Shown: in pieces, positions 1 through 64,000 of the stretch
How positions within the stretch are numbered: position 1 is the first letter of the stretch
Layout of the letters: every line of letters starts with the position of its first letter
From: a virus
Lineage: Duplodnaviria > Caudoviricetes
Length of the DNA: 64,000 nt
Strand: one strand, 5' to 3'
Virus record (IMG/VR): IMGVR_UViG_3300044557_000185
Span: 1-64,000 of that record
Position numbers and translations under genes: made by a program
The notes under the pieces: generated by a model
Told to the model about the DNA's origin: nothing
What the model saw: only the letters and a program-made list of their open reading frames with translations
Database searches by the model: none

Positions 1-485
1 CTGTTCATGTACTCTATATGAGCAGCTGTATGCGCTAAAGAAGCAGCTTTAGCATAAGGGTCAAGCATCTTCCATTGATAGCTGAAAGACAGAAGATCGT
101 ACATAAGCCCTGTTCGCAAGTCTTTGCATTTGTCTTTGAAGAATGCTGGCATGATGTTCTTGTCGTAGTCGTCTCTATGTATGTATCTGTCATAGTCGAA
201 CGAGAAGACTACATCTGGCAAAGCATGCTCTTTCTTGAATTCGCCCCATAGCCATTGGGTGCCGTTATAGAGACATGTCTGTCCAGCATCATACTGCGCA
301 CTATCAATGTCTTTCCATCTGTCATAGTGGAAGCTAGTCTTATGAAAGTTAAGAGCACCTATGGAATCGAACCTGTCTCCGCATTCATCACAGTAGTAGT
401 ACGCATCATCTGAGCTGAAATTAGCTGAGACTGGAACATTCTCAGGCATAAACTCTATGCTAGACAATGCATCAGACGAATTCAT
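1..485 (-). CDS. Partial hypothetical protein with C2H2 zinc finger (runs off the window)
   Basis: Manual translation from ATG at 485: MNSSDALSSIEFMPENVPVSANFSSDDAYYYCDECGDRFDSIGALNFHKTSFH..., open to position 1; absent from the ORF track because it has no stop in the window. Confidence 0.75.
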   Translation of the reverse strand, partial: MNSSDALSSIEFMPENVPVSANFSSDDAYYYCDECGDRFDSIGALNFHKTSFHYDRWKDIDSAQYDAGQTCLYNGTQWLWGEFKKEHALPDVVFSFDYDRYIHRDDYDKNIMPAFFKDKCKDLRTGLMYDLLSFSYQWKMLDPYAKAASLAHTAAHIEYMN

Positions 486-1341
486 TCTCGAAGTCTTTCT
501 TAGCCTTGTTCAGTTGCCACCTATCAAAGAAAGCATACAACGCTTCTCTGTCTATGTCTTTTATGTTACGTATGTCATGAGCTTCTATATTGACCTGCTC
601 TTCTGCAATAGAGCCGTCTAAGATCGTAAGCTGGTAGTTCTCAAGAATAGTCTTCGAATATGGCTTAAGCTTGTCATCGTTAGCTACAGCATTCCAAAGA
701 TCGCCATACTTATGCAGCATCTTCTTTGCTTTTCCATAGCCAAAGCCCTTCAGACCATACACTCCATCACCAGGATCTCCGACTATAGCAGCAATCTCTG
801 GCCATCTATGAATGTCAAGACCTAGCTCTTCAGTCGCCTTCTCTTCTGTTATGAGCTCGCTATTGCCTTTCAGCTCCTTGATGAGCACAACGTTGTCTCT
901 AAGCAATTGTCGCCAGTCGTGGTCTGCAGACCACAGTTTGATGTAGTACTTGCTAGCATACTTACTTACTATTGCTGCAGCAAGGTCATCTGCTTCTGTA
1001 TTCGCAATACAATATGGATTGAATCCAAGTAGGCTAGTGAACTCCTTGCAAGCTTCGAACTGCTTTATCTTAGAATCAGACTTCTTTCCTCTATTGCCTT
1101 TGTATTCTGCTCTGATATTAGTCCTGTACTTTGATCGTCCACTGTCAAACAATGGCACAAAGTAGTCTGGCATATCTTGCCAAATGATATTCAGCACCTT
1201 GCTGACATAGCCATATACTATTCCAGATTCTTCACCAGATTCGAGGCTAAGATTTCTGAAGACTGCTGCGGACTTCATCATAAGCAGATTAGAATCTAGA
1301 ACAAAGACTTGCTTTCGCTTTCTATATGGCATGTCAATCAT
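472..1341 (-). CDS. 5'-3' exonuclease / flap endonuclease (PolI N-terminal / T5 FEN-like)
   Basis: Motifs VLDSN, YKGNR, EADD, SADHDWRQL, GDPGDGVYGLKGFG (H3TH). Confidence 0.93.
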   Translation of the reverse strand: MIDMPYRKRKQVFVLDSNLLMMKSAAVFRNLSLESGEESGIVYGYVSKVLNIIWQDMPDYFVPLFDSGRSKYRTNIRAEYKGNRGKKSDSKIKQFEACKEFTSLLGFNPYCIANTEADDLAAAIVSKYASKYYIKLWSADHDWRQLLRDNVVLIKELKGNSELITEEKATEELGLDIHRWPEIAAIVGDPGDGVYGLKGFGYGKAKKMLHKYGDLWNAVANDDKLKPYSKTILENYQLTILDGSIAEEQVNIEAHDIRNIKDIDREALYAFFDRWQLNKAKKDFENEFV

Positions 1342-1538
1342 TTGCTTGAACCTCCAAAGCTGCCTTTGTATGATATCTTAGCTGATTTTATCAAAGTTCT
1401 AGCTGAACCAAGATGTGCTATAGACTGAGTAAGCAAATCAGATTCAATGACTGTAAGATTGTCATTCGTAGTCAGTACTTCGCATACAGAATGCAAAGCA
1501 TTGTCGATATCTTTCTCTATGCCATTAAGAATAGCCAT
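1338..1538 (-). CDS. Hypothetical protein
   Basis: AAGGA RBS; stop overlaps next start (ATGA). Confidence 0.7.
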   Translation of the reverse strand: MAILNGIEKDIDNALHSVCEVLTTNDNLTVIESDLLTQSIAHLGSARTLIKSAKISYKGSFGGSSK

Positions 1539-1589
1539 TTTGATATTTTCCTTTATTAAATTGAAGCCTGCTATATACTCAGAGTCATC

Positions 1590-1669
1590 ACGTTTATCTC
1601 TGTTAATACTTAGTATACTATATATATAATTATATATACTTAAAATTCTAAGTCAACAGAGAACAACGT
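1590..1669 (+). repeat. 80-bp dyad element copy 1
   Basis: ACGTTTATCTCTGT...TATATATAATTATATATA...ACAGAGAACAACGT; axis at 1629/1630. Confidence 0.95.
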
Positions 1670-1676
1670 CGTTAAT

Positions 1677-4600
1677 CTATCTGTCTTGCTGAATAGACTT
1701 GTTGAACACATAATTGCATATAAATGATGGTGCGCCATTGAAATCGGAACTTCTTTTGCATGTAGTCGATACTAAGTCTCCAGTAGAAAGATAGTCTTTG
1801 AATTTAGAATACGAATTTGCAAATACTGTTATCTTGACTTCTTCTTGAGACACTAGCTTAAGCGTTACCCATGCCATCAAGCCATTCTTAGCATTCTTAG
1901 TCTTCGTAGATGTTATCTTGCCAGCAATCTTAGTAGATTCACCTACATCAGTCTTCATAAGACCAGCCATTGATTGAGGAGATTCAGACATAAGCCAGTC
2001 TTTGTTATCTAGAACATCGTCATATGACAATGATACACCTAGAAGTTCTTGCTCGATCTTAGCAATTATTCTGTCAGATTCGAAATTCTTCTTATATGGT
2101 TTTTCTAGTCCTTTAGATTCTGCAAATGCGCACATCAAATCATATCTGCTTCTTTCGTCTACTCCATCGAAAGCGCCTATTGATATAAGACTTTGAAGAA
2201 CATTCTTCTTTCGACCACCTCTTCCAGTAGTCTTGTCTAGAAAATCGTCGTATGATGAATATGGACCGTTATTGAGAATCTCGTCTACTGCTTTTCCACC
2301 GACTCCCTTTATCGACCACATGGGCATGTATATTGTATCATCGTCAACTACATATCTGTCTGTCGATTTGTTGACATTAGGCGTCTTTACACTGTATCCA
2401 CGAACTATAGCATATTTCAGAAAATCTGTCTGACCTGGATCTGTATTCAAAGATGCGCATATGAACTGCAATGGCCATCTGACCTTCATATATTGTTCGT
2501 ATGCTGTTATCATGCCGTAACTTTTTGCATGTGAAGCATTGAATGAATATTCTGCTGTTCTTGATATTCCAACCCATAGATCGTCAAGACATTCTTTAGG
2601 AGATGAATACTTCACAGGAACATTGTCTATGAAGCTCTTGTCATTAAGACATACATCATAAAGCAACTTCTTCATTGCAGGCACTTTAGTGACTTGCTTC
2701 TTAGAGAACACTTTCCTTACATTGTCTGCTTCTTCCATATTCATGTTGCATAGCCTAGAGTAGATCTTCATGATCTGTTCCTGATATACGACAAAGCCTG
2801 AAGTCTCTTCAAGAATAGAATCTGTGAATGGATGGTAGCTTGGACATCCCTCTTCGCCTTTTCTGACCTTGTAAAAGTCTTTGATAAGCCCACTTCGTAC
2901 AAGACCTGGTCGATCAACAGCTGTAATCATACCTGCATCAGACACTGAATTGATCATAGCATTAGTTGCAGTCGTCTTGCCTAGAGGTGTATCTAGCTGG
3001 AATATGCCCAAGACATCTCCATCCCATGTCGGCTTCCATATCTTAACGCCATCAAAAAGCTTGTCGTTTTGCATATCGGCATATATCGATTCGGGATCAA
3101 GTTTGCCATGTACGCTTTCATATACTTCACGCATAGTTCCAAGAGAAGAAAGCTTGAGAACATCATACTTTATGAATCCCATATCTGCAACTTGATCATG
3201 AGCAAATTGAGTCACTAGAATGCCTTGTGCAACACGAAGCGGCATCTTGCCAAGCAATGACTTCTTAGATATCACATAGCCTGATGCATGCACGCCATAT
3301 GTCCTGATTCTTCCACCGAAATTCCATGCTTCTTTGAAGTATTCTGTCTCATCTACTATCTTCTTGAGGTCTTCATCTTTAGATATGCATTCTATGAAAT
3401 CTTCATAAGTCTGAAGCTCCATGTATTCACCAGTATCCCAGCCTGTTGCAGCAATCTTTCGATTTAGATTGAATATGTCTGAAGAAGAGTATCCATGGAT
3501 AGCGAATACATCATGGACTGAAGTCGATATCTTGCCTTGCAGCTCTGTACCGATTCTGCACACATTCCATTCGCCCCAGCGTTTCTTAAGATATGCATCT
3601 ACTTGTGGAATGACTGAAGCTTCAAAATCGAGATCGATATCAGGACAGTCTTTGAAATCGAAACTAGAATCTAGCTCTTTCCCATATTCTGTATCATCTT
3701 CTTCATACAAAAGCTTCCATGCATCTTTACTTGTGCCATCAGATAGAGATATCTTTTCAGATGGTGAGAATTTCTTCCATCCATCTTCAAACTTGATGTT
3801 GACAGACGATACAACACGTCCTGCTGTAAGAAAACGTTCGAAATACAGACTGTTCTTTATCGGATCAATATTCGTAATTCTCAAGAAGTAGCATACTACT
3901 GAAGCTCCACTTGAACCACGTGCTACACCTAGCAACGAAGCTTTCTTGCCTACAACTCCATACTTAGAGCCATCTTCATCATCTGACAAGACAAAGTTGA
4001 CATAATCCCAGACAATAAGGAAGTATCCTGACAAGTCTGTCTTCTCTATAAGCTCAAGCTCTTTCTTAAGCTCTGCAATATATTCTTGAGCTTGATCTAC
4101 AGAAGGAATTCTTTCCCTAGCACCATCTAAGACAAGCTTTTCAAGCAGTCTGTCATCGTCTTCCTTAGAGTCACCATATCGTGGTGGAACCATACCGAAT
4201 TTGATTTTCGCATTGCAATGATCTGCAACCCATTGTGTATTATCAATAGCAGTCTGAATGTCTTCATCATCAAGACCATGCTTCTTTAGCCAATAGAAGC
4301 ATTCATCTTCAGACATAACCCAAGCAGCTGTCTCTCCACGACCGCTGGTCTTGTCATCATTCAGATCACTACCTTTTCCTGTAGTTGACTGCCATACAAG
4401 CTCATGCCAGCGATAGTCTTCTCTTTTTGCGTAATGAGCATCATTGACTGCTATAGTTCTAAGACCAAGCTTTTTAGCAATCTCAATCTTTACTTTGTTA
4501 GTCTTCGTCATTATGCGATTAAGATTGAACTGCTCTTCAGTCTTTGGATCGCAGAACTGCCAAGTATGAATCTCTACTAGAACATTGTCTTTTCCTACAG

Positions 4601-5174
4601 CATCAATTAGCTTCTTCTCCCATGCAACAGCACCTTTGATATCATCATTAGCTATGCATCTTGACACCCTAGAAAGCATGCAGCCGTCGGATATGAACAA
4701 GCCTTCGCCATACTTCTTAAGCATATTGAAGTCAATACGTGGCTTTCTGTAGAACCCTTCCGTATATGATAGAGTTGAAATAGTCCAAAGATTCTCCAAG
4801 CCTTTGTCATTCTGAGCCCATAAGCAACAATGATTGAAGTCTGAAGCTCTTTGCTTCTCTAATTCAGGTTCGCCAGTCTCTTTATTGTATTTGACCTTTC
4901 CAGCTCTAGTATGAGCTATCCTATCTGTCATGATATCATGAACATCATCTACAAGATATGACTCGATACCGAATATAGGCTTAATAGTAAGATTGTCATC
5001 TGACTGCTTAGCACATTCTTGCGCAAACTTGACATGAATTGCACAAGTTCCATGATCTGTTATAGCTACAGCATTCATGCCAAGACTTTTTGCTCTTGAT
5101 ACAAGTTCTTGACGAGTCTGAAAACCATCCAAACATGAAGAATCAAGATGTTGATGAAGTCCTATGTATGACAT
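1677..5174 (-). CDS. dnaE: DNA polymerase III alpha subunit (family C) with PHP domain
   Basis: HQH/AITDHG/NDAH PHP motifs, RGS, PDIDLDF, HASG, KYDVL, FNASHA, C-terminal OB fold. Confidence 0.97.
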   Translation of the reverse strand: MSYIGLHQHLDSSCLDGFQTRQELVSRAKSLGMNAVAITDHGTCAIHVKFAQECAKQSDDNLTIKPIFGIESYLVDDVHDIMTDRIAHTRAGKVKYNKETGEPELEKQRASDFNHCCLWAQNDKGLENLWTISTLSYTEGFYRKPRIDFNMLKKYGEGLFISDGCMLSRVSRCIANDDIKGAVAWEKKLIDAVGKDNVLVEIHTWQFCDPKTEEQFNLNRIMTKTNKVKIEIAKKLGLRTIAVNDAHYAKREDYRWHELVWQSTTGKGSDLNDDKTSGRGETAAWVMSEDECFYWLKKHGLDDEDIQTAIDNTQWVADHCNAKIKFGMVPPRYGDSKEDDDRLLEKLVLDGARERIPSVDQAQEYIAELKKELELIEKTDLSGYFLIVWDYVNFVLSDDEDGSKYGVVGKKASLLGVARGSSGASVVCYFLRITNIDPIKNSLYFERFLTAGRVVSSVNIKFEDGWKKFSPSEKISLSDGTSKDAWKLLYEEDDTEYGKELDSSFDFKDCPDIDLDFEASVIPQVDAYLKKRWGEWNVCRIGTELQGKISTSVHDVFAIHGYSSSDIFNLNRKIAATGWDTGEYMELQTYEDFIECISKDEDLKKIVDETEYFKEAWNFGGRIRTYGVHASGYVISKKSLLGKMPLRVAQGILVTQFAHDQVADMGFIKYDVLKLSSLGTMREVYESVHGKLDPESIYADMQNDKLFDGVKIWKPTWDGDVLGIFQLDTPLGKTTATNAMINSVSDAGMITAVDRPGLVRSGLIKDFYKVRKGEEGCPSYHPFTDSILEETSGFVVYQEQIMKIYSRLCNMNMEEADNVRKVFSKKQVTKVPAMKKLLYDVCLNDKSFIDNVPVKYSSPKECLDDLWVGISRTAEYSFNASHAKSYGMITAYEQYMKVRWPLQFICASLNTDPGQTDFLKYAIVRGYSVKTPNVNKSTDRYVVDDDTIYMPMWSIKGVGGKAVDEILNNGPYSSYDDFLDKTTGRGGRKKNVLQSLISIGAFDGVDERSRYDLMCAFAESKGLEKPYKKNFESDRIIAKIEQELLGVSLSYDDVLDNKDWLMSESPQSMAGLMKTDVGESTKIAGKITSTKTKNAKNGLMAWVTLKLVSQEEVKITVFANSYSKFKDYLSTGDLVSTTCKRSSDFNGAPSFICNYVFNKSIQQDR

Positions 5175-5648
5175 CTACAAATCCTTTTCTTTTCTATTCT
5201 TAAGCAATTCGTCTACAATGAAATCAGTAGAATACAACTCGGTATCGTATTCGAAAACGAATGGCATGAAAGACTTGAACATGCCATAATAGAAGTCGTA
5301 AAATTCTAATTGCCTGCTAGAATCAACTTTGACTTTATTCATGAAACTGTCTTTTACATCAGCTTTGTCAAATTCTTCATCTACTCTATTTTGAAGAATT
5401 GATGCTCTAGAATGCACATAGATGATTTCATAATGCTGCTTTGCAGATTCAAGAAAAGCTAGTCTTTCATCAAGAACATCTTCATTAGTTCTATTGAAAT
5501 AAGCATCAAGAACAATACTATCTGCAATGCCTCTGTCTTGAATGAACTCAAAAGAGAATTTGTCTTTTCCAAGACGTTTTCTGAAACAATTTAGTATAGT
5601 TGACTTTCCAGACCTGTCTGGACCAATCAATTCGATATATGGAATCAT
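5175..5648 (-). CDS. P-loop nucleoside monophosphate kinase (thymidylate kinase-like)
   Basis: IELIGPDRSGKST Walker A, QDRG motif. Confidence 0.8.
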   Translation of the reverse strand: MIPYIELIGPDRSGKSTILNCFRKRLGKDKFSFEFIQDRGIADSIVLDAYFNRTNEDVLDERLAFLESAKQHYEIIYVHSRASILQNRVDEEFDKADVKDSFMNKVKVDSSRQLEFYDFYYGMFKSFMPFVFEYDTELYSTDFIVDELLKNRKEKDL

Positions 5649-5711
5649 TCGTGATTCTTTCTTTTTTGTAGAAGTTATTCTAAGGAATCTTCTTAATCCT
5701 TATATTTATAA

Positions 5712-6620
5712 TTATATAACCATTCTGTTCTTTTGTACAATCTTAGTCCGATGTGTTATGTCTTCGAAGCAATACGCTGCAGCTTCATCTCTAGTCAATG
5801 GCATTGCTACACCTGCATCAGCTAGATATGATGATGCTCCTTGAATGAAACCCATTGGCGAAAGCCTGTATGTGTCTACTTCATCGAAAGCATATCGCCA
5901 TACAGTGTCTACTGTGTAAGCTGGACGAAAATTATACTCTTCAAGAAGCTTACTTGCTCCAGCTCTGGAAACTTCATAAGCTGTCGTATACCAAGCATTA
6001 TGCTTTCCATCAATTTTAGAAAACCAGAACGAAGTGTTCTTAGCGAATCTATTCGCATCAGATTGTGCAGATGTTACTGCTCCACCCCACACTAAAATGT
6101 CTGCATCTGGGATGTCAATTTCTTGATTCATGAAATCTCTAGCACGCGCATCGTCTTCAAGAATCATAAGCTTATTCAACGAAGTGCTAAGAAAAGCTTG
6201 CAAGATCTTTCTAGATGTCTGAGACAGGCTTTCCTGTGCAGCATACTGTTCAGGTGTCCAGACTGAATTAGCGTGAACGCTGCCACTCTTTCGCTTCTTG
6301 AAACGATCGGCACTTATCTTCTTGTACTGCTCTGAACATTTGAAGTAGCCTTTTTCATCGTAGCTTTCAGCTGATTCGATTAGCCGCATCTTCGCATCTA
6401 CGCCAGCTGAACGCATGTCATCGAAATGAACAGGCTCTACTCTTGTAAGACTTCTGAATGCATTGCCAAAATCATGTTCTATAGAGGCTCGTCTTTCTTT
6501 GGCTACATCTAAATTGATGTAGACTGCGTCAATTGTCTTGAAGTAGTCTCTTGGCTTCATAACAACCATGAAATTGTTCTTTCTAATTTGCGCTTGCTTG
6601 CAATTTTGCTTTATGCTCAA
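5712..6620 (-). CDS. Glycosyltransferase, GT25-like (true start probably ~6569)
   Basis: VYINLD..ERR, ILEDDA, TAYEVSRAGASKLL motifs. Confidence 0.78.
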   Translation of the reverse strand: MSIKQNCKQAQIRKNNFMVVMKPRDYFKTIDAVYINLDVAKERRASIEHDFGNAFRSLTRVEPVHFDDMRSAGVDAKMRLIESAESYDEKGYFKCSEQYKKISADRFKKRKSGSVHANSVWTPEQYAAQESLSQTSRKILQAFLSTSLNKLMILEDDARARDFMNQEIDIPDADILVWGGAVTSAQSDANRFAKNTSFWFSKIDGKHNAWYTTAYEVSRAGASKLLEEYNFRPAYTVDTVWRYAFDEVDTYRLSPMGFIQGASSYLADAGVAMPLTRDEAAAYCFEDITHRTKIVQKNRMVI

Positions 6621-7470
6621 TTACATTTCTGAAATCATATGTCTTTGCTTCATCTCTAGTCAATGGCATTCTGATGCCTTCTCTAGCTAGATACGATGAA
6701 TCGCCCTGAACGAAGCCCATTGGTGATAGACGATATGCAGTAGCTCTGTCTAATGTGTATCTGATAATAGTGTCTGTCGTATAAGCTGGAACAGAATTGA
6801 AGTCTTCAAGAAGCTTAGCTGCACCAGTTCTTGTGAACTCATAAGCAGTGCAGTACCATGCTGTACGCTTGCCACTTACTCTAAGAAAGTGAAAAGGCTG
6901 CTCGTTCATGAAATGCCTAGCATCTGTCTGAACTGAAGATGTAGCGCCTCCCCATGCTAAAATCTCTGCATCATCTGGTATGTCAATTTTGTCATCCATG
7001 AAATCTCTAGCACGAGCATCATCTTCGAAAACCATGATGCGATCTAATTCGCTAGCTAGAAAGTCTTTAAGAATTTGCTTGTATGTCTGAGACAAGCTTT
7101 CTTGAGCAGCATATTGTTCTGGTGTCCAGACTTCATTGACATATTTGCAGTCATTCTTTCTATGCTTGAAGTCTTCAATGTCTTCGATCTTATACTGATT
7201 CGAACGCTTGAAGTAGCCTTTTTCATCGTAGTTCTGCAAAGCATCCATAAGCCGCAACTTGGTATCTACACCAACAGCAAACTTGTCTTTGAAGTCTATT
7301 GGAACGACCCTTGTCAGACTTCTGAAAATGTTCGAGAAAGAATTCTCTATAGCTTCTCGTCTTTCTGTAGCTGCATCTAGATTGATATAGACTGCGTCTA
7401 GATTCTTGAAGTAGTCTTTTGGTTTGACATTAGTCACCTGAATACTTCCTCTCATCAATCGCATAAGCAA
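6583..7470 (-). CDS. Glycosyltransferase, GT25-like, tandem paralog (true start probably GTG ~7436)
   Basis: VYINLD..ERR, VFEDDA, TAYEFTRTGAAKLL; clearly homologous to its neighbour. Confidence 0.78.
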   Translation of the reverse strand: MLMRLMRGSIQVTNVKPKDYFKNLDAVYINLDAATERREAIENSFSNIFRSLTRVVPIDFKDKFAVGVDTKLRLMDALQNYDEKGYFKRSNQYKIEDIEDFKHRKNDCKYVNEVWTPEQYAAQESLSQTYKQILKDFLASELDRIMVFEDDARARDFMDDKIDIPDDAEILAWGGATSSVQTDARHFMNEQPFHFLRVSGKRTAWYCTAYEFTRTGAAKLLEDFNSVPAYTTDTIIRYTLDRATAYRLSPMGFVQGDSSYLAREGIRMPLTRDEAKTYDFRNVIEHKAKLQASAN

Positions 7471-8122
7471 AAGCTAGCATATTCCATGTATTCTGAGAGA
7501 AATTCCTTTTGCCGACGATTTTGCGAATGAAGTATTCTGCTTGATGCAGACCTCTAATCATTAGTAAGCCATATTCATCATACCGACAGATTGCATTCTC
7601 TAAATAGTCATGAATCGCAAACTCTAATGATTCTTTAGCATTCTCTATAGCAGACTTCTGAAACCTTCGATTGTCAAAATCTTTCATGATGCTGTCAAAA
7701 GCTGAATACTTCGCTTCAGAAAGCTCTTCGTTAGTCTTTGGAGCTCTTACAGAAGCCTTATCGAATGATTTCATAATATTGAAGTCATCTACTCGGAAGA
7801 CTTTGTCTTTGTTGCCGATACTCAATGCTTTGCTTATGCTTAGCATGTCAATCTCTTCCGAGATATAGACGCTATTGTCTACTATGATGTCTTTCAGATT
7901 CGACCTAGAATACTCTTCCTTGACATCACTGACAAGCTTCTGAGCATCTGCTAAAGGCCATACATTGAAAAGCCTGTACATCTTTGGTATGACTGCATCG
8001 TCAAGCTTTGCATAAGTCTCGCTATCAAACCCAGCATAGTCTATGATGTCATTGACATCCCAGTCGTCTATAGACTGAATGCTGAACAGAGACATGTCAC
8101 ATACTTTATCTTTTCTTTTCAT
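7430..8122 (-). CDS. Hypothetical protein
   Basis: 230-aa ORF, AAGGA RBS, in operon. Confidence 0.75.
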   Translation of the reverse strand: MKRKDKVCDMSLFSIQSIDDWDVNDIIDYAGFDSETYAKLDDAVIPKMYRLFNVWPLADAQKLVSDVKEEYSRSNLKDIIVDNSVYISEEIDMLSISKALSIGNKDKVFRVDDFNIMKSFDKASVRAPKTNEELSEAKYSAFDSIMKDFDNRRFQKSAIENAKESLEFAIHDYLENAICRYDEYGLLMIRGLHQAEYFIRKIVGKRNFSQNTWNMLAFAYAIDERKYSGD

Positions 8123-8150
8123 TGCAATTCCTTTTTCTTGTTTTTTGATA

Positions 8151-8666
8151 TTAGAAAGCTATTGCATCGCAAAAGCAGTGGCCATTTGCTCGTATCATGA
8201 AGCATACTGGACACACATCATCTGGTGCTTCATCATATACTGAAAGCCTGGAAGAATCAAAGCCTACAACTTTTGCAGCATTCTCTTTGATATTGACTTT
8301 TCGTATTCCACCACGTCTAGTAGTCTTAGTGTTCTTAAGAACTAGAATGACTGGAAGATATTCAAAATACGACTTGCCAATGCTATTGTCTGACATGTAT
8401 TGCTTACAGAAGGGAATGTCTTCTTTGAACATCCTATTGACATCTACATCGCCAGCAGATATGACTCTCTGAAAGCAACTTATGCCATTCTCTTCTTTAT
8501 ATAGCAAAGAATTAGTCAGACCATCTTTCAAGACAGCCCATCCATCGGACTTAAGACGATCTTTCTCTTTAGATGCAGACATGTCAATATCGAATATTCT
8601 TGAGTCTTCACCAAAGTCTTCAAAAGACATGTTCTTATTGTTTACGAATATGCCTGAGTCTGCCAT
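8151..8666 (-). CDS. Hypothetical protein with C-terminal Cys motif (CPVCF..GHCFC)
   Basis: GGAAGG RBS, upstream promoter. Confidence 0.75.
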   Translation of the reverse strand: MADSGIFVNNKNMSFEDFGEDSRIFDIDMSASKEKDRLKSDGWAVLKDGLTNSLLYKEENGISCFQRVISAGDVDVNRMFKEDIPFCKQYMSDNSIGKSYFEYLPVILVLKNTKTTRRGGIRKVNIKENAAKVVGFDSSRLSVYDEAPDDVCPVCFMIRANGHCFCDAIAF

Positions 8667-8702
8667 AACTAAGAACCCTTCCTTAATAGGTTAATTAGTT
8701 AT

Positions 8703-8731
8703 ATTATATACCATATTTTTAGCAATGTAAA
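8703..8731 (-). promoter_or_regulatory. Sigma70/SigA-type phage promoter TTTACA-17-TATAAT
   Basis: Exact 17-bp spacing; member of a 10-copy family. Confidence 0.85.
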
Positions 8732-8732
8732 A

Positions 8733-10223
8733 TCAACCGATAGAATTGACTCTTTCTTCAGACTTGAATAGTTGCTCATACCTGTTTCTTTCGAATCTGT
8801 CATCAGAGCAGATAAGCCAATAGAAGCATTTTCTTTTCTGGCCGATCCTGTGTATTCTCTTCTTTGCTTGTATGTAAGCATCAGATGGTATTGGAGAAGT
8901 GAATATCATCTTGTTTGCTTTCTGAAGATTAAGCCCTTTTGCACCAGACTGCCATTGGACTAACATCACAGAATTGTCATACTTGTCAAAGTAAGTTCTG
9001 TCTTTGACAGAACCATTCCATTCTGATACTTTTCGATTAGCTTTCTTGCAAATTCTCTTAAGTGCGTCTAATTCATCTACAAGCGAATACATTATGACAA
9101 AGCGATCTGATGACTTGCTAAGAAGAGCTTCTATAGCGTCAAGCTTGTTCTTGTTGTCTGCGCAAGAATTCATATGCTTTATCTTAGCAAGCATGCCTCT
9201 TTTTTCATTGTCGTCAATAGTGTTCTGCAACTTGTAGAATGCACCTTCATACTTCACTGCTTTCCTGTCTAATGCTACATATATGCTAGATATGACTGTC
9301 TCAGGCAAGTCTATGCAGTCTTCTGTCTTAAGATACACTGCTCCAGATTCAGAAGACTTCTTAAGCATCAAATCTATGTTCTTGTATCCAATAATTCTTT
9401 CGTCTTTGATTTTAGTGTATCCATATCTAGTCCTTACAGATTTGACACTAGGAATCTTTATAGTGAACATGTCTTCAAATTGCTCTTTAGAGCCAGTAAA
9501 GCCCTGAATAGTGAAGACTGGATAGAATTGCTCTAGTTTGCCGCCGTAGAAAGAGCCTGAAAGCATCTGAACATCAAAAGCATTCTTAGCTAGCTCTATA
9601 GACTTCTGCGTTCTCTTAGCTTCTATATGTCCTAGACAAGAAACTTCTTCAAGTATAAGAAAGTAGCGATTCTTCTTCAATTCTGAAAGATACACTTTGC
9701 AAGAATCTCGAAATATCTTGTCATAGTTTATGATTCGTATTCTGTCTTCTAGGTCTGGAGCAAACTTGTGTATTTCGCTCTTCCACTGGGACATCAGGCC
9801 TTTTTCGCATATGATCTGTATTGGATACTTCTGCCTTTGTATAGCAATATGAGCTAAAGATGAAGCAGTCTTTCCTGTGCCCATCTCCATGCCAAGATAT
9901 GAATGACGACTGTCTTTCAACGTCTTGACGACATCTTGCTGATGCTGATACAGAGGCAAAGACAGAACATCTCTATACTCATGCTTAGTGTCATGCTTGA
10001 TCGGAAATTTTATGCTCTTCTCCTGAGAAGAATACATAGAATCAAAATCGATAGCATTCGCTTCTGATATGCATGACTTCGGAACCCAAGACTCTGTTGC
10101 AATGCCTTTCAGAAGCACTGCCTTAGGTGTCTCTTTCATAGCATACAGCACTTCATCATCATCAGAGAAAAGCTCTAAAAACTTATGCGAAAGACATGCT
10201 TTCTTAACCTTGTCATATGCCAT
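8733..10223 (-). CDS. SNF2-family helicase
   Basis: EMGTGKT, SGAKGLNLQ, QAKKRIHRIGQ. Confidence 0.9.
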   Translation of the reverse strand: MAYDKVKKACLSHKFLELFSDDDEVLYAMKETPKAVLLKGIATESWVPKSCISEANAIDFDSMYSSQEKSIKFPIKHDTKHEYRDVLSLPLYQHQQDVVKTLKDSRHSYLGMEMGTGKTASSLAHIAIQRQKYPIQIICEKGLMSQWKSEIHKFAPDLEDRIRIINYDKIFRDSCKVYLSELKKNRYFLILEEVSCLGHIEAKRTQKSIELAKNAFDVQMLSGSFYGGKLEQFYPVFTIQGFTGSKEQFEDMFTIKIPSVKSVRTRYGYTKIKDERIIGYKNIDLMLKKSSESGAVYLKTEDCIDLPETVISSIYVALDRKAVKYEGAFYKLQNTIDDNEKRGMLAKIKHMNSCADNKNKLDAIEALLSKSSDRFVIMYSLVDELDALKRICKKANRKVSEWNGSVKDRTYFDKYDNSVMLVQWQSGAKGLNLQKANKMIFTSPIPSDAYIQAKKRIHRIGQKRKCFYWLICSDDRFERNRYEQLFKSEERVNSIG

Positions 10224-10246
10224 GATAGAGACTCCAGACAGCTAAA

Positions 10247-11200
10247 TCAGCGATAGTCCTCATCGAAAACCCATGGATAATCTGCTTCTGCTTGCTTTCT
10301 GATTGCTAGCAATTCATCTTTATACTTATTCAGCAACTTGATGAATGTCTTCTGACCTGGGATATGCAGAGGATCTGCATCGAATTTGAATTCAATGTCA
10401 TCATTCTCAAACTTGTCATTTTGCGGAAGTGGCTTGAAGAATCTAGAAGCAAAATTAGTCGTAGTCTCTTTGACATAGTACCAGTTAGTGTCATCAAAAT
10501 CGATAAGAGTTGCAAGCAAGGGCCATTTCTTGCACATAGCGACTGCAAGCTGAAGAGCAAAGACATTATCTGAACGCGGCTGGATCTGGGTGTCAATTCT
10601 TTGCGTGATCAGCCCCAATGCATTGCCTAAAGTCATACGAAGCATTACGAACTGATGGATGCCTCTTGGCAAGATAAGTCTTGCATCTTGCACGCTCATG
10701 CCAGAATTGATTGCTTTAGCATACAGATCCATTTGAAGTGTAGCAAGTGCTTCATACTCATGCGATAAGCCAAGCTCATTATAGGCTTCTGGCATAGAAA
10801 CATCATTGCGATTCTTGTAATTGTCTCCTGTGCATTCTACTGCGAAAGAAGCATTCCTGTTTCGCAGTGTGTGCGAAAGATCGTGTGCTGTCATTCCATC
10901 GACAGAAAACACTACGTTAACGAATTCTAGATATTGAGGCAGGAACTTCTTTCGTAGTGCTCTATACATAAGAGCATCTTTCTGATGCTCAGTGAAGTCA
11001 TACTCATCTGACTTAGCAGCCCATGTTGACATGATAGCATCTGGAAGAAAAGCTTTAGCTTCTTCCCATGTCGGCATGTATCTTAGATTGACATCAATAG
11101 CGGTCAAATCATTGACGACATTGCTTCTATTCTTGATATGCTCATTCGGAAAGCGAGAGTCATTCACTTCGAATTTCTTAGAGCGAGACTTAACGGTCAT
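10247..11200 (-). CDS. thyX: Flavin-dependent thymidylate synthase-like protein (divergent)
   Basis: LEF, SHTLRNRNASF, QDARLILP motifs. Confidence 0.8.
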   Translation of the reverse strand: MTVKSRSKKFEVNDSRFPNEHIKNRSNVVNDLTAIDVNLRYMPTWEEAKAFLPDAIMSTWAAKSDEYDFTEHQKDALMYRALRKKFLPQYLEFVNVVFSVDGMTAHDLSHTLRNRNASFAVECTGDNYKNRNDVSMPEAYNELGLSHEYEALATLQMDLYAKAINSGMSVQDARLILPRGIHQFVMLRMTLGNALGLITQRIDTQIQPRSDNVFALQLAVAMCKKWPLLATLIDFDDTNWYYVKETTTNFASRFFKPLPQNDKFENDDIEFKFDADPLHIPGQKTFIKLLNKYKDELLAIRKQAEADYPWVFDEDYR

Positions 11201-11241
11201 AATATGTCATTCCTTCCTGTTTATTTTTTAAATGTATTTAT

Positions 11242-11270
11242 ATTATATAACAACTATTAACGAAAGTAAA
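11242..11270 (-). promoter_or_regulatory. Phage promoter TTTACT-17-TATAAT
   Basis: Upstream of thyX. Confidence 0.85.
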
Positions 11271-11344
11271 ATCGCAATCTTGCTGACTGCATATCATCTA
11301 TATTTGTATACTACATATTGACCATGTATATCATCAGATTAATG

Positions 11345-11424
11345 AGGTTTATCTCTGTGAACTTAACATGCCAAAGATATATAATTATATATACTTACTA
11401 TCTTAAGTTCACATAGAACAACGT
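11345..11424 (+). repeat. 80-bp dyad element copy 2
   Basis: AGGTTTATCTCTGTGAACTTAA...ATATATAATTATATAT...TTAAGTTCACATAGAACAACGT. Confidence 0.95.
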
Positions 11425-11432
11425 CGTTACTT

Positions 11433-11888
11433 CTAGAATAGCACGCTTGTCTTGTCTACATCATCAGTCCAAGTATTGCCATCCTTAAGCTTTCCAACAC
11501 GACCATCTGCTAGGCCATGCACGACTTGCCACTGGAGTTTGTCGTAGTCTGTCTCTTGCTTAGCTTTCTTAGCATCGTATCTGCCAAGAAGACTGACTTT
11601 GGGAGTCCACATCATAGTGCCATCAGAATACATAGTCCAGTTGTCTTCATCCTTTATGTTGGATGATACGAAGCACTGATATCCCAATGCATTGATTCTG
11701 CTTATCAATCTTTCTGCAAAATGTCTTGCTGAGCTTTCGATAGCATTTGCTGAATCAGCTGCATCAAATGAAGACTTCGTCTGATAGCTGTTCGATTCTG
11801 CAGTGATAGCATTCTTTATGTCAAGTCGTTCTGACGGCATTAGATTGACTTTCGAATCTGATACGAACAATCCGTCTATATTCTGCAT
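11433..11888 (-). CDS. Hypothetical protein
   Basis: 151 aa, GAAAGG RBS. Confidence 0.75.
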   Translation of the reverse strand: MQNIDGLFVSDSKVNLMPSERLDIKNAITAESNSYQTKSSFDAADSANAIESSARHFAERLISRINALGYQCFVSSNIKDEDNWTMYSDGTMMWTPKVSLLGRYDAKKAKQETDYDKLQWQVVHGLADGRVGKLKDGNTWTDDVDKTSVLF

Positions 11889-11905
11889 TTTCTGCCTTTC
11901 TTATT

Positions 11906-13741
11906 TCACGCGATTTCTAGCGGTTTTAGAGCTTTTATCTGAGATACTGCTTCTTCTGTAAGTGTGCAATACAGTATCTTAATGCCAGCATTCTCTGCAT
12001 CATTGACTTTTCGCATTGTCGGATTAGAGCCGCAGACAAGGAAATCTGTCTGCTTGCCGACTTCAGAAGTCACATCGATGCCATTAGAATTCATTCTAGA
12101 CCTCGTTTTAGACCTACCCAAATCTAGCTTGCCTGTAACGCATACGCTTGCGATGACAGACTTCTTAACTTCTATGTCTTCGTTCCAGTCTTTAGCATCT
12201 TCGCCAAATGTGTCTATGAATCTTGATAATATGTCTCTTACATCTTGATATGAATCTGAGAACGTCTTAGCAAGACTGCCTCCAATGCCATCGATAGATA
12301 TCACGAAGCTATATGGATCTACCAAGTCTATGAAGAACTGACTTTGGCTTACGCCTTTCAGTCTTGCTTCTTCAGCGGCTTTCTTTGCGATATTGACGCA
12401 TCTTGACCATGAGAACCCATCGATTCCGACGCTGTCAAGCAAGTCAAGAACATTCTTCGTCTTGAGCTCAGAAACAGCTGCTCTAAGATTATCTATCCTT
12501 TTGGCGCCATAAGACTTAGCTCTGAAATTGCTATCCATGCATATCTTGTATATATCGAAAATAGTCGTAGCTTCATATTCATCTACGCAAAGATTTACGA
12601 TGCCACCAGATACTCCCTTACCAAAAAGCTGGCTTGACTGAGAATACAGTATCTTCTTCCATCTTTCACTGTCAAAGCCGTATAGATGCTGTCCTTGAAC
12701 GAATGTCTTCTTGCCATTCCACCATTCTGGAGCTTCTATCTTGTTCTTGCCACCACCGAGATTCTTGACTACTTGCGGTATGACCATATTCGCTTTCTTG
12801 ACTACTATCTTGTCTCCATAGTGAAGATCTAGTGACTTGAAAAGCTCTAATGAGCCAAGCGAAGCTCTAGTCACTTCAGCATCTATGAACACCATATCGA
12901 ACTTAGCTACTGGCGTAAGCTTTCCAGTCTTGCCAATCTGCCAGTTGACATCGCGTATTCTAGTCTCTACCTGCTTGTCAGCGAACTTGTAAGCCATAGC
13001 ATAATTCATGCCTCTAAGCTCTTCGTGAGAATCGTCATCGTAGTCTTTTACTACGACACCATCACATGGATATGCTTCTGAATTGAACATGGCTTCTGCT
13101 TTTTCGAAGCTGTCAAATGTTATGTCATCGTTGACATATTGCCACTTGTTGCCATCATCGAAAACGATGTCATATGGAATGAATGTCAAGAACTTGGCAT
13201 ATGATGGATCATTGCGATTTGCTATGCCTGAAGATGCAGACCTTTGAGATATGAACTCGTTTCCGAGGACAGACATGTCTTCTTTGCTTACTATAAGTTC
13301 TCCACGAACAGCACATCTATGATACTTGAATGTAGATGGAATCTTGTTGAGCGCTATCATAGCTATGACAAGCTTCGTTCTGTTGTCGCCATAGACATAG
13401 TCGCCTCGTGATGCAGCATAATCGAAGTTGCCATTGAAGTCATAATGCACTTCTAACGAAGAGCCGTCTAGCTTTAGCTGATATATCCTATGGCCATTGA
13501 CATCCTGCAAAGCATCTTTGCTTTTTACTTTAGGCAAAGAAGTCATTGGCTGATAATGCTTTATTTTGTCTGATACAATTACAGATTCTGTCTTTATCTT
13601 GTCGATCTGATACTGAAGAAGACCTGAGCTGTCTACCATCTCATCATATTCTTCGTCTGTCATCAATGGATGGCCAGCATAATAAGCTCTGTTAGCTTCT
13701 CGTATCTTGTCTTCTATCTCAGAAAGCATGTTAGATTCCAT
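11906..13741 (-). CDS. ligA: NAD-dependent DNA ligase
   Basis: AYY..P..TDEEYD, KLDG, VRGE, DGVVVK, AYKF, GKTGKLTPVA, C-terminal BRCT. Confidence 0.95.
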   Translation of the reverse strand: MESNMLSEIEDKIREANRAYYAGHPLMTDEEYDEMVDSSGLLQYQIDKIKTESVIVSDKIKHYQPMTSLPKVKSKDALQDVNGHRIYQLKLDGSSLEVHYDFNGNFDYAASRGDYVYGDNRTKLVIAMIALNKIPSTFKYHRCAVRGELIVSKEDMSVLGNEFISQRSASSGIANRNDPSYAKFLTFIPYDIVFDDGNKWQYVNDDITFDSFEKAEAMFNSEAYPCDGVVVKDYDDDSHEELRGMNYAMAYKFADKQVETRIRDVNWQIGKTGKLTPVAKFDMVFIDAEVTRASLGSLELFKSLDLHYGDKIVVKKANMVIPQVVKNLGGGKNKIEAPEWWNGKKTFVQGQHLYGFDSERWKKILYSQSSQLFGKGVSGGIVNLCVDEYEATTIFDIYKICMDSNFRAKSYGAKRIDNLRAAVSELKTKNVLDLLDSVGIDGFSWSRCVNIAKKAAEEARLKGVSQSQFFIDLVDPYSFVISIDGIGGSLAKTFSDSYQDVRDILSRFIDTFGEDAKDWNEDIEVKKSVIASVCVTGKLDLGRSKTRSRMNSNGIDVTSEVGKQTDFLVCGSNPTMRKVNDAENAGIKILYCTLTEEAVSQIKALKPLEIA

Positions 13742-13768
13742 TCTTTTTAGTTTTTACTTGTTAATATA

Positions 13769-13797
13769 ATTATATATCAAATAGTTAACAATGTAAA
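13769..13797 (-). promoter_or_regulatory. Phage promoter TTTACA-17-TATAAT
   Basis: Upstream of ligase. Confidence 0.85.
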
Positions 13798-13799
13798 AT

Positions 13800-14858
13800 C
13801 TAGAAATTCGTGTTGACCACTGTATTGACATTGAGATAAGAACCGAGGAATGCACCAGATCGTAGTGCTATAAGTGTCTTGTTAGACAAGAACGATCCTG
13901 CACCGGCACCATAGTATCCGCCGCCAACAAGAATAGACGAACCGGTAAGATTCAGGTTGTCTCTTATGAATGCGGGCTTCATAGCTTCGATATCAGCTTC
14001 CATCTCTTTAACGCTTTGACGCCACGCGTCAGCATATCTAGATCTGTCTGCATAGGCTACACCTTGAATGCCGTTAAGGATAGGAACCTCCTGGTATCCA
14101 TACACGAACTGTTTCATCAGTTCTACTATAGTCTGATTTTCCAGAAGCACATACCATTGAGCTGGGAATGGAGTTCCAGCACCTTCGCCAATGTAGAAGT
14201 CAAGCGTAGAGTATCCGAACATGTTGATCTTGCTGCAAGCTATTCTCATAGCTCTTGTGACTTTGTCTAGATTGAAGTTAGTCTGAACTTCTTCTGTGAG
14301 ATTGACAAGACCTTGTCCGTAGTGATTGTCAAACAGAGCCCAGAACCTGTTCATTACAGACTGGCATAGCTGCTTCTCATCATCAGACAGAGCTAGATAG
14401 TCATAAAGGAAATCTTCTGCTCTGTAGAAGATAGACCACTGCCTTGCAGATCTTGGAGTAGATCCGTTCTGCCATGAAAGAACGACTTCAAGCGTGCATG
14501 GCTCTTCAAGATACTGAGCATCTAGATAGTACTCTGCTTCAGTACCAGTCTCTAACCACGAGATGTTGTCATCATCTGTCACTATCTGAGTTCTTGTTAC
14601 ATTGCCAGAATCGTCCTCAACTTCTTTGAAGACAGAAATCTTGACAGTGTCTTTGTTGACTTGGACAGCTTTTCTGTTGAATCTTCTAAACGAGAATCTT
14701 ACTGGAAGATCTGTTCCAAGAGAAGCTGAAATCAGATCTCGTACTTTTGCTCTATGCTTTATAGACTGATCTTTGAAGACTTTATTCTGAACATCGTCAG
14801 TTATAGTCACTTGCGTATTTATGACGTCCGAATTAGATGGTTGTATCGTGTCAGTCAT
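13800..14858 (-). CDS. Probable head-tail adaptor / neck protein
   Basis: Directly downstream of portal; 352 aa. Confidence 0.55.
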   Translation of the reverse strand: MTDTIQPSNSDVINTQVTITDDVQNKVFKDQSIKHRAKVRDLISASLGTDLPVRFSFRRFNRKAVQVNKDTVKISVFKEVEDDSGNVTRTQIVTDDDNISWLETGTEAEYYLDAQYLEEPCTLEVVLSWQNGSTPRSARQWSIFYRAEDFLYDYLALSDDEKQLCQSVMNRFWALFDNHYGQGLVNLTEEVQTNFNLDKVTRAMRIACSKINMFGYSTLDFYIGEGAGTPFPAQWYVLLENQTIVELMKQFVYGYQEVPILNGIQGVAYADRSRYADAWRQSVKEMEADIEAMKPAFIRDNLNLTGSSILVGGGYYGAGAGSFLSNKTLIALRSGAFLGSYLNVNTVVNTNF

Positions 14859-16477
14859 TGAGCATCCTTATTCAGTGGAGACTTCGGTTCGTCATTGTCA
14901 ATAGATGACGCATCGCTATTTCCAATGTCCACTACGTCTTCTATGCCAGAATCATCTACGCGATCAGACTCTTGCTTTAGCTTAGACATCTCTGAATTGA
15001 CATTGATGCCTATGTCTGCAAGCGATGCAAGCGTCTCAGTAGATATTGGAACGCCATTGCTTTTAAGCGTAAGAGCTGTCTGAAGAACCTGATTCGCATC
15101 CTTCATTATGCCATCATCGAATGAAAGATGCGCTTCCTCATATATCTTCTTGCCATTCTTAGTGAGATGTGGCGTCTCTTTGCCATTGACATCAATATCT
15201 GTCTTGCATATGCCAAGCTCATGGATTACTTTGTCTATTCTTGGCTGGAAAGCTTTAGACAGCTTCACTTGTATTGACTGAAGATACGATGAGAAGACGT
15301 CTCTGTTCAAAGCATTTGATGACCATGGACCACCAGAGGAGCCGTCTAGCAGACCTTTTCCAGCAGATACGCAGCGAAGAATCTTTCCTTCGCATCTAGC
15401 ATAATCAGCGTCCAAACTCTGTATCTTAGAGTCACCGAAAGCATTGTGCCAGTTTATGCCTACTGAAAATACGCCAATTCTTCTAGTTCCCATCAGCATT
15501 TGCTTGTAAGCTTCTCTTACAGTGTTCATCTCTTGCTGAGTAGGTATCCAAGCTGGAGAATTGGGACCAAGCTCACCTGCTTTAAGACCGACTGTACCGA
15601 CAATTGTAGGTGTTATAAGCATATTGAGCTGCTCGAACAAGGCTGCATCTAGTGACTCGTTCTGAGCAAGCGCTGAAAGAGCTGAAGCAAATACAGATAT
15701 GCCTCTGTCATCCCAAGAAGACTTCTTGTTGACCATTCTTATAACAGTGTCATCGCCGTCTTCGAATACGATACTGTTCGTAGACTTGTCTATCTTAGCA
15801 GACAGCTCCCTTATGATAGCATCTGTCTCGTCGTCAATATCTTCATCGAATTCAGAGTCTGTCTTTACACCAGACTCTTGCAGATACTTCGAATCAGATG
15901 TGTCAGCATACAAGCTAATAGACTTAGCCATGTCTTCAGGCATCTTCAGATGTATAGCATCTGGCGACATCACAGATCCATGCACTATCTCTATGTCATC
16001 TGGGTTCTGAATGTCTTCTTTCGTAAAAGTCTCTTCATCATCAAGCCAAACAGCTATAGAGGTAGCTTCTCCAGAAATCAAATACTCTTTGACGAAGTCC
16101 TGCAAGAACGACTCAAGCTCGTTCAGATCGAATACTGATTCTAGAACTGCCTTGTTCTTTTCAGATTCGCAGTCTATTCTCGGACCTTTAGCTATGAACA
16201 TTGAGCAGAGGTTTATGACTATTGAAAGAGTGTCATTGTAGACAGAGTACTCTCGTATCTTGTCTCTAAGCTTCTTCAGCCCGTCATCCGTGTCAGGATC
16301 GCAATACATGCCTGCAGACTTGAGATAAGTACTGCCGACTGTCGGAGGCGTAAGAGCTAAGTCAATATCAGGACTCGTAGATCCAGCAGCTGTAACAGAT
16401 GACTTTGCAGCATTGCTAGCGCTAGCTCTCATTCGCTTTCTAGCGCCAAGAACCGGTACTCTGTCTATGAATGACAT
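14855..16477 (-). CDS. Portal protein
   Basis: 540 aa; EYLISGEA, QNPDDIEI, WDDRGIS pattern typical of portals of large actinophages (recall). Confidence 0.75.
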   Translation of the reverse strand: MSFIDRVPVLGARKRMRASASNAAKSSVTAAGSTSPDIDLALTPPTVGSTYLKSAGMYCDPDTDDGLKKLRDKIREYSVYNDTLSIVINLCSMFIAKGPRIDCESEKNKAVLESVFDLNELESFLQDFVKEYLISGEATSIAVWLDDEETFTKEDIQNPDDIEIVHGSVMSPDAIHLKMPEDMAKSISLYADTSDSKYLQESGVKTDSEFDEDIDDETDAIIRELSAKIDKSTNSIVFEDGDDTVIRMVNKKSSWDDRGISVFASALSALAQNESLDAALFEQLNMLITPTIVGTVGLKAGELGPNSPAWIPTQQEMNTVREAYKQMLMGTRRIGVFSVGINWHNAFGDSKIQSLDADYARCEGKILRCVSAGKGLLDGSSGGPWSSNALNRDVFSSYLQSIQVKLSKAFQPRIDKVIHELGICKTDIDVNGKETPHLTKNGKKIYEEAHLSFDDGIMKDANQVLQTALTLKSNGVPISTETLASLADIGINVNSEMSKLKQESDRVDDSGIEDVVDIGNSDASSIDNDEPKSPLNKDAQ

Positions 16478-16486
16478 CAGCTATTC

Positions 16487-16903
16487 TCAGTCCTCTGCCT
16501 TAAGTGCTGCAAGCTGATCGGATGCATCTTTGACTTCAGGGTCTTCTACAAGAACGTCTTTCTTGAGCTTAGCTAGATGGTCTTCTTCCATCTTAGCAGC
16601 CTTTTCGATAGTAGTCGTAGCCTTGTTCCTCATGTCAGAATTGTAAGTCAGCAAGATCTTGCCTGCATTCCTTAGATATGCGAAGCCAGGCGTATTGACT
16701 ACAGACTCTCTCAGTCTTTGAATGGAGCCAACAGTGCCAGGCGCAGAAAGCCGTACTTTCTCTTTGCCATCATCAAAAAGCTTGCTAGTATTGCTGACAT
16801 TGACAAGGTAGATTGGACGAGTCATGTCTAGCTCTTCGTCTGTAGCTATAATTCCGTCATTCTTGTTAGATGTTTCAGTGTCAGCTGATTTTCTTCTTGC
16901 CAT
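16487..16903 (-). CDS. Hypothetical (probable virion-associated) protein
   Basis: 138 aa, upstream of portal. Confidence 0.7.
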   Translation of the reverse strand: MARRKSADTETSNKNDGIIATDEELDMTRPIYLVNVSNTSKLFDDGKEKVRLSAPGTVGSIQRLRESVVNTPGFAYLRNAGKILLTYNSDMRNKATTTIEKAAKMEEDHLAKLKKDVLVEDPEVKDASDQLAALKAED

Positions 16904-16917
16904 TCTCTCAATCCCTT

Positions 16918-17187
16918 TCAGATTAGAATGTCGTCAAAATCTTCAGAATCGATATTGTACGATTCTCCACATACGATAGAATGAGCTTCTTCGTCAAGCT
17001 GTTTCATATCGTTATGCTCGATTGTAAGCAGATAGACTGCTTTGTTAGAAAGCAACTTCTCTACATTAAGCTCAAGACCGCATTCGCAATCATTCCAAGA
17101 CATATGGACTGGGCTTCCGCAAGATGGGCATTGCAGCTCATCTATGTTGTCGCTCCACCAAGCATCTATCGAATCTACGTATTCCAT
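16918..17187 (-). CDS. Small zinc-ribbon protein
   Basis: CPSCG...CECG. Confidence 0.7.
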   Translation of the reverse strand: MEYVDSIDAWWSDNIDELQCPSCGSPVHMSWNDCECGLELNVEKLLSNKAVYLLTIEHNDMKQLDEEAHSIVCGESYNIDSEDFDDILI

Positions 17188-17239
17188 ATGAAAGCATTGC
17201 CTTTCTGCAAAATGCTATGCTTCTTAAGCTTATAGTTTT

Positions 17240-17268
17240 ATTATATCATACAAAGTCTGGTATGTAAA
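17240..17268 (-). promoter_or_regulatory. Phage promoter TTTACA-17-TATAAT
   Basis: Left member of a divergent pair. Confidence 0.85.
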
Positions 17269-17289
17269 ATCAGCAAGCAAGACTCTTCT

Positions 17290-17760
17290 CTCACATGCGC
17301 GGGCCCCTGCCTAGCCCAATGATAGATCGCGCATGCGCATACATGCATCTGACCGCTGCGCGGGCAACGTGAGGCGTGAGTGATGTGTGCGAGCACACGT
17401 ATATGTATGTATGCACATGTATCATGTATGTATGTATGTATGTATGCATATGTATCGTATACGCATGTATCTATCTGAAAGATAGATATATTACGTGTGT
17501 GCATGTATGTATGTTTTCATGTATTCTCATATATGTTTTCATGTATTTTTTATATGTATTTTTTATGTATATTCATATATTTTTCTGCATGTGCACGTGT
17601 ACGTATCTATCTGAAAGATAGATAGATAAACGTGTATATGTGCCGACGTGTCTGTGCATGCATGTACGTATGCATGTCTGCATGTGCGAGAGAGTGTGCA
17701 AGGAGACAGAAAAAGAATGCATGTGTGTGAGCATGCAAGCTAGCATATGCATGCAAGTGA
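17290..17760. repeat. Alternating purine-pyrimidine low-complexity tract with (ATGT)n and two TATCTATCTGAAAGATAGATA hairpins
   Basis: Seen directly; hairpins at ~17468-17488 and ~17604-17624. Confidence 0.9.
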
Positions 17761-17819
17761 GCTGCGAGAAAGCTTCTGCTAGCTAATGTGAAGGAATTGT
17801 GAAATATTTCAAAAAATGG

Positions 17820-17848
17820 TTTACATTAGTGAAAATGTATGTTACTAT
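17820..17848 (+). promoter_or_regulatory. Phage promoter TTTACA-17-TACTAT with extended -10 TG
   Basis: Right member of a divergent pair. Confidence 0.75.
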
Positions 17849-18333
17849 TCAAAATATAAATCAAAAACAACCTATTTGAAAGGACATCAGAAATACATCA
17901 AAGCATCTTGTTCTGCTTTCACAAATACATTCATTAGCATGGAATGATGCAGAAGCATCAGATTGCGCGTAACCCAGCTAGAAACTGATTAGACGCTTCT
18001 GGTCAATGCTTCGAACAAAGCACAATTTGCATAAGATGAGAAAGTACTTGACATAGCTGACAATCTAGTGAGCATGCAGCAAATATGATGTGGAGAGATG
18101 CCCATATGATGCTGATCGTGCGGTAGCAGAGGCCAGATGGTTGAGACATTCATAATGCAACACAGATATTCTGTATAGGCATTTGCCTACATGGCGCTCC
18201 TGGCGTCATGAGACTAAGAGCAGAGTCAATAGGATATCATCTTACGAAGAGCACAAGCATCATAGCACACTTTAAGAATAGCAGCAGAAGACAAGTCTTT
18301 GAATCATGAGAAGTCAATCAGGAGAACACTTAG

Positions 18334-18867
18334 TTGAACATCATATATTTGCAGACAGCATTATTTGCTGCAATTGCAATATTAGCGATAGTAGTCTTGC
18401 ATTACGTCAAGCAGACATGCAAACTAGTACAATACGATAAGAAGATTGATGCATTCTATCTTCAGAATTCAGGTCTTTCATACTTTCGATTGAGTGAGAA
18501 GTCTCATAGCTATATACCTGTCTTGTGCAGCAATGATGATGAACATTATAAGCTTCTGTCAAGTCTTGGCTATGAAATGATGGGATACGATGGATCTGAA
18601 GCTCAAAAAGTCGGTGCTACGGCTATAGAAAATGGCAGAGCATGCTTCATCTTAGACGGCAGAAACGTAAGCAAAAGAAAGACGCAATTGTATGCTGACA
18701 GGCAGTTCTTCATTGACGATGACTGCATAATCATCAATACATGCAAGACACTTGGGCTAGCGCTTGCAATAAGAATGACTAATGCTAACGGATCAGCAAA
18801 AGAATGCTTCAAGTCAGAACTAGAAAAGATGATTGACGTCATCAAGAATAACGACGTTGTTCTCTAA
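18334..18867 (+). CDS. Membrane-anchored hypothetical protein
   Basis: AGGAG RBS, N-terminal hydrophobic helix; last codons are encoded by dyad element copy 3. Confidence 0.75.
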   Translation: MNIIYLQTALFAAIAILAIVVLHYVKQTCKLVQYDKKIDAFYLQNSGLSYFRLSEKSHSYIPVLCSNDDEHYKLLSSLGYEMMGYDGSEAQKVGATAIENGRACFILDGRNVSKRKTQLYADRQFFIDDDCIIINTCKTLGLALAIRMTNANGSAKECFKSELEKMIDVIKNNDVVL

Positions 18868-18933
18868 TAATACATAATCTTAAGTATTATAAATTATATA
18901 TACTTATACTTCTGAGTTCATAGAGATAAACGT
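18854..18933 (-). repeat. 80-bp dyad element copy 3
   Basis: ACGTTGTTCTCTA...TATTATAAATTATATAT...GTTCATAGAGATAAACGT. Confidence 0.95.
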
Positions 18934-19029
18934 CGTTAATCCTGGATACGTTTCTATTTAGATTGAAACATAACATCAACACAAACAATCGAAAAGTAAA
19001 AGAATTGATCAGAATGTTCTGAATCTGAT

Positions 19030-19058
19030 TTTACAAAGATCGGTTTTTGGTATATAAT
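19030..19058 (+). promoter_or_regulatory. Phage promoter TTTACA-17-TATAAT driving tnpB
   Basis: Same consensus as the other phage promoters. Confidence 0.85.
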
Positions 19059-19093
19059 AAAACTATGATGAATAGATTGGTAGGTGACATATC

Positions 19094-20380
19094 ATGATGA
19101 ATTATGAAACCCGCCTGTCTAAGAATCGTAAGATTGCTCAGCATGGAAAAGATACTCGCAATCGTAGAAAGAATCAAGACTGTAAAGTCTTCTCTATCAA
19201 GATTCAGACTAACAAATTAAGCCATATTCAGAAAGAACAGCTTAAGATGCTGTTTGTTGAAGCAAAATGGCTTAAGAACGATATTCTTGCTAAAGGTGTC
19301 AAAGGCTACGTAATCGGTAACCAAGTCGATGTCAAGACTCCTACTGGTTATGTATCAAGGAAGTTTGAATATCTTGGATCTAGAATTCGTCAGTCTGTTC
19401 TTGCTGAAATAAAGCAAAACATTAAAGCATTGTCAGTTCTAAAAAAGAAGGGTCGGCATGTAGGAAAGCTTAAGTTTGTTTCTGAAGTTGCAGAACTTGA
19501 TCTAGCTCAGTATGGAAAAACATATACGATTAAAGCTAATAAAGTTCATATTCAGAAAGTTCATGGATGGATGCTTGCTGGTGGAACAGATCAAGTTCAA
19601 GGCTATGAACTTGCAAATGCAAAGCTATTGAGCAAACCAGATGGATACTATCTGAACGTTACATGCTTCAGAGACAAACAAGAAGATGCATTCTTGAAAG
19701 ACTCAGCTATCGGTATCGATATGGGTGTCAAAACTCACATTACAATGTCTGATGGAACTAAGATCAAAGCAACAGTTGAAGAAACTGAGCACCTGAGACG
19801 ACTTAAGCAGAAACTATCTCGTCAAGAAAAGGGCTCTAACAGCTATTGCAAGACTAAGGTCCAGATCAGAAGACAGTATCAGAAGCTGACAAACAAAAAG
19901 AACGACATATCTAATCATATAGCAAACTATCTATTGCGATACAATCATGTATGCATGCAAGACGAGAACATAAAGTCTTGGAAGACAAAGAAGTCTTTGT
20001 CTCGTGGTTCAAGAACGATTCAGCATTCGATCTTGGGTAGAGTCAAAGCTAGACTTGTTCGTAATCCTAGGACTATTGTTCTTGACAGGTTTGAGCCAAC
20101 AACAAAGCTATGCAAGTGTGGTTTTAAGAACAGCGTATCTTTGTATGACAGAACATACCATTGCAACGTATGTGGCTATACAAATGATAGAGATGTTCAT
20201 GCAGCACAGAATATGATTAGAATTGCTGAACAGAATAATAGACTTGTACCTATGGAGCATAGGGACTTTAAGCCAGTGGAGAGCTTGTTAGACGTATTGA
20301 CGGAATTTGCTGATACGCAGAACTCTATGAAGCTGGAAGTAGTTAGCTTGTCTAACTACAACTCATTAGAATTGTACTAG
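19094..20380 (+). CDS. tnpB: TnpB RNA-guided endonuclease (IS200/IS605/IS607 family), no TnpA partner in window
   Basis: IGIDMG (RuvC-I), MQDENIK, TTKLCKCG..CNVCG zinc ribbon, DRDVHAAQN (RuvC-III). Confidence 0.93.
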   Translation: MMNYETRLSKNRKIAQHGKDTRNRRKNQDCKVFSIKIQTNKLSHIQKEQLKMLFVEAKWLKNDILAKGVKGYVIGNQVDVKTPTGYVSRKFEYLGSRIRQSVLAEIKQNIKALSVLKKKGRHVGKLKFVSEVAELDLAQYGKTYTIKANKVHIQKVHGWMLAGGTDQVQGYELANAKLLSKPDGYYLNVTCFRDKQEDAFLKDSAIGIDMGVKTHITMSDGTKIKATVEETEHLRRLKQKLSRQEKGSNSYCKTKVQIRRQYQKLTNKKNDISNHIANYLLRYNHVCMQDENIKSWKTKKSLSRGSRTIQHSILGRVKARLVRNPRTIVLDRFEPTTKLCKCGFKNSVSLYDRTYHCNVCGYTNDRDVHAAQNMIRIAEQNNRLVPMEHRDFKPVESLLDVLTEFADTQNSMKLEVVSLSNYNSLELY

Positions 20381-20385
20381 CGATG
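20245..20385 (+). ncRNA. Putative TnpB omegaRNA (scaffold overlapping the 3' end of tnpB, plus guide ~20366-20385)
   Basis: Hairpins CCTATG-GAG-CATAGG (20249-63) and GTAGTTAG-CTTGT-CTAACTAC (20339-59) after ATGAAGCTGGAA, ending AACTCA; layout typical of TnpB right ends; boundaries inferred. Confidence 0.6.
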
Positions 20386-20391
20386 TCACCA

Positions 20392-20427
20392 GATTAACGA
20401 CGTTTATCTCTATGAACTCAGAAGTAT
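20392..20427 (+). repeat. Half dyad element (copy 4); perfect 36-bp inverted repeat of 18906-18941
   Basis: GATTAACGACGTTTATCTCTATGAACTCAGAAGTAT. Confidence 0.95.
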
Positions 20428-20428
20428 T

Positions 20429-23400
20429 CTAATATATTATCTTGTCGCCATCGAAGTACTGTATGCCTGCAGACTTCATCAAGTTCCAGTCTCTCTTGTT
20501 TGCTATCAAGCATTCAGTGAATTGAGTCTTGCTGTCAGTCATCATCATTACTTTGACAGAGGCTATAGTCTTGGATGTATCGCCAGAAATAGTAGAGAAT
20601 CCAGTAAGTCTGTGAAGCCTGTCTTGATCGCTTACTTTGCCTGACGATATGAGATTAGTATCTGAGAAAGTGCTGTCTGAGTAGACTACTCTCAAAAGCA
20701 GAGTGCTGTTGCCAGTGCTAGACATTATTCTGCAAGATGCGTATATCGTATCTCCGACAGCTATTGCTGAGCCATCTGCATAGTTATTTCCAATAGTCGC
20801 AGATACAGTGCCATTCTGCTTGCCATATGTCTTCTCTGCTTCTATTCCGTATCCAGGCAGCTGCTTAGCTTCAGCTTGCCACGTATTGTTCCAGCTTGCA
20901 GTGCATCTTGGATCTGTCACCAGATTGCTAGCTTCAGTGCCATATGAATTGCCATCGAACCATTGTGCTCCATCGATTCCTGCAGACACCCAGTCATCAG
21001 AAGAGCACAATATGAACGCATCGTATCTTATGTCTGCAGAATTGTATATCGATATGGAGAAGCTGTTAGCGGTTGCAGGGACATTGAAGTCGTAGTCGTT
21101 TCTTTGCCATAGAGAGCTATTTGTCTTGATAGCTCCAAAGTCTTTGACAGAGCCGTCATTGAACAGTATCTTGATGCTAGCTTTCCTTGATGAATCGTAT
21201 GCGTTAGCATAGAATGACAGATGATATGACGAAGATGCAGCTACGAATGGCTTAGTCTGTATAGAATAAGATCCATCGCCACCTTTAGCTCTCAGCATCG
21301 TCTTGCCGGCATATGGAATGCACCATGAAGCATCTGATATCGTATTGATTGCCCATGTGCCAGACATCTGCCCGAAGTCTTCAAGACTGCTCATCGAAGG
21401 CGACTTGAACAGATTGACAGCATCTGAGAATGTTAAGTCTACTACTTTAGCATCATCACACCATATGCTTCTGTCAGATTCTAGCTTGTTGTTGAAGAAC
21501 TCTAGACGCATAGACATAGTGGTAGAATTTGGTACGCAGTATGCGACGAATTCTTGCCATCCATTAGCAGACAGCAGCTTGAAGTCGCCATCATTCAACG
21601 AGACTACATCTCCGTCATCTAGAGCAGACAAACGGACTAGATCGTCTGAAGCATTATCGGAGTCTGTCTTAGCGAAGAATGACATAGCGTACTTGTGGCC
21701 AGGTATGACTGATATGCTGTCAGATGAAGCATAATCATTCTCAACTCCAGTTCTAGACGAGAACTTAAGCGACTTAGCTCCATCATGATGCTGGCCATCA
21801 TCTATCTGCACTAGTCCCTGATTAGACACAGACCAGTTAGACAGATCTTGCTCAAACGAGCTGTTCTGCAGCAGATTGCTTACAGTGTAGTTCTTGCTTA
21901 TGACAGAGTAAGATGCTTCTGGAATGCCAGACCAGAACGATGTCAGTCTTGGATTTGATGTCTTTAGCGTAGAGATGGAGCTGTCTCTGCTGCCAAGCCA
22001 TCTTGAGCTGGCAGACTGATATCCAGCACTTATAGTGTCGCCATCGAAGTAGTCTATTCCGAATCTGTCAGCTATTGCTTGATCAGAATCTGACATTACT
22101 GTGCATGCAGCAAAAGATATGCTTGCAGGTATTCCTGACTTCGAGCTGTCTGAGTAGTCAAGCTTCAAAGCCAGCCTTCCACTGAGGCTGCCTATTGCAG
22201 GAGCGTGGATTGACTGCTTATGCCAACTTGTGCCGATTGAGATCGTGCTAGGAGTAGATATTGCATACGATGCGACATTGTCAGCATACATGATTAGAGA
22301 TGCGCTTACGTTGATGTCAGTGTCAGCTCTTAATGAGAACTTAGTCGTGAAGCTGCTGTTCTGTATGTTGCTGTAGTCGAATGCAGACATCGTATCTGTA
22401 AGCAAGAATATGACAGTCTTCACAGTACTGTCTACTTGCAAAGCATTTATGATGTTCTTGCTAGCTTCTACGCAAGTGCCAGATTCGGTTGTGGAGTCGT
22501 TGACTACAGAAGCAGCAGACAGTGGCACCATGATGTCATTAGTAGCTGGCTTAGAGAACTTAGCTAGATTAGCTATGCTATAGTCTTCGCCGTCATTCGA
22601 TATCTGAAGATGAGATGCAGAGTAGTCTTTGCTGCCAAGCCATGCGTTGTCATAAGACGTGTCGATCGTAGTCTTGTCATCGTAGATGTAGTTGACAGCA
22701 TCCTTGAATGGTATGTATGTTGGCATTATTCTTATCGAAGAGAACCAGTCTTCAGGGTCTATCATCTCTATTCTGACTTGCATTGCATTTCCAGCATTCT
22801 TGAATGTGTATTCAGAATTCGGGTTCAAGACAGCAGAGGATATGTCTTCCCAATCAGTTTCGCTAGATGATCCAGTATTTTTAGCGAATATCGTTATAGT
22901 GCCAGTCTCTATGTAAGCGTCTTTTATGTAGAAGTCAAGCTGGGAGAAGTCATCTATCTCTAGAAGCAGTTCGTAAGTTCCGCCCATATTGAACATCTTG
23001 AATCTAGACGTCTGCAGTAGCTGCCATGATGACGTTTTCTCAGAATCAAGCAGGACGTCTTCCTGCCGTATGACTTTCTCTTCATTTGCAGCAGACACTA
23101 TCTTGAATGTAGCAGATATCTTGCTGTCAGACCTAGTAGACTTGACCAACTGGAATATAGACACACCAGCTTGCACTGTGGTTCTGTCCGATATGTCTAT
23201 GCTACCAAGGCGTATGACAAATGGAGACCTTGATCCATCTGGAGCGATCCTGATGTCTTGCGGATTGACAATGTACTCCTTGACTAGCTCAGAATTGTAC
23301 CAGACTGCTTGAGAGTCGCCCTGGGTCACAGTGCTTGTGAATGCATCGCCCCAAGAGAATGCAGCAGAAGACCATACTTGCCCATTAGCGGGATTGTCTT

Positions 23401-26400
23401 CATTCGCTATGCTTCCATCCCATTCGCAGTTCTGAGTTGGATTAGCTTCCCAGAACAGCACGTCATGCCATGCAGTGCCAGCTTTCAGATCGAAGTACTT
23501 TCTGTTGAGAACAGTGCTTGAGCTGCTAGACAAGACTTGCACTGTCCTGAAGAATGACTGAGTCTTAGTTGGATCGGACTGCACTACAGCTTTCTCTTCA
23601 CCATCCTGTAGGTTTGGCACGAAAGCTCCTACAGTAGTGACGTAGCCATTGCTGTAATGCCATATGGGCATGTCCATTGAGTAGTAGTCGAATTCTTCAT
23701 TGTCTTGCTCGTAGTAGTAGTCAGCTACCTTTACTTTGAGCTCTCTTATAGCGACGAAGTATGCTATGGAGCTAGTAGTATCGACAGTCCTATCTTCATA
23801 ATAGTGCACAGATGGCTTAGTGAAGCCTTGAGAGCCATTCTGTATAGTCGTATTCCTAGTGGTAGTTATGTCATTGACAGTAGTCTTGACAGTCGATACG
23901 TCAGTCTTAGTAGATGTCTTGTGAACGATTGTCTGCGTAGAGTATGTCGTTATCTGCTTCATGACAGTCGTAGGTATCTTTATGACCTGGCCTGGGAATA
24001 TCCACCATCCGGCAGACCTTCCGGGCAAGTATCTTAGTCTAGGATCTCCATCTACCCACGTATTGAGAGCATATATCGACCACCAATTCGCTATGCCAAA
24101 CTTTCTAGCGATATTTATCAGACAGTCGCCTGATTGTATCGTATAGTTGAATGACCCTGACTGCGGTACTTCCGAAGTATGCTTGAGCACTTTAGTAGTA
24201 GTTCTACTGCCATTTACAGTGTTAGAATTGAACGATCGCTCGACATCTTTAGTCTGGCCAGTGTATATGACGCTAGAAGTCTTCTCCGTCTTTATTGAAG
24301 TTGACATCGGCTTGTCATACATCCCTGGCACATACACCTGAGACGGAGAGCCTACGCTGATGACCTCTTGCGGATCAGAGAATATCTCGTTAGTAGTCGA
24401 AGATGAAGACTGTGAACTAGAGCCGTCTCTAGAAAGATACGTCTTCTTGCTTGTTTGTCTGCCGTCTTCAAACTTAGACACTACTTTGGTCGTATCGACA
24501 GTGGTCTTAGTCTTCACATTAGTAGTGTCTATGTTCTTAGTCGACGTCATAGTCTTAGTAAGAGACACTGGGTATGCAAGATAATGAGGGTCGATAGATG
24601 TGTTCTGAACACTGTACTGCTGAGGAGAAAGCTGCGTCATTTCCAGCTTGATGAACTTTGCTTTGACTGTAGCAGAAAATCTGTAGTTCTGTCTATTCAG
24701 CTTCTCGCCTATTATTGCAGGCATCCATAGCTTGTTCATGTAGAACGCGTCAGACACGCCGCCCCTGAATGCTTCTTCTTCAGTAGACTTAGAATAGACT
24801 AATGAATTGAATAGAGTAGATGATGAGTCGTAGAAGTCTGGCGTCAGATAGTATTGCGGGTCCTGTACGAACTTGTCTTTATCTATCTGAGGGATGCTGT
24901 CTTGCTTCATCACAAACTGCTTCATAGTGCCAGACAGCTGACCGATAGTGCATTGATATGAGTCGACTGGCTGAAGCTTGTCATTGAATATCTGAATTGA
25001 AGCAGAAGATACGTAGACTGTGCCTATTGTCGCATAGTTTATGATGTCTACAGCAAGGGTGTCGAGATCTACTATGCTTATGTCTTCTGAACTAGTGTCT
25101 AAGTCGAAGTCTCTCTCAGCTATGCAATATCCGTCATTGTCATTGAAGCTGTCTTGAGATCTGTATACATGCAAGTCTGAAATGACAGTGTAAGCATTTG
25201 CTGAGTCTTCTTCTATACCGAAAGACCCGATATCATTGTCGAAGTCGCTTGGCATTCTTATTCTACAGTAGATGAGTCTCCAAGAGTCTGATAGATCTGT
25301 GCTGCTATACTTCTCGCAAAGGTACTTCTTGTCAGACGAGTCTTTGATGTATGGCTTTACATTGTCGAAGCCGTTCTTGGACTTGCAGTAGAATGATACT
25401 GTGAATACTGATGACGGCAGCAAGTCTATCCAGGGCAAAGCATCTTTGTAGTCATTGTCGCCATACGAAAGCGCAGACATATACGAGTTTGTTGGGTTGC
25501 CAGCACCCCATTTCGGATAAGCAGTACTGCCAAGCTGCCATCCATCTTGATTCATTGTCGAATTTAGAGAAAGGTCTTGATTGAATCTAGACATCTCTAT
25601 AGCGTCTTTAGACTTAGTGTCGCCATTGAATGTCTTGTAGTTCGTGCTCTTTATGACATCCCATTCAGATGAAAGACCGAAGAACATACTAGAGCCGATA
25701 GATATGAAGTCTGAAAAGACGAAAGAGTCATTCTTCATGCTTACAGAGAAATAAGCTTCTCTTATGTCATCGCTTACATGCACAGGCACTTCTATCAAAG
25801 CGACATCTGATGTAGCATTGAAGCTAGCTTCTACTATGACATCCCCGCCTCTGCATATGTCGAAGCTCAATGGCGTGTTCTGCAATGACTGAGAGCAATT
25901 GACATACATAGCTGCAATGTAGTCTCCAGCAACGATATCTTGGTGAGCTCTGCTTCTTGAAGAGAACTCCAGGGCTCCAAGCACCTTAGTGCTTGATGTA
26001 GATGGAGAGAATGACAGCATAGACATCTTCAATGCGTCATCGTACACAGAAAATGTCTTATTGTAGTAGTCGGAACTTATTCTGAATCCGCCAGTAGCGT
26101 AGTTAGTAGCAATTTTAGACATGGATGAATACAGACTAGACGATGAAAGCTGCTGTACTCCATCCCATGACGTATAGTAGTCAAATAGCTTAGTATTCAG
26201 ACCACTCTTCACTACAGCAGTAGCACCAGAATTGAAGTCTGCAGATGTCCTGTACTTTATGCTTACTTTAGCTTTGACGCTGCTGCCACCAGCGTTGTCT
26301 CGTATCTTCTGAATGTCTATGTTAGACGTGTCTACTGGTATAGTGTACGTAGATGATGTCGGGATAGCTACTTCATATGGAGCAGATGTCAGTTGTACTT

Positions 26401-27685
26401 TGCCATCGACTTTAGTGCTAGCATCTACTCCATCTGCTATAGCAGACAGCTCTGTAGACAGCACCATGCTAGCATCGCCTGTAGCAGATGAAAGCGATAC
26501 GTCATTGAGATTGTAGTTGTTTATTTTAGCTCTAATTACGGCTTGATTGCGACTGCCTGTCTCAAAGCCAAATTCAAGAACGATGTCTGTAAGGACTGGC
26601 GATACAGCATCCTGATCTGTAGCAAGAATGGGCACTGGGAAAGGCAGAAGGAGCTGCTGCATTCCATTCTGAGTCAAGAATGAGAACTGGAATTTTCCAT
26701 CAGATCTCATAGTAACGAAGCATCTGTCGCCTATAGAGAATAGCTTTCTGTCACCGCTTGGCAATGCTGAGCTTATGACCCAATGCAGTCCGACAAACCA
26801 GTCTTTGCTCTGATTGAATGCAGATTGCTTCAAGTCGAATGCAATTGACGACGTACTGTCATGCATTGAGAAGCCATCATCAGACCAGTCAGCATTGTTA
26901 GAAGTCGTGTCAAATGTCTTGAAGCTTGGAAGCCTGTTGCCTTCAGCATCGTCTGTTGAGTAGTAGATGTTGAGTTGGCTGCCCATATACACAGGATCAA
27001 CCCAAATGCTGTCTACGAATTGAGCTTGGTCATATTCATCTCTGACATCAAGATACAATGACACTACAGCATCTTGAGCAGGCTGCGGCTCAGACTTCCA
27101 GAATGTGTAGTCATCGCCATCTATCGCATTCTTTGGCTCCCAGTCTTTGACTGTCTTTGATATGACATTGCCAAGGATGTCAGTGTTCTTAGACAGAGTA
27201 AGAGCCGCTTGGTCTCTAGTCTTTATAGACCTTTTTATTGCAAGCCCTTTCAGAGCAAGAGAGTAGTCTTCGATAGGCGCGAAATCATCATTGACTCTTG
27301 TCATGCGGACTATCAGCTTCAATGCGACACAAGGGAGGCATTCGAACTCCCAATGCTGCCACGTATTCCAGTCTTTTCTAGAGATAGTCGTGAACTCTAC
27401 TTTATTGTAGTCGTCTCTTAGAAGTGGCTGCTCTTGCTTGTTCGAATCTATATAGCTGAATGAGTACTTAGCAGCGCAAGACAGTATGTCGAATGCAACA
27501 GATGATATAGACGATCTGCCAGCGAACTCGTATGTCAGCACTTCTGTTACTGTAGATGTCGACTTTCGTAGCTTAGACTTCCATGCGTTGTCAGTAGTCT
27601 TGTAGCCCTTGTTGTCAGTCTGGCTTAAAGCAGCATCAAAGTATGATTTTGTGTAAGTATCGTTGACGAATACTTCTGCCATCAA
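20429..27685 (-). CDS. Very large baseplate/tail protein with LysM and multiple carbohydrate-binding-like domains
   Basis: 2418 aa; YTIQSGDCLINIARKF..IFPGQVIKIP (LysM); NLLQNSSFE CBM-like domain; repeated GIxYFDGD motifs. Confidence 0.8.
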   Translation of the reverse strand: MMAEVFVNDTYTKSYFDAALSQTDNKGYKTTDNAWKSKLRKSTSTVTEVLTYEFAGRSSISSVAFDILSCAAKYSFSYIDSNKQEQPLLRDDYNKVEFTTISRKDWNTWQHWEFECLPCVALKLIVRMTRVNDDFAPIEDYSLALKGLAIKRSIKTRDQAALTLSKNTDILGNVISKTVKDWEPKNAIDGDDYTFWKSEPQPAQDAVVSLYLDVRDEYDQAQFVDSIWVDPVYMGSQLNIYYSTDDAEGNRLPSFKTFDTTSNNADWSDDGFSMHDSTSSIAFDLKQSAFNQSKDWFVGLHWVISSALPSGDRKLFSIGDRCFVTMRSDGKFQFSFLTQNGMQQLLLPFPVPILATDQDAVSPVLTDIVLEFGFETGSRNQAVIRAKINNYNLNDVSLSSATGDASMVLSTELSAIADGVDASTKVDGKVQLTSAPYEVAIPTSSTYTIPVDTSNIDIQKIRDNAGGSSVKAKVSIKYRTSADFNSGATAVVKSGLNTKLFDYYTSWDGVQQLSSSSLYSSMSKIATNYATGGFRISSDYYNKTFSVYDDALKMSMLSFSPSTSSTKVLGALEFSSRSRAHQDIVAGDYIAAMYVNCSQSLQNTPLSFDICRGGDVIVEASFNATSDVALIEVPVHVSDDIREAYFSVSMKNDSFVFSDFISIGSSMFFGLSSEWDVIKSTNYKTFNGDTKSKDAIEMSRFNQDLSLNSTMNQDGWQLGSTAYPKWGAGNPTNSYMSALSYGDNDYKDALPWIDLLPSSVFTVSFYCKSKNGFDNVKPYIKDSSDKKYLCEKYSSTDLSDSWRLIYCRIRMPSDFDNDIGSFGIEEDSANAYTVISDLHVYRSQDSFNDNDGYCIAERDFDLDTSSEDISIVDLDTLAVDIINYATIGTVYVSSASIQIFNDKLQPVDSYQCTIGQLSGTMKQFVMKQDSIPQIDKDKFVQDPQYYLTPDFYDSSSTLFNSLVYSKSTEEEAFRGGVSDAFYMNKLWMPAIIGEKLNRQNYRFSATVKAKFIKLEMTQLSPQQYSVQNTSIDPHYLAYPVSLTKTMTSTKNIDTTNVKTKTTVDTTKVVSKFEDGRQTSKKTYLSRDGSSSQSSSSTTNEIFSDPQEVISVGSPSQVYVPGMYDKPMSTSIKTEKTSSVIYTGQTKDVERSFNSNTVNGSRTTTKVLKHTSEVPQSGSFNYTIQSGDCLINIARKFGIANWWSIYALNTWVDGDPRLRYLPGRSAGWWIFPGQVIKIPTTVMKQITTYSTQTIVHKTSTKTDVSTVKTTVNDITTTRNTTIQNGSQGFTKPSVHYYEDRTVDTTSSIAYFVAIRELKVKVADYYYEQDNEEFDYYSMDMPIWHYSNGYVTTVGAFVPNLQDGEEKAVVQSDPTKTQSFFRTVQVLSSSSSTVLNRKYFDLKAGTAWHDVLFWEANPTQNCEWDGSIANEDNPANGQVWSSAAFSWGDAFTSTVTQGDSQAVWYNSELVKEYIVNPQDIRIAPDGSRSPFVIRLGSIDISDRTTVQAGVSIFQLVKSTRSDSKISATFKIVSAANEEKVIRQEDVLLDSEKTSSWQLLQTSRFKMFNMGGTYELLLEIDDFSQLDFYIKDAYIETGTITIFAKNTGSSSETDWEDISSAVLNPNSEYTFKNAGNAMQVRIEMIDPEDWFSSIRIMPTYIPFKDAVNYIYDDKTTIDTSYDNAWLGSKDYSASHLQISNDGEDYSIANLAKFSKPATNDIMVPLSAASVVNDSTTESGTCVEASKNIINALQVDSTVKTVIFLLTDTMSAFDYSNIQNSSFTTKFSLRADTDINVSASLIMYADNVASYAISTPSTISIGTSWHKQSIHAPAIGSLSGRLALKLDYSDSSKSGIPASISFAACTVMSDSDQAIADRFGIDYFDGDTISAGYQSASSRWLGSRDSSISTLKTSNPRLTSFWSGIPEASYSVISKNYTVSNLLQNSSFEQDLSNWSVSNQGLVQIDDGQHHDGAKSLKFSSRTGVENDYASSDSISVIPGHKYAMSFFAKTDSDNASDDLVRLSALDDGDVVSLNDGDFKLLSANGWQEFVAYCVPNSTTMSMRLEFFNNKLESDRSIWCDDAKVVDLTFSDAVNLFKSPSMSSLEDFGQMSGTWAINTISDASWCIPYAGKTMLRAKGGDGSYSIQTKPFVAASSSYHLSFYANAYDSSRKASIKILFNDGSVKDFGAIKTNSSLWQRNDYDFNVPATANSFSISIYNSADIRYDAFILCSSDDWVSAGIDGAQWFDGNSYGTEASNLVTDPRCTASWNNTWQAEAKQLPGYGIEAEKTYGKQNGTVSATIGNNYADGSAIAVGDTIYASCRIMSSTGNSTLLLRVVYSDSTFSDTNLISSGKVSDQDRLHRLTGFSTISGDTSKTIASVKVMMMTDSKTQFTECLIANKRDWNLMKSAGIQYFDGDKIIY

Positions 27686-27796
27686 AATCTCCGATTGTAT
27701 CGTGCATGTATTGCGAAAGACATGCTAAAATATTCTAGTTATTTATTATTATATAAACACTTTTCAAGCTATTGACCAGATTGTCTTGAGTGAAAC

Positions 27797-28096
27797 TCAG
27801 AACTTGAAGCCATCAGCAAGAAGCAGCTCTCTAGTGTCAAGACCATAGAATGTCTCTGGCAATGAGAAGCCATTGACTCCTACTATTGACATGCTAGCAT
27901 AGTCATCGTACAGAGTTATGTCGCCTTCGAAGTTCGATATTTTGCCATCAGAATATGCTAGCCCAGCTAGACAAGACAGAACATATTGATTCTCATCAGT
28001 CTCATGCTCTATTATCTTAGTGCATATCGTTATAGCATTCAAGTCTTCATAGTCTATGACTACTATGTCACCAACAACTGGATGGCGCCTGTTCAT
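27797..28096 (-). CDS. Hypothetical protein
   Basis: 99 aa, coupled to upstream gene. Confidence 0.7.
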   Translation of the reverse strand: MNRRHPVVGDIVVIDYEDLNAITICTKIIEHETDENQYVLSCLAGLAYSDGKISNFEGDITLYDDYASMSIVGVNGFSLPETFYGLDTRELLLADGFKF

Positions 28097-28097
28097 C

Positions 28098-28550
28098 TCA
28101 CATCTCTTTTCTAGATATTCTTACATTGTTCTGATATGCATGCAAAGCATTAGAGTAAAGAATGACTGCTTTCTTAGCAGACTCTTCTATGAAATTCGTA
28201 GCATTTATTCCAGGATTGAGCCATCTCTCTTCTCGCCATTCTTCAACGCCGTCTATGTTGACGAAGCCAGGTGTGCCTACGCCTACAGCTTTTCTGAACC
28301 CGAAGCTTGTCGGCACTATCTTGCCTTCTAGACTCCATGGTATGTGCGGACGTGTTCCATAGTTCTGGAAGATTAGCCATTCGACATTGTCGAATCTGAT
28401 TCCAAACTCGTTCTTTCTAGCATATGGCTTGACTAGCTCTGTAGACTTCCAGCCTCTCTGTCTTCCGTATGCTTTGACATTCTCGACTAGCCTGTTAGCT
28501 ATCTTCTCAGTCAGCTTTCTTGGTATCATTGCTTGTGCTGCCTTCGCCAA
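28098..28550 (-). CDS. Probable neck/tail-completion protein (HK97 gp10-like)
   Basis: FQNYGTRPH and NPGINATNFIE motifs. Confidence 0.55.
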   Translation of the reverse strand: MAKAAQAMIPRKLTEKIANRLVENVKAYGRQRGWKSTELVKPYARKNEFGIRFDNVEWLIFQNYGTRPHIPWSLEGKIVPTSFGFRKAVGVGTPGFVNIDGVEEWREERWLNPGINATNFIEESAKKAVILYSNALHAYQNNVRISRKEM

Positions 28551-29194
28551 GTGCCATGAGATGCATCTGCATAAGTGCTCATGTCTGTCTTGCTGACAGC
28601 TTTGCCGCCATCTTGAGAAAGCAATTGCTTGCCATTCTTAGTAACAGCCTTTCCAGTGCTTCTGTTGATAGACATGTATCTTCCGCTTATTCTTCTCTTG
28701 CCTGGTCTGTATTTCAGATTGACTGGAATTGGAGATATGTTGTCTCCTGACACTTTTTGAAGCCAAGAGAAGTCTTGCACAGAATATCCGCCACCATCAG
28801 AGTATGCGAACACTGGCGTGATAGTTCCACCGAAGCCAAGATCGAATGAAGTCGTCTCAGTATTGATTGTGACAGACTTGGGAAGAGATCTGTTAGCGAA
28901 GTCATCGCAAAGAATGCCCAGATATGAGAAGCTAGATGAGTTAGTCACATTAGTATAGTGAGTATTGAACAAGTCGTATTCTGTCGATCCGATTCTGATC
29001 GTCATTTTCACGTTCATTCTGTACCAAAGCCATGACGGATTGTTCCTGTTTGGCATTGAGACTGAATCGACAGAAAGCACATTGTCATTGACGATATGCC
29101 AATTGACTGTTATGAAGTCGTGATTTATGCCTTCAGCATAGACGCGTTTCTGCACACCAAAAGCTACATACTTGTATGTTGTCGAAGGCATCAT
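28526..29194 (-). CDS. Hypothetical virion protein
   Basis: 222 aa; C-terminal YRPG..W..K motif seen in actinophage minor tail proteins (recall). Confidence 0.6.
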   Translation of the reverse strand: MMPSTTYKYVAFGVQKRVYAEGINHDFITVNWHIVNDNVLSVDSVSMPNRNNPSWLWYRMNVKMTIRIGSTEYDLFNTHYTNVTNSSSFSYLGILCDDFANRSLPKSVTINTETTSFDLGFGGTITPVFAYSDGGGYSVQDFSWLQKVSGDNISPIPVNLKYRPGKRRISGRYMSINRSTGKAVTKNGKQLLSQDGGKAVSKTDMSTYADASHGTWRRQHKQ

Positions 29195-29577
29195 GCACCT
29201 CTTCTTCTCTTTGCGTATTCATGCAGAATCATGAAAGCTGCATAAGCATGCGAACAGAATCTGTTGTTGACCTTGACGCTTCCACTAGAATCTATGCCAT
29301 CATGAGGTCTGTTCCCAGAATTAGAGATCTCTCCCCATGGACAAGTACAGAAGAAATTAGCTTCGTCGATACTGTTGTCTTTGTACGCTCTTGCTTTTCT
29401 GTTGACATAGGTCTCATATATTCCATTGTCTCCATGTACTTTGCAAAGAATAGAATATGTAGATATGTTTTCTATGTCTACTCTGTTGTCATTCAGCAAG
29501 TCATATGCTTTAGATTTGATATCATCCCAAGATGCATGCTTATCCGAAGTAGAGATCATTGTCGCTATCTCCATCAT
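29191..29577 (-). CDS. SWIM zinc-finger protein (start probably 29553-29577)
   Basis: FCTCPWG...FCSHAYA. Confidence 0.7.
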   Translation of the reverse strand: MMEIATMISTSDKHASWDDIKSKAYDLLNDNRVDIENISTYSILCKVHGDNGIYETYVNRKARAYKDNSIDEANFFCTCPWGEISNSGNRPHDGIDSSGSVKVNNRFCSHAYAAFMILHEYAKRRRGA

Positions 29578-30346
29578 GCGTCTGAATAGAAGCTGTTCCA
29601 GAGTAGATGTTGATGTTGCCATGTGCAAGCGTGTCTGTGCCAGATGGCATTCTGTCTTCGATAGCAGACAGTCTGTCTGTAAGGTCATCCACTTTATCAG
29701 ACAATATAGCTATCTGCGACTCATAGGAATCTTTTAGATCCGCAAGAGCAGTTGCCATAGTGGCTATGTAAGATACGAGCTTGTCAGTGCCAATTTCTCC
29801 AAGTCTTGAGTCCCATACTTGCGGTAGAGTAGTGATGTCTGACAAAGTAGTGCCTGACAGATTCTGCAAGCCTTTAGCTTTCCACATCTGCCCAGACACA
29901 CCTTGCCGATCGCCTACGCTGTCATCAGAACCAAGAGAGTGATGCACTGAAGCGAATGTGGAGTCTGGATAGTCAAGCTGTCCGCCAGACAAGTACTTGT
30001 AGAATGGAGCAGAGCTTTGAGAGAACACGTGCGTATTCTGCACAAGCAGCTTTCTGCCCTTCTTCTTGTCTGGATGCGTAGCATACGTTGGAGAAGAGTA
30101 GTCTACGTCTACAGGGTCAGAATGGTCATGAGATGTAGATGAGTTCTCTATCATTACAGACGATTCTATCGACTGTATAGATCTGTTCTCTGCATCATGC
30201 AGCTCTGAATGAGAATTCTCATTCTGTCCTTCATAGCCGTAGTCAGATGGAGATTCTGATTCCGAAAGCTTGGCTACAGATGGAGTCTTCGGTATTCTGA
30301 GATGGTCATCTATCCCAGCTGGGAACTTAGAAAGCACTACGCCCAT
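29540..30346 (-). CDS. Hypothetical virion protein with C-terminal coiled coil
   Basis: 268 aa, GGAG RBS. Confidence 0.7.
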   Translation of the reverse strand: MGVVLSKFPAGIDDHLRIPKTPSVAKLSESESPSDYGYEGQNENSHSELHDAENRSIQSIESSVMIENSSTSHDHSDPVDVDYSSPTYATHPDKKKGRKLLVQNTHVFSQSSAPFYKYLSGGQLDYPDSTFASVHHSLGSDDSVGDRQGVSGQMWKAKGLQNLSGTTLSDITTLPQVWDSRLGEIGTDKLVSYIATMATALADLKDSYESQIAILSDKVDDLTDRLSAIEDRMPSGTDTLAHGNINIYSGTASIQTHDGDSDNDLYFG

Positions 30347-30672
30347 GGAAGGAACTCCTCATCATCGTCATCTTTGTCTTCATCTATCAGAGCAAGACGT
30401 TCAGCATATCTGAACTTTCTTCTTGAAGTGACGAAGCTTTTGCCAGCTGTCTTGCTGCTTACTTCTTCATGCTTTTCGATCTCATCAAAGCTAGCAATAG
30501 ATTCTAGCGAGTCAATAGCTGCTTCTAAAGTAGGCACATTCCAAGTGCTTACATGCCTGCTTTTGCTAGTAGACTTGTCTACGCTTTCTAGGTCAATTCT
30601 TACACCTGAGCCACTGTCGTCTACTTTTGCTATTAGATCAGTCTTGCCATTGTAATGTCTGAAAGTCTTCAA
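30337..30672 (-). CDS. Hypothetical protein
   Basis: AGGAG RBS, TTG start. Confidence 0.7.
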   Translation of the reverse strand: MKTFRHYNGKTDLIAKVDDSGSGVRIDLESVDKSTSKSRHVSTWNVPTLEAAIDSLESIASFDEIEKHEEVSSKTAGKSFVTSRRKFRYAERLALIDEDKDDDDEEFLPWA

Positions 30673-30755
30673 AGCTCGTCTCCTAACTTTGCTGCTGCTT
30701 ATAATATAATTATATCAATCTCTTAAGCATAGCGATGTTTTGCACTGTATTGACT

Positions 30756-30835
30756 ACGTTTATCTCTAGTAACATCAAAAGATTAGTATATATAATTATA
30801 TATCTTCATACATCTAGGTTCACAGAGATAAACGT
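30756..30835 (-). repeat. 80-bp dyad element copy 5
   Basis: ACGTTTATCTCTAG...TATATATAATTATATAT...GTTCACAGAGATAAACGT. Confidence 0.95.
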
Positions 30836-30873
30836 CGTAACACTGTGGATATAGCTAGATAGCTTGCTATATA

Positions 30874-31542
30874 TTATCTTGACTCTTTTTCAAGTTTGAA
30901 TGAATCATAGTCTTGATCTGGATAGACTACGAACACTTGCTTGTCTGTGACTAAGGCTTCGTCTACATTCCTGACCATTACATTCGATATCGGATGCGCT
31001 TGTCTGTATTCTTCTGCATCGAATGAATAGCCTATGACATTTTGTCCATCTATATAACTGTAGCCATCTCTAAAATACGAAGTCTTAACTTGAGTATTGA
31101 TAGAGTAGGGTACACTTAGAATCGGTGACAGTCCCTTGTCGCCAATTCGCCATCCATTGATTCTGAACAGCCAGTCTTTGACTTCTGGAGCTACATACGC
31201 AGCCATCTGAACGTGCGTCTTGTATAAGTCTATAGAACCATTCGTCTTGTCGAAGTCTTCAGAATTGCTGACATCTGATATGATTGCCGATGTGAACCAT
31301 AGCGAGCTGATCCCGTTCTTCCATCCAGTACCATAGCAATACGGGCATATGCCGTTGGAAGTATCTGATTGCTGATATACGTCATCCCAGCAATGCTCGC
31401 AATGTGGCCAGCCATCAGGATGTCTATGTGCTGTGTACATTCTGACAAGAAGCACTCGCTCACCTGCTATGTGAGTAGCATCTTCTACTTGTCTAGCAAC
31501 CTTGTCAGATGTATGAGGCTGCACTATTCTTACTACGCTCAT
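30874..31542 (-). CDS. Probable head-closure/stopper protein
   Basis: CEHCWD..CPYCYGTG motif typical of myovirus neck proteins. Confidence 0.6.
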   Translation of the reverse strand: MSVVRIVQPHTSDKVARQVEDATHIAGERVLLVRMYTAHRHPDGWPHCEHCWDDVYQQSDTSNGICPYCYGTGWKNGISSLWFTSAIISDVSNSEDFDKTNGSIDLYKTHVQMAAYVAPEVKDWLFRINGWRIGDKGLSPILSVPYSINTQVKTSYFRDGYSYIDGQNVIGYSFDAEEYRQAHPISNVMVRNVDEALVTDKQVFVVYPDQDYDSFKLEKESR

Positions 31543-31955
31543 GCATCGACCTCCGTAGACACAGTCACATCTGTCCCAGCTAATGTCCTAACATATATTG
31601 ACACTTGTATCGATGATGCATCTATGAATGAAGCATTGACTGCTAGAATCTGATAGACTATCTCGTCTCTAGAATAAAGCCTAGGGTCTTTCTCAAAGCC
31701 TTGAGCTTGTATTTGCATGTATGTCTCGATAGTCTTTCTTATCTCATTCTCGACTGTTCGCAAGAACAAGTCAGTATGAGGTCCACCGACCATGTCTTGA
31801 AGCTTGCAGCCATATCCTTCATGGAATCTGTCTATGCCATAATGCTCAGTTATCCACAATGACAGTTGCTGTATAAGCTTAGCTTTTCCTGTTATAGCTA
31901 CACCACGTCTGTCAGACAGATCTAGATCGCCATTCTTAAGCTTCAAAGTGTACAT
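31539..31955 (-). CDS. Baseplate wedge protein (gp25/GPW-like)
   Basis: GDLD..KLIQQL..DRFHEGYGC motif. Confidence 0.75.
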   Translation of the reverse strand: MYTLKLKNGDLDLSDRRGVAITGKAKLIQQLSLWITEHYGIDRFHEGYGCKLQDMVGGPHTDLFLRTVENEIRKTIETYMQIQAQGFEKDPRLYSRDEIVYQILAVNASFIDASSIQVSIYVRTLAGTDVTVSTEVDA

Positions 31956-31958
31956 GCT

Positions 31959-32537
31959 CTACTCTATCACTTCGTAGAAAATTGCCACTGGAGATGCTTG
32001 TAATTGAACTAACAGGGAAATTTCATAAAAACAGATATTTCGTAGAATGTCAAATACTAGCTTTCCATTGAATCTTGTTCCTATCAATGCAGGGCAATGA
32101 GGACAAGGATTCAATTCAGAGAACAGCTTGCCACATATAGAACAATAAAGATCTGAATAGCAGCCCATAGAGACAGTTCCCATGTCACCATCTTCTATAG
32201 CCTTTACAAGATACGAATACGACTTGTCAACAGCGATAAGCAAATGAATGCATGCTCTTCCAGATTCATCGTCTTTGATGCCTGAAGCTACTACAAAGCC
32301 ACGTGTCCTAGATCTGTCTATGCCATCTTCATATTCATTTGAGTCAGTGCTTTTCTTGTAAGTATGGTCAACAAATACTAGATCGACTTCTCCATACTGC
32401 TCCCAAGACTTCTCTAGTTCTTCTCTTGGAAAGTAGTCGAAGTTCCTGTTCAGTTCTTCTCTTACAGCTATAGTCTTCACTAGTATGTAGTCATCGCTTA
32501 CAGAGTAAGTCTTTCCAAAGAATTCTGTCTGTGGCAT
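31959..32537 (-). CDS. Probable capsid maturation protease
   Basis: NRNFDYFPREEL, VFVDH, VSMGC..CSICG..CPH, FYEIS. Confidence 0.7.
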   Translation of the reverse strand: MPQTEFFGKTYSVSDDYILVKTIAVREELNRNFDYFPREELEKSWEQYGEVDLVFVDHTYKKSTDSNEYEDGIDRSRTRGFVVASGIKDDESGRACIHLLIAVDKSYSYLVKAIEDGDMGTVSMGCYSDLYCSICGKLFSELNPCPHCPALIGTRFNGKLVFDILRNICFYEISLLVQLQASPVAIFYEVIE

Positions 32538-32552
32538 CTGAATGATTGCTTT

Positions 32553-33005
32553 CTAGTTTAGCTTATGCACTGTTATTCGAATCTGATAAGCATTTCTGTT
32601 TCTGTCTTCATCTAACTCTCTGAACAGAGTACCTTTGACAACATTATTGTTGTCATCTACAAGAACGCCTGCAGAAACAAGAGCATCTTCTATATGCTTG
32701 AATGTGACAGCAAAATTTGGAGCATCAAATTTTCTGTTAGTCTTATTTAGACATTCGACTTCTATGAATGCTTTGGAGATAGGCTCTGACGGCAAGTTGT
32801 TTTCAGCAGCTTTTGCGCCCATCTCTCTGAGATTGTCTCTAGCTACATTCATAAGATGATTCTTGTAAGCTTGCTGACGCTGAGTCTTACAATAGCCGAT
32901 GCCATTGAGATTGATGAAGTCATCGCCGCTTATTGCGAAATTGTATGCAAATGATTCTGACGAGTCAATCTCTATAGAATATTCGTCTAATTGTATAGTA
33001 GTCAT
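32553..33005 (-). CDS. RusA-like Holliday junction resolvase
   Basis: RKFDAPN..K..EDAL...GVLVDDN. Confidence 0.75.
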   Translation of the reverse strand: MTTIQLDEYSIEIDSSESFAYNFAISGDDFINLNGIGYCKTQRQQAYKNHLMNVARDNLREMGAKAAENNLPSEPISKAFIEVECLNKTNRKFDAPNFAVTFKHIEDALVSAGVLVDDNNNVVKGTLFRELDEDRNRNAYQIRITVHKLN

Positions 33006-33011
33006 AAATTA

Positions 33012-33206
33012 TTAAGCAATAGCTGCTTTCAAAGCTGTTATCTGAGCTGGCGTCAACTTTGAGAAGTCGATATTGTCAGTTACTTCTGTCTTTTTTGCAT
33101 AATCTGTCAAATCTACTGAACTGCCAGCTTCAAGTTCACTAAACTTTTCATCAAGCTTATTCTCAAAGCTGCCACGGTTTGCTGCAGGAAATAATGGTTC
33201 TGACAT
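33012..33206 (-). CDS. Small hypothetical virion protein
   Basis: AGGAG RBS; DLTDYAKK and LTPAQITALK motifs. Confidence 0.7.
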   Translation of the reverse strand: MSEPLFPAANRGSFENKLDEKFSELEAGSSVDLTDYAKKTEVTDNIDFSKLTPAQITALKAAIA

Positions 33207-33290
33207 TATGATTTCTCCTTGTAGTTTGTATCCTATATATATAATTATATCATACTTGCAGTTTTTAAGAATGCAGATGAATAAAGCAGA

Positions 33291-35102
33291 CTATCGTTGC
33301 CAAGTGAATACTGACGTTCCGCAATTGAATACTCTCCAATAGCCAGCTTTAGACATGGTTGCATATTCATCTTTCATTTGAGTGCTATATCTTGATAGTA
33401 TGTCAATGCCATTAGTCCAAATGTACGAAGGATCAGTGTATCTTTCGAATTTCATGCCAATCTTTAGATAGCCATTTCCAGTGAATTTAGCTCTGTCACA
33501 ATATGATATTACTTTGTCAAATCCCCAGATTCTTATAGCGTTCTTGAATAGTCTAGATTCGCCACCAATGACATTGATACCAGTCTTGTTTGCAAATCGT
33601 AATAGCTCCATTCCATCAAAATTGTTGAATCTTGGCTTTCCGAATGTCATGACTGCAACAAGTTCTCTATTGAAACTCAATCCAATTCGATATTTGCTAT
33701 TGACGTTTCCTTGAAGATGATTAGAATCTAAGAATTTTTTAGCTTCGCTAGAAGATACTTCAACTACTTCGCATTTTCTTGCAAAGATTCTTCTATCTTT
33801 ACAAAACGAAGACTTTATCATAGACTTCACAATATCTTGCTTATGCCACCATTCATTCTCATATACGTGCATCAGTCTTATGCCAAGCTTATTGCAGCTC
33901 TCGGTCTTTTGCAATGCAGCAACTTTTCCTGCATATTGCTCAGAATGCCAGTATAGGCCATCAAATTCAAAAGCAATCTTGTTCTTCTTTGAATAGACAT
34001 CCAGCTCTTTGCCTTTTAGAGCTTTTCTATCGCAGCATGCATCTTCATCAAAAGTCTTGACAAAATCTAGAAGCTCTAGCTCTCCTTGGGAATGCTGAAT
34101 TTCATTATGTCCTAAGAATTTGTCTTGCAAGTTCAAATTTCGTATACGTCTACCAACTTGCTGAGAATATAGACCAAAGTCTTTCATGAATGAATAGTAT
34201 GTATTAGACTTAGAATCTTCTATGATTTTCTTAGCATATTCGTCGTCTTCGAAGAATCGTATCTGGTTTTCTGACCATCCATTATTTCTCATTCTTGTCA
34301 TTCTTGTCTTCTTTTTGAATTCAGGACTATCATAAATGACTTTCATTTTAGCTTTGAATTCAGGCTTGTTCATAGCTTTTGATATCGATGCAGACAGTTT
34401 AGCTCTAACTTCCGGTCTGCTCATATATTTCTTAATTGCGATGCTTTGCTTTTCACGAGAACCAGGCTTTTCAAAATAAGCTTTTCTGCCATCTGAAATA
34501 GCTTTTCTTACTTCAGGCCTTTTCATGACTTCAGGAGTCGTATTCCTAATGATTTCAGTCATTTTAGCTTTGAATTCTGGATTAGACCATCGTTCATAAG
34601 CCTTAGCAGACAATTTTGCTTTACATTCTTCAGATAAGACTTTTCCAATATTGTTTTCATGATATGCTTCACGATAGCCTGGAGAAGCCCATCTTTTCTT
34701 CATGACTTCAGATTTGATAGCTTTAGTCTTTTCAGATTCTTTTCTTCCAATTCTAGATGCAGACATTTTTGCTTTTGTTTCATCAGAAAAAACTCTGCCT
34801 TTCATTTTTTCTGACATTTTGTCTCTAAATGCAATATCATGATACTTCTTATGATTAGCTAAGCTTTTCTTAGTCTTGTATGTATTGCAACATATATCGC
34901 ATTTCCATTCAAAATGAGAGTCTTTGCATTTCTTGCATTCTGGCAGCTCTTTAATGCTATTGTATTCTTTTCCACAAGTCTTGCAAACGAAAGTCTTTGT
35001 TCTGCAATGTCTGCAAAGACCATCAACAACTCCAACTTTAAATTGCCTTCCACATTTTTCACATGTCTTTATTTCATATGCCATGTTTATATTATATAAC
35101 AA
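33291..35102 (-). CDS. Free-standing homing endonuclease (NUMOD3-like repeats plus Hef/Vsr-like nuclease); start probably 35084
   Basis: Zn fingers, SDETKAKMS repeats, ELDVY..AFEFDGLYWHS, IFARKCEV, NHLQG. Confidence 0.8.
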   Translation of the reverse strand: MLYNINMAYEIKTCEKCGRQFKVGVVDGLCRHCRTKTFVCKTCGKEYNSIKELPECKKCKDSHFEWKCDICCNTYKTKKSLANHKKYHDIAFRDKMSEKMKGRVFSDETKAKMSASRIGRKESEKTKAIKSEVMKKRWASPGYREAYHENNIGKVLSEECKAKLSAKAYERWSNPEFKAKMTEIIRNTTPEVMKRPEVRKAISDGRKAYFEKPGSREKQSIAIKKYMSRPEVRAKLSASISKAMNKPEFKAKMKVIYDSPEFKKKTRMTRMRNNGWSENQIRFFEDDEYAKKIIEDSKSNTYYSFMKDFGLYSQQVGRRIRNLNLQDKFLGHNEIQHSQGELELLDFVKTFDEDACCDRKALKGKELDVYSKKNKIAFEFDGLYWHSEQYAGKVAALQKTESCNKLGIRLMHVYENEWWHKQDIVKSMIKSSFCKDRRIFARKCEVVEVSSSEAKKFLDSNHLQGNVNSKYRIGLSFNRELVAVMTFGKPRFNNFDGMELLRFANKTGINVIGGESRLFKNAIRIWGFDKVISYCDRAKFTGNGYLKIGMKFERYTDPSYIWTNGIDILSRYSTQMKDEYATMSKAGYWRVFNCGTSVFTWQR

Positions 35103-35119
35103 TATTAATGCAAAGTAAA
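35091..35119 (-). promoter_or_regulatory. Phage promoter TTTACT-17-TATAAT
   Basis: Upstream of homing endonuclease. Confidence 0.8.
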
Positions 35120-35158
35120 ATACTGGGCATATTTACTACTAGATACTTAATATTTACG

Positions 35159-35238
35159 ACGTTGTTCTATAGTGATCTAGAATCTGAAGTATTATAAATT
35201 ATATATACTTAATACTAGCGATACACAGATAACAACGT
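35159..35238 (-). repeat. 80-bp dyad element copy 6
   Basis: ACGTTGTTCTATAGTG...TATTATAAATTATATAT...CACAGATAACAACGT. Confidence 0.93.
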
Positions 35239-35282
35239 CGTTAATCTGAGGGCATACTAGATTCTTATCTATAAATGAATAT

Positions 35283-35318
35283 AAAAAATGAGCAGTTTTA
35301 AGTCATGCTCAGGACTTT
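35283..35318 (-). terminator. Pseudoknot-like terminator after major capsid gene
   Basis: Minus strand AAGTC-CTGAGCAT-GACTT-AAAAC-TGCTCA-TTTTTT. Confidence 0.65.
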
Positions 35319-35337
35319 TGAAGCTAGATGGCTAAGA

Positions 35338-36306
35338 TCAAGCAGTCTTCTTAATCTTTACAACACCCATTGAGTTCAGTACGATGCAAGACACGAGTTC
35401 ATCGTAAATCGCCCTCAGCATAAAGTTGCTAACTGCCGTAGGGTCCAAATTTTGACTGATTCCATATCTTGTGCTCCACACACCGAGCATGTCTGATGGA
35501 GCAGTAACGTATACAGTATCCTTCGGAACAGTGATAGCCTGAAGGACATTGAAGTCACCGAATGTTGTTCTCTTGTATCCAGCGAAGTAGTCATCCTTGA
35601 ATGACACACCTGCAACAGTCAGATCCCAGCGGTACATGTCAAGAGCTGCACCAGGAGAGGTGATGATGTTCTTTACATTGACCTGCTGATCTAGGATATG
35701 AGCTTGTGCATCTAGGAACGAATCAAGAGTGAATGTATTCGAAGACAGAGTCACATCATTGTCTGTATTGCCTGGATGCAATTCTTTCCAAGCATCGACA
35801 GCAAGATCAAGACCATCATAAAGCAAAGCATCTTCTTGCTTTGCAAGCTGCTGGACAGTCATGTTCTCTGCATAGTCGATAGGAGAAGCAGCAAGAAGCT
35901 CGATATCAGTTCTAGAGATCTCGTATTCTGCAGCAATTCGACCGTACTGCGGAATTACCTGCTTGCCTTCAATTCTGCTGACTCTTACTTCACCATCGTT
36001 AGAGTTGAGTGCATAAGCTGCAGGAAGCTCATCGAGAACAGGATAAGCACGAATAGTACCCTGAGGCACCATGTCTTCTACTAGTGCCTGACGAGCAATG
36101 CCTTCGTAATTGACACGAATCGAAATCGGGCCAACCATAGCTTCAGCAAGCTTAGCAGATCCACCTTCACGGAAGATCTGAGCTAGCTTGGCTCTCTTCT
36201 GGTCTTTAGTAAGAGTTCGCTTTGCAGCAATCTTCTTCTGTGCTTGTTCAGCATATTCTTTGGCTAGTCTAGCCTTGTGTTCTGTATTAGTCATGATTTT
36301 TGACAT
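35338..36306 (-). CDS. Major capsid protein (HK97 fold)
   Basis: 322 aa; MVGPISIRVNYEGIARQAL, AKQED motifs; downstream of scaffold and decoration genes. Confidence 0.85.
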   Translation of the reverse strand: MSKIMTNTEHKARLAKEYAEQAQKKIAAKRTLTKDQKRAKLAQIFREGGSAKLAEAMVGPISIRVNYEGIARQALVEDMVPQGTIRAYPVLDELPAAYALNSNDGEVRVSRIEGKQVIPQYGRIAAEYEISRTDIELLAASPIDYAENMTVQQLAKQEDALLYDGLDLAVDAWKELHPGNTDNDVTLSSNTFTLDSFLDAQAHILDQQVNVKNIITSPGAALDMYRWDLTVAGVSFKDDYFAGYKRTTFGDFNVLQAITVPKDTVYVTAPSDMLGVWSTRYGISQNLDPTAVSNFMLRAIYDELVSCIVLNSMGVVKIKKTA

Positions 36307-36321
36307 AAGCCTTTCTTAAAA

Positions 36322-36810
36322 TCAAGCGTTAGTGATGACTGACGGATCTAGAAGCTGAATGACGATAGAATCATCATCAAGTTCTAGCAGATTGCCAACT
36401 CTAGCGCCAGCCTTGGAAGTAAGCTTTCCATCAGCACCAGCATTGACTGGAACTGCTACGCCAGTTCCTGGGAAAGTGAAAGCAGCATCAGCAGCAATTG
36501 CTTCTTTAGAAATGCGAACAGTAGTGTTGTTGCTGCCAACAATCACGGTGAACTCGTCATTCGGGCCAAGCTGGTTGACGCCGCCATTGCCGAACTTTCT
36601 TGCATAGAAGACAGAAGCTAGACCGAAAGGCGTGCCTGTGCCATCATAAAGATCGACTACATTGTTGCCAAGATGCTTCATGACCATCCCGGGAAGAATC
36701 TCTTTGTCGTTAGGAGTCTTTAGAGTGCCAGCGAACTGAACTTCATTGCTGTACTCTACCTTAGCAGTTCTATGAAGAAATGCATCTTTTACAGTATTGA
36801 CTGTGATCAT
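36322..36810 (-). CDS. Capsid decoration/cement protein
   Basis: ILPGMVM motif; between scaffold and capsid genes. Confidence 0.65.
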   Translation of the reverse strand: MITVNTVKDAFLHRTAKVEYSNEVQFAGTLKTPNDKEILPGMVMKHLGNNVVDLYDGTGTPFGLASVFYARKFGNGGVNQLGPNDEFTVIVGSNNTTVRISKEAIAADAAFTFPGTGVAVPVNAGADGKLTSKAGARVGNLLELDDDSIVIQLLDPSVITNA

Positions 36811-36844
36811 CTGTTAAGTCTTTCTATTTGATCGTTGTCGGTTA

Positions 36845-38161
36845 TCAGATTAGTGCCATGTCGATAGAAGAATCGAACGATGGAGTAGCAGAAGCTAGCT
36901 TCAATGGCTTGCGAGCTTCTTTTCTTGCTTCAAAAGCTGCAGTCTTAGCTCTAGCAATTCGATTATGATTTTCTGCAATTCGCTTAGCAGCTTTCAGAGC
37001 AGAAGCGCGCTTAGCATTCAAAGATGCAGTCTTGTCATCTTTAGCATCGTCTTCAGGCTTGCCAGTCTTTTCAGAAATGAACTTCAATGCGTCAGTTGTA
37101 TTGTCGAAATCAGTTGTCTCGCCATCGATAGTGACGTGAGTGCCATCTTCATCTGAAGTCATAGACAGATTAGCTTTCTTTACAGAAGCCTTACGAATTC
37201 TCTTTGCTGCTCTATGCTTAGAAGCTACTGTGCCACCATTGTCAAGAATGATGTCGTAGACGTCTTGCTTAGCTTCATCCATAGAAGAGTAAGAAGCTTC
37301 ATCGTTGCCATTGACTTCAAGCTCGACATGACCATCAGAATACTGAAGCAGCACGTAGTCATCATCATTAGCTTCATCTGTCATTGTCTGAGCATCAGTG
37401 ACGTCTTCCATTCCTGGATAGTCAGAATAGTCTACAGTAGTCCATTCTGCTTTCTTTACAGAAGCCTTGACAGCTGCAAGTCTCTTAGCAGAAGCTTTGG
37501 AGACGGCTTTGACAGCAACAAGCTGATTCTTGACAGAAGCCTTAGTCATCGAGGACATTCTTTCGATAGCATCAAATCGATTGGCTTCAGCAATGACTCC
37601 AGCCTTGATGTAGGAATCTACAAGACGCATCACAGATGCAGTGCTAGCTGTATCTTCGGAAGGCTTGCCAGGCTTAGGAGTCTTAGGAGCATCAGTCTCA
37701 GAATCGACAGGATAGTCAGGCTCTGCTGAACCGCCATCTTCGTTGTCGCCTACAGGCTGATCTGGATCCTTTGCATCTGAAAGATTGTCAATCAAATCCT
37801 CATAGCCTACGCCATTGTCTTTGACGTCGTCTAGAATCTCATCAGCTGATTTTGGAGCAGTAGCTTCATCAGCAACTCTCTTGCTTGCATTTCTTTTCAT
37901 GTATCGGCCCTTTCCTGTCTCACATGATTTAGTGTCACTATTGATAGCTTTCAAGACTTTGTCGAATCCGTCAGATATTGCTTTCGCAATGTCTTCGTTA
38001 TCTCCATCATCTTCATCGCTTGCAGAGCTTTCATCTTCTAAAGCTTCATTAGAATCTGACTCTACGAAATCGTTGTCTTTGCCGGAGTCTTCTTCAGCAG
38101 TCACGTCATCAGTGTCATCTAAGACATCTGAATCGTCTATGCGATCAGTATCTGTTTCCAT
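36845..38161 (-). CDS. Scaffolding protein
   Basis: Acidic, low-complexity, upstream of capsid genes. Confidence 0.65.
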   Translation of the reverse strand: METDTDRIDDSDVLDDTDDVTAEEDSGKDNDFVESDSNEALEDESSASDEDDGDNEDIAKAISDGFDKVLKAINSDTKSCETGKGRYMKRNASKRVADEATAPKSADEILDDVKDNGVGYEDLIDNLSDAKDPDQPVGDNEDGGSAEPDYPVDSETDAPKTPKPGKPSEDTASTASVMRLVDSYIKAGVIAEANRFDAIERMSSMTKASVKNQLVAVKAVSKASAKRLAAVKASVKKAEWTTVDYSDYPGMEDVTDAQTMTDEANDDDYVLLQYSDGHVELEVNGNDEASYSSMDEAKQDVYDIILDNGGTVASKHRAAKRIRKASVKKANLSMTSDEDGTHVTIDGETTDFDNTTDALKFISEKTGKPEDDAKDDKTASLNAKRASALKAAKRIAENHNRIARAKTAAFEARKEARKPLKLASATPSFDSSIDMALI

Positions 38162-38244
38162 GAAGCTCTTTTCGGTAAAAGAATCAGAATGCTTTTATTT
38201 CCGATCCATATAATTATATTATAACATCTTATCAGCATTTCACA

Positions 38245-38272
38245 GGTTGGCACCTGCATAAGCATGCCAACC
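38245..38272. terminator. Hairpin downstream of endolysin
   Basis: GGTTGGCA...TGCCAACC. Confidence 0.5.
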
Positions 38273-38316
38273 ATATGAAACTGCAGACTTGCTATTTTGC
38301 AAGCATTCTAATACTA

Positions 38317-39450
38317 CTAGAATGGATTGCTGCTTGCTATAGCTAGCTGAAGCCTGTCAAGTGGCTCTCCAAGTATTCCAGCAAAGCCATCGAAGCCTGG
38401 AACAGACTTCCCATCATCGCAGCATACTCCGAGCCATCCTGCTCTTTGTGTAGTCTGAGAGCGATACCAGGCTTGCTTCATGCTGTCACCCTTTGGAGTC
38501 GTGTAGTAGAACTTGACTCCATCGATAGCATGGCCGAATACGCCTGCGCATTTGTTGACAGTGTCTCTAGGGTCGCCATACATCACTGATGGAAGCCATC
38601 CATCTTGCGCAGTATGTACAGAGTAGTCAAGGCGTCCTCTGTCTACCCAAGCGTACAGCATGTCATGTTGATGATTTGGATATCCAGCAAAGCCATTGTC
38701 ATTAGCATTGTTGAAGTTGACTACATCTCCAAGCCAGCCAGCACCTAGTTGATGAAGTCCATAATGAACATTGACAGTGGTTGCATTAGACGGTGCAGGA
38801 GTAGGTGCTGGTGCTGATCCATTGCCGCCTGCTATCTTGTTCCAAGCGTTTCTGTCTCCAACGAAGATGCTAAGATCAAGTCTGCCATTATAGCCGCCGA
38901 TAGCCCCAGATGAAGTGAACTGACGCATAGCATATCCAGCCATGTCCCAAGGATCAGTCTGCCAGCCTGTTGGGTTCATGTCTGCATACATAGCATCCCA
39001 TACCATGCAGTCATGACGCTTGCATACAGGATCAACTGAGCCTGCAACTGAACGCTGACGATAGACGACTGGCTTGACGCCTGTACGTCTGATGAACTCT
39101 GTTATCCAAGCTTCAAGATACCCTACATTGCCCCATGCTCTGTTGTCTCCAGCTTCCCAGTCAACAGATGGAACGAACTTATGAAGATATCCCTTAGTAG
39201 CATTTACAAAGAATTGCGCCTCTTGTTCAGCTGTCTTGTATCCTCTGATGTAGTGCATGTATCCTACAGCTTTGCCTGATCTAGCAGCAGCTTGTATCTT
39301 GGAATCTGCTCCTGGCCATACAGAGTTGACTATGCCATTGACAGTCAGCTCTCCTGCGCCCCAAGTGCACTGGACTACTAAGCCATCACAATCCAGAGCT
39401 GCTGGATTGACATCTGGCTTGAAATTGCTTATGTCTACGATTCTAAGCAT
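38317..39450 (-). CDS. Endolysin, GH25 muramidase with C-terminal cell-wall-binding domain
   Basis: VDISN, VDWE, QFTSSG..LDLS; Pro-Ala linker; DRLQL-type repeats. Confidence 0.9.
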   Translation of the reverse strand: MLRIVDISNFKPDVNPAALDCDGLVVQCTWGAGELTVNGIVNSVWPGADSKIQAAARSGKAVGYMHYIRGYKTAEQEAQFFVNATKGYLHKFVPSVDWEAGDNRAWGNVGYLEAWITEFIRRTGVKPVVYRQRSVAGSVDPVCKRHDCMVWDAMYADMNPTGWQTDPWDMAGYAMRQFTSSGAIGGYNGRLDLSIFVGDRNAWNKIAGGNGSAPAPTPAPSNATTVNVHYGLHQLGAGWLGDVVNFNNANDNGFAGYPNHQHDMLYAWVDRGRLDYSVHTAQDGWLPSVMYGDPRDTVNKCAGVFGHAIDGVKFYYTTPKGDSMKQAWYRSQTTQRAGWLGVCCDDGKSVPGFDGFAGILGEPLDRLQLAIASSNPF

Positions 39451-39478
39451 TAGAATCTCCTTTTTGTTTGAAATTACG

Positions 39479-39558
39479 ACGTTGTTCTCTGTGGACTTAA
39501 TTCGGTCTATATATATAATTATATATCTTCATACATCTATGTTCACAGAGATAAACGT
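39479..39558 (-). repeat. 80-bp dyad element copy 7
   Basis: ACGTTGTTCTCTGTGGAC...TATATATAATTATATAT...GTTCACAGAGATAAACGT. Confidence 0.95.
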
Positions 39559-39596
39559 CGTTATTCTTGGATATAGCTAGAATAACTTGCTATATA

Positions 39597-39959
39597 TTAT
39601 TCAGCATGGTCTACATGTGCATCTTCTGTAGGCTTTGCTGGTTCTGCAGCTGATACATTGCCAATCTCAAGCAATGCATCAAGCCACTTGTTAGTAATGC
39701 CGACAGCCTTGAAAGCAGCGTATGCTGTCTGAATGCCACCAACAATAGCGAATATCACTGTAACCCACAAAGCTGGAGTTTCAGGAATGCCGTTGATGAA
39801 TCCACCTATAGCTCCAGCTGTAAGAGACAATACCAATGCTACAACTCTTGATGCATTTGCCGACATAGCTTTAGTCTTTATAGCTTGGATTGCAAATGGC
39901 ACGACCAAGACCAGTAGCACTGTAGATGCTGCTTGAATGATTTGAATGTCCATATTCAT
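39597..39959 (-). CDS. Holin
   Basis: Three hydrophobic segments, adjacent to endolysin. Confidence 0.8.
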   Translation of the reverse strand: MNMDIQIIQAASTVLLVLVVPFAIQAIKTKAMSANASRVVALVLSLTAGAIGGFINGIPETPALWVTVIFAIVGGIQTAYAAFKAVGITNKWLDALLEIGNVSAAEPAKPTEDAHVDHAE

Positions 39960-39964
39960 ACTTT

Positions 39965-41605
39965 CTACTCAGTTTTTGTGTTATAATTGTTCGACAGCAG
40001 ATTTGTACTACCATCGAAGTATTGATTGTCAGTATACTGAAGCATATTCCAATCTGAAACGGTGCAGAATATTGGGGCAGCAAAATACACATCGCCTACT
40101 GCACCGCCATTATCAGAACTATTGAATATGCGTGCGTATGATACTGAAGCGTTAGTGATGTTGCCTGTCGTGAAGTATTGGTGCCACTTGCCGTCGCCAA
40201 TGAAATACTTAGTTCCACCAGCCGAACTTCCTTTCCAGTCAGTTTGCAGTTCGATGCCAACACCGACAGCAGCTTTTGCATAAACAGCGAATACGTAATC
40301 GCCATTTGGCAATGTTTTATCGTCAATACACGCGCCAGTATTGTTGCCATTCACATGAACACCTGACGTTACAGACACTGGACAGTCTGACATCGGCATG
40401 TTCTCGCACGTCCCGGTGCCAAATCGCCTGAAATTCGATGAGTCGCTTGTATCTGCAAGATGCATTGTTTGTGGGCATGGAATGATATTCCGCATTATTG
40501 TCTTATTGACAGTCATTACGCTAGGGCTAGCATTGACAGCGCCAAGAAAATCTGCATCTGAAGCTATATTTTGAAGACTGTCTAATTTGCTATACGTGTC
40601 GCCACTGAACCAGTTGATGCCAAGCGCCTGCATTGCGGCCCAGTGGGCAGCGGAGTAGATACCGTAATGGGTGAGTATCACCCATGAGCTGTTACCACTA
40701 AGAGACAGCACATGGTCGCCAGTGGCCGTAACCTGCCCCACAAACATGTGTTGTGTTGATGTTATGATATTGACGCCCTGATACGCACCTACCACATTAG
40801 GGCCACTAGCATCATAAATCGCCACGATATATGATCCAACGGGAATAGCATCATTATCGGACGGAGGGCAGAATGTTCCCCAATTATATGAGGAATTATC
40901 TCCGGAGAAGTCATACTTCCACCTTCCATCAGATTGCTTCGTTCCCGACATTCGGTACACACGATTGTTCCAACCATTCCTGTCAGGTTTCTGTTCTATG
41001 TTCGTTGCTATTACTTTTCCATCCTGCGACAGCGTACTAGCGCTCGCATTAGCTGTACCAGTCCACGCGGTGGTCAATTGGCTTGTCTTAACATAAGTCT
41101 TGTCTATAGGATTGAACCATCTTGCTCCAACATTTTGCAGCTTATTCCAGTCTTGTATAGAATACAAACCACATCCATATGCAATAGTCTTTGCATTTGG
41201 TGGAACTTTGTATTGCAAAACTACATTAACTGAGCTAGTCAATGTAAAAGTCTTGCTAGTAATGCCAGCATTAAAATCTGATGGTGTTATAGCAACCAAA
41301 AATCGATCGCTAAACAGATCTACTACTGCATCTTGAGTAGTGAATGTTCCAGTAGTAGTAAGATGTGCACTGAACACATATGTTCCAGGTTGAAGCAAGA
41401 TACTTTTGTTATTAGCTTCAATGCCAGTATTTTGTACTGTAGAAATGCTAGTAGAATCGATTAGCATACCACCGTTATAGTCTGAAGCTGCAGGTTTTGT
41501 ATCGCTACTGTAATTGAAAGCTGTAAAATCTGAAGACTTTGCTACAGGTATTGGCCAAAGATTCGTTACTGATTCTTTGTTCTTAAGTTGGTCTATAGAT
41601 ATCAT
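39965..41605 (-). CDS. Modular tail fibre/minor tail protein
   Basis: Three beta-rich modules each ending W..(L/M)Q....(W/Y)F. Confidence 0.7.
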   Translation of the reverse strand: MISIDQLKNKESVTNLWPIPVAKSSDFTAFNYSSDTKPAASDYNGGMLIDSTSISTVQNTGIEANNKSILLQPGTYVFSAHLTTTGTFTTQDAVVDLFSDRFLVAITPSDFNAGITSKTFTLTSSVNVVLQYKVPPNAKTIAYGCGLYSIQDWNKLQNVGARWFNPIDKTYVKTSQLTTAWTGTANASASTLSQDGKVIATNIEQKPDRNGWNNRVYRMSGTKQSDGRWKYDFSGDNSSYNWGTFCPPSDNDAIPVGSYIVAIYDASGPNVVGAYQGVNIITSTQHMFVGQVTATGDHVLSLSGNSSWVILTHYGIYSAAHWAAMQALGINWFSGDTYSKLDSLQNIASDADFLGAVNASPSVMTVNKTIMRNIIPCPQTMHLADTSDSSNFRRFGTGTCENMPMSDCPVSVTSGVHVNGNNTGACIDDKTLPNGDYVFAVYAKAAVGVGIELQTDWKGSSAGGTKYFIGDGKWHQYFTTGNITNASVSYARIFNSSDNGGAVGDVYFAAPIFCTVSDWNMLQYTDNQYFDGSTNLLSNNYNTKTE

Positions 41606-41642
41606 TATGCGCCTTCTATATAGCTATGTACGTTTTGTCTAT

Positions 41643-42170
41643 TTAGTAAATGAGCGAAAGACTGCTTTTACTGGCGTTCGGGGTGCCGGTCCAAGAGCAA
41701 ACTAGATCTGACACGCTAGATGTATAGTTGCCATTAGCATCAAAGTATGAGATGCTAAGCTTCTTGACTGAAGCGAAGTCTCTTGCCGTGCACAAAATAG
41801 GCCGCGTGAACGTTGCAGCACTGTCACTCGTCGGCACGAACGCGAACTTGACCACCCCATCATCCGGAACAGCAAATGAACTCGGGCTCAGTTCAACCAA
41901 TGAGGACGCCCATGCTAGTAATTTCCCGTTGGTCATGGAACATGAGGAAATCATTGGCGCTCCAGCCGGAAGTCCTGTCAGCTCCCAGAGCCAATATGTG
42001 TCGTTGCTGCCGCTGACTCTGGTCAACGTGAGGACTCAATCGGACATGGAGCCTGATGCGATGTTCTTTTTTTATTGTTGGTTGCAAGCCGTTCATATCG
42101 AACCCGGGGTTCGGAAACAGGTTCTTCGCGACTAGCTTATCGTCTTTGATTCTTGTTGTGTCTAATGTCA
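41643..42170 (-). pseudogene. Disrupted fibre-module gene
   Basis: ATG at 42170; frameshift at A7 tract (42067-73) then in-frame TGA; continues as ORF 41643..42026 with the shared WTGTPNAS motif. Confidence 0.65.
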
Positions 42171-42293
42171 TTTTTTTATGATCCTCCAAAAGTGATTTGT
42201 TCTATTGCAGAGTGAAAGTGCATGGTTTGAGCATTCTACTGCAGTCTGTGCCTTTTCGTTTTTGTGTATGCGTGCGACAGGGTTGCATTCGCC

Positions 42294-42558
42294 TAGGCAT
42301 CGGCTTGCGTCACATAATAGTAGCTCATATCCCGATTGTCTTCGGCCGCTTTAGTGGCGGCTGTGCTGGCAAAATATTGAGCGTACCCCCCCCCCCCGAG
42401 TCGCTACCCTTACCGCGTAGGATAAGCGACTTAGCGCGATTCCCATACCATTGCATCATGCCGAGCGTAATCGGGTCACTCGGATTGATGGCCGTCCAAT
42501 TATGGTTCGATTCGACGGCACCAATGACGTACATGGCGTAGAGGGATTGTACTGACAT
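42294..42558 (-). pseudogene. Truncated virion-associated lysin fragment with G12 tract
   Basis: SLYAMYVIGAVESNHNW..ITLGMMQWYG; homologous frame resumes after C12 at 42386-42397 and ends at TAG. Confidence 0.75.
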
Positions 42559-42578
42559 TATAGCATAATCCTTTGTGG

Positions 42579-44798
42579 CTATTTACACATCATGTAGACT
42601 GCGCCAATCTCTACCGGACTATTGGTGTCATCTGTAGCTGTATTAATTATATATGATGCATCCGTGGCTCCTGCGGGTACAACGTACGATCTAGTGCCGC
42701 TCAGCTGTACATCACTCGAAGCGGTATATGAGGCATGCACTCCCCCTATCACACCAATCACAGTATCTCCACTGTAGAATCTGATTTCCATCGTAAGGTT
42801 AGATTTTGGGGTTTGGTATTTTGCATACGTTCTCATCGTAATATGTTGTCCGGGGTAGACCCTGCATCTTGCTGTCTGCAAAATCTTGTTATCGGAACTA
42901 TCATTTGAATAAATGGTTGTTATACCATATTTACTCCACTTGTCATCTGTAGTAGCATTTTTTGTCATAGTTGTGAGAGCTCCGGCTACCATTTTACTAA
43001 AATCGAAGCCGTTGGGTATCAGATTGTCATTTGGTGATACAAAATAAGAGTAATCCCTACGATTGTAAATATTGGAATTATTATTAGTGGATGTAATATT
43101 TTTGTTAACAATCCATTCTGTAGAAATTGTTCCTGTAATTGCATTGTCCCTTAGTGTTGCTTTCACTGCACCGGTAATGGGTTCATCCGTCGTATTCACG
43201 TCCTGCGCCATCAATATCATATTATTGCTCAGGATGAGGTTGCAACGCCAACTATCCAATTGCGAAAAATTCGTATAATTTCTCGAGAGATACTTTGACC
43301 CTTCAATATTGCATGAATCAAAAGACATCATATTGTTAGGATAATCTGTAGCTATACCTAGAACGGTCGTATTAAAATCGATTCCGCAATGGACAAAATA
43401 GGTATCAATACCACCGTAGGCGAGTAGAATTGCATAACTAGATCCACTCAAAACACAATCTTTAAAGACAATATTTTCACCGGCATTATTTCCCGAATGA
43501 AGCGTTTCGCTATTACCCAATAAAACTGCGATATCACATTTTTCGATGTTCAAATGATTAAAACTGTCAAGGAATACGTCGTATGCTCCGAGAGACAATC
43601 CTATGTGAAAATTCTTCACATGAACATCATTAAATTCACTTCTCGCCACATTGTACCAATTCGTGCCGAATATTCTATCGTCGGGACTATGTGAACCTAG
43701 GGATATCCCGATAGTGTTCCCTTTATCTAGTGAGTAAAGATAAACCCCTCCACTGAGTATAGGGCATCTCTGCCATTGCTGACTATTCACTCGATAGTCA
43801 TTGCGGTCTTGTAAAATTGTGGGGACATCACTCGTCCACTTAATGTCGATTGCAGTACCCGACCCAGCATACTTAATAATAGGTGTATTTTTAAAAATAA
43901 CGTGAACGTAAGGGGGGATTTGTATGGTGTCATTAATTAAGTAAATTCCACCATTGACGACAAGTGTATCGACTAGGGGCCATGAATTTTTAATAGAATT
44001 AATAGCAGATGAAAAATTGTTATCTGAGCTGTTTTGTCCAGTTTTGTCTGGCAAAAAATCGTCAAAAAGTATTTCTGGCTTAAGAATTTTGATCTGGCTG
44101 TCAACGGTACCGAGCTTACTGTCGACGTAGTTCTTAGTAGCGGCTGAATCGCTTCTAGTGGGATCGGCGACATGTGTTATCTCTCTTTGCAGACTTGAAT
44201 CGACATATCTGACTTCAGGGTCAATTGTATCGTTGACATGTCTTTGATACATCTGAAGCAATGCTGCTTGCTGCATTCTATTCCATGAATCTTCTGAATA
44301 GATGCCGAGCGAAGATAATGAAACAGTATTAGTGAATGTTTTACCGGAATCTACAGCTATAGATATAGTGAATGGTTCTGCTTTTGCTTTCAATATGCAG
44401 AACCATGAATCGTAGTCAGCGCTATTAGCATCAGAATGTGCAAAAGCTGCATAATTCGATACGCTTGGATTTCTTATGCCTGCGTAAAGATTCATGACTT
44501 TGTCATTCTGATCTTTAGGGCAAGCTGCTGTCAAGACTACGTAGAGATCATCTCCAGAATTGACGCCATTTTCAACGCCCAAAGATATTCTCGGAGGTAT
44601 TTCTGCTATGACGTCAACAGATTTGTCTGCAAAAGTGTCTTTGAATTTTGGCGTATATGATATGTCTATAGCAAACTGATTGTCGTTGACATTATTGTCT
44701 ACAGCGTTAAAAAGATAAAGATTACTATTTATAGAGCAATTGACTGCTTTCAATCTATCTGATTTTGGAAGTATGACATGCATATTTTTTGCGTCCAT
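42579..44798 (-). CDS. Tailspike/depolymerase (parallel beta-helix), chimeric
   Basis: DKTG..SSDNNF..GGIYLIND beta-helix start after a VADP...AATKNYVD neck. Confidence 0.75.
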   Translation of the reverse strand: MDAKNMHVILPKSDRLKAVNCSINSNLYLFNAVDNNVNDNQFAIDISYTPKFKDTFADKSVDVIAEIPPRISLGVENGVNSGDDLYVVLTAACPKDQNDKVMNLYAGIRNPSVSNYAAFAHSDANSADYDSWFCILKAKAEPFTISIAVDSGKTFTNTVSLSSLGIYSEDSWNRMQQAALLQMYQRHVNDTIDPEVRYVDSSLQREITHVADPTRSDSAATKNYVDSKLGTVDSQIKILKPEILFDDFLPDKTGQNSSDNNFSSAINSIKNSWPLVDTLVVNGGIYLINDTIQIPPYVHVIFKNTPIIKYAGSGTAIDIKWTSDVPTILQDRNDYRVNSQQWQRCPILSGGVYLYSLDKGNTIGISLGSHSPDDRIFGTNWYNVARSEFNDVHVKNFHIGLSLGAYDVFLDSFNHLNIEKCDIAVLLGNSETLHSGNNAGENIVFKDCVLSGSSYAILLAYGGIDTYFVHCGIDFNTTVLGIATDYPNNMMSFDSCNIEGSKYLSRNYTNFSQLDSWRCNLILSNNMILMAQDVNTTDEPITGAVKATLRDNAITGTISTEWIVNKNITSTNNNSNIYNRRDYSYFVSPNDNLIPNGFDFSKMVAGALTTMTKNATTDDKWSKYGITTIYSNDSSDNKILQTARCRVYPGQHITMRTYAKYQTPKSNLTMEIRFYSGDTVIGVIGGVHASYTASSDVQLSGTRSYVVPAGATDASYIINTATDDTNSPVEIGAVYMMCK

Positions 44799-44979
44799 TT
44801 CTATATGTATATATCTTAATATCGATTATATCATGCAAGTGCTACTAGCAATCACAATGTATAATCTGCATATACAAGAAGTACACGGCTTCATACACCT
44901 GCATAAACTACATGCAGCGTGATAATGCAAAGTACGTGCTTGTAGCTGACTACTTGCATGTACTACATGCCATTCATAT

Positions 44980-45445
44980 CTACGCTGGCGCATCACTCGA
45001 TTGAAACGCGTACATTGGCCTTTGATGATATATACTCATGAATAAAATACTTTGTTGTATGTTTGCTTCAGGGATACCGTTTTGATTGCAGACGTTAGCA
45101 TAGTTATTGTAGTCGCCGTCCCATGTGGCTTGCTGGAACTGGTGGTTTTCGTCGCGCTGTGACCACGCGGCCCAAGCGTTAGCGTCTACGTCTGTTACGT
45201 AGCATCCGTTCCAGGCGTACGAATTGTTTTCCACTGCCGTCGCCAGCGAGGGCGTGGCGGCTTTGAATGCCGCCCACCCTGTTGGGTCGCTGGTTCTGCC
45301 GAGATTAAGTAGGTTGTATGCTAGTGTGCCGTACAATTGCATCATGCCAAGCGTAATTAGGCGCCGCGATTGACAGCAGACCAATTATGGTTAGATTCGA
45401 CTTGTCCAATAACGTACATGGCGTAGAGCGATCGATTAGGAATGA
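44980..45445 (-). pseudogene. Second virion-associated lysin remnant
   Basis: ATT(lost start)PNRSLYAMYVIGQVESNHNWSAVNRG, 1-bp frameshift at ~45360, then ITLGMMQLYG...SIYHQRP. Confidence 0.8.
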
Positions 45446-45560
45446 TTGACTAGAGCGCCACTCCGTCTTTTGTCGTCACTGCAACGTTGTCCGTCGTGGG
45501 CGGCGGCTCAGGCCAAGCAGAAATCGGTACGACTAAGCACAGTTAGTCGGCGTGCAATCT

Positions 45561-47213
45561 TTAATATATGTTTATTTCTGATCCTGGAACGTATGAATCT
45601 GTGTATAGTGATGGCAGAGTTAAAACTGTAGATGTTGACATTGAATCTATAATTTTCATTCCAACTGTACTATAACTGAAATCAGTATCGCTTGTATTTT
45701 TTATATACATGTAATGCCTTTTATTCTTTAAAAATGTGCCAATTTTCATTCCTGTTACACCATTTATAACATTGACACTTTTTATAATGTCACTTACAAT
45801 TGCAGTAAAAGTCAGGTTGCTTAATACAATTTTTAGTGTTGCTTCTCCAGCATATGCTTCTGTATGCCCGATTACATAAGTTGATCCAGCATTTATGTTA
45901 TTGGCTACGCTAGATATTATGCTTGAATCGCCTATAATTGATTGCTGTAGATTTGAAACATCATCATAATTTGTTTTGTTATTGATATAATCAATTATTA
46001 ATTTGTTTGGCTCCAAAAATCCACTTGCGGGTATTATTGTATCAGCTACAACATAATTAATTTTTGTACTATCAGTGCAATTAAGCTGGTATCCTATGTT
46101 TCCTACTGATTTTAGTTTGCTATTTGCGCCAATATTATATATTACTGTTGCCATGTTGTTAGGCGCTTGCGAGTATATCCAATTACCTGTAACTGATATT
46201 TCAGCTGCGTTATTCGCATTAGTGTGAATAAGTGTGTTCCATGAGTCGAAATAATTTCCGCTGGCCGAAACTATGGCAGTCCAAGTCATGCTACCGCATT
46301 CTATTGCAGTATATATGACATTATCTTTCCGCGTACCACTCCATAGATAATTACCATACATTAATATGGCACCATTAGCTAGTACACCTGTGCTAGCTTG
46401 GAAAATTTTATTACCAATAATTTGCGAATCCGCACCAATAGAAATTGCTGTCCTAGGCGTGTCCGGATTGTAGGACGTTTGCAAAATGTAATTACCAGCA
46501 ATATATGAAGAATGCGATGATGGTACATTTATGCCAATAGTGAGATAATCGTATATACTAGTATTTATAACTCGCGTAGTGCCATTAATAGTTGTTATTG
46601 CGCTATTTGCAAGATTATTGCAATTGTATAATCCGCCATTAAATTCTAATTTTTGTGCGTGCCAGTCTGCGGGAGTACCTATTTCGGTGAATATGCTAGA
46701 CATAGCAGAGTTTGCTATAAATTCAGCGCCAATGTCAGCATTTATTGAAAACTTTGTACGTTTTGTGGAATCTATTGTTATTGATTCTGATATTATATAT
46801 TTCCTAGCCGGGAAATACAATCCGTTTACATTCGTATCATTTATTGCTGTCTGGATTATATCAGTAACATCTATAGTGTCATCATTATTAACAATGTAAT
46901 GCATTATGTTTCCAAGTAATCCATTATTTGCTATTTCACCCAAATCTGTTACGTTATCTTTCAGACTTGAAACCGAATCAGCATACCGTTGCACATCATT
47001 GCGGTACTGCTCAATTTGCGCGTTGTAATTCCCGGTTTCCGCCCAATAAGCGGCGCTATTGATATCAATTCCAGCTGGCACTGCTTGCTTTGACGTATAC
47101 GAATTGCCCTGATTAGTCACGATTGTCAAAGCTTCGTACGCTTTTGTATTGTCCCATTCTGCAGGATCAGCGAACTTTGGAACGTATCTGTCGCCAATGT
47201 ATTCTACAGCCAT
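45561..47213 (-). CDS. Tailspike/depolymerase with podovirus-type N-terminal anchor
   Basis: YIGDRYVPKFADP..WDNTKAYEALTIV..GNSYTS..YWAETGNYNAQIEQYR followed by beta-helix (LYFPARKY). Confidence 0.8.
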   Translation of the reverse strand: MAVEYIGDRYVPKFADPAEWDNTKAYEALTIVTNQGNSYTSKQAVPAGIDINSAAYWAETGNYNAQIEQYRNDVQRYADSVSSLKDNVTDLGEIANNGLLGNIMHYIVNNDDTIDVTDIIQTAINDTNVNGLYFPARKYIISESITIDSTKRTKFSINADIGAEFIANSAMSSIFTEIGTPADWHAQKLEFNGGLYNCNNLANSAITTINGTTRVINTSIYDYLTIGINVPSSHSSYIAGNYILQTSYNPDTPRTAISIGADSQIIGNKIFQASTGVLANGAILMYGNYLWSGTRKDNVIYTAIECGSMTWTAIVSASGNYFDSWNTLIHTNANNAAEISVTGNWIYSQAPNNMATVIYNIGANSKLKSVGNIGYQLNCTDSTKINYVVADTIIPASGFLEPNKLIIDYINNKTNYDDVSNLQQSIIGDSSIISSVANNINAGSTYVIGHTEAYAGEATLKIVLSNLTFTAIVSDIIKSVNVINGVTGMKIGTFLKNKRHYMYIKNTSDTDFSYSTVGMKIIDSMSTSTVLTLPSLYTDSYVPGSEINIY

Positions 47214-47214
47214 T

Positions 47215-49800
47215 TCATTCTCCTATCTTATTGATTGTAAGCTTGCCAAAGTCTTGACTAGAGCTGTCAGATACTGTGCTGAAATCATATCCGTCATATC
47301 CAGTTATTTCGAATTGCATTCTGCCATCATCATTTATCTTAGCTCTTACATATCCTATTTCATTGAATTGATACGGATTGCTTTGTACTAATTCAGCATA
47401 TACTTCATCTCCATCAAAACCTGCTATGCTGCTATCAAGAGCTTCTGAAACTCTAGAGCTAGAAGACAGAAACAGCTCTTTGACATATACCATGCAGCTT
47501 GCAGATGAATCATTCTGCAAGAAGTCGAAGTCGATCTTCACCCATCCATCATTTGAGACATTTCCAGAAAGATCTACAAGCTTACAGTTCGTATTCAAGC
47601 TAATGCTGTCTGTCTTGATAGTATTAGCATTAGAATCATTTCCAGCTTGAATAGACACAGTTCCCGTACATGGAGAAGTAGACATGATACTGCATAGCAA
47701 TCTGATCGAATCATTTGCATTGACTGGCATTATGCGAGATATAGCATCAAAATTCGTAGCAGAAAGACTTCCTCCATATGAGAATCCAAAGCTTTTAGTC
47801 TTGTTCGTTGGCATTACTACTACACTGTTCGATACTGATACTGACGAATTAGCATGTGATTTCAGGAACTGTATCGTCTTAGGCTTAGGAGATGGTATAA
47901 GATTGATCAGGTCTTCACTGTTAGCTTTCACTGTCACTTTGACTTGAGATGACCACGGACTGAAGTTGTCATTCAATGACTTAGTCTGAATTCTGATATA
48001 GTTGTCACCCACTGAATGAAACGCATACATGAAGCTGCTGACAGACGCATAGTCTTCATTGAACTGCAATGCATATACTTTGCTACCATCAGTGACTTCT
48101 ATTTTGCTTACTTCATTGTTTGTGCCGTCTGTGATGTTTGGCGTCCATGATATTGTGACTATGTCTCCAAAATTGACAGTACTATTGCTTATTGCTACAG
48201 TTGGAGCTGCTGGAGGCGTGCTTGTGACTGCTATATTAGATATCGTATAGTCTGAAGTCATGACAGATGAAAGACTGTCATCTACTACTGGCCTTACAGC
48301 AGCTGCTCTGTATCGTATGCTGCCAATCAGGTGAGATGTGTCAACCCAAGAGCCAGATATGTTAGACGCTACTCTAGACCAGTTATCGCCATCTATTGTT
48401 CTGTCGATATTGATCAAACTTGCATTTGACGACGAAATGTTAGCAGAGACAGTCGCATTCTTGCTAGCATCTATGCTTGCTGTGACAGCTATTGGTTTCG
48501 CAGGAAAGTTAGATATGATGCTAGAAACAGTATCGGAACTAGTTCCAGCGTCATTCGATACATTCAGCTTGTACTGATATCTAGCATTCGGATCATGACT
48601 AGAATCTGTGAATGAAGTATTTGATGCTGATGCAGAGTAGATAAGCTTCCAATCAGAAAATGACGACTTGCCTATCGACTCTTTGCTATAAAGACTAACG
48701 TTATCCCATGGAGCAGACACTGAGCTAGATGAAGACCATGATATCGTAATAGAGTCTTCATCGTTCTTGACTGCTTTGAAGCTAGCAGGAGGATTTGGTG
48801 GCAGTATAGCCTGAATCTCTTCAGTTGAAGACCACGGTGAATAAAGCGCTGGACCAGCATCTGAGTATGTATTCCTGAAGCATCTGACTTGATACTGTAC
48901 TTTGCCTGCTGGAGCGCTAGAGTCTGTATACGACGAGCCCGAGATATTGCTGCTTACAGATGACCAGTCTCCACCATTCAGTCGTCTTTGCAGCTGCCAT
49001 TGCGAGCAGTACGTGTTTGAAAGATCGACAGATACCTTTACTGAATTGTAAGAAAGCTTAGTAGCAGAAACTGACGCTGGAGCATATGGTGTAGTATAGA
49101 CTTCTCTTGTATTGACATGAGTAGACGCTCCAGCTTGATTGACAGCGTATATAGAGAACTGAGACTTCTGATTAGCTCTGAAGCCATTGAATTTGTACGA
49201 TGTAGCAGACCATGTCAATGTCTGCTCTGGATAGCCAGGTCTGCTGTTCCAAGCTCCGTAGTCATTTCCATCAGAGCCAGCCCTAGAGCCTACTCTTATG
49301 CTTTTCCATGGTTTGAGAGCATTATTGTCATAATTGAGAGACCATGTAAGCGTAGATGCAGAATCATCATTCCTATTGATATGAACATTTGTTGGCGGAT
49401 TTGGTGTCTTGTAGTTTATGCCACCAAGCGTGAAGAAAGCGTGATTGCCAGAAAATCCGTTTGCATAGCCTCCGTTCATCCTTACGAAAGCATCTACCAT
49501 TATGCTTCTAGAATTGTCAGTCTTCTTTATGTAGAAATCATGCGAAAGCATTGTAAGCGTGCCACCATTGCCGCCTACTTGTATCGAGCCGACACCTACT
49601 TCTCCAGTATCTTGGCCATCGCATGATACATGAGCAGAATTGCCATACGATACTGAAAACGAGTATGAAGCCTGCCACAAAGCTTGCACTCTAACCCACA
49701 TGCCAGTGTCAGATTCTGATAGCGTCTGAGCATGCACACCAGCGCGCCAAGCGCTATATCCACTAGAAGTATATCCACCCCATACGCCTACCTCAGCCAT
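47215..49800 (-). CDS. Minor tail protein with fibronectin type III repeats
   Basis: PNPP..W..Y.V.A.N.AG repeats. Confidence 0.75.
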   Translation of the reverse strand: MAEVGVWGGYTSSGYSAWRAGVHAQTLSESDTGMWVRVQALWQASYSFSVSYGNSAHVSCDGQDTGEVGVGSIQVGGNGGTLTMLSHDFYIKKTDNSRSIMVDAFVRMNGGYANGFSGNHAFFTLGGINYKTPNPPTNVHINRNDDSASTLTWSLNYDNNALKPWKSIRVGSRAGSDGNDYGAWNSRPGYPEQTLTWSATSYKFNGFRANQKSQFSIYAVNQAGASTHVNTREVYTTPYAPASVSATKLSYNSVKVSVDLSNTYCSQWQLQRRLNGGDWSSVSSNISGSSYTDSSAPAGKVQYQVRCFRNTYSDAGPALYSPWSSTEEIQAILPPNPPASFKAVKNDEDSITISWSSSSSVSAPWDNVSLYSKESIGKSSFSDWKLIYSASASNTSFTDSSHDPNARYQYKLNVSNDAGTSSDTVSSIISNFPAKPIAVTASIDASKNATVSANISSSNASLINIDRTIDGDNWSRVASNISGSWVDTSHLIGSIRYRAAAVRPVVDDSLSSVMTSDYTISNIAVTSTPPAAPTVAISNSTVNFGDIVTISWTPNITDGTNNEVSKIEVTDGSKVYALQFNEDYASVSSFMYAFHSVGDNYIRIQTKSLNDNFSPWSSQVKVTVKANSEDLINLIPSPKPKTIQFLKSHANSSVSVSNSVVVMPTNKTKSFGFSYGGSLSATNFDAISRIMPVNANDSIRLLCSIMSTSPCTGTVSIQAGNDSNANTIKTDSISLNTNCKLVDLSGNVSNDGWVKIDFDFLQNDSSASCMVYVKELFLSSSSRVSEALDSSIAGFDGDEVYAELVQSNPYQFNEIGYVRAKINDDGRMQFEITGYDGYDFSTVSDSSSQDFGKLTINKIGE

Positions 49801-49815
49801 GATTTTGCCTCTATT

Positions 49816-50292
49816 CTATGCAACGGTAGGTACAGCTTCAGGAGCTCTATCAAGTTCATATCTATTGCCATTGATGTACGTCACATATAATGCTTTCAGA
49901 TCTTGCCAGTCTGCTTGAGTGCACAATATGATATCTGTAAACTCTACAGCATCGCCTGCTGTATTACCAGACTTGATTGAGATTCTATCAACATTGCCTG
50001 TAAAATCGATATCGAACTCTCCTCCTGCGAAAGTATTTGATATACCAAATTTGTCTGACCAAATATATAGATCTGGTTTTGTAGTGACTTTGACGAAATT
50101 GACATTACAATGGAAATGATAGCTTGCACTTGGAAGATTCAAAGTTATGTTGTTGTCAGGAGACGAAGTATTCGTGACTAGCGTGTCTATATGATAGCCA
50201 CGATCTATATCTGAAACTTTCGTATTAGAAGTAGACGATACAGATGCTGCAAGTGGATTAGTGAATAGATTAGTGTAAGTCTTCTGCATCAT
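49816..50292 (-). CDS. Single-module fibre protein
   Basis: NLFTNP...ILCTQADW..L..YING module. Confidence 0.7.
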   Translation of the reverse strand: MMQKTYTNLFTNPLAASVSSTSNTKVSDIDRGYHIDTLVTNTSSPDNNITLNLPSASYHFHCNVNFVKVTTKPDLYIWSDKFGISNTFAGGEFDIDFTGNVDRISIKSGNTAGDAVEFTDIILCTQADWQDLKALYVTYINGNRYELDRAPEAVPTVA

Positions 50293-52241
50293 ATCACCTG
50301 ATACTGAACTGTAAGAGTGCTTGCAGATGCATTAGCTGCACCTGTCCATGCTGTAGCAAATGGAGTTGTAGCATCGACTTCATATGATTCCAATCCTCTG
50401 CCTATTGACAGCTCGTTCTCTTTCATAGCTATAGAGTCATCACCAAGAGCTATGGAATGCTTGTATCCTGAATATCCACCAATAGAGCTTGTCTTGGCGA
50501 CATGACGTTCATTGCCATCTTCATCCTGGACGATGTCATATTCTATGAAGCCAGGCGCTTTTTCTGTCAGCTCTATTCTACCCCATATGCATTGTGCAGA
50601 TTCTGCATTCAAGAACTGATTAGTATCGTTCTCAGGAGTATTCAAGTATATCGTGTAGACGTAATGAGCATCGTATTCCGTAGAAAGCTTATTGTCTATG
50701 AAACCTTGAGATTGCGATGCATTTTCTATGCCAAGCCATGAAGTGTAGATTGTCTGACCAGATTCAGTACGTACCTCTCTGACTTTGAATGGAGATCTAG
50801 CTAATACGAATGTTCCTACAGATGTGCCTATGATAGATCGTATTGGATCATTAGCTTTTCCAGAACCTTTTATAGTGACGCCATCGACAGCAATAGCCAT
50901 ATTGCCAGAAAGAGTGTCAATGTAGTGCTTGTTGACAGCATCGAAGTCATCTGACGGATCATTGACATTTGACAAGCGACGTCTCAATGACGTGGAAGCA
51001 TCACCAAATGACACTTGAAGAGGATCTGTCGTCTTTGATTCATTGCCAATAGCTACTGAATTCTGACTTGCTGCAGCGTCTTTTCCTATAGCTACTGAAT
51101 CAGTTGCAGATGCATTGTCTCCTATTGCTGTTCCATTGCTAGCATTGACTCCAGATCCGAAAGCTACTGAGCCAGAAGCTGTTATGTTCGAGCCTACAGC
51201 TGTAGAGTTAGAAGTATTTGAGTCTGTTCCTGCCAGTATGTTGACGAACTGCTTGTTAGCTGCAGCTAATGCAGATTCTTTAGCTAAAGCATAAGTAGTC
51301 ATTGCTATGCCGCTAGCAGACAATGGCGAGTTAGTTATAGACGTCTCGTCTACAGCTTTCCAGTCTACTTTTCTATTAGCGTAGTCTGTAAGATTTGCAT
51401 TCAGAGTCTCTATGTCTGAAGCGTTCTTAGATACAGATGTGTTCAGATCGCTAAGCTTCTGATTTGATGATACTGTCTGTCCATTGCTGAATACAGCAAG
51501 ATCACCATCAGCTGCAGAAGAGTCTTTGTCTTGCTTCTTAGCGTAGTTAGTCTGAAGCACAGACACTGCTTTATTCAGAGTATCTAAGTCTGTCTGCTTA
51601 GCAAGAGTAGATATGGCGATCATCGTCTGATTGCCGTTGTCGTCTGTAGCATACATTGAATTCTGAGAGCTAGACAGATGCAGCACTTCGCTGTCTTTAG
51701 CTATGTTGGCAAGATTGACTACGCCATCAGATATCGGCACAGCAATGCCACCAACTTGTATCTGCTGCACTCCCTTTAGTGAAGCTATGTCATATACAGT
51801 TTGCTTGCCATTAGCATCTGTGCCGTAGATCATGTTAGCCATGTCAGTAGTGACAAGCATAGAAGTCATGTTTATGACAGCCACATTGTTCTTGACTACA
51901 GAAGCGCCATTGACTACTACATCTGCTACAGCATTAGCATTGCCGTACTGGAATACGATAGCATTAGAAGCTTGACCGCCATCTGTAGATGGATTGACTA
52001 CAAATACGCTGAATGGCGGAGTGAATGTTATAGGGTCTGCTACGATTATGTCAGATGCTTCTCTAGTCACTGACCTTACTGCAAGTTGCTCTAGCTTGTC
52101 ATCGACTGAAACGAATACTTGCGCATCGTCATCAAATCCTGAGCCTACAAGAGAGCACACTTCTGCGCCAAGTATGACAGACATTAGTCTCAGACCATTG
52201 TCATACTGCAATGGTCTTATGTATGTCGTATCACTAGCCAT
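50289..52241 (-). CDS. Tail fibre with YadA-like head repeats and neck
   Basis: AIG..A.A..S repeats; VSFG..RRLSNV.DP..DFDAVNK. Confidence 0.75.
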   Translation of the reverse strand: MASDTTYIRPLQYDNGLRLMSVILGAEVCSLVGSGFDDDAQVFVSVDDKLEQLAVRSVTREASDIIVADPITFTPPFSVFVVNPSTDGGQASNAIVFQYGNANAVADVVVNGASVVKNNVAVINMTSMLVTTDMANMIYGTDANGKQTVYDIASLKGVQQIQVGGIAVPISDGVVNLANIAKDSEVLHLSSSQNSMYATDDNGNQTMIAISTLAKQTDLDTLNKAVSVLQTNYAKKQDKDSSAADGDLAVFSNGQTVSSNQKLSDLNTSVSKNASDIETLNANLTDYANRKVDWKAVDETSITNSPLSASGIAMTTYALAKESALAAANKQFVNILAGTDSNTSNSTAVGSNITASGSVAFGSGVNASNGTAIGDNASATDSVAIGKDAAASQNSVAIGNESKTTDPLQVSFGDASTSLRRRLSNVNDPSDDFDAVNKHYIDTLSGNMAIAVDGVTIKGSGKANDPIRSIIGTSVGTFVLARSPFKVREVRTESGQTIYTSWLGIENASQSQGFIDNKLSTEYDAHYVYTIYLNTPENDTNQFLNAESAQCIWGRIELTEKAPGFIEYDIVQDEDGNERHVAKTSSIGGYSGYKHSIALGDDSIAMKENELSIGRGLESYEVDATTPFATAWTGAANASASTLTVQYQVI

Positions 52242-52327
52242 TTGATTCTGTCACCTTTTTGTGTTTGCCATCTTTATATGATTATATCAAAGATATGTTT
52301 TGATTGCAGTAGTAGTCGATATTAATG

Positions 52328-52406
52328 ACGTTGTTCTCTGTTGATACAAAATTTTAGTATATATAATTATATACATTCTATACTAGATGTTCACAGAGAT
52401 AAACGT
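52328..52406 (-). repeat. Dyad element copy 8 (79 bp)
   Basis: ACGTTGTTCTCTGTTG...TATATATAATTATATA...GTTCACAGAGATAAACGT. Confidence 0.95.
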
Positions 52407-52445
52407 GATGATTCTGATGATATACTGAATGACATTCTAATATCA

Positions 52446-52715
52446 TTATCTATCATTCTCTACTTCTTTTAGTCTAGAGTCTATTCTGTCTATAGACTTA
52501 GACATAGAATCGATCTTGCCATTCATTAGTATAAGCATGTCTGTCATAAGACTAACTTGCTTCTCTTCATCAATATCAGAATCGTCTTTTTCATGCCATT
52601 TGTAGCTATGCTTCGGAACGTCTCTGTTTTGCTTGCTAGACCATACTGAAAGAAAAGAGAATATTGCTGTTACTAAAGCTGTCAGCAAAGAAGATGACAA
52701 TATAGTCTGCATCAT
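52446..52715 (-). CDS. Membrane protein with coiled coil
   Basis: N-terminal TM segment. Confidence 0.7.
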   Translation of the reverse strand: MMQTILSSSLLTALVTAIFSFLSVWSSKQNRDVPKHSYKWHEKDDSDIDEEKQVSLMTDMLILMNGKIDSMSKSIDRIDSRLKEVENDR

Positions 52716-53284
52716 TTTTGTCTTGCTTTCTTTATAGCTATAGCTTCATTTACTTTCTTGACATCGCACAATCTATCAAAGCCAAGAGAAGCAAAATTAG
52801 CTGAAACAACAAGATAGTAAGATGCACGTATCAATTCATCTTGACTAGTCAAAGTAAGACATGCTAGAACGAAATCTATAGCTGTAAGAATAGAAAGAGA
52901 TATCAGAAATATAGCTTCGACATTCTTGATCTGTGTAAGCTCTGAAAATAGCACGCATATACACAAAACTACTAAAGCAAGTGATACTATATTTCTGTGA
53001 GTGTATGTTTCATATGGCTGAAGCAATCTCTCAGTAGTGATAACTCCAAAGAATACGACTGTGAAGTATGTGAAGAACTTTCTGAAGAACAGCAAAAGCG
53101 ATACTTTCTCTTTTTCTGTCTTATCTTTATTAGTACGAGATGCTCGTTTCATAGCATCAACTCTATTCTGAATCTGGTCTGATGTCAATGTCATCAATTG
53201 TGAAGAAGTCTGATGTGTCAATTCTTGCTGCAAAATTGATGATGCTGTTGAAGGAGATGTAGTTTGTGTATACATAAGTATCAC
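52712..53284 (-). CDS. Multi-pass membrane protein (start probably ~53194 or 53152)
   Basis: About four hydrophobic segments. Confidence 0.65.
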   Translation of the reverse strand: MILMYTQTTSPSTASSILQQELTHQTSSQLMTLTSDQIQNRVDAMKRASRTNKDKTEKEKVSLLLFFRKFFTYFTVVFFGVITTERLLQPYETYTHRNIVSLALVVLCICVLFSELTQIKNVEAIFLISLSILTAIDFVLACLTLTSQDELIRASYYLVVSANFASLGFDRLCDVKKVNEAIAIKKARQK

Positions 53285-53768
53285 TGTCCCAAGGTATGCC
53301 TTTTGATACTGAATCTGAACCGATTTGCAAGCTAGTCGTATCGATGTCTATCTTAGCGCCTGAAGCTTTATGCAAATATGACATAAGCACTGAGCTATTA
53401 GGTCTAAGATGAGAGAACATTATGATATTGATGTAAGCATCAATAAGTCTGTTTCTTTGCTGAGACGATAATGCGTAGACATAGACCGAGCATGAAGCTT
53501 TGCATTTTCCATCTTGAACAGGCATGCCATTGTAGTCTTCATGCCATCTGCCTACATTGGCCTGTTGTATCTCTGATATGTTTGCTGCGACTCTTACGAA
53601 TGGGAACTCGGTCTTGACTTGAGGGAATTCCGGATACGTGTTCTTGTCTTCGTCAAGCTGGTCTAAAGCAGGATCTAGCTCATGCCACAGAGATGGCTTG
53701 ATCGATTCTCTCAGACCAAGCACGAAAGCGTTCTTGATTGAAGTCGTCAAGCCATCTGTCATATTCAT
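53163..53768 (-). CDS. Probable tail terminator/completion protein
   Basis: EFP..FP, VYALSSQQRNRLID motif; downstream of sheath. Confidence 0.6.
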   Translation of the reverse strand: MNMTDGLTTSIKNAFVLGLRESIKPSLWHELDPALDQLDEDKNTYPEFPQVKTEFPFVRVAANISEIQQANVGRWHEDYNGMPVQDGKCKASCSVYVYALSSQQRNRLIDAYINIIMFSHLRPNSSVLMSYLHKASGAKIDIDTTSLQIGSDSVSKGIPWDSDTYVYTNYISFNSIINFAARIDTSDFFTIDDIDIRPDSE

Positions 53769-53805
53769 ATCCTATCTTTATACTCAGTATATACTCAGAA
53801 TTATC

Positions 53806-53885
53806 ACGTTTATCTCTGTGAACATAGCATATCATGTCTATATAATTATATATACTCAAAAATCTAAGTTAACAGAGAACAACGT
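53806..53885 (+). repeat. 80-bp dyad element copy 9
   Basis: ACGTTTATCTCTGTGAAC...CTATATAATTATATATA...GTTAACAGAGAACAACGT. Confidence 0.95.
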
Positions 53886-53891
53886 CGTAAT

Positions 53892-55211
53892 TCACTCAGA
53901 ATCTACTGAGAATGTGACATATATCCAGTCGATAGATGCAAGCCACTTGTACTTGAATTCTACGTCTATCGTGCCAGGAGAGCCTGCTCTGTTAGTCACA
54001 GACACGTCTGAGAAGTCTGCTATTATCTGCTGAGACTGCTGCTGAGTAAGAATCATGTCCACTTTAGCAGACATTTCAGACAGAATGACTGCTGTAGACG
54101 GCAATCCTACGTATATGTCTAGAGCAGTTCTCATTATTCTGATGATAGACTGCCTTACAGCGCCATAAGACCATTCTACGATGCTGGACTGAGTAGTAGC
54201 TATGCCATGGCGTATTCTCATCGACGAATTCGACTTCTCGATGACTGTGCAGCCGGATGCTGCAAGAGTGTTCTTCTCTTCATACAGGAAGTTCTGGACT
54301 CCATAGAAGCCATACACATTGCTTCTTGTCAGAGACTCCCATACTTGAGACTGCATGATAAGGCCGCATACTGCTGCTGAGAACAACCAGCCTGGAGCAT
54401 TTACTGGATTGCTGGAAGACGATGGCAGAATGCTTGCGATATTGTTCGGTATGAACATTATGTCATCGTTGTTCAGATTCCTTGCGAAATTGCATAGCTG
54501 GTCTACGGAATATGTAGAAGATGTGCCGTCTAAAGCGAACACTCCTCGTCTTTCAAGAGCGTTAGAATTGCACCAAGCTACATGAGCAGCTACAAGAGAC
54601 ATCTCGTCAGCAGAAAGACCAGCGAAAGTGACAAGAGTCACGTCTTCCTGTATCTTTAGGCTTTCAAGAGCGCTCTGCAAAGTATTGCCTGGATTGTTGT
54701 CTGCAGCGGCGATGACTGGTACTATGCATATAGAAGTAGCGCCATTGTCAAAAGCGAAGTCTGCTGCAGCTGAAGCTGCAGACACTACATTGCCATTGTC
54801 ATCGAAGCCAGTGCCATAGAATGCTTCCACAGACTGTTTAGAGAACCATCTCAATGGCTCGAAGAAGTTGTCTGGCAGCCATGCGTAGCTTATCGATATC
54901 GGCTGAGTTGATATGTCTGCATTAGTTATCGTTATAGAGAAGTTCGACAGATCTTCTGACTGAGCTACAGTGTAGTCAGTGTCTTTGACTAGAGCTGTGC
55001 CATCTTGAGAAGCAAGAGATACTTTGCTAAGAATAAGATTCTTGGCGTAGATAGTGACTGTGGAGCCATTCGAAAGCAGTCTTGTAGTAGTAGTAGACGG
55101 ATAGTCTGCAAGCTTTGCGATCAATGCCATAGTGCTTGGCTGCACAAAAGCTGTAGAGCCATTAGATACTGCAGGTGCATTGACTATTACTGAAGGTGGT
55201 ATGTATGCCAT
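53892..55211 (-). CDS. Contractile tail sheath protein
   Basis: MAYIPPSV start, AFDNGA, IRHGIAT, C-terminal IDWIYVTF. Confidence 0.88.
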   Translation of the reverse strand: MAYIPPSVIVNAPAVSNGSTAFVQPSTMALIAKLADYPSTTTTRLLSNGSTVTIYAKNLILSKVSLASQDGTALVKDTDYTVAQSEDLSNFSITITNADISTQPISISYAWLPDNFFEPLRWFSKQSVEAFYGTGFDDNGNVVSAASAAADFAFDNGATSICIVPVIAAADNNPGNTLQSALESLKIQEDVTLVTFAGLSADEMSLVAAHVAWCNSNALERRGVFALDGTSSTYSVDQLCNFARNLNNDDIMFIPNNIASILPSSSSNPVNAPGWLFSAAVCGLIMQSQVWESLTRSNVYGFYGVQNFLYEEKNTLAASGCTVIEKSNSSMRIRHGIATTQSSIVEWSYGAVRQSIIRIMRTALDIYVGLPSTAVILSEMSAKVDMILTQQQSQQIIADFSDVSVTNRAGSPGTIDVEFKYKWLASIDWIYVTFSVDSE

Positions 55212-55231
55212 TAGTAATTAGCCCCTTCTTT

Positions 55232-55732
55232 CTAGAGCTCAGAAGCTCTTGTGTATTTAGCTGTGAAATTGTAGGTAGCTTGCCTGGCGCCAGTGTTGTT
55301 GACCTGTATGCCATTAGTCACATTCGTTATGATGACGCCCTGATAGCCCAAAGCTTTAGTCGGGGCGCCATCTTCATCTATAGTGACCCATACAAGCTGC
55401 ATCGCACCAAGCTTGATCTGTTGCTTGAACAGATCTACTAGATCCTTAGCGCCCTTGAACTTGCCATTGAATATGGAGCTGAACAAGCCTTGAGCTCTTA
55501 AAGCATACATCGAGAAGTTAAGCGTGCCAGAGCTGACTGCCATCGGCGGTATAATAGCTCTTGGTCTCTGATCGCCTATAGCCATGACATCCATAGCTGA
55601 ACCAAGTGCAGGCTGGCCTGAATCGTTGAATGACACTATCAGATCAAGTGCTTTGCCTTCGAACTGCAGCACTCCATACCCTGCTCCATAAATCGAATAG
55701 TCGCGAGCGTTATATCCTAAATTTTCAGCCAT
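55232..55732 (-). CDS. Tail tube protein
   Basis: 166 aa adjacent to sheath; AIG..RP..I.P..GTL..YQG..IT..Y pattern. Confidence 0.8.
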   Translation of the reverse strand: MAENLGYNARDYSIYGAGYGVLQFEGKALDLIVSFNDSGQPALGSAMDVMAIGDQRPRAIIPPMAVSSGTLNFSMYALRAQGLFSSIFNGKFKGAKDLVDLFKQQIKLGAMQLVWVTIDEDGAPTKALGYQGVIITNVTNGIQVNNTGARQATYNFTAKYTRASEL

Positions 55733-55736
55733 TTAC

Positions 55737-56660
55737 TTATCTTTCTTTAGTAAGAGCATTTCTATAATTGTCAATTTCTTGCTCCTTAAAGAGCTTGAAA
55801 GTCATATCGTGTTCTTTGCAATATTCCTTTGCAGCTTGAACTTTAATCTGAACATTTGCAAAGGTGACAGTATATGCAGACTTAATTTCGACTAAGTCTT
55901 TGTGACCATCTTTGAAGGTGACAAGAAAGTCTGGAAAATAACGATGCCCCGTTGGAAGCTGTATCGTAAAGTTAGGTCTATCAAAATCTTGAATGCTGTC
56001 ATCCTTCAACATAAGCTCGCAGAAAGTCTGTTCGTAAGTCGAATCTGTAGGAATAGTCTTACCAGACTTTGTGATAGCTTTACCACGTATACCATTCCAT
56101 TTTTCAATCATAGCTATTCTTTCTTCATCAGAAAGATTCGCCCAACGCTCTTTTACTATTTCACTCATTAGAGCTCTATGTTCTGGTGATCTGGCTATAG
56201 CTCGTTTCTTTGCAAAGCATTCAGGAGTATGAAGCTTATAATTGTCTTTATGCAAACGATACTGTTCTTTAGCTAGTTCTCTAAGCTTTTTATTAGCTTC
56301 TGGCGTGCTTAGTGCTTCATGAATGTGTTGACAACGAACAGCTTTCTTTTCAGGATCTTCCCAAGATCGCTTGATATTCTTTGCATATCTAGCTTTGTAT
56401 TCTGGATCGTTATTGCGCTTAGATATGCTTTCAGACAAACGCTTCCTATAATCTTCATTCTGCCAGTTTCGCTTTGACAGTTCCGAAAGCTTTTCTCTTA
56501 CTTCTGGCGTATTCAGTGCCTTTTTAGTATTTTGAGAGATCTTTCTAGAAACATCTGGATTATGCTTGTTTGCTTTATGATTGTGATAGCCTCGTATGTT
56601 CTTGCATTCTTTATTGCATATTTCGCAAATTACCACGACATCCTCCGTTCCCACTCTCAA
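55737..56660 (-). CDS. Free-standing homing endonuclease (NUMOD-like repeats plus PD-(D/E)XK, TnsA-like)
   Basis: C2H2 finger, helical repeats, DSTYE, YFPDFLV..VEIKS. Confidence 0.78.
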   Translation of the reverse strand: MRVGTEDVVVICEICNKECKNIRGYHNHKANKHNPDVSRKISQNTKKALNTPEVREKLSELSKRNWQNEDYRKRLSESISKRNNDPEYKARYAKNIKRSWEDPEKKAVRCQHIHEALSTPEANKKLRELAKEQYRLHKDNYKLHTPECFAKKRAIARSPEHRALMSEIVKERWANLSDEERIAMIEKWNGIRGKAITKSGKTIPTDSTYEQTFCELMLKDDSIQDFDRPNFTIQLPTGHRYFPDFLVTFKDGHKDLVEIKSAYTVTFANVQIKVQAAKEYCKEHDMTFKLFKEQEIDNYRNALTKER

Positions 56661-56721
56661 TTACAGCCATCTTTCAAAGCCTTCCTTAATGAATCCTATA
56701 TTGTATATTGTATCCGGTAGA

Positions 56722-58944
56722 TTATGAATTGTAGGAATTTGCGCCCTCTCTTACTATGTCTACCGAATTGATGTACGGTATCATAGAATCCCATAGTCTG
56801 AAGTCTTTGTCATAGCTGCTTGCTAGATAGTGCCTGTACTTCTCAGTAATGCCAATGCCAGAGCCTATCTTCTTGCCAGCATTAGTACCGAATGATACGA
56901 TCTTGCTAGCATCTGCAGGCGTAGCTACCCTGCAAGCGTCTATGAATGAAGACGTGGAGTTGCGCACAGCAGCTTCTATGTCTGAGAACTGTATCCATGA
57001 GCCATATGTGAGAGTAGATGCCCACTCTTTCAGAATAGACTGGACTTGCAGCAATACAGCGTCGTTGGATGCACCAAGCACATTCTGTATGACCAGCCTT
57101 ATGTCAAGACCGACAGAAATAGCTTGTCTAGAAATGACATCCGTAGAGATCTGTCTGTTCGCATCAAGAAGAGCGTCTGTTATTGCTACAGTGCGATTGT
57201 ATGAGTAGCTGAAGTTCATGACAGACGAGTCTGATGGGACAGATGAGCCTGGGACCCATGCTATCGCATCTATCTCGCGCTGAGTTCCAGCATTCAGATT
57301 CTGCTGCTTCAGAAGCCTGTAGTTCGTACCCATAACATACATTGCGCCAGATATGTTCAGTGACTCTGGGATAGTCAGCACTGGAGAGAACCCAAGGACC
57401 TGCATCTTAGTGCCATTCTGAGGATGCGTTCCGTCTTCGTAGTAGTAGTCGTTCATGTTCCATATCGAGCCAGCAACATTGTCGATAGTCTTGGAATTGA
57501 CTTGAGCGCATTCTGTCATGTCATAAGACTCTACGCCATCTACGAACACATCCACTTTGTTGACTAGCGGAGGATTTGCTGCAGGGTCATTTCTTGACTC
57601 TATAGAGCAGTATTCATGCTTGAAGAACAAGAAGTCTCCGACATTGAAATTGACGCTAGCATTGAAAGCGTCTGCAAGCTTTGCTCTGTAGACAGCGTCT
57701 GTCCATATTTCTTGTCCTCCAGATATAGGAGCAGATACTTCGCATTTGAAGCCAGATCTGTCTGGCAAAGTCAGCATAGCGCCTGATGCTACAGATCTTG
57801 GAGCTAAGTCTTCAGACTCCACTGGTACCGCTGCAGATGCTATAGCTCCCGAATAGATAGTGGCATCCGACTTAGTCGAATACACATTGCCGCTAGAGTC
57901 CTGAAGTCTTGTGCCTGCCTTAAGGACATAATTAGACTTCTGAGCTACATCGAAGCCGAATGAGACTGTTCCAGTAGCAGATGAGCCAGAGAATCTGCCT
58001 AGACCGATCTTAGTGCCAAGTGCATCCAGGTCAGCTCCGTACATGTTGTCAAGGTTCAAGTCTGCAGAAGACTTGTACAGCTTAACGACTGGCTGAGCGC
58101 CATATGATGTGTCTACGAAGTAGTCTTTGCCTTCTACATATGCATGCTCATTAGCTGTTCCTGGCTCCTTGACAAGATATGTCTGTCTTGGCCATGTGAA
58201 CTTTGAGCATGGTATCATAGACTGGAAGCCGATGCCACCGCCTAGAGATTGCGGAAGATTGACGACTTCAAGCTGCTCTTCCCATCTCTCGATAGGGCCT
58301 ATGACATTGACTCTGCTGTTGCCGACTACATTCATAGCAGTGCCCATGTATGCATCTTCAGTGCCAGCTACGTTTCTCAGGAATGTAGCTCGTATTCTAG
58401 CTCTAAGTTCTGCGTCAGTCTCTACATCATAGCCGCCAGTGAAGTTGTATCTGTTCTCGACTTTCAGGTCTTTTATGTAGAAGTTGCTTGCTATCTGATT
58501 GATCGAATAAGCATTAGCATTTCCCTGAACGCCTGGAGTAGTGCATGTTGCATTGACGAATACTTCATATTGAGCTACAGGTATGATTGCTGCATCATTA
58601 GTGCTGTATATCAGCGAGCCGTCTGTTATCTGGAAGTCAGAAGGTATGTCTACTTCTACAGTAGCTGGCGTGTCAAGATAGAATCTGACTTGACCTGTAG
58701 CTTTCAATCCGCTCTGTCTGCCAAAGCCAAGCCATGATGCTAGAGCATCAAGATCTGCGCCGCTTTTTGAGTCTATGTCGAAGAATGACATGTTGACTTG
58801 AGCATTGATGTCTATGCCAGATGCTACAGAAGCCGCGGCATCCAGTATCTTTCGTATCGGGTCTCCGACATCTGTGCTTATGTTCGGGTCGATAGTGTTC
58901 AGCGCTTTGACAAGCTGGTCAGACCATTCAGCAGGAGTCTTCAC
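56722..58944 (-). CDS. Baseplate J-like protein
   Basis: GADLD..G..R..ATG.V.F, GG.DVETDAELRARI, AGT motifs. Confidence 0.88.
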   Translation of the reverse strand: MKTPAEWSDQLVKALNTIDPNISTDVGDPIRKILDAAASVASGIDINAQVNMSFFDIDSKSGADLDALASWLGFGRQSGLKATGQVRFYLDTPATVEVDIPSDFQITDGSLIYSTNDAAIIPVAQYEVFVNATCTTPGVQGNANAYSINQIASNFYIKDLKVENRYNFTGGYDVETDAELRARIRATFLRNVAGTEDAYMGTAMNVVGNSRVNVIGPIERWEEQLEVVNLPQSLGGGIGFQSMIPCSKFTWPRQTYLVKEPGTANEHAYVEGKDYFVDTSYGAQPVVKLYKSSADLNLDNMYGADLDALGTKIGLGRFSGSSATGTVSFGFDVAQKSNYVLKAGTRLQDSSGNVYSTKSDATIYSGAIASAAVPVESEDLAPRSVASGAMLTLPDRSGFKCEVSAPISGGQEIWTDAVYRAKLADAFNASVNFNVGDFLFFKHEYCSIESRNDPAANPPLVNKVDVFVDGVESYDMTECAQVNSKTIDNVAGSIWNMNDYYYEDGTHPQNGTKMQVLGFSPVLTIPESLNISGAMYVMGTNYRLLKQQNLNAGTQREIDAIAWVPGSSVPSDSSVMNFSYSYNRTVAITDALLDANRQISTDVISRQAISVGLDIRLVIQNVLGASNDAVLLQVQSILKEWASTLTYGSWIQFSDIEAAVRNSTSSFIDACRVATPADASKIVSFGTNAGKKIGSGIGITEKYRHYLASSYDKDFRLWDSMIPYINSVDIVREGANSYNS

Positions 58945-58958
58945 TATGTTCTCCTTTC

Positions 58959-60281
58959 CTACTTGCTCTTCTCAGGCATCATCGAAAGAGTGCCATCAGA
59001 ATTGTTGACAGACATGAGCGACATCTCTGGAAGATATGTTATGTCAGACGATGACGAGAATGACTTCATTCTGTACTGATGCCCGCTTACTTGCCCTCCA
59101 GATGCTATTATGCTCTTAGACTGCTCTAGCTCGTACTCATTCTGGCTGTCGTACTGGAAAGTGTATGACGACCCGTCTTTGTTCAGAGCTGGAGCACTCA
59201 ATGGAGTCTTTCCGTACTTGCCACCAGGGAAGTTGTCAGGAGAGTCTATCCTGTCGAACTGCTTCCAGTCAGACCACTGTATCGACGAAGTCTTCTCGGA
59301 GAAGCTAGTCTCGTCTTTTGTCGTAGACTCGTATTCCGACTGGTATGAGATGTTCTTTATCTGAGTGTTGTTTGACTTGTCGTACACATAGTACTCAGAA
59401 TACTCTTGCGTCCTGTTCTCTATGTTCTTACGTACTTCTGCTTGATCACCAAGATTAAGATTGAAGTTTGCATCGTAGCCATAAGCTATCTCATCAAACA
59501 AGTATTCTGGAGGTGGCAGCTTAGATGAGTCTACTGCATTAGTCAGAGTCTTGACTATCTCGAAGTATGACGAAGATGCAGATATGTCTCTTAGATCGTC
59601 CTCTTTGTATGATGCAAGTCCGTTTGTGTCTATAGTGACGATGACATCTGCAGGCTTGATCCTGTCTAAGACTCTCAGAAGCAGGTCTTTCTGCTGAGGA
59701 GTTATGTCTTTGTTGTCTGGGACTATGACTACTTCATTTCTGAGAAGATACTGCATTCTGCCGACAGTCTCATCGCGCTTCTCATAGCGCCAAGTCTCGT
59801 ACATCTCACAGTCATCGAATGTGACAGACCTCACTGCTTCCTTGAAGCCTTTGACAGTACCGCCATCATTCATAGCGCGCATCATGTCGACGAAGCGCTC
59901 TTTGTACCATGACTCCTTGACTAGAGCTTCATTAGCTTCATCTACTGTAAGCAACGCTGCATCAGTATCGAACGAAGTCTTTTCTGAGTATACTCTTGGA
60001 AGCCCGTATATGGAAGCAAAAAGCTGGTCTACAAATCCAAGCCAAGCTGTTTCTACACCACCATTTAGCCAGTCTTTTACAGAAGCTGCTAGAAGCTGTC
60101 CAAAGCCTGCTTGTCCACATACTACTTCTACAATGTGCCTTAGATGGCTTGAAGCTGTCTTGTCATATACGTCATCATCAAAATGAGCCATTATGCTGTC
60201 TATGTCAATAGATGACAGCACTGGCAGCGTAGAGGGCATGAAGACCATGTCCTGGCCAAGAGAGCTTTCTTGCTCAGTCAT
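58959..60281 (-). CDS. Baseplate wedge protein (P2 gpI-like)
   Basis: YGLPR, GGT..G, RIKPAD motifs; adjacent to J. Confidence 0.65.
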   Translation of the reverse strand: MTEQESSLGQDMVFMPSTLPVLSSIDIDSIMAHFDDDVYDKTASSHLRHIVEVVCGQAGFGQLLAASVKDWLNGGVETAWLGFVDQLFASIYGLPRVYSEKTSFDTDAALLTVDEANEALVKESWYKERFVDMMRAMNDGGTVKGFKEAVRSVTFDDCEMYETWRYEKRDETVGRMQYLLRNEVVIVPDNKDITPQQKDLLLRVLDRIKPADVIVTIDTNGLASYKEDDLRDISASSSYFEIVKTLTNAVDSSKLPPPEYLFDEIAYGYDANFNLNLGDQAEVRKNIENRTQEYSEYYVYDKSNNTQIKNISYQSEYESTTKDETSFSEKTSSIQWSDWKQFDRIDSPDNFPGGKYGKTPLSAPALNKDGSSYTFQYDSQNEYELEQSKSIIASGGQVSGHQYRMKSFSSSSDITYLPEMSLMSVNNSDGTLSMMPEKSK

Positions 60282-60512
60282 GACTTTCTTGCTACTTCTT
60301 CTCTATCTTAGACAGAATGACTGATATGATCGCTACTATTGCTAGTATAGAAAGCATTATGAAATTCAAGATAGCTGCTCCTATAGCTTGTATTTGATGA
60401 TGAGACCTATATCTCTATATAATCTATTATATCAAACAAGCTACGGTTTGCGATGTTTTCGCTGCTCTCTTTTGCATGAACATCATTGTCCATAGCAACA
60501 TACAGCAAAAAG

Positions 60513-61037
60513 CTACATCAGATTTTTGATGGCACGCATTGAATACTGTTGTGCTAGCATGTCGATTACATCTTCTTTTGTTATGCTAGACACTATGCTG
60601 CTGACTTTGCTGCGCAATGCTTTATTGTCGCTGATGTCATGTTTCAGATTCGATATGACAGCATCAGAGAAGTTGTCTAGATCGTCTTCTATTGCATTAG
60701 AATCAGCATCATGCATTATGCCATGTATGACATTCTTGTCTTCGTATAGTTTGTTCAATACGAACATTCTAGCTGCTTTGCTAATGACATTTGCTGTATT
60801 GCGTCTTTTGACTGATTCGTCTGCATAATCGAAATCGTTTTCTGAATCTATGCTCTTGAATGATTGCTTGTCATAGCTATGCACAGTTCTGATTAAGCGT
60901 TCAGATTCGCAATTGCGATACTTGATGGGATTGGAAGACCTTCTAGACTTCTTTCTCTTCTTGAATGCTTTAGCACCTATGACTATCATATCTGAATCAT
61001 CTAGCATATCGTCTCTTTCTGCATTACTGCAATTCAT
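60513..61037 (-). CDS. Hypothetical protein
   Basis: 174-aa ORF. Confidence 0.6.
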   Translation of the reverse strand: MNCSNAERDDMLDDSDMIVIGAKAFKKRKKSRRSSNPIKYRNCESERLIRTVHSYDKQSFKSIDSENDFDYADESVKRRNTANVISKAARMFVLNKLYEDKNVIHGIMHDADSNAIEDDLDNFSDAVISNLKHDISDNKALRSKVSSIVSSITKEDVIDMLAQQYSMRAIKNLM

Positions 61038-61149
61038 TTCAGATTCTCGTATTTTTTCGCAAGCATTACTGCCAAGCTAGATATTGGTTTGAAGACCAAT
61101 ATGACTATCGTAGTCTATTTGAAAAATCACTCTATTTTAGAATCAGAAA

Positions 61150-61464
61150 TCAGATGCTTTCAAGTTCTGAACGTCTTCTATCCATTACATGAAGTCTGTT
61201 ATTGATAGATTCATACAAATCGAATGTCTTCTTGTCTTTTACTGGAACATTTGGCAAAGTCATTTCTGTATAAGCATATAGAACATCTAGCTCTTTGATC
61301 AAATTAGCATTCAAGTCTTCATAATGATTAAGCAAAGCATACGAAATCTTTGAGTCAAGCTTAAGCCATTGCTCTTGATTGAATGCAAGTCTGTTCATTT
61401 TAGATTTCGTGAATAGTGAATGATATGATTCATCTGCAAATTCATTTTCATTTTCAATGCTCAT
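61150..61464 (-). CDS. Hypothetical protein
   Basis: 104-aa ORF. Confidence 0.6.
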   Translation of the reverse strand: MSIENENEFADESYHSLFTKSKMNRLAFNQEQWLKLDSKISYALLNHYEDLNANLIKELDVLYAYTEMTLPNVPVKDKKTFDLYESINNRLHVMDRRRSELESI

Positions 61465-61976
61465 GTTAGATTCTTCTTTCTATGATAAGATATTTAGATG
61501 TTGATGTGTATTCTAAGCATACTTGTCCTATTTCAGGGAAATAGCCCTGAACTGCTGTCTATAAAACAAGCTTCGGATATAGAGTATTCTATGCTGTGCA
61601 GACATTGAGGATATTGTGGTCCTCAGACTTGCATTTGCTCTGAGCATTAGATGGAACTCGTAGGCTATGCCTCTTAAGCAGACCATGAATTTCAGCATTT
61701 CTGAAGTTGCTGATCCCATCTTGCATCAGATGCAAGCACGAACAAAGATGCCAGGCTATTTCAGTACCTGCACATATGGTTGAATTGCTTCTGGATGTGA
61801 AAGCTACTGCCATCCAAAGTACTGCATGATCATCAAGCATATCGAAATCGTATGATGTCAGTAATCAACTCAATCGATATTAGCTCATGCAGCAAAAGAC
61901 CATATGCTAGACACAATGTCCATGTCTGTATTGCTCAACACAATCTTATCATAGATTGTCACCAACCTATATGAAT

Positions 61977-62005
61977 ATTATATAACACTTTTTAGCAAAT
62001 GTAAA
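61977..62005 (-). promoter_or_regulatory. Phage promoter TTTACA-17-TATAAT
   Basis: Left member of second divergent cluster. Confidence 0.85.
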
Positions 62006-62095
62006 ATAGTGGATTTACTAGTCTATATAATTATATGGATACTAAACAACGATTTCAATCTGGATAAACCTGACAACAACTGGAATGCTTCAGAT

Positions 62096-62124
62096 TTTAC
62101 TTTTATACAATTATGCTATATAAT
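62096..62124 (+). promoter_or_regulatory. Phage promoter TTTACT-17-TATAAT
   Basis: Exact spacing. Confidence 0.8.
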
Positions 62125-62350
62125 ACAACTACAAAAACAAAATCAGAAAGTAACTTCAAAAGCAAGTAATTTTGCTATACTAACTTCCACTTTTTCGCAA
62201 TAGCTTTAGATGTCAATAAAAGACGAAGTACATAGCTTCGTAGACGATTTTGCATTTAATGTATTGACGGGCAATTTCTATTATTGCACTTTTTGCATGC
62301 AGAGCAATAATTATATTTTTAAAGAATATAATTATTTGTATGCTTGTGAT

Positions 62351-62379
62351 TTTACTTTGATAAAAATATGGTATATAAT
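62351..62379 (+). promoter_or_regulatory. Phage promoter TTTACT-17-TATAAT
   Basis: Upstream of 62425. Confidence 0.85.
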
Positions 62380-62424
62380 ATAATTATAAACCAATAAAGG
62401 TTTATACAAAAAGAAGGAATCAAA

Positions 62425-62898
62425 ATGCAAGACTACGATTATTCGATGACTAAAAGCACTTATAAAGGTGTTAGCTATTATGAAGCTGAAGGTCAGACTG
62501 AAGCTTATGATCTTGGAAAGACCACTATTGACATTCTTAATGACAATAAAGATCGACTTCTTAGCAATGGTAATGAAACAGTAATCTTCAATGGTTATTC
62601 TGAATCTGGCTATTATTGCAAGAGCATTAAAATGTCAAATGCAATTGTCTATTCTCCAATTGAGAAGAATATCAAGTCTGTTCTTTATGCTAAAGACGAA
62701 TTCTTGTCAAGTGACAATTATGATTCAGAAAACGATTATGCAATGGCTCTGCAATCATATCTAATCGAACGAAAGAAGCAAATTGTAGCTCGTGGTGGAT
62801 ATGCAAAGATTGGGCTTTCATTCTATATGGAGTCTATGACATTAGACTCTGATATCGTAGATGAGATTGTGCATATGAATGATAGCCTATTGATGTGA
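62425..62898 (+). CDS. Hypothetical early protein
   Basis: AAGGA RBS and promoter. Confidence 0.8.
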   Translation: MQDYDYSMTKSTYKGVSYYEAEGQTEAYDLGKTTIDILNDNKDRLLSNGNETVIFNGYSESGYYCKSIKMSNAIVYSPIEKNIKSVLYAKDEFLSSDNYDSENDYAMALQSYLIERKKQIVARGGYAKIGLSFYMESMTLDSDIVDEIVHMNDSLLM

Positions 62899-63308
62899 TT
62901 TTAAGAAAGACAGAAAGAATTGGAAAAATGAGCGTTTCTGCTCAGCAGATACACTGGCTTGACATAGCTACAGAACTTGCTAAGCTCAGTTCATGCAAGA
63001 AGAAACACGGTGCTTTAGTCGTAAGAAGCAACAATGTTCTGTCTGTCGGAATCAACAAGATGCGAAACAATCCTGCATACATGCTAGACAGACCATCAGG
63101 CATATCTGTTCATGCTGAAGAGCAAGCTTTGAAGGCATGCAGAGGTGATGCAGGCAATTCTACTATCTACGTAGCTAGAGTCTATTCTGATGGCACAGCC
63201 ACGATGTCTAAGCCATGCAAGAGATGCCAGAAGCTGATGAAAGCAGCTAACGTAAAGAATGCAGTGTATACAGACTGGCATGGCAATGCTTGCATCATGC
63301 ATGTATGA
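62895..63308 (+). CDS. Cytidine/dCMP deaminase-family protein (start possibly 62928)
   Basis: HGALVV, HAEEQAL, PCKRC zinc motifs. Confidence 0.85.
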   Translation: MILRKTERIGKMSVSAQQIHWLDIATELAKLSSCKKKHGALVVRSNNVLSVGINKMRNNPAYMLDRPSGISVHAEEQALKACRGDAGNSTIYVARVYSDGTATMSKPCKRCQKLMKAANVKNAVYTDWHGNACIMHV

Positions 63309-63314
63309 TTTACG

Positions 63315-63394
63315 ACGTTGTTCTATGTGAACTTGAAGTATTAGGTCTATATAATTTATAATACCTATTACTGAAGTATCACACGATTAAACGT
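63315..63394 (-). repeat. 80-bp dyad element copy 10 (between convergent genes)
   Basis: ACGTTGTTCTATGTGAAC...CTATATAATTTATAATA...CACACGATTAAACGT. Confidence 0.93.
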
Positions 63395-63430
63395 CGTTAT
63401 TATGATGATATACTGAATGCAAATGTAGAA

Positions 63431-64000
63431 TCATAATCCAACTTTTCCAGTATTCGTCTCAACTGGAGAAGATATCTGCACATTTGTAGCTCCGCCATTA
63501 GTAGCGGACCAAGAATGAGTTACAGACTCTACGAATACAGTAACGCCTGCACCTTCTAGCCTGAGTCTTATGCCTGGCAGTATCTCTGGTCTGAATGTTA
63601 TCTTCAAAGTATTCGAGAAGCAAGCTGCCCATCTCTCCATGAAGATCAGCAAAGCTTTGACAGCTGTCATAGTCGAGTCTATTATGTAGTTGTCAGTAGT
63701 ATCGTATACTGAGACCCCGAATCTTTGCAATAGCTGAGATGCTGTCTTGCATCCTGTTATCGATATGTCTACAAGCTTGAGAAGACTGTCACCCTGCTTC
63801 TCCAATGATATAGTGCCATTTGATTGCAGAAGTCTTTGCACTTCATCGAATGTGCCTAGAGTTACTCCATACTGAGTGTCCATATGCTCTCTAGTAAGCA
63901 AGTAGACATGAGAAGTGTACATTGACTTGTTGAAGTCTGCAGAGTAGTCTACTATCTCGTACTGAGGTATCGATATCTCGTTGTTAAGAATGCCAGATGC
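63431..64000 (-). CDS. Partial baseplate hub-like protein (frame open to the window edge)
   Basis: No stop between 63922 and 64000; RPEILPG..VESVTHSW..T motif of gpD-like hubs. Confidence 0.6.
   Translation of the reverse strand, partial: ASGILNNEISIPQYEIVDYSADFNKSMYTSHVYLLTREHMDTQYGVTLGTFDEVQRLLQSNGTISLEKQGDSLLKLVDISITGCKTASQLLQRFGVSVYDTTDNYIIDSTMTAVKALLIFMERWAACFSNTLKITFRPEILPGIRLRLEGAGVTVFVESVTHSWSATNGGATNVQISSPVETNTGKVGL

Follow-up and report, generated by a model that had tools for sequence, protein, structure and literature searches.

Composite promoter-terminator cassettes, termed PeSL (promoter-early stem-loop), have been described in T4-type phages (PMC2839356, PMC4122927). In Cluster A mycobacteriophages, stoperators are asymmetric single sites of 13–14 bp that are bound by the immunity repressor of the temperate phage (PMC9283540, PMC6550527). 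The halovirus HF2 contains promoter-carrying intergenic repeats of 58/29 bp that were shown to be regulatory (PMC8707807), and the dispersed palindromes of Cluster O mycobacteriophages have been proposed to be regulatory (PMC4351075). Bacterial bidirectional promoters that arise from -10 symmetry form a class defined by starts 7–25 bp apart, in which naturally occurring starts are most often separated by 18 bp, with reciprocal pairing of -7T and -11A (Warman et al. 2021, as cited in PMC10268837; PMC12825309).

Here, we analysed a family of palindromic elements (dyads) in a 64-kb stretch of viral DNA (the window) and in the complete genome to which it belongs (108,378 bp; CheckV 100%, direct terminal repeats), whose uncultivated source is a 108-kb, actinophage-like myovirus with actinophages as relatives. 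The family looks like an unusual variant of known phage regulatory cassettes and not like a recombination system. As with PeSL, short conserved intergenic cassettes recur throughout a large myovirus genome, join a stem-loop to a sigma-70-type promoter (here predicted from sequence) and mark indel or gene-replacement boundaries between close relatives. The PeSL promoter, however, lies beside a small stem-loop, whereas that of the dyads would lie inside the palindrome, duplicated in mirror image; the PeSL motif clusters in hyperplastic regions, whereas dyads punctuate the whole genome; the dyad span is fixed at 86 bp, with arms conserved in sequence and not in pairing; and the two share no sequence similarity and belong to different phage lineages.

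Ordinary bidirectional promoters resemble the dyads in their pseudo-symmetric AT-rich core, at which polymerase is predicted to bind in either orientation, and the divergent starts predicted for the dyads fall within the 7–25 bp range. A spacing of 18 bp is impossible in the dyads because they are even palindromes centred between AA and TT, and ~15 bp is predicted instead. Ordinary bidirectional promoters also lack conserved 21-bp flanking arms and are expected between divergent genes, whereas dyads are found at convergent junctions. A functional analogy to stoperators is possible: these are likewise numerous intergenic protein-binding sites spread across an actinophage genome, and they stop elongating polymerase, which gives a precedent for a roadblock boundary. 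The dyad sites differ in being paired, inverted and wrapped around a predicted promoter, and this phage has no integrase and, among the proteins scanned with Pfam/PHROG, no recognisable repressor. With HF2 and Cluster O, the dyads have in common that conserved repeats, tens of bp long, are scattered between the genes of a tailed virus; the HF2 and Cluster O repeats differ in sequence, length, host domain or lineage (the Cluster O palindrome is 17 bp), and neither has a two-promoter mirror architecture of fixed 86-bp span.

Anatomy and geometry of the dyads

Alignment showed that all ten places at which a sequence-only reading of the window had reported nine full copies and one half copy hold the element. 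The lengths of 80 and 79 bp given there correspond to 86 and 85 bp here, that reading having measured three bases further in than the natural borders, ACGACG...CGTCGT. The copies in the window, and the gene inserted among them, are as follows.

1587–1672, no strand: dyad copy 1, 86 bp, between the stop of the PolIII-alpha gene (1677) and the next minus-strand genes
11342–11427, no strand: dyad copy 2, 86 bp, 6 bp past the stop of ORF 11433–11888
18851–18936, no strand: dyad copy 3, 86 bp, its left arm containing the stop codon of a 177-aa ORF (+)
19094–20380, plus strand: tnpB gene, OrfB_IS605 with a Cas12f-like TNB domain, an insertion next to dyad 3 that does not belong to the element
20392–20427, plus strand: solo arm (half copy) at the 3' end of the tnpB insertion, abutting the tail-gene stop
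30753–30838, no strand: dyad copy 4, 86 bp, upstream of the leftward tail-gene block
35156–35241, no strand: dyad copy 5, 86 bp, with a polar core and a perfect TATAAT on the minus (sense) half
39476–39561, no strand: dyad copy 6, 86 bp, 26 nt upstream of the start of ORF 38317–39450
52325–52409, no strand: dyad copy 7, the sole 85-bp copy in the window, its left half one base short
53803–53888, no strand: dyad copy 8, 86 bp, lying 4 bp past the tail-sheath stop (53892), with 35 nt to the start of the following gene
63312–63397, no strand: dyad copy 9, 86 bp, between convergent genes, its right arm partly decayed

The half-site pattern gave 18 matches in the window, compared with 0.88 ± 0.90 in dinucleotide-preserving shuffles, and 0 of 100 shuffles reached 18. 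Each half runs from Box A (ACGACGTT-TA/GT-TCTCT) through a -35-like GTGAAC/TTGAC and a fixed spacer to TATAAT, and the two -10 hexamers overlap at the AATT axis. This axis is 99% conserved, TATAAT occupies offsets 38–43 of both halves in most copies, and the most informative columns are Box A and TCTCTG. A weaker symmetry continues for ~14 bp beyond each border (consensus ..CAGATTA directly outside ACGACG), giving a total of ~114 bp.

When we scanned the genome and its relatives for the family, 14 clear dyads and one decayed copy were found in the genome, and the span was exactly 86 bp in 109 of 112 copies (separate counts gave 67/70, 42/42 and 13/14). The inner spacers diverge freely while the geometry stays constant, as the earlier reading had noted, and 94 of 97 half sites have an offset of 36 between ACGACG and TATATAAT. 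Such rigid spacing is typical of polymerase/activator geometry. The consensus is identical across phages whose shared proteins are 23–60% identical, and two genomes with ~40% protein identity carry 14 dyads each. Beyond chance, the motif is absent from 185,579 prokaryote genomes, and it is absent from the closest high-GC outgroup. The consensus appears to be under strong selection, which we count for our best explanation; arm conservation between clades could instead partly reflect exchange between co-infecting phages.

Position of the dyads relative to genes

Every copy in the complete genome is intergenic, and this placement of all 14 clear dyads contrasts with ~92% coverage by ORFs, which were crudely called. 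Copies punctuate the whole genome, core structural genes included, and in the genome and its relatives they lie at nearly every transcription-unit boundary, the outer edge usually 4–20 bp past the upstream stop codon. Most dyads are upstream of a co-directional gene; among 90 unique dyads, ~20 lie between convergent ORFs and 0–2 between divergent ORFs, both of the latter doubtful. The last full copy in the window, which had been read from sequence as lying between convergent genes, does so, with a dCMP-deaminase-like ORF at 62895–63308 (+) and an 833-aa ORF starting at 63431 (-) as neighbours; its spacers pair unusually well. In relatives without tnpB, copy 3 lies between the 177-aa ORF and a converging 2418-aa tail gene. 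The large number of convergent copies indicates that the element is more than a promoter, and it is probably also a boundary or stop signal. The folding energies of the elements and the chance-level frequency of terminator-like hairpins, both given below, count for a boundary role as well.

Predicted promoters within the dyads

We favour, at somewhat better than even probability, the explanation that the dyads are transcription punctuation cassettes, in other words composite promoter/boundary elements used by host RNA polymerase and a putative arm-binding factor. Each half is predicted to be a near-consensus promoter of the sigma-70/sigma-A type: -35-like hexamers (TTGACT, TGAACA or TTAACT), a 16-bp spacer and TATAAT amount to 10–11 of 12 consensus matches, the right half of copy 1 reading TTGACT-16-TATAAT. 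TTGAC is present in ~30% of arms and TGAAC in the rest. Other promoters of the phage (the TTTACA-N17-TATAAT and TGnTATAAT classes) have a -10 context that matches the core, TATATAAT-TATA, and no phage sigma factor was found in the genome. In L011, the homologue of 58959–60281 is preceded at 60 nt by a dyad, where this genome has a plain TGATATAAT promoter; the two may be functional equivalents, which we count for the promoter reading.

In a distant sister clade (proteins ~40% identical), the same motif has a polar core with a perfect TATAAT towards the downstream gene. There, 13 of 15 asymmetric dyads carry the weakened -10 (GGATAAT) on their antisense half, as do 7 of 8 in genome G001. This asymmetry tracks gene direction (13:2 and 7:1) and, together with the near-consensus halves, speaks against setting a plain promoter aside on account of the convergent copy, as the sequence-only reading had done. 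Within the genome's own clade, sense and antisense halves show no difference in -10 or Box A quality; if both halves were active, dyads at convergent junctions would fire antisense into both neighbours.

Counting against the promoter reading, three dyads directly precede a separate classical promoter, which would be redundant because a strong internal promoter would suffice. One separate promoter, TTTACT-17-TATAAT at 11270–11242 (-), lies just downstream of copy 2. In polar dyads, the downstream arm is still at its exact spacing, so that a promoter alone is insufficient as an explanation.

In our model, a cassette would consist of two 43-bp promoter units back to back, each with Box A, a -35-like TGAAC/TTGAC, 16–17 bp and TATAAT, and with their -10 hexamers sharing the axis. 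Host RNA polymerase with its primary sigma factor would bind the core and start the next operon, the predicted starts being divergent, ~7 nt past each TATAAT and ~15 bp apart. A putative sequence-specific factor that sets timing or blocks read-through would read the pair of inverted 21-bp arms, whose separation is fixed, and in read-through RNA the arms would pair into a hairpin of -29 to -35 kcal/mol. A single cassette would thus end the preceding unit, whichever its direction, and begin the following one. What we observed directly is the anatomy of the dyads, their rigid geometry, independent arms, positions and conservation, and the breakpoints; that they start and stop transcription and are bound by an arm factor is inferred. 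No protein that binds the arms was identified, a WhiB-like protein is the only recognisable transcription factor common to both clades, and the single HTH protein found lacks conservation in the sister clade.

Arm pairing and RNA-level function

It is unlikely that the dyads act at the RNA level only, with an arm hairpin in read-through RNA that serves for termination, RNase III cleavage or 3'-end protection, and a promoter-like core that is merely an AT-rich hairpin loop. The 114-nt elements do have folding energies of -29 to -35 kcal/mol (z -3.8 to -6.3), stop codons directly adjoin the dyads, convergent junctions are among their locations, and the three dyads with their own downstream promoter would fit such a role. 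Ordinary terminators are also undetectable: no canonical terminators were found in the genome, and a consensus scan gave terminator-like sites at chance level only, none of them at dyads. However, arm-to-arm matches within a dyad at variable positions number 875, whereas shuffled pairings give 898 ± 24.5; each arm varies independently of its partner, and selection thus does not act on base pairing. No departure of one arm from the consensus is offset by a compensating change in the second, and the heterotypic TA/GT arms of 20 of 43 clusters create a 2x2 mismatch in the stem. The supposed loop is the best conserved AT motif and has an invariant length, neither of which a hairpin needs, and its asymmetry tracks gene direction.

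Termination by RNA alone is doubtful because no U-tract follows the hairpin, the flanks reading TAATCTG or AACTCTGAG with no T-run. In this the dyads differ from an intrinsic (factor-independent) terminator, in which a U-tract follows a GC-rich stem. A structured RNA family or selected hairpin was considered as well; there is no excess arm complementarity and, in the window, no match to an Rfam family; a match of that kind is what the sequence-only reading had named as evidence against its own proposal. That reading had preferred protein recognition of DNA half-sites over a hairpin, and the independent arms and near-invariant span bear it out.

Replication and genome organisation

We consider it quite unlikely that the dyads are architectural or replication sites, whether dispersed origins/enhancers in the style of baculovirus hrs and herpesvirus oriS or genome-organising sites. 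Here, inverted protein boxes would surround an easily melted AT palindrome, and core transcription could possibly prime replication. The likeness derives from viral origin layouts of the oriS and hrs type: inverted boxes of two slightly different types flank a (TA)n-AATT-(TA)n core at a fixed distance. The copy at genome position 97475 adjoins DnaB/DnaC-like genes, and rigid geometry with independent arms would fit a DNA-bound complex. The resemblance is nevertheless one of layout only, as no origin-binding, initiator or ParB-like protein was recognised among the proteins scanned. The 14–15 copies lie exactly at gene ends, as transcription signals would, core polarity with gene direction is unexpected for origins, and, at coarse resolution, there are no local GC skew switches at the copies. 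Nothing points to origins, which had been among the roles first suggested from the sequence.

Exchange and insertion at the dyads

Besides punctuating transcription, the dyads would secondarily serve homologous exchange and receive insertions of tnpB and homing-endonuclease genes, because their arms are the longest sequences common to otherwise diverged relatives. Indel and cassette boundaries between relatives fall at dyads, in line with the earlier suggestion that synteny breakpoints might coincide with copies, and by appearance this is not a dedicated recombination system. The cases are tnpB-1, tnpB-2, the tnpB of L007, the homing-endonuclease-like gene 33291–35102 and a cassette swap at the axis of the genome-78966 dyad.

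Copies of tnpB adjoin dyads at three or four independent positions, a solo arm duplicate flanks tnpB and orthologous dyads change patchwise, all of which would suit selfish palindromic mobile elements (MITE/PATE-like), mobilised in trans by, for example, tnpB-related IS200/IS605-type machinery. Promoter-like sequence would then be carried by chance, as in the Correia repeat-enclosed elements of Neisseria. These are palindromic, intergenic, ~100–150 bp long and bounded by conserved inverted arms, provide promoters and RNase III-sensitive hairpins, can terminate transcription, and belong to the MITEs, showing target-site duplications as well as presence/absence polymorphism. Signs of mobility of this kind were not seen for the dyads, for which this origin is improbable: every checkable dyad of the genome is occupied at the orthologous position in close relatives, with no clean-edged presence/absence polymorphism and no target duplications. 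Only tnpB was found, with no TnpA or other transposase, tnpB is missing from most relatives although these keep all their dyads, and the dyad ends are not common to the ends of the tnpB element. The shared copy number (14) of two distant genomes and the absence of the motif from prokaryote genomes also argue against a MITE/REP-like palindrome.

Dedicated site-specific recombination, resolution or telomere-resolution sites (res, attP or tel-like) are highly improbable despite the dyad symmetry with its AT axis, the homology breakpoints at dyad edges or axes and a Holliday-junction-resolvase-like gene at genome 102994–103578, since no serine or tyrosine recombinase (PF00239, PF00589) was found in the complete genome with positive controls detected, the genome ends are direct terminal repeats and not hairpins, close relatives are collinear in gene order apart from indels, 14–15 active sites in both orientations would scramble the genome, and contigs of four samples gave no interpretable inversion joints, only copy cross-matches and tnpB presence/absence. 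The recombination or resolution role put forward from the sequence thus finds no support; the accompanying statement that the window encodes no recombinase holds for these two families, genome-wide, although TnpB, a RuvC-type nuclease, is present.

Instead, the breakpoints look as if homologous exchange had occurred, and selfish genes had inserted, at a conserved repeat. Differences between orthologous dyads are clustered in patches. The left edge of copy 5 is the boundary of an indel with the NUMOD3 homing-endonuclease-like gene 33291–35102, which is missing from relative L006. Similarly, tnpB 19094–20380 is missing at three loci of close relatives (L003, L016 and L022), and its presence beside dyad 3 marks the element as an insertion hotspot. 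The solo arm at 20392–20427 is a perfect 36-bp inverted duplicate of 18906–18941, comprising the right arm of the 18851 dyad and its flank.

Architecture and conservation of the dyads

The nine full copies and one half copy that the sequence-only reading had placed in the window are all present, with 18 matches to the half-site pattern against 0.88 expected. The near-invariant length noted there also holds: measured from ACGACG to CGTCGT, these intergenic palindromes (hereafter dyads, named in the window by their left edge) are 86 bp long in eight of the window copies and 85 bp long in the ninth, with weak symmetry reaching ~14 bp beyond each edge. The complete genome contains 14 clear dyads, a decayed copy near 78,966, a mini-palindrome and a solo arm at 20,392–20,427, all of them intergenic. 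Each half is built from the same series of parts, the outer ones forming the conserved inverted arms.

Parts of a dyad half, read from the outside toward the axis
Outermost: flank (C)AGATTA
After the flank: Box A, ACGACGTT
After Box A: dimorphic TA or GT, then TCTCT
After TCTCT: -35-like G-T-G/T-A/G-A-C
After the -35-like part: semi-conserved TTAGAAT, then a free spacer
At the axis: (A)GTATATATAA

In 94 of 97 halves TATATAAT lies at a distance of 36 from ACGACG, and the full span is 86 bp in 67/70, 42/42 and 13/14 copies of three sets. The mini-palindrome (genome 72876–72985) has been conserved among close relatives. It retains the outer flank CAGATTAA/TTAATCTG and a TATATAATTATATA core, and has neither Box A nor the TCTCTGTGAAC block on either side. 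Several dyads (genome 71708, 78924 and 82619, and in the related loci L035, L036 and L039) have one arm that reads ...GAACAATCTG... in place of ...GAACAACGTCGTTAATCTG..., the reading expected from a clean loss of 8 bp in the Box A core; this variant occurs on the upstream or the downstream side, so that one Box A can be lost.

Exact-pattern scans for relatives located the dyad in approximately ten contigs of IMG/VR and in 27 stretches of metagenome sequence, some of which carry a human-gut label. The carriers fall into two groups, a close one at ~90–95% nucleotide identity and a sister clade in which the proteins in common are no more than 23–60% identical; the complete sister genome (G001; 116,040 bp) carries 14 dyads with the same Box A. 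Across 185,579 prokaryote genomes the full half-site had no match, and Box A plus the -35 had two, about the random expectation. Dyads are likewise absent from the nearest outgroup, L089 (IMGVR_UViG_3300003155_000137), whose structural protein is 56% identical and whose G+C content is 60% versus 41–42% in the dyad-bearing lineage, and the wider relatives reached via the structural protein are high-GC actinophage-like contigs with no such repeat. The low-GC dyad-bearing lineage is nested among high-GC actinophage-like contigs. Retention in both clades, together with absence from prokaryotes and the outgroup, marks the dyad as a clade-specific and strongly maintained signal. The element is real and strongly selected. 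No Rfam family matched it, and we know of no earlier description of it.

Conservation of the arms points to protein-bound DNA

Fixed length with variable spacers had been taken as the mark of a protein-bound DNA site rather than an RNA hairpin, and the arm comparisons agree with that inference. The two arms of one dyad are no more alike at variable positions than arms of different dyads (875 matches vs 898 ± 24.5 for different-dyad pairs, 43 non-redundant dyads), and TA and GT arm types combine freely, leaving mismatches in the would-be stem. Free sequence at constant length is what a rigid protein–DNA complex imposes. As RNA the elements are predicted to fold at -29 to -35 kcal/mol, and, since each arm is constrained on its own, a secondary use of the hairpin is possible despite uncompensated changes. 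An apparent excess of heterotypic TA/GT pairing in this genome (11/13 by our own count) disappeared in the larger set (20/35).

The core reads as a promoter on both strands

Taken as a promoter, each half offers TGAACA, TTGACT or TTAACT, a 16-bp spacer and TATAAT, scoring 10–11 out of 12, with Box A covering approximately -50 to -36. Two other promoter classes of this phage have the same -10 context as the dyad core. The third class is TGnTATAAT without a -35, as at 33244 and 60414. The classical class, (GAT)TTTAC(A/T)-N17-TATAAT, often preceded by TG, lies mostly in the 75–108 kb early region and, judged by position, would drive that region, tnpB and a few other genes.

Classical-class promoters in the window
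8731
13797
17268
19030
62005

This shared -10 context means that the core of the dyad is best taken for a genuine -10 that serves both strands. Because the two -10 hexamers overlap by two bases, the predicted transcription starts are divergent and ~15 bp apart. Bacterial bidirectional promoters have been defined by a start window of 7–25 bp, their commonest form being 18 bp (PMC10268837); the spacing predicted for the dyads falls inside that window and is not this commonest form.

Sister-clade cores are mostly asymmetric, with a perfect TATAAT in one half and GGATAAT within a conserved stretch in the other. The weakened half is the antisense one in 13 of the 15 sister-clade dyads that are informative, and in seven of eight in the complete sister genome. 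Additionally, one sister locus has a dyad 60 nt upstream of the homologue of the 58959–60281 gene; the corresponding place in this genome carries a simple TGATATAAT promoter. Both the polarity and this replacement support initiation toward the downstream gene. In this genome's own clade, sense and antisense halves showed no difference in quality. Polar copies still keep both outer arms and the 86-bp span, which argues that the downstream arm has a role beyond that of a promoter alone.

Dyads lie at gene boundaries

A dyad's outer edge is usually found 4–20 bp past the stop codon of the gene before it, in some cases overlapping that codon, and the next start codon follows 26–340 nt further on. 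Of 90 unique dyads, approximately 20 are flanked by convergent ORFs, among them 63312 and, in relatives without tnpB, 18851; there are only two doubtful divergent cases, and the true divergent junctions of this genome have ordinary promoters instead of dyads. Three dyads are followed within ~16–80 bp by a classical promoter, and terminator-like hairpins with T-runs are no more frequent than chance. Taken together, the placement at stop codons and between convergent genes, the downstream promoters and the chance-level terminators indicate a boundary function besides initiation, and point to dyads that would close transcription units from either side, with an RNA hairpin and a protein bound to the arms both being candidate means of stopping. 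The sequence-only reading had used a copy between convergent genes as an argument against a plain promoter; such copies prove numerous and probably add a boundary role, and the halves remain promoter-like.

By kind, the dyad falls among the dispersed promoter/terminator cassettes already known from large phages; in large lytic phages such cassettes organise the gene-expression programme and mark the places where genomes are reshuffled. What is new is the design, in which two promoters mirror each other within a fixed 86-bp span between sequence-conserved arms, placed at every boundary including convergent ones; the mechanism is an inference. The family is unusually clean, with one rigid 86-bp design in 14 copies per genome, conserved letter for letter even between phages with proteins only ~40% identical. 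If dyads do close one unit and start the next, they would give actinobacterial synthetic biology a small natural part for stopping and restarting transcription, offer a way to search for a new regulator, and illustrate in detail how a conserved promoter repeat can turn into a place where tnpB and homing genes dock.

Candidate arm-binding factors

Domain searches found no sigma-70 region 2 or 4 domain in the complete genome, and Pfam and PHROG batch scans of ~90 ORFs returned no candidate arm-binder. A search for a T7-type polymerase gave no match and neither did its positive control, which leaves that negative uninformative. The only recognisable transcription factor common to both clades among the ~90 ORFs scanned is a WhiB-like protein (genome 102139–102444, minus strand; Pfam 28.7 bits, above cut-off; 44% identity in the sister clade), which also points to an actinobacterial host. 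The two clades have ~64 proteins in common. A double-HTH protein (genome 92223–92684) was considered as arm-binder and set aside, as it was not found in four sister-clade genomes; it is probably small-terminase or transposase-like.

A more elaborate reading, which we consider unlikely, has the two inverted arms as operators for a putative phage factor that clamps the bidirectional AT-rich core from both sides and may recognise modified cytosines in Box A, which is rich in CpG. The dyad would then be an 86-bp symmetric nucleoprotein switch through which every operon other than the early ones is insulated, timed and fired; it might also open the core for replication priming, like baculovirus hrs. 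The CpG-rich Box A and the several nucleotide-modifying genes of the genome raise the possibility that modified bases are read, although such reading at Box A is speculation. If true, the dyads would represent a cis-regulatory architecture of a new class, spread over the whole genome and served by a new family of DNA-binding proteins, and arms bound by a factor reading modified DNA would be of wider interest.

Exchange and insertion at dyads

The suspicion that synteny breakpoints coincide with copies was borne out, as several indel or replacement boundaries between close relatives fall on dyads.

tnpB and homing-type genes beside dyads or the mini-palindrome
Window 19094–20380 (+): tnpB-1; the stretch 18,942–20,390 is missing from three close-relative loci and from contigs of two other samples, and its right end bears an inverted copy, 36 bp long, of the arm beside it
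Genome 70371–71666 (-): second tnpB, missing from two close-relative loci
L007, about 9195–10470: third tnpB, at the mini-palindrome locus of another relative
Window 33291–35102 (-): 603-aa ORF with a NUMOD3 motif, homing-endonuclease-like, ending at the edge of dyad 35156

The three tnpB genes are ~70–73% alike at the DNA level; each lies beside a dyad or mini-palindrome, and for each there is a close relative that lacks it there. Two further samples have a tnpB-1-like gene directly next to another arm. From Logan contigs, which are short and broken at repeats and whose joints are mostly cross-matches between copies, we took only the tnpB-less allele and the tnpB beside a different arm. The three genes have a common 3' end up to ...TAGTTCAT or ...CAACTCAT, beyond which their flanks differ. 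The related locus L006 lacks the NUMOD3 ORF and has an unrelated 225-aa ORF on the opposite strand instead, the indel boundary being the outer edge of dyad 35156. Dyads seem to be preferred landing or homing places.

Also, one cassette swap breaks at a dyad axis, and orthologous dyads differ in clustered patches, at up to 31 of 86 bases, between flanks that are 84–99% identical, a distribution that suggests copying between dyads. The promoter-early stem-loop (PeSL) cassettes of T4-type phages show the same exchange pattern (PMC2839356, PMC4122927). A dedicated recombination site, one of the roles first proposed, is not supported, and this pattern needs no dedicated recombinase. The absence of a recombinase, previously stated for the window, extends to the complete genome, which encodes neither a serine nor a tyrosine recombinase.

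The phage genome and its likely host

The record is a single contig of 108,378 bp with 40.9% G+C, direct terminal repeats and a completeness rating of 100%, the window being its first 64 kb; the phage DNA comes from bioreactor-sludge metagenomes. Almost every gene of the record is on the minus strand. The genome encodes a DnaE-type polymerase, NAD ligase, SNF2 helicase and DnaB- and DnaC-like proteins; portal-, sheath- and baseplate-like proteins and a 2418-aa tail protein; and several nucleotide-metabolism enzymes and glycosyltransferases, along with the two tnpB genes and the WhiB-like factor. GenBank phages gave no nucleotide match, and protein matches were to actinophage PolIII at only ~30% identity. 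Since the relatives of the structural proteins are large actinophage myoviruses and high-GC contigs, the host is likely to be an actinobacterium.

PolIII-alpha is 1526 aa long in the sister clade (G001 104265–108845) versus 1165 aa in this genome, and a free-standing 307-aa ORF (window 55737–56660, minus strand) matches part of the longer sister protein (32% over 114 aa), so that an inserted module of intein or endonuclease-like type may play a part. The adjacent paralogous ORFs at window 5712–6620 and 6583–7470 (both minus strand) match one sister-genome gene at 45% and 40% identity, and are a tandem duplication. At a divergent junction, ~800 bp without a convincing ORF (window 17505–18333) are rich in short repeats (CATGTAT, GCATGTG, ACGTGT) and contain a 25-bp inverted repeat at 17588–17640; the stretch is a possible packaging or origin region.

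Follow-up and report, generated by a model that had tools for sequence, protein, structure and literature searches.

What is a perfect 36-bp inverted repeat doing on either side of a tnpB gene in a tailed phage? The initial annotation had proposed a recent recombination or duplication at a dyad site that delivered or flipped the gene, or else an invertible segment. We addressed this question in a window of 64,000 nucleotides (the whole stretch of DNA that was analysed; all positions refer to it) from a phage whose source was sewage sludge, together with the complete 108-kb genome to which it belongs (G000) and relatives G001, G002 and G003, the four phage genomes being 91-96% identical. The repeat itself is ordinary, a case of repeat-mediated inversion around an insertion sequence (IS). 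Judged from sequence comparison, it is reasonably likely to be both the substrate and the trace of homologous recombination, and neither a transposon end nor a dedicated switch.

A perfect inverted repeat built from dyad arms

The stretch 18906-18941 and the reverse complement of 20392-20427 agree at every position (36/36), and a comparable match was absent in 100 dinucleotide-preserving shuffles. Allowing mismatches, the inverted pair grows to 49 nt at 90% (18893-18941 / 20392-20440), with 20428-20440 as the outer part of the imperfect repeat. When the 20 arms with an intact ACGTCGT box were compared pairwise (190 pairs), the 18906/20392 pair reached 36/36, the runner-up 32/36 and the median 24/36. 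The variable spacer is included in this identity, and the perfect repeat described in the initial annotation, spacer part and all, was thereby confirmed.

Both copies belong to a dispersed dyad family, in agreement with the earlier view that the repeat is built from dyad arms. The box AACGACGTT occurs eight times in the window versus 0.12 expected, and approximately 20 dyad arms were counted across the 108-kb genome. Dyad element 1, with its left-arm box AACGACGTT at 18850-18858, sits between a convergent 177-aa gene (plus strand) and a 2,418-aa gene (minus strand), and is also found in G001, G002 and G003. The product of the 2,418-aa gene matches a PHROG minor tail protein, and the gene is called the tail-protein gene. 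Its stop (20429-20431) lies two bases past the right arm, which bears out the description of the right copy as a half element. Both arms have their own canonical, differing outer extensions, namely CTGGATAC at 18942 and TGGTGACATCG on the minus strand.

Long RNA or DNA hairpins were rejected as an account of the dyads, as the spacers fail to pair and the boxes, though conserved, do not covary. Only seven dyads reached 38-40 of 60 complementary positions, under a filter that took dyads with an AATT axis (two in G000, five in G001). Two likenesses were seen along the way: the arm sequence CTCTATGAACTCAGAAG resembles the tnpB 3' region CTCTATGAAGCTGGAAG, which may be coincidental, and the arm hexamer GTTCA(C/T) resembles the IS terminal motif, possibly by chance.

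Table 1. Features of the tnpB locus, in window positions
Feature	Position	Strand	Remark
Full dyad element 1	18845..18941	.	Left arm, AT-rich centre at approximately 18885-18903, right arm R1
Left arm R1, R-type dyad arm	18906..18941	+	Native: identical in G002/G003, one mismatch in G001
Segment x, 114 nt	18942..19055	+	Missing from all relatives
Sigma-70-like promoter TTTACA-17-TATAAT	19030..19058	+	11/12, predicted
IS1, 1,311-bp tnpB-only IS200/IS605-type element	19056..20366	+	Four copies share ends
tnpB1 ORF, 428 aa	19094..20380	+	Last codons and stop in flank past IS right end
Terminal hairpin and 3' end of predicted omegaRNA scaffold	20340..20366	+	Stem TAGTTAG/CTAACTA, then CAACTCAT
Predicted guide / native flank TAGAATTGTACTAG and dyad outer extension	20367..20391	+	Reversed directly right of R1 in relatives
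Right arm L2, R-type arm read on minus strand	20392..20427	-	L2 with 20366-20391 equals relatives' R1 with flank, 59/62
Centre-like AT-rich stretch TCTAATATATTAT	20428..20440	-	Has stop (20429-20431) and last codons of 2,418-aa gene

Segment x, which starts with the outer extension CTGGATAC, holds a perfect 14-bp palindrome (19009-19022), a -35-like TTTACA (19030-19035) and, at 19051-19055, the predicted target-adjacent motif TATAT. For 18942-19050, no homologue was found in G000, G001 or the other loci compared, and no exact 22-mer of the segment was present in viral contigs.

The mobile unit is the insertion sequence

By its domain matches and alignments, the gene at 19094-20380 is a real tnpB. 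Its product matched the Pfam families OrfB_IS605 (PF01385, 39.1 bits, cut-off 30.5) and the Cas12f1-like TNB zinc finger (PF07282, 38.3 bits, cut-off 26.3), and aligned to the ISDra2 TnpB structures 8BF8, 8EX9, 8EXA and 8H1J (E 1e-17). The RuvC D/E/D positions were matched by D in GIDMG, E in QDEN and D in DRDV, which we take to fill the roles of the RuvC acidic residues. Compared with the G001 copy, tnpB1 has a pN/pS of 0.28.

Four copies of the IS are present in the four related phage genomes, with lengths of 1,308-1,311 nt and the same ends. Each starts with AAT just after (G/T)ATA(T/C) and finishes with ..TCAT, and these ends are not inverted repeats; because the junctions hold an AT repeat, the boundaries of IS1 are ambiguous by 2 nt. 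Over 19052-20366, IS1 shares 96.7% identity with the G001 copy, which lies at a different locus. Filled and empty alleles join without target duplication at three of the four sites, and the fourth is discrepant by at most 7 nt. The IS left end is only 38 nt before the tnpB start codon, and in both IS1 and the G001 copy the internal stop is lost, so that the ORF ends at or beyond the junction.

The arms sit outside this unit, the left one 114 nt and the right one 25 nt away from IS1, which supports the earlier statement that the repeat is not a terminal repeat of the transposon. Three further candidates were discarded. The 1.5-kb block between the arms is not the mobile unit, as that unit is the 1,311-bp IS, found at three unbracketed sites. 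A composite transposon, or one with terminal inverted repeats, was rejected because ..ATATATACTT and TCTAATATATT.., which adjoin the arms on the outside, do not form a direct repeat. In addition, the left arm is native, being found in relatives that lack tnpB, and the other three copies are unbracketed. Nor are the arms a target duplication made by the IS: they are located beyond its ends, and an insertion of the IS605 type produces no such duplication. All of the other three tnpB copies are on the majority strand, and their IS copies have no inverted-repeat bracket.

No Y1 (HUH) transposase TnpA (PF01797) was detected in six frames of the complete genome, with positive controls matched, as expected for tnpB-only elements. 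A BLAST search of 17500-22500 against a GenBank phage collection gave no match. Scanning metagenomes for the IS lineage and its intermediates yielded 33 loci, most at 34-49% identity and none intermediate; a single short match of 66% covered 32 residues. Of the viral sequences scanned, only the G001 copy was close, and the scan of bacterial genomes gave no related element.

Predicted guide RNA and target motif

In an alignment of 18 homologues, a GGAAG-hairpin-(G)TAGTTCA(C/T) module ends at the IS boundary; compensatory changes occur in four of the six pairs of the hairpin stem, and the 3' end ..TCA(C/T) is invariant. Rfam models run on 18700-20700 gave three chance-level matches only (E 0.15-0.54, far under the gathering scores), and the 177-nt 3' region as a whole folds no better than shuffles (z = -0.79). 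The predicted IS1 guide matches the empty site next to TATAT at 18 of 20 positions in G002/G003 and at 14 of 20 in G001.

The flanks at the left end of the four elements read GTATAT, TGATAT, TGATAT and TGATAC. At the empty sites, ATATAT, TGATAT and ATATAT stand just before the guide-matching sequence, one of the four sites being ambiguous. For all four elements these flanks point to insertion 3' of the short motif (G/T)ATA(T/C). The predicted -10 hexamer upstream of tnpB is a hybrid of TAT from the target motif and AAT, the first three bases of the IS. The activity of TnpB and its guide, the target motif and the promoter are predictions made from the DNA.

Empty sites in relatives reveal an inversion

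At this site, G001, G002 and G003 are tnpB-less and single-armed. They supply the empty site whose reconstruction from relatives lacking tnpB had been recommended; the same inverted pair without tnpB, named in the initial annotation as the contrary case, was not found among these three relatives. Their left arm directly adjoins a sequence that the window has, reversed, to the right of tnpB. The reverse complement of 20366-20427 matched the G002 empty site at 59/62 positions versus 41/62 for the forward sequence after R1, and collinearity with the relatives stops exactly at 18941 to restart at 20427/20428. As the right arm and its 25-nt neighbour are native flank from the other strand, the segment between the arms has undergone at least one inversion. 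Relative to these phages, the stretch between the inverted repeats is reversed with its breakpoints inside the repeats, as in a repeat-mediated inversion. What was observed directly is the repeat, the ends of the IS, the tnpB-less sites and the reversed native flank.

Once the segment is turned back and the IS taken out, what is left is the allele of the relatives with 154 additional nt, and this difference is bounded by the 11-nt direct repeat ATTCTAATATA. From this comparison it follows that the window locus differs from the relatives by one IS insertion, one inversion and one indel. On the minus strand of the empty site, TATAT is followed by 18 of the 20 bases of the IS1 guide; this geometry fits an IS605-type insertion, so tnpB would originally have been co-directional with the 2,418-aa gene. 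The joined, tnpB-less form was also found in contigs of X2 and X3. A search with the site-1 flank pattern found only G002 and G003, and the relative searches gave neither a flipped IS-bearing state nor two arms without the IS. As no intermediate relative was found, we infer the order and polarity of the events; alternatively, a deletion of 154 nt between the 11-nt direct repeats may have taken place in the relatives. The proposal that recombination or duplication at a dyad moved tnpB hence stands with regard to the flip (59/62 in reverse), whereas a 'recent duplication' is no more parsimonious than the opposite polarity.

Every one of the four tnpB insertions is polymorphic for presence or absence and lies next to either a dyad repeat or a palindrome related to it. 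Upstream, the stretch from IS to dyad differs between filled and empty alleles at each of the four sites, and the right flank is continuous. The orthologue of site 3 in G002/G003 matches on the dyads only, its flanks being too diverged or absent.

Proposed course of events

In the scheme that we favour, the IS would insert right 3' of TATAT, where its AAT would complete the -10 box TATAAT and tnpB would gain a promoter. The IS 3' end would encode the guide RNA, with the adjacent flank from 20367 as the guide. Recombination between the arms would then invert 18942-20391 (segment x, IS and guide flank) and shift tnpB from the majority to the minority strand, while gene conversion probably keeps the repeat perfect. 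Since neither TnpA nor a serine or tyrosine recombinase was detected, homologous recombination best explains the inversion, and we infer it as the mechanism. Several points weigh on this scheme. Inversion alone does not explain the identity of the arms, as other pairs are at least 4/36 apart, and gene conversion or an inverted duplication is needed; and 36 bp is short for efficient homologous recombination. Segment x (18942-19050) had no source in the genomes, loci and viral contigs compared, and contigs of an independent run, X12, suggest an imperfect repeat in that strain.

Alternative explanations

A one-step origin, in which the second arm was made in the same event that brought segment x and the IS, is possible but unlikely. 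The arm would be left duplicated in inverted orientation if a break made by TnpB were repaired with a switch of template at the palindromic dyad, or if the staggered breaks of an inversion fell to the left and right of R1. Such an origin would agree with two arms that are exactly identical while all other arm pairs differ, and with TATAT and 18/20 guide bases at the relatives' site, so that TnpB1 could cut there; the one-sided difference between filled and empty alleles also fits break repair with co-conversion, as outlined for phage homing endonucleases in a review (PMC13565253). However, each arm has its own canonical outer extension, which argues for two arm units and not a 36-bp copy, and the 11-nt direct repeats fit a simple indel. 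Moreover, no source of x was found in G000, G001, other loci or viral contigs, and no intermediate was seen. Homing into the relatives' site in the window orientation was rejected, as motif and target are on the other strand there.

The arms could also be recombinase sites between which tnpB flips as a regulated switch, comparable to Mu G or P1 C. Although a perfect inverted repeat does bracket a 1.45-kb segment that is flipped relative to relatives, and the dyads carry conserved symmetric boxes like protein-binding sites, we regard this as very unlikely. A six-frame search of the whole genome (108 kb) with an E limit of 0.1 matched neither serine (PF00239) nor tyrosine (PF00589) recombinases, and the search controls were matched in 13 and 14 of 14 genomes. 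Outside this locus, G000 and G001 stay collinear and show no other inversion despite approximately 20 dyads genome-wide, and the flipped piece has only one gene, a selfish one. Only the window orientation was seen in X12, and with no recombinase detected in the 108-kb genome the earlier suggestion of an invertible segment was not upheld. Highly improbable, too, is a role at the RNA level, where R1 and L2 would form a 36-bp duplex in a transcript running from the dyad through tnpB, as a processing or stability signal that sets the guide 3' end. Its support is purely geometric: 25 nt separate the scaffold end from the right arm, and with the promoter at 19030-19058 inside the bracket such a transcript would start upstream. 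Against this, the predicted tnpB promoter comes after R1, and the main transcript of the gene would therefore be without the 5' arm; the other three IS copies are unbracketed; and dyad arm spacers are generally non-complementary (38-40/60 in the seven filtered dyads). The least probable account, an assembly artefact in which a collapsed 36-bp repeat let the inner segment be oriented arbitrarily, would seem barely credible. A repeat of 36 bp is below ordinary read length and the larger k values of metagenome assemblers. In X1, the likely source run, k=31 contigs do break exactly at the repeat, leaving the orientation not fixed, and the repeat is a 36-nt unitig of its own, roughly twice as deep as its neighbours (325 vs 153, 171 and 91). 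In X12, from another study, contigs with the window orientation nevertheless span both arms, the right one at 20303-20556 and the left one at 18911-19074, hence the structure is no peculiarity of a single assembled sample; repeat, x and IS would remain even in the opposite orientation. As these contigs cross the arms in a k=31 graph, they suggest that the repeat of the X12 strain is imperfect. A flipped isomer would join R1 to TGGTGACATCG, or L2 to CGTATCCAG.

Implications and comparison with known systems

More useful than the repeat itself is the comparison to which it led: the four genomes carry four different presence/absence polymorphisms of one TnpB element family. In each case an exact empty site exists in nature, the target motif can be read and the guide matches the relatives' empty allele. 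They form a compact natural system for two questions, namely whether TnpB serves as a nuclease for homing or for competition when phages co-infect, and how tnpB-only elements reach new sites without their own transposase. The phage dyad repeats, for their part, mark sites of DNA exchange. It is conceivable, if rather doubtful, that tnpB-only elements of this phage group spread without TnpA, by cutting co-infecting relatives under RNA guidance and being copied in during repair. The dyads would then serve as portable left-side homology, and TATAT/AAT -10 boxes would be aimed at, so that a promoter for the element is rebuilt at every insertion. The inverted arm at 20392-20427 would be a scar left by one-ended, template-switching repair at a palindromic repeat, and the bracket would let the cassette flip.

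Segments that change orientation by site-specific inversion are known from phages as Mu G with Gin and P1 C with Cin. The window shares with them a short inverted repeat that brackets an orientation-changing phage segment. It differs in having no invertase gene, in a cargo that is a selfish nuclease gene and not tail-fibre exons, and in a repeat that is a generic intergenic element of approximately 20 copies.

A parallel also comes from Anabaena cyanophages, for which a preprint describes genomic isomers of approximately 30 kb flanked by inverted repeats of 500-700 bp, with the coexistence of both isomers shown by PCR and read mapping (bioRxiv 10.64898/2026.02.14.705889). Both systems have a segment bounded by inverted repeats and flipped relative to relatives, and in neither has a recombinase been identified. 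One of these phages has tnpB just inside the invertible module, beside the repeat (10.64898/2026.02.14.705889). In contrast, the window has a 36-bp repeat and a 1.45-kb segment.

The element itself resembles tnpB-only (IS1341-type) members of IS200/IS605, and also ISDra2 TnpB with its right-end guide RNA. Shared features are OrfB_IS605 and the zinc-finger TNB domain with matched RuvC acidic positions, the lack of terminal inverted repeats and of a target duplication at the IS ends, insertion just 3' of an AT-rich motif with a right flank continuous with the empty site, and a predicted structured 3' RNA module reaching the element boundary. For ISDra2, an AT-rich 5' target preference with a TTGAT motif is given in the review (PMC13565253). 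The phage IS1 differs in its predicted target motif, (G/T)ATA(T/C) and not TTGAT, in the lack of TnpA in the genome, and in an insertion that splits a -10-like box and rebuilds TATAAT for tnpB. Its left end lies 38 nt before the start codon, its ORF, like that of the G001 copy, has lost an internal stop and runs to the junction or past it, and its host is a tailed phage of about 105 kb.

Finally, free-standing homing endonuclease genes of T-even phages co-convert their flanks, according to the same review (PMC13565253). With these genes, tnpB shares presence/absence polymorphism among close relatives, the replacement of neighbouring sequence without sharp boundaries, and a nuclease whose predicted target is the relatives' empty allele. 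It differs in that the target would be read by a guide RNA and not by the protein, and in that new loci are reached, as the 96.7% identical IS1 and G001 copies stand at different sites.

Genomic setting and the dyad repeat family

The complete virus record comprises 108,378 bp with direct terminal repeats, of which the window is the first 64 kb. The virus appears to be a contractile-tailed phage that encodes a DNA polymerase of its own as well as a ligase. The runs containing the sequence are metagenomes from bioreactor sludge and wastewater. For the 2,418-aa gene, the match is to a family of minor tail proteins. Within 17622-18333 (about 700 nt), which separates the 177-aa gene on the plus strand from a block of minus-strand genes, no ORF of at least 60 aa was found on either strand. 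A 602-aa HNH/homing-endonuclease-like protein (33291-35099, minus; PHROG 3339, E 4e-78), a second kind of selfish nuclease in the phage besides TnpB, is encoded next to the major head protein gene and a dyad centred at about 35198.

As the initial annotation had stated, 18906-18941 and 20392-20427 are exact reverse complements, forming a perfect 36-bp inverted repeat made from dyad arms; with mismatches allowed, the inverted pair measures 49 nt at 90%. Each copy is one arm of a palindromic element that is dispersed in the genome and is made up, in this order, of an outer extension, the box AACGACGTT, a GTTCTCTGTGAAC-like part, a variable spacer, the centre TATATATAATTATATATA and then the mirror image. 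The box occurs eight times in the window (0.12 expected), and about 20 dyad arms are present genome-wide. When 20 arms whose box is intact were compared pairwise (190 pairs), the bracket arms agreed at 36/36 positions, against 32/36 for the next best pair and a median of 24/36, so that their identity, which includes the variable spacer as claimed, is exceptional. Because a canonical dyad extension opens segment x (18942-19055, between left arm and IS) and the sequence beside the other arm likewise has one, the bracket appears to consist of two true arm units with 36-nt cores that were made identical, and not of a bare 36-bp copy.

Dyad arms (e.g., 11405-11412 and 39540-39546) also contain (A/G)GTTCA(C/T), the letters of the conserved end (G)TAGTTCA(C/T) of the IS/guide-RNA scaffold, and their outer extensions carry GATAT-like motifs resembling the insertion target; both likenesses may be chance or may point to a common history. 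A different, shorter palindrome on the same ATATAATTATAT core (CAGATTAACTGTAGTAATTGAAGCTTG ... plus mirror) lies outside the window at 72860-72950 of the complete genome (G000), and in the related phages G002 and G003 the cassette has taken the place of the half of this palindrome that lies upstream of the IS4 insertion.

The tnpB element and its boundaries

TnpB is encoded by the ORF 19094-20380 (tnpB1). A second copy in G000 shares 69% DNA identity. In G001, a collinear and 93-96% identical phage, another site holds a copy with 96.7% identity to tnpB1, and a fourth copy occupies a fourth site in G002 and G003. Between tnpB1 and the G001 copy, 41 of 1,273 aligned bases differ (pN/pS 0.28), and both genes are intact. 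The four copies agree on an element that is 1,308-1,311 bp long, starts with AAT directly after (G/T)ATA(T/C) and ends in ..TCAT. The last 30-40 nt of 18 homologues, distant metagenome ones included, conserve GGAAG, a hairpin with compensatory changes in four of six stem pairs, and (G)TAGTTCA(C/T); this module stops exactly at the IS boundary and fits the 3' end of a predicted TnpB guide-RNA scaffold. The boundaries in the window were set because the four-copy comparison and the 3' module agree. The arms lie outside them, 114 nt to the left and 25 nt to the right, and are not the IS ends; the element is smaller than the 1.5-kb cassette between the arms that had been taken as the tnpB unit.

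At the left end, TAT of the target motif and AAT of the IS together form TATAAT, 17 nt after TTTACA (19030-19058; 11/12 matches). This hybrid box also forms at the G001 copy and the second G000 copy, and reads TACAAT at the G002/G003 copy. A palindrome of 14 bp without mismatch, TCAGAATGTTCTGA (19009-19022), is found shortly before the -35 of the tnpB promoter and resembles an operator. The stop codon that most homologues have within the conserved ..TAGTTCA(C/T) end has been lost from tnpB1, which reads into the flank (20367-20380), so that its last four to five residues and its stop are set by the insertion site; the stop of the G001 copy is a TAA formed across the junction.

All three further IS copies are presence/absence polymorphisms among the four phages, and each has, just upstream of it, a dyad or related palindrome and a TATAAT-like box. 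Two of the copies directly follow dyads (G000 about 71700-71740, minus; G001 69550-69580) in which the tnpB-side arm is without about 9 nt including the ACGTCGT box, and the matching empty alleles retain the box or the 1-nt variant ACGTCAT, which may reflect operator loss or merely a diverged allele.

Positions of IS copies and of the empty alleles of the three further sites
Feature	Genome	Position	Strand	Remark
IS in window	G000	19056-20366, +/-2 nt		four-copy comparison
IS copy	G000	70366-71675	minus	outside window
IS copy	G001	69632-70942 (L009 about 3974-5284)
IS copy	G003	L069 about 1463-2774
Empty allele	G001	51716-51777
Empty allele	G000	52285-52352
Empty allele	G000	72905-72945

The empty site and the inversion

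The comparison with tnpB-less relatives that had been proposed for rebuilding the empty site could be made, as tnpB is absent between the 177-aa and 2,418-aa genes of G001, G002 and G003; the joined form is also found in contigs of the metagenome runs X2 and X3. In window orientation, the G002/G003 site reads left arm, centre, R1 (identical to the window's left arm), TGATGATATCA, CTAGTACAATTCTA and ATATATTATC, the last being the tail gene end. The window sequence after R1 is unrelated to this site (41/62 identical, 36 of them R1 itself), whereas the reverse complement of 20366-20427, a stretch made up of the right arm and the 26 nt that follow the IS, matches it at 59/62. The right arm is therefore the native R1-plus-flank viewed from the opposite strand.

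On the minus strand, the relatives' site reads ..GATAATATAT followed by TAGAATTGTACTAGTGATAT, i.e., the target motif and then 18 of the 20 bases found after the right end of the window's IS (14/20 for the G001 site). The IS is thus placed as an IS605-type insertion into the relatives' minus strand would be, and tnpB would originally have been co-directional with the tail gene. The bracketed copy is the only one on the minority strand; the other three are all on the majority strand. Given the reversed native flank and the strand of the IS, at least one inversion of the bracketed segment is required to relate the window to the three relatives, whichever state is ancestral.

Compared with the predicted tnpB1 guide, the G002/G003 empty site differs at 2/20 positions and the G001 site (about 97518-97540; L031 about 4610-4640) at 6/20, two of them within the first eight. 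Local divergence at the G001 site exceeds the genome average and could be escape from cleavage or chance.

Flipping the bracket back in silico and removing the IS yields the G002 allele plus 154 nt, which consist of the second arm and segment x and are bounded by the 11-nt direct repeat ATTCTAATATA. Either the ancestor shared by the three relatives lost these 154 nt or the lineage of the window gained them. Both polarities are equally parsimonious, with G001, G002 and G003 locally more similar to one another than any of them is to G000. Apart from its promoter, segment x (18942-19050) had no homologue in the sequences compared, and an exact 22-mer taken from that stretch was absent from the viral collection.

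Origin of the bracket

The most economical account of the locus combines three standard events, listed here without order: insertion of the IS between TATAT and TAGAAT, an indel between the 11-nt repeats, and homologous recombination between the two inverted arms. Gene conversion would explain the arms' perfect identity. A serious rival is a one-step origin, in which a TnpB-made break was repaired with template switching on the palindromic repeat, or the segment was inverted with staggered breaks. In its favour, filled and empty alleles at all four sites are unlike each other over the 40-200 nt that precede the IS, as far back as the dyad, while the right flank is continuous; this one-sided difference resembles the co-conversion seen with phage homing endonucleases (PMC13565253).

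A regulated switch of the bracketed segment is unlikely. A six-frame search of the complete genome, in which the positive controls gave hits, returned no Y1 transposase, serine recombinase or tyrosine recombinase, and the remainder of G000 is collinear with G001 even though each has about 20 dyads. Of the initial reading, recombination at a dyad that flipped the cassette is retained on account of the reversed native flank, and the programmed invertible segment was not borne out.

The k=31 contigs of X1, the probable source run, are interrupted at the repeat, which forms a separate 36-nt unitig at about twice the neighbouring depth, and they therefore do not settle the orientation. Run X12, from another study, contains a 270-nt contig that starts within tnpB, crosses the right arm and enters the tail gene (20303-20556, 9 differences). 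A second contig, of 177 nt, has centre-like letters ahead of 18911 and then runs through segment x to 19074. The two contigs have the same orientation as the window.

Comparison with known systems

The main value of the locus lies in the four natural pairs of filled and empty sites. Our literature search found no account of a tnpB insertion bracketed by host-genome repeat arms or of TnpB elements rebuilding a -10 box, only a weak sign that none exists. Within IS200/IS605, the element belongs to the tnpB-only branch, and the bracket belongs to the class of repeat-mediated inversions. A recent preprint on cyanophages (10.64898/2026.02.14.705889) describes isomers flanked by inverted repeats, one with tnpB beside the repeat; the likeness to our bracket lies in the inverted repeats and the nearby tnpB, whereas the cyanophage repeats measure 500-700 bp and enclose a 30-kb segment.
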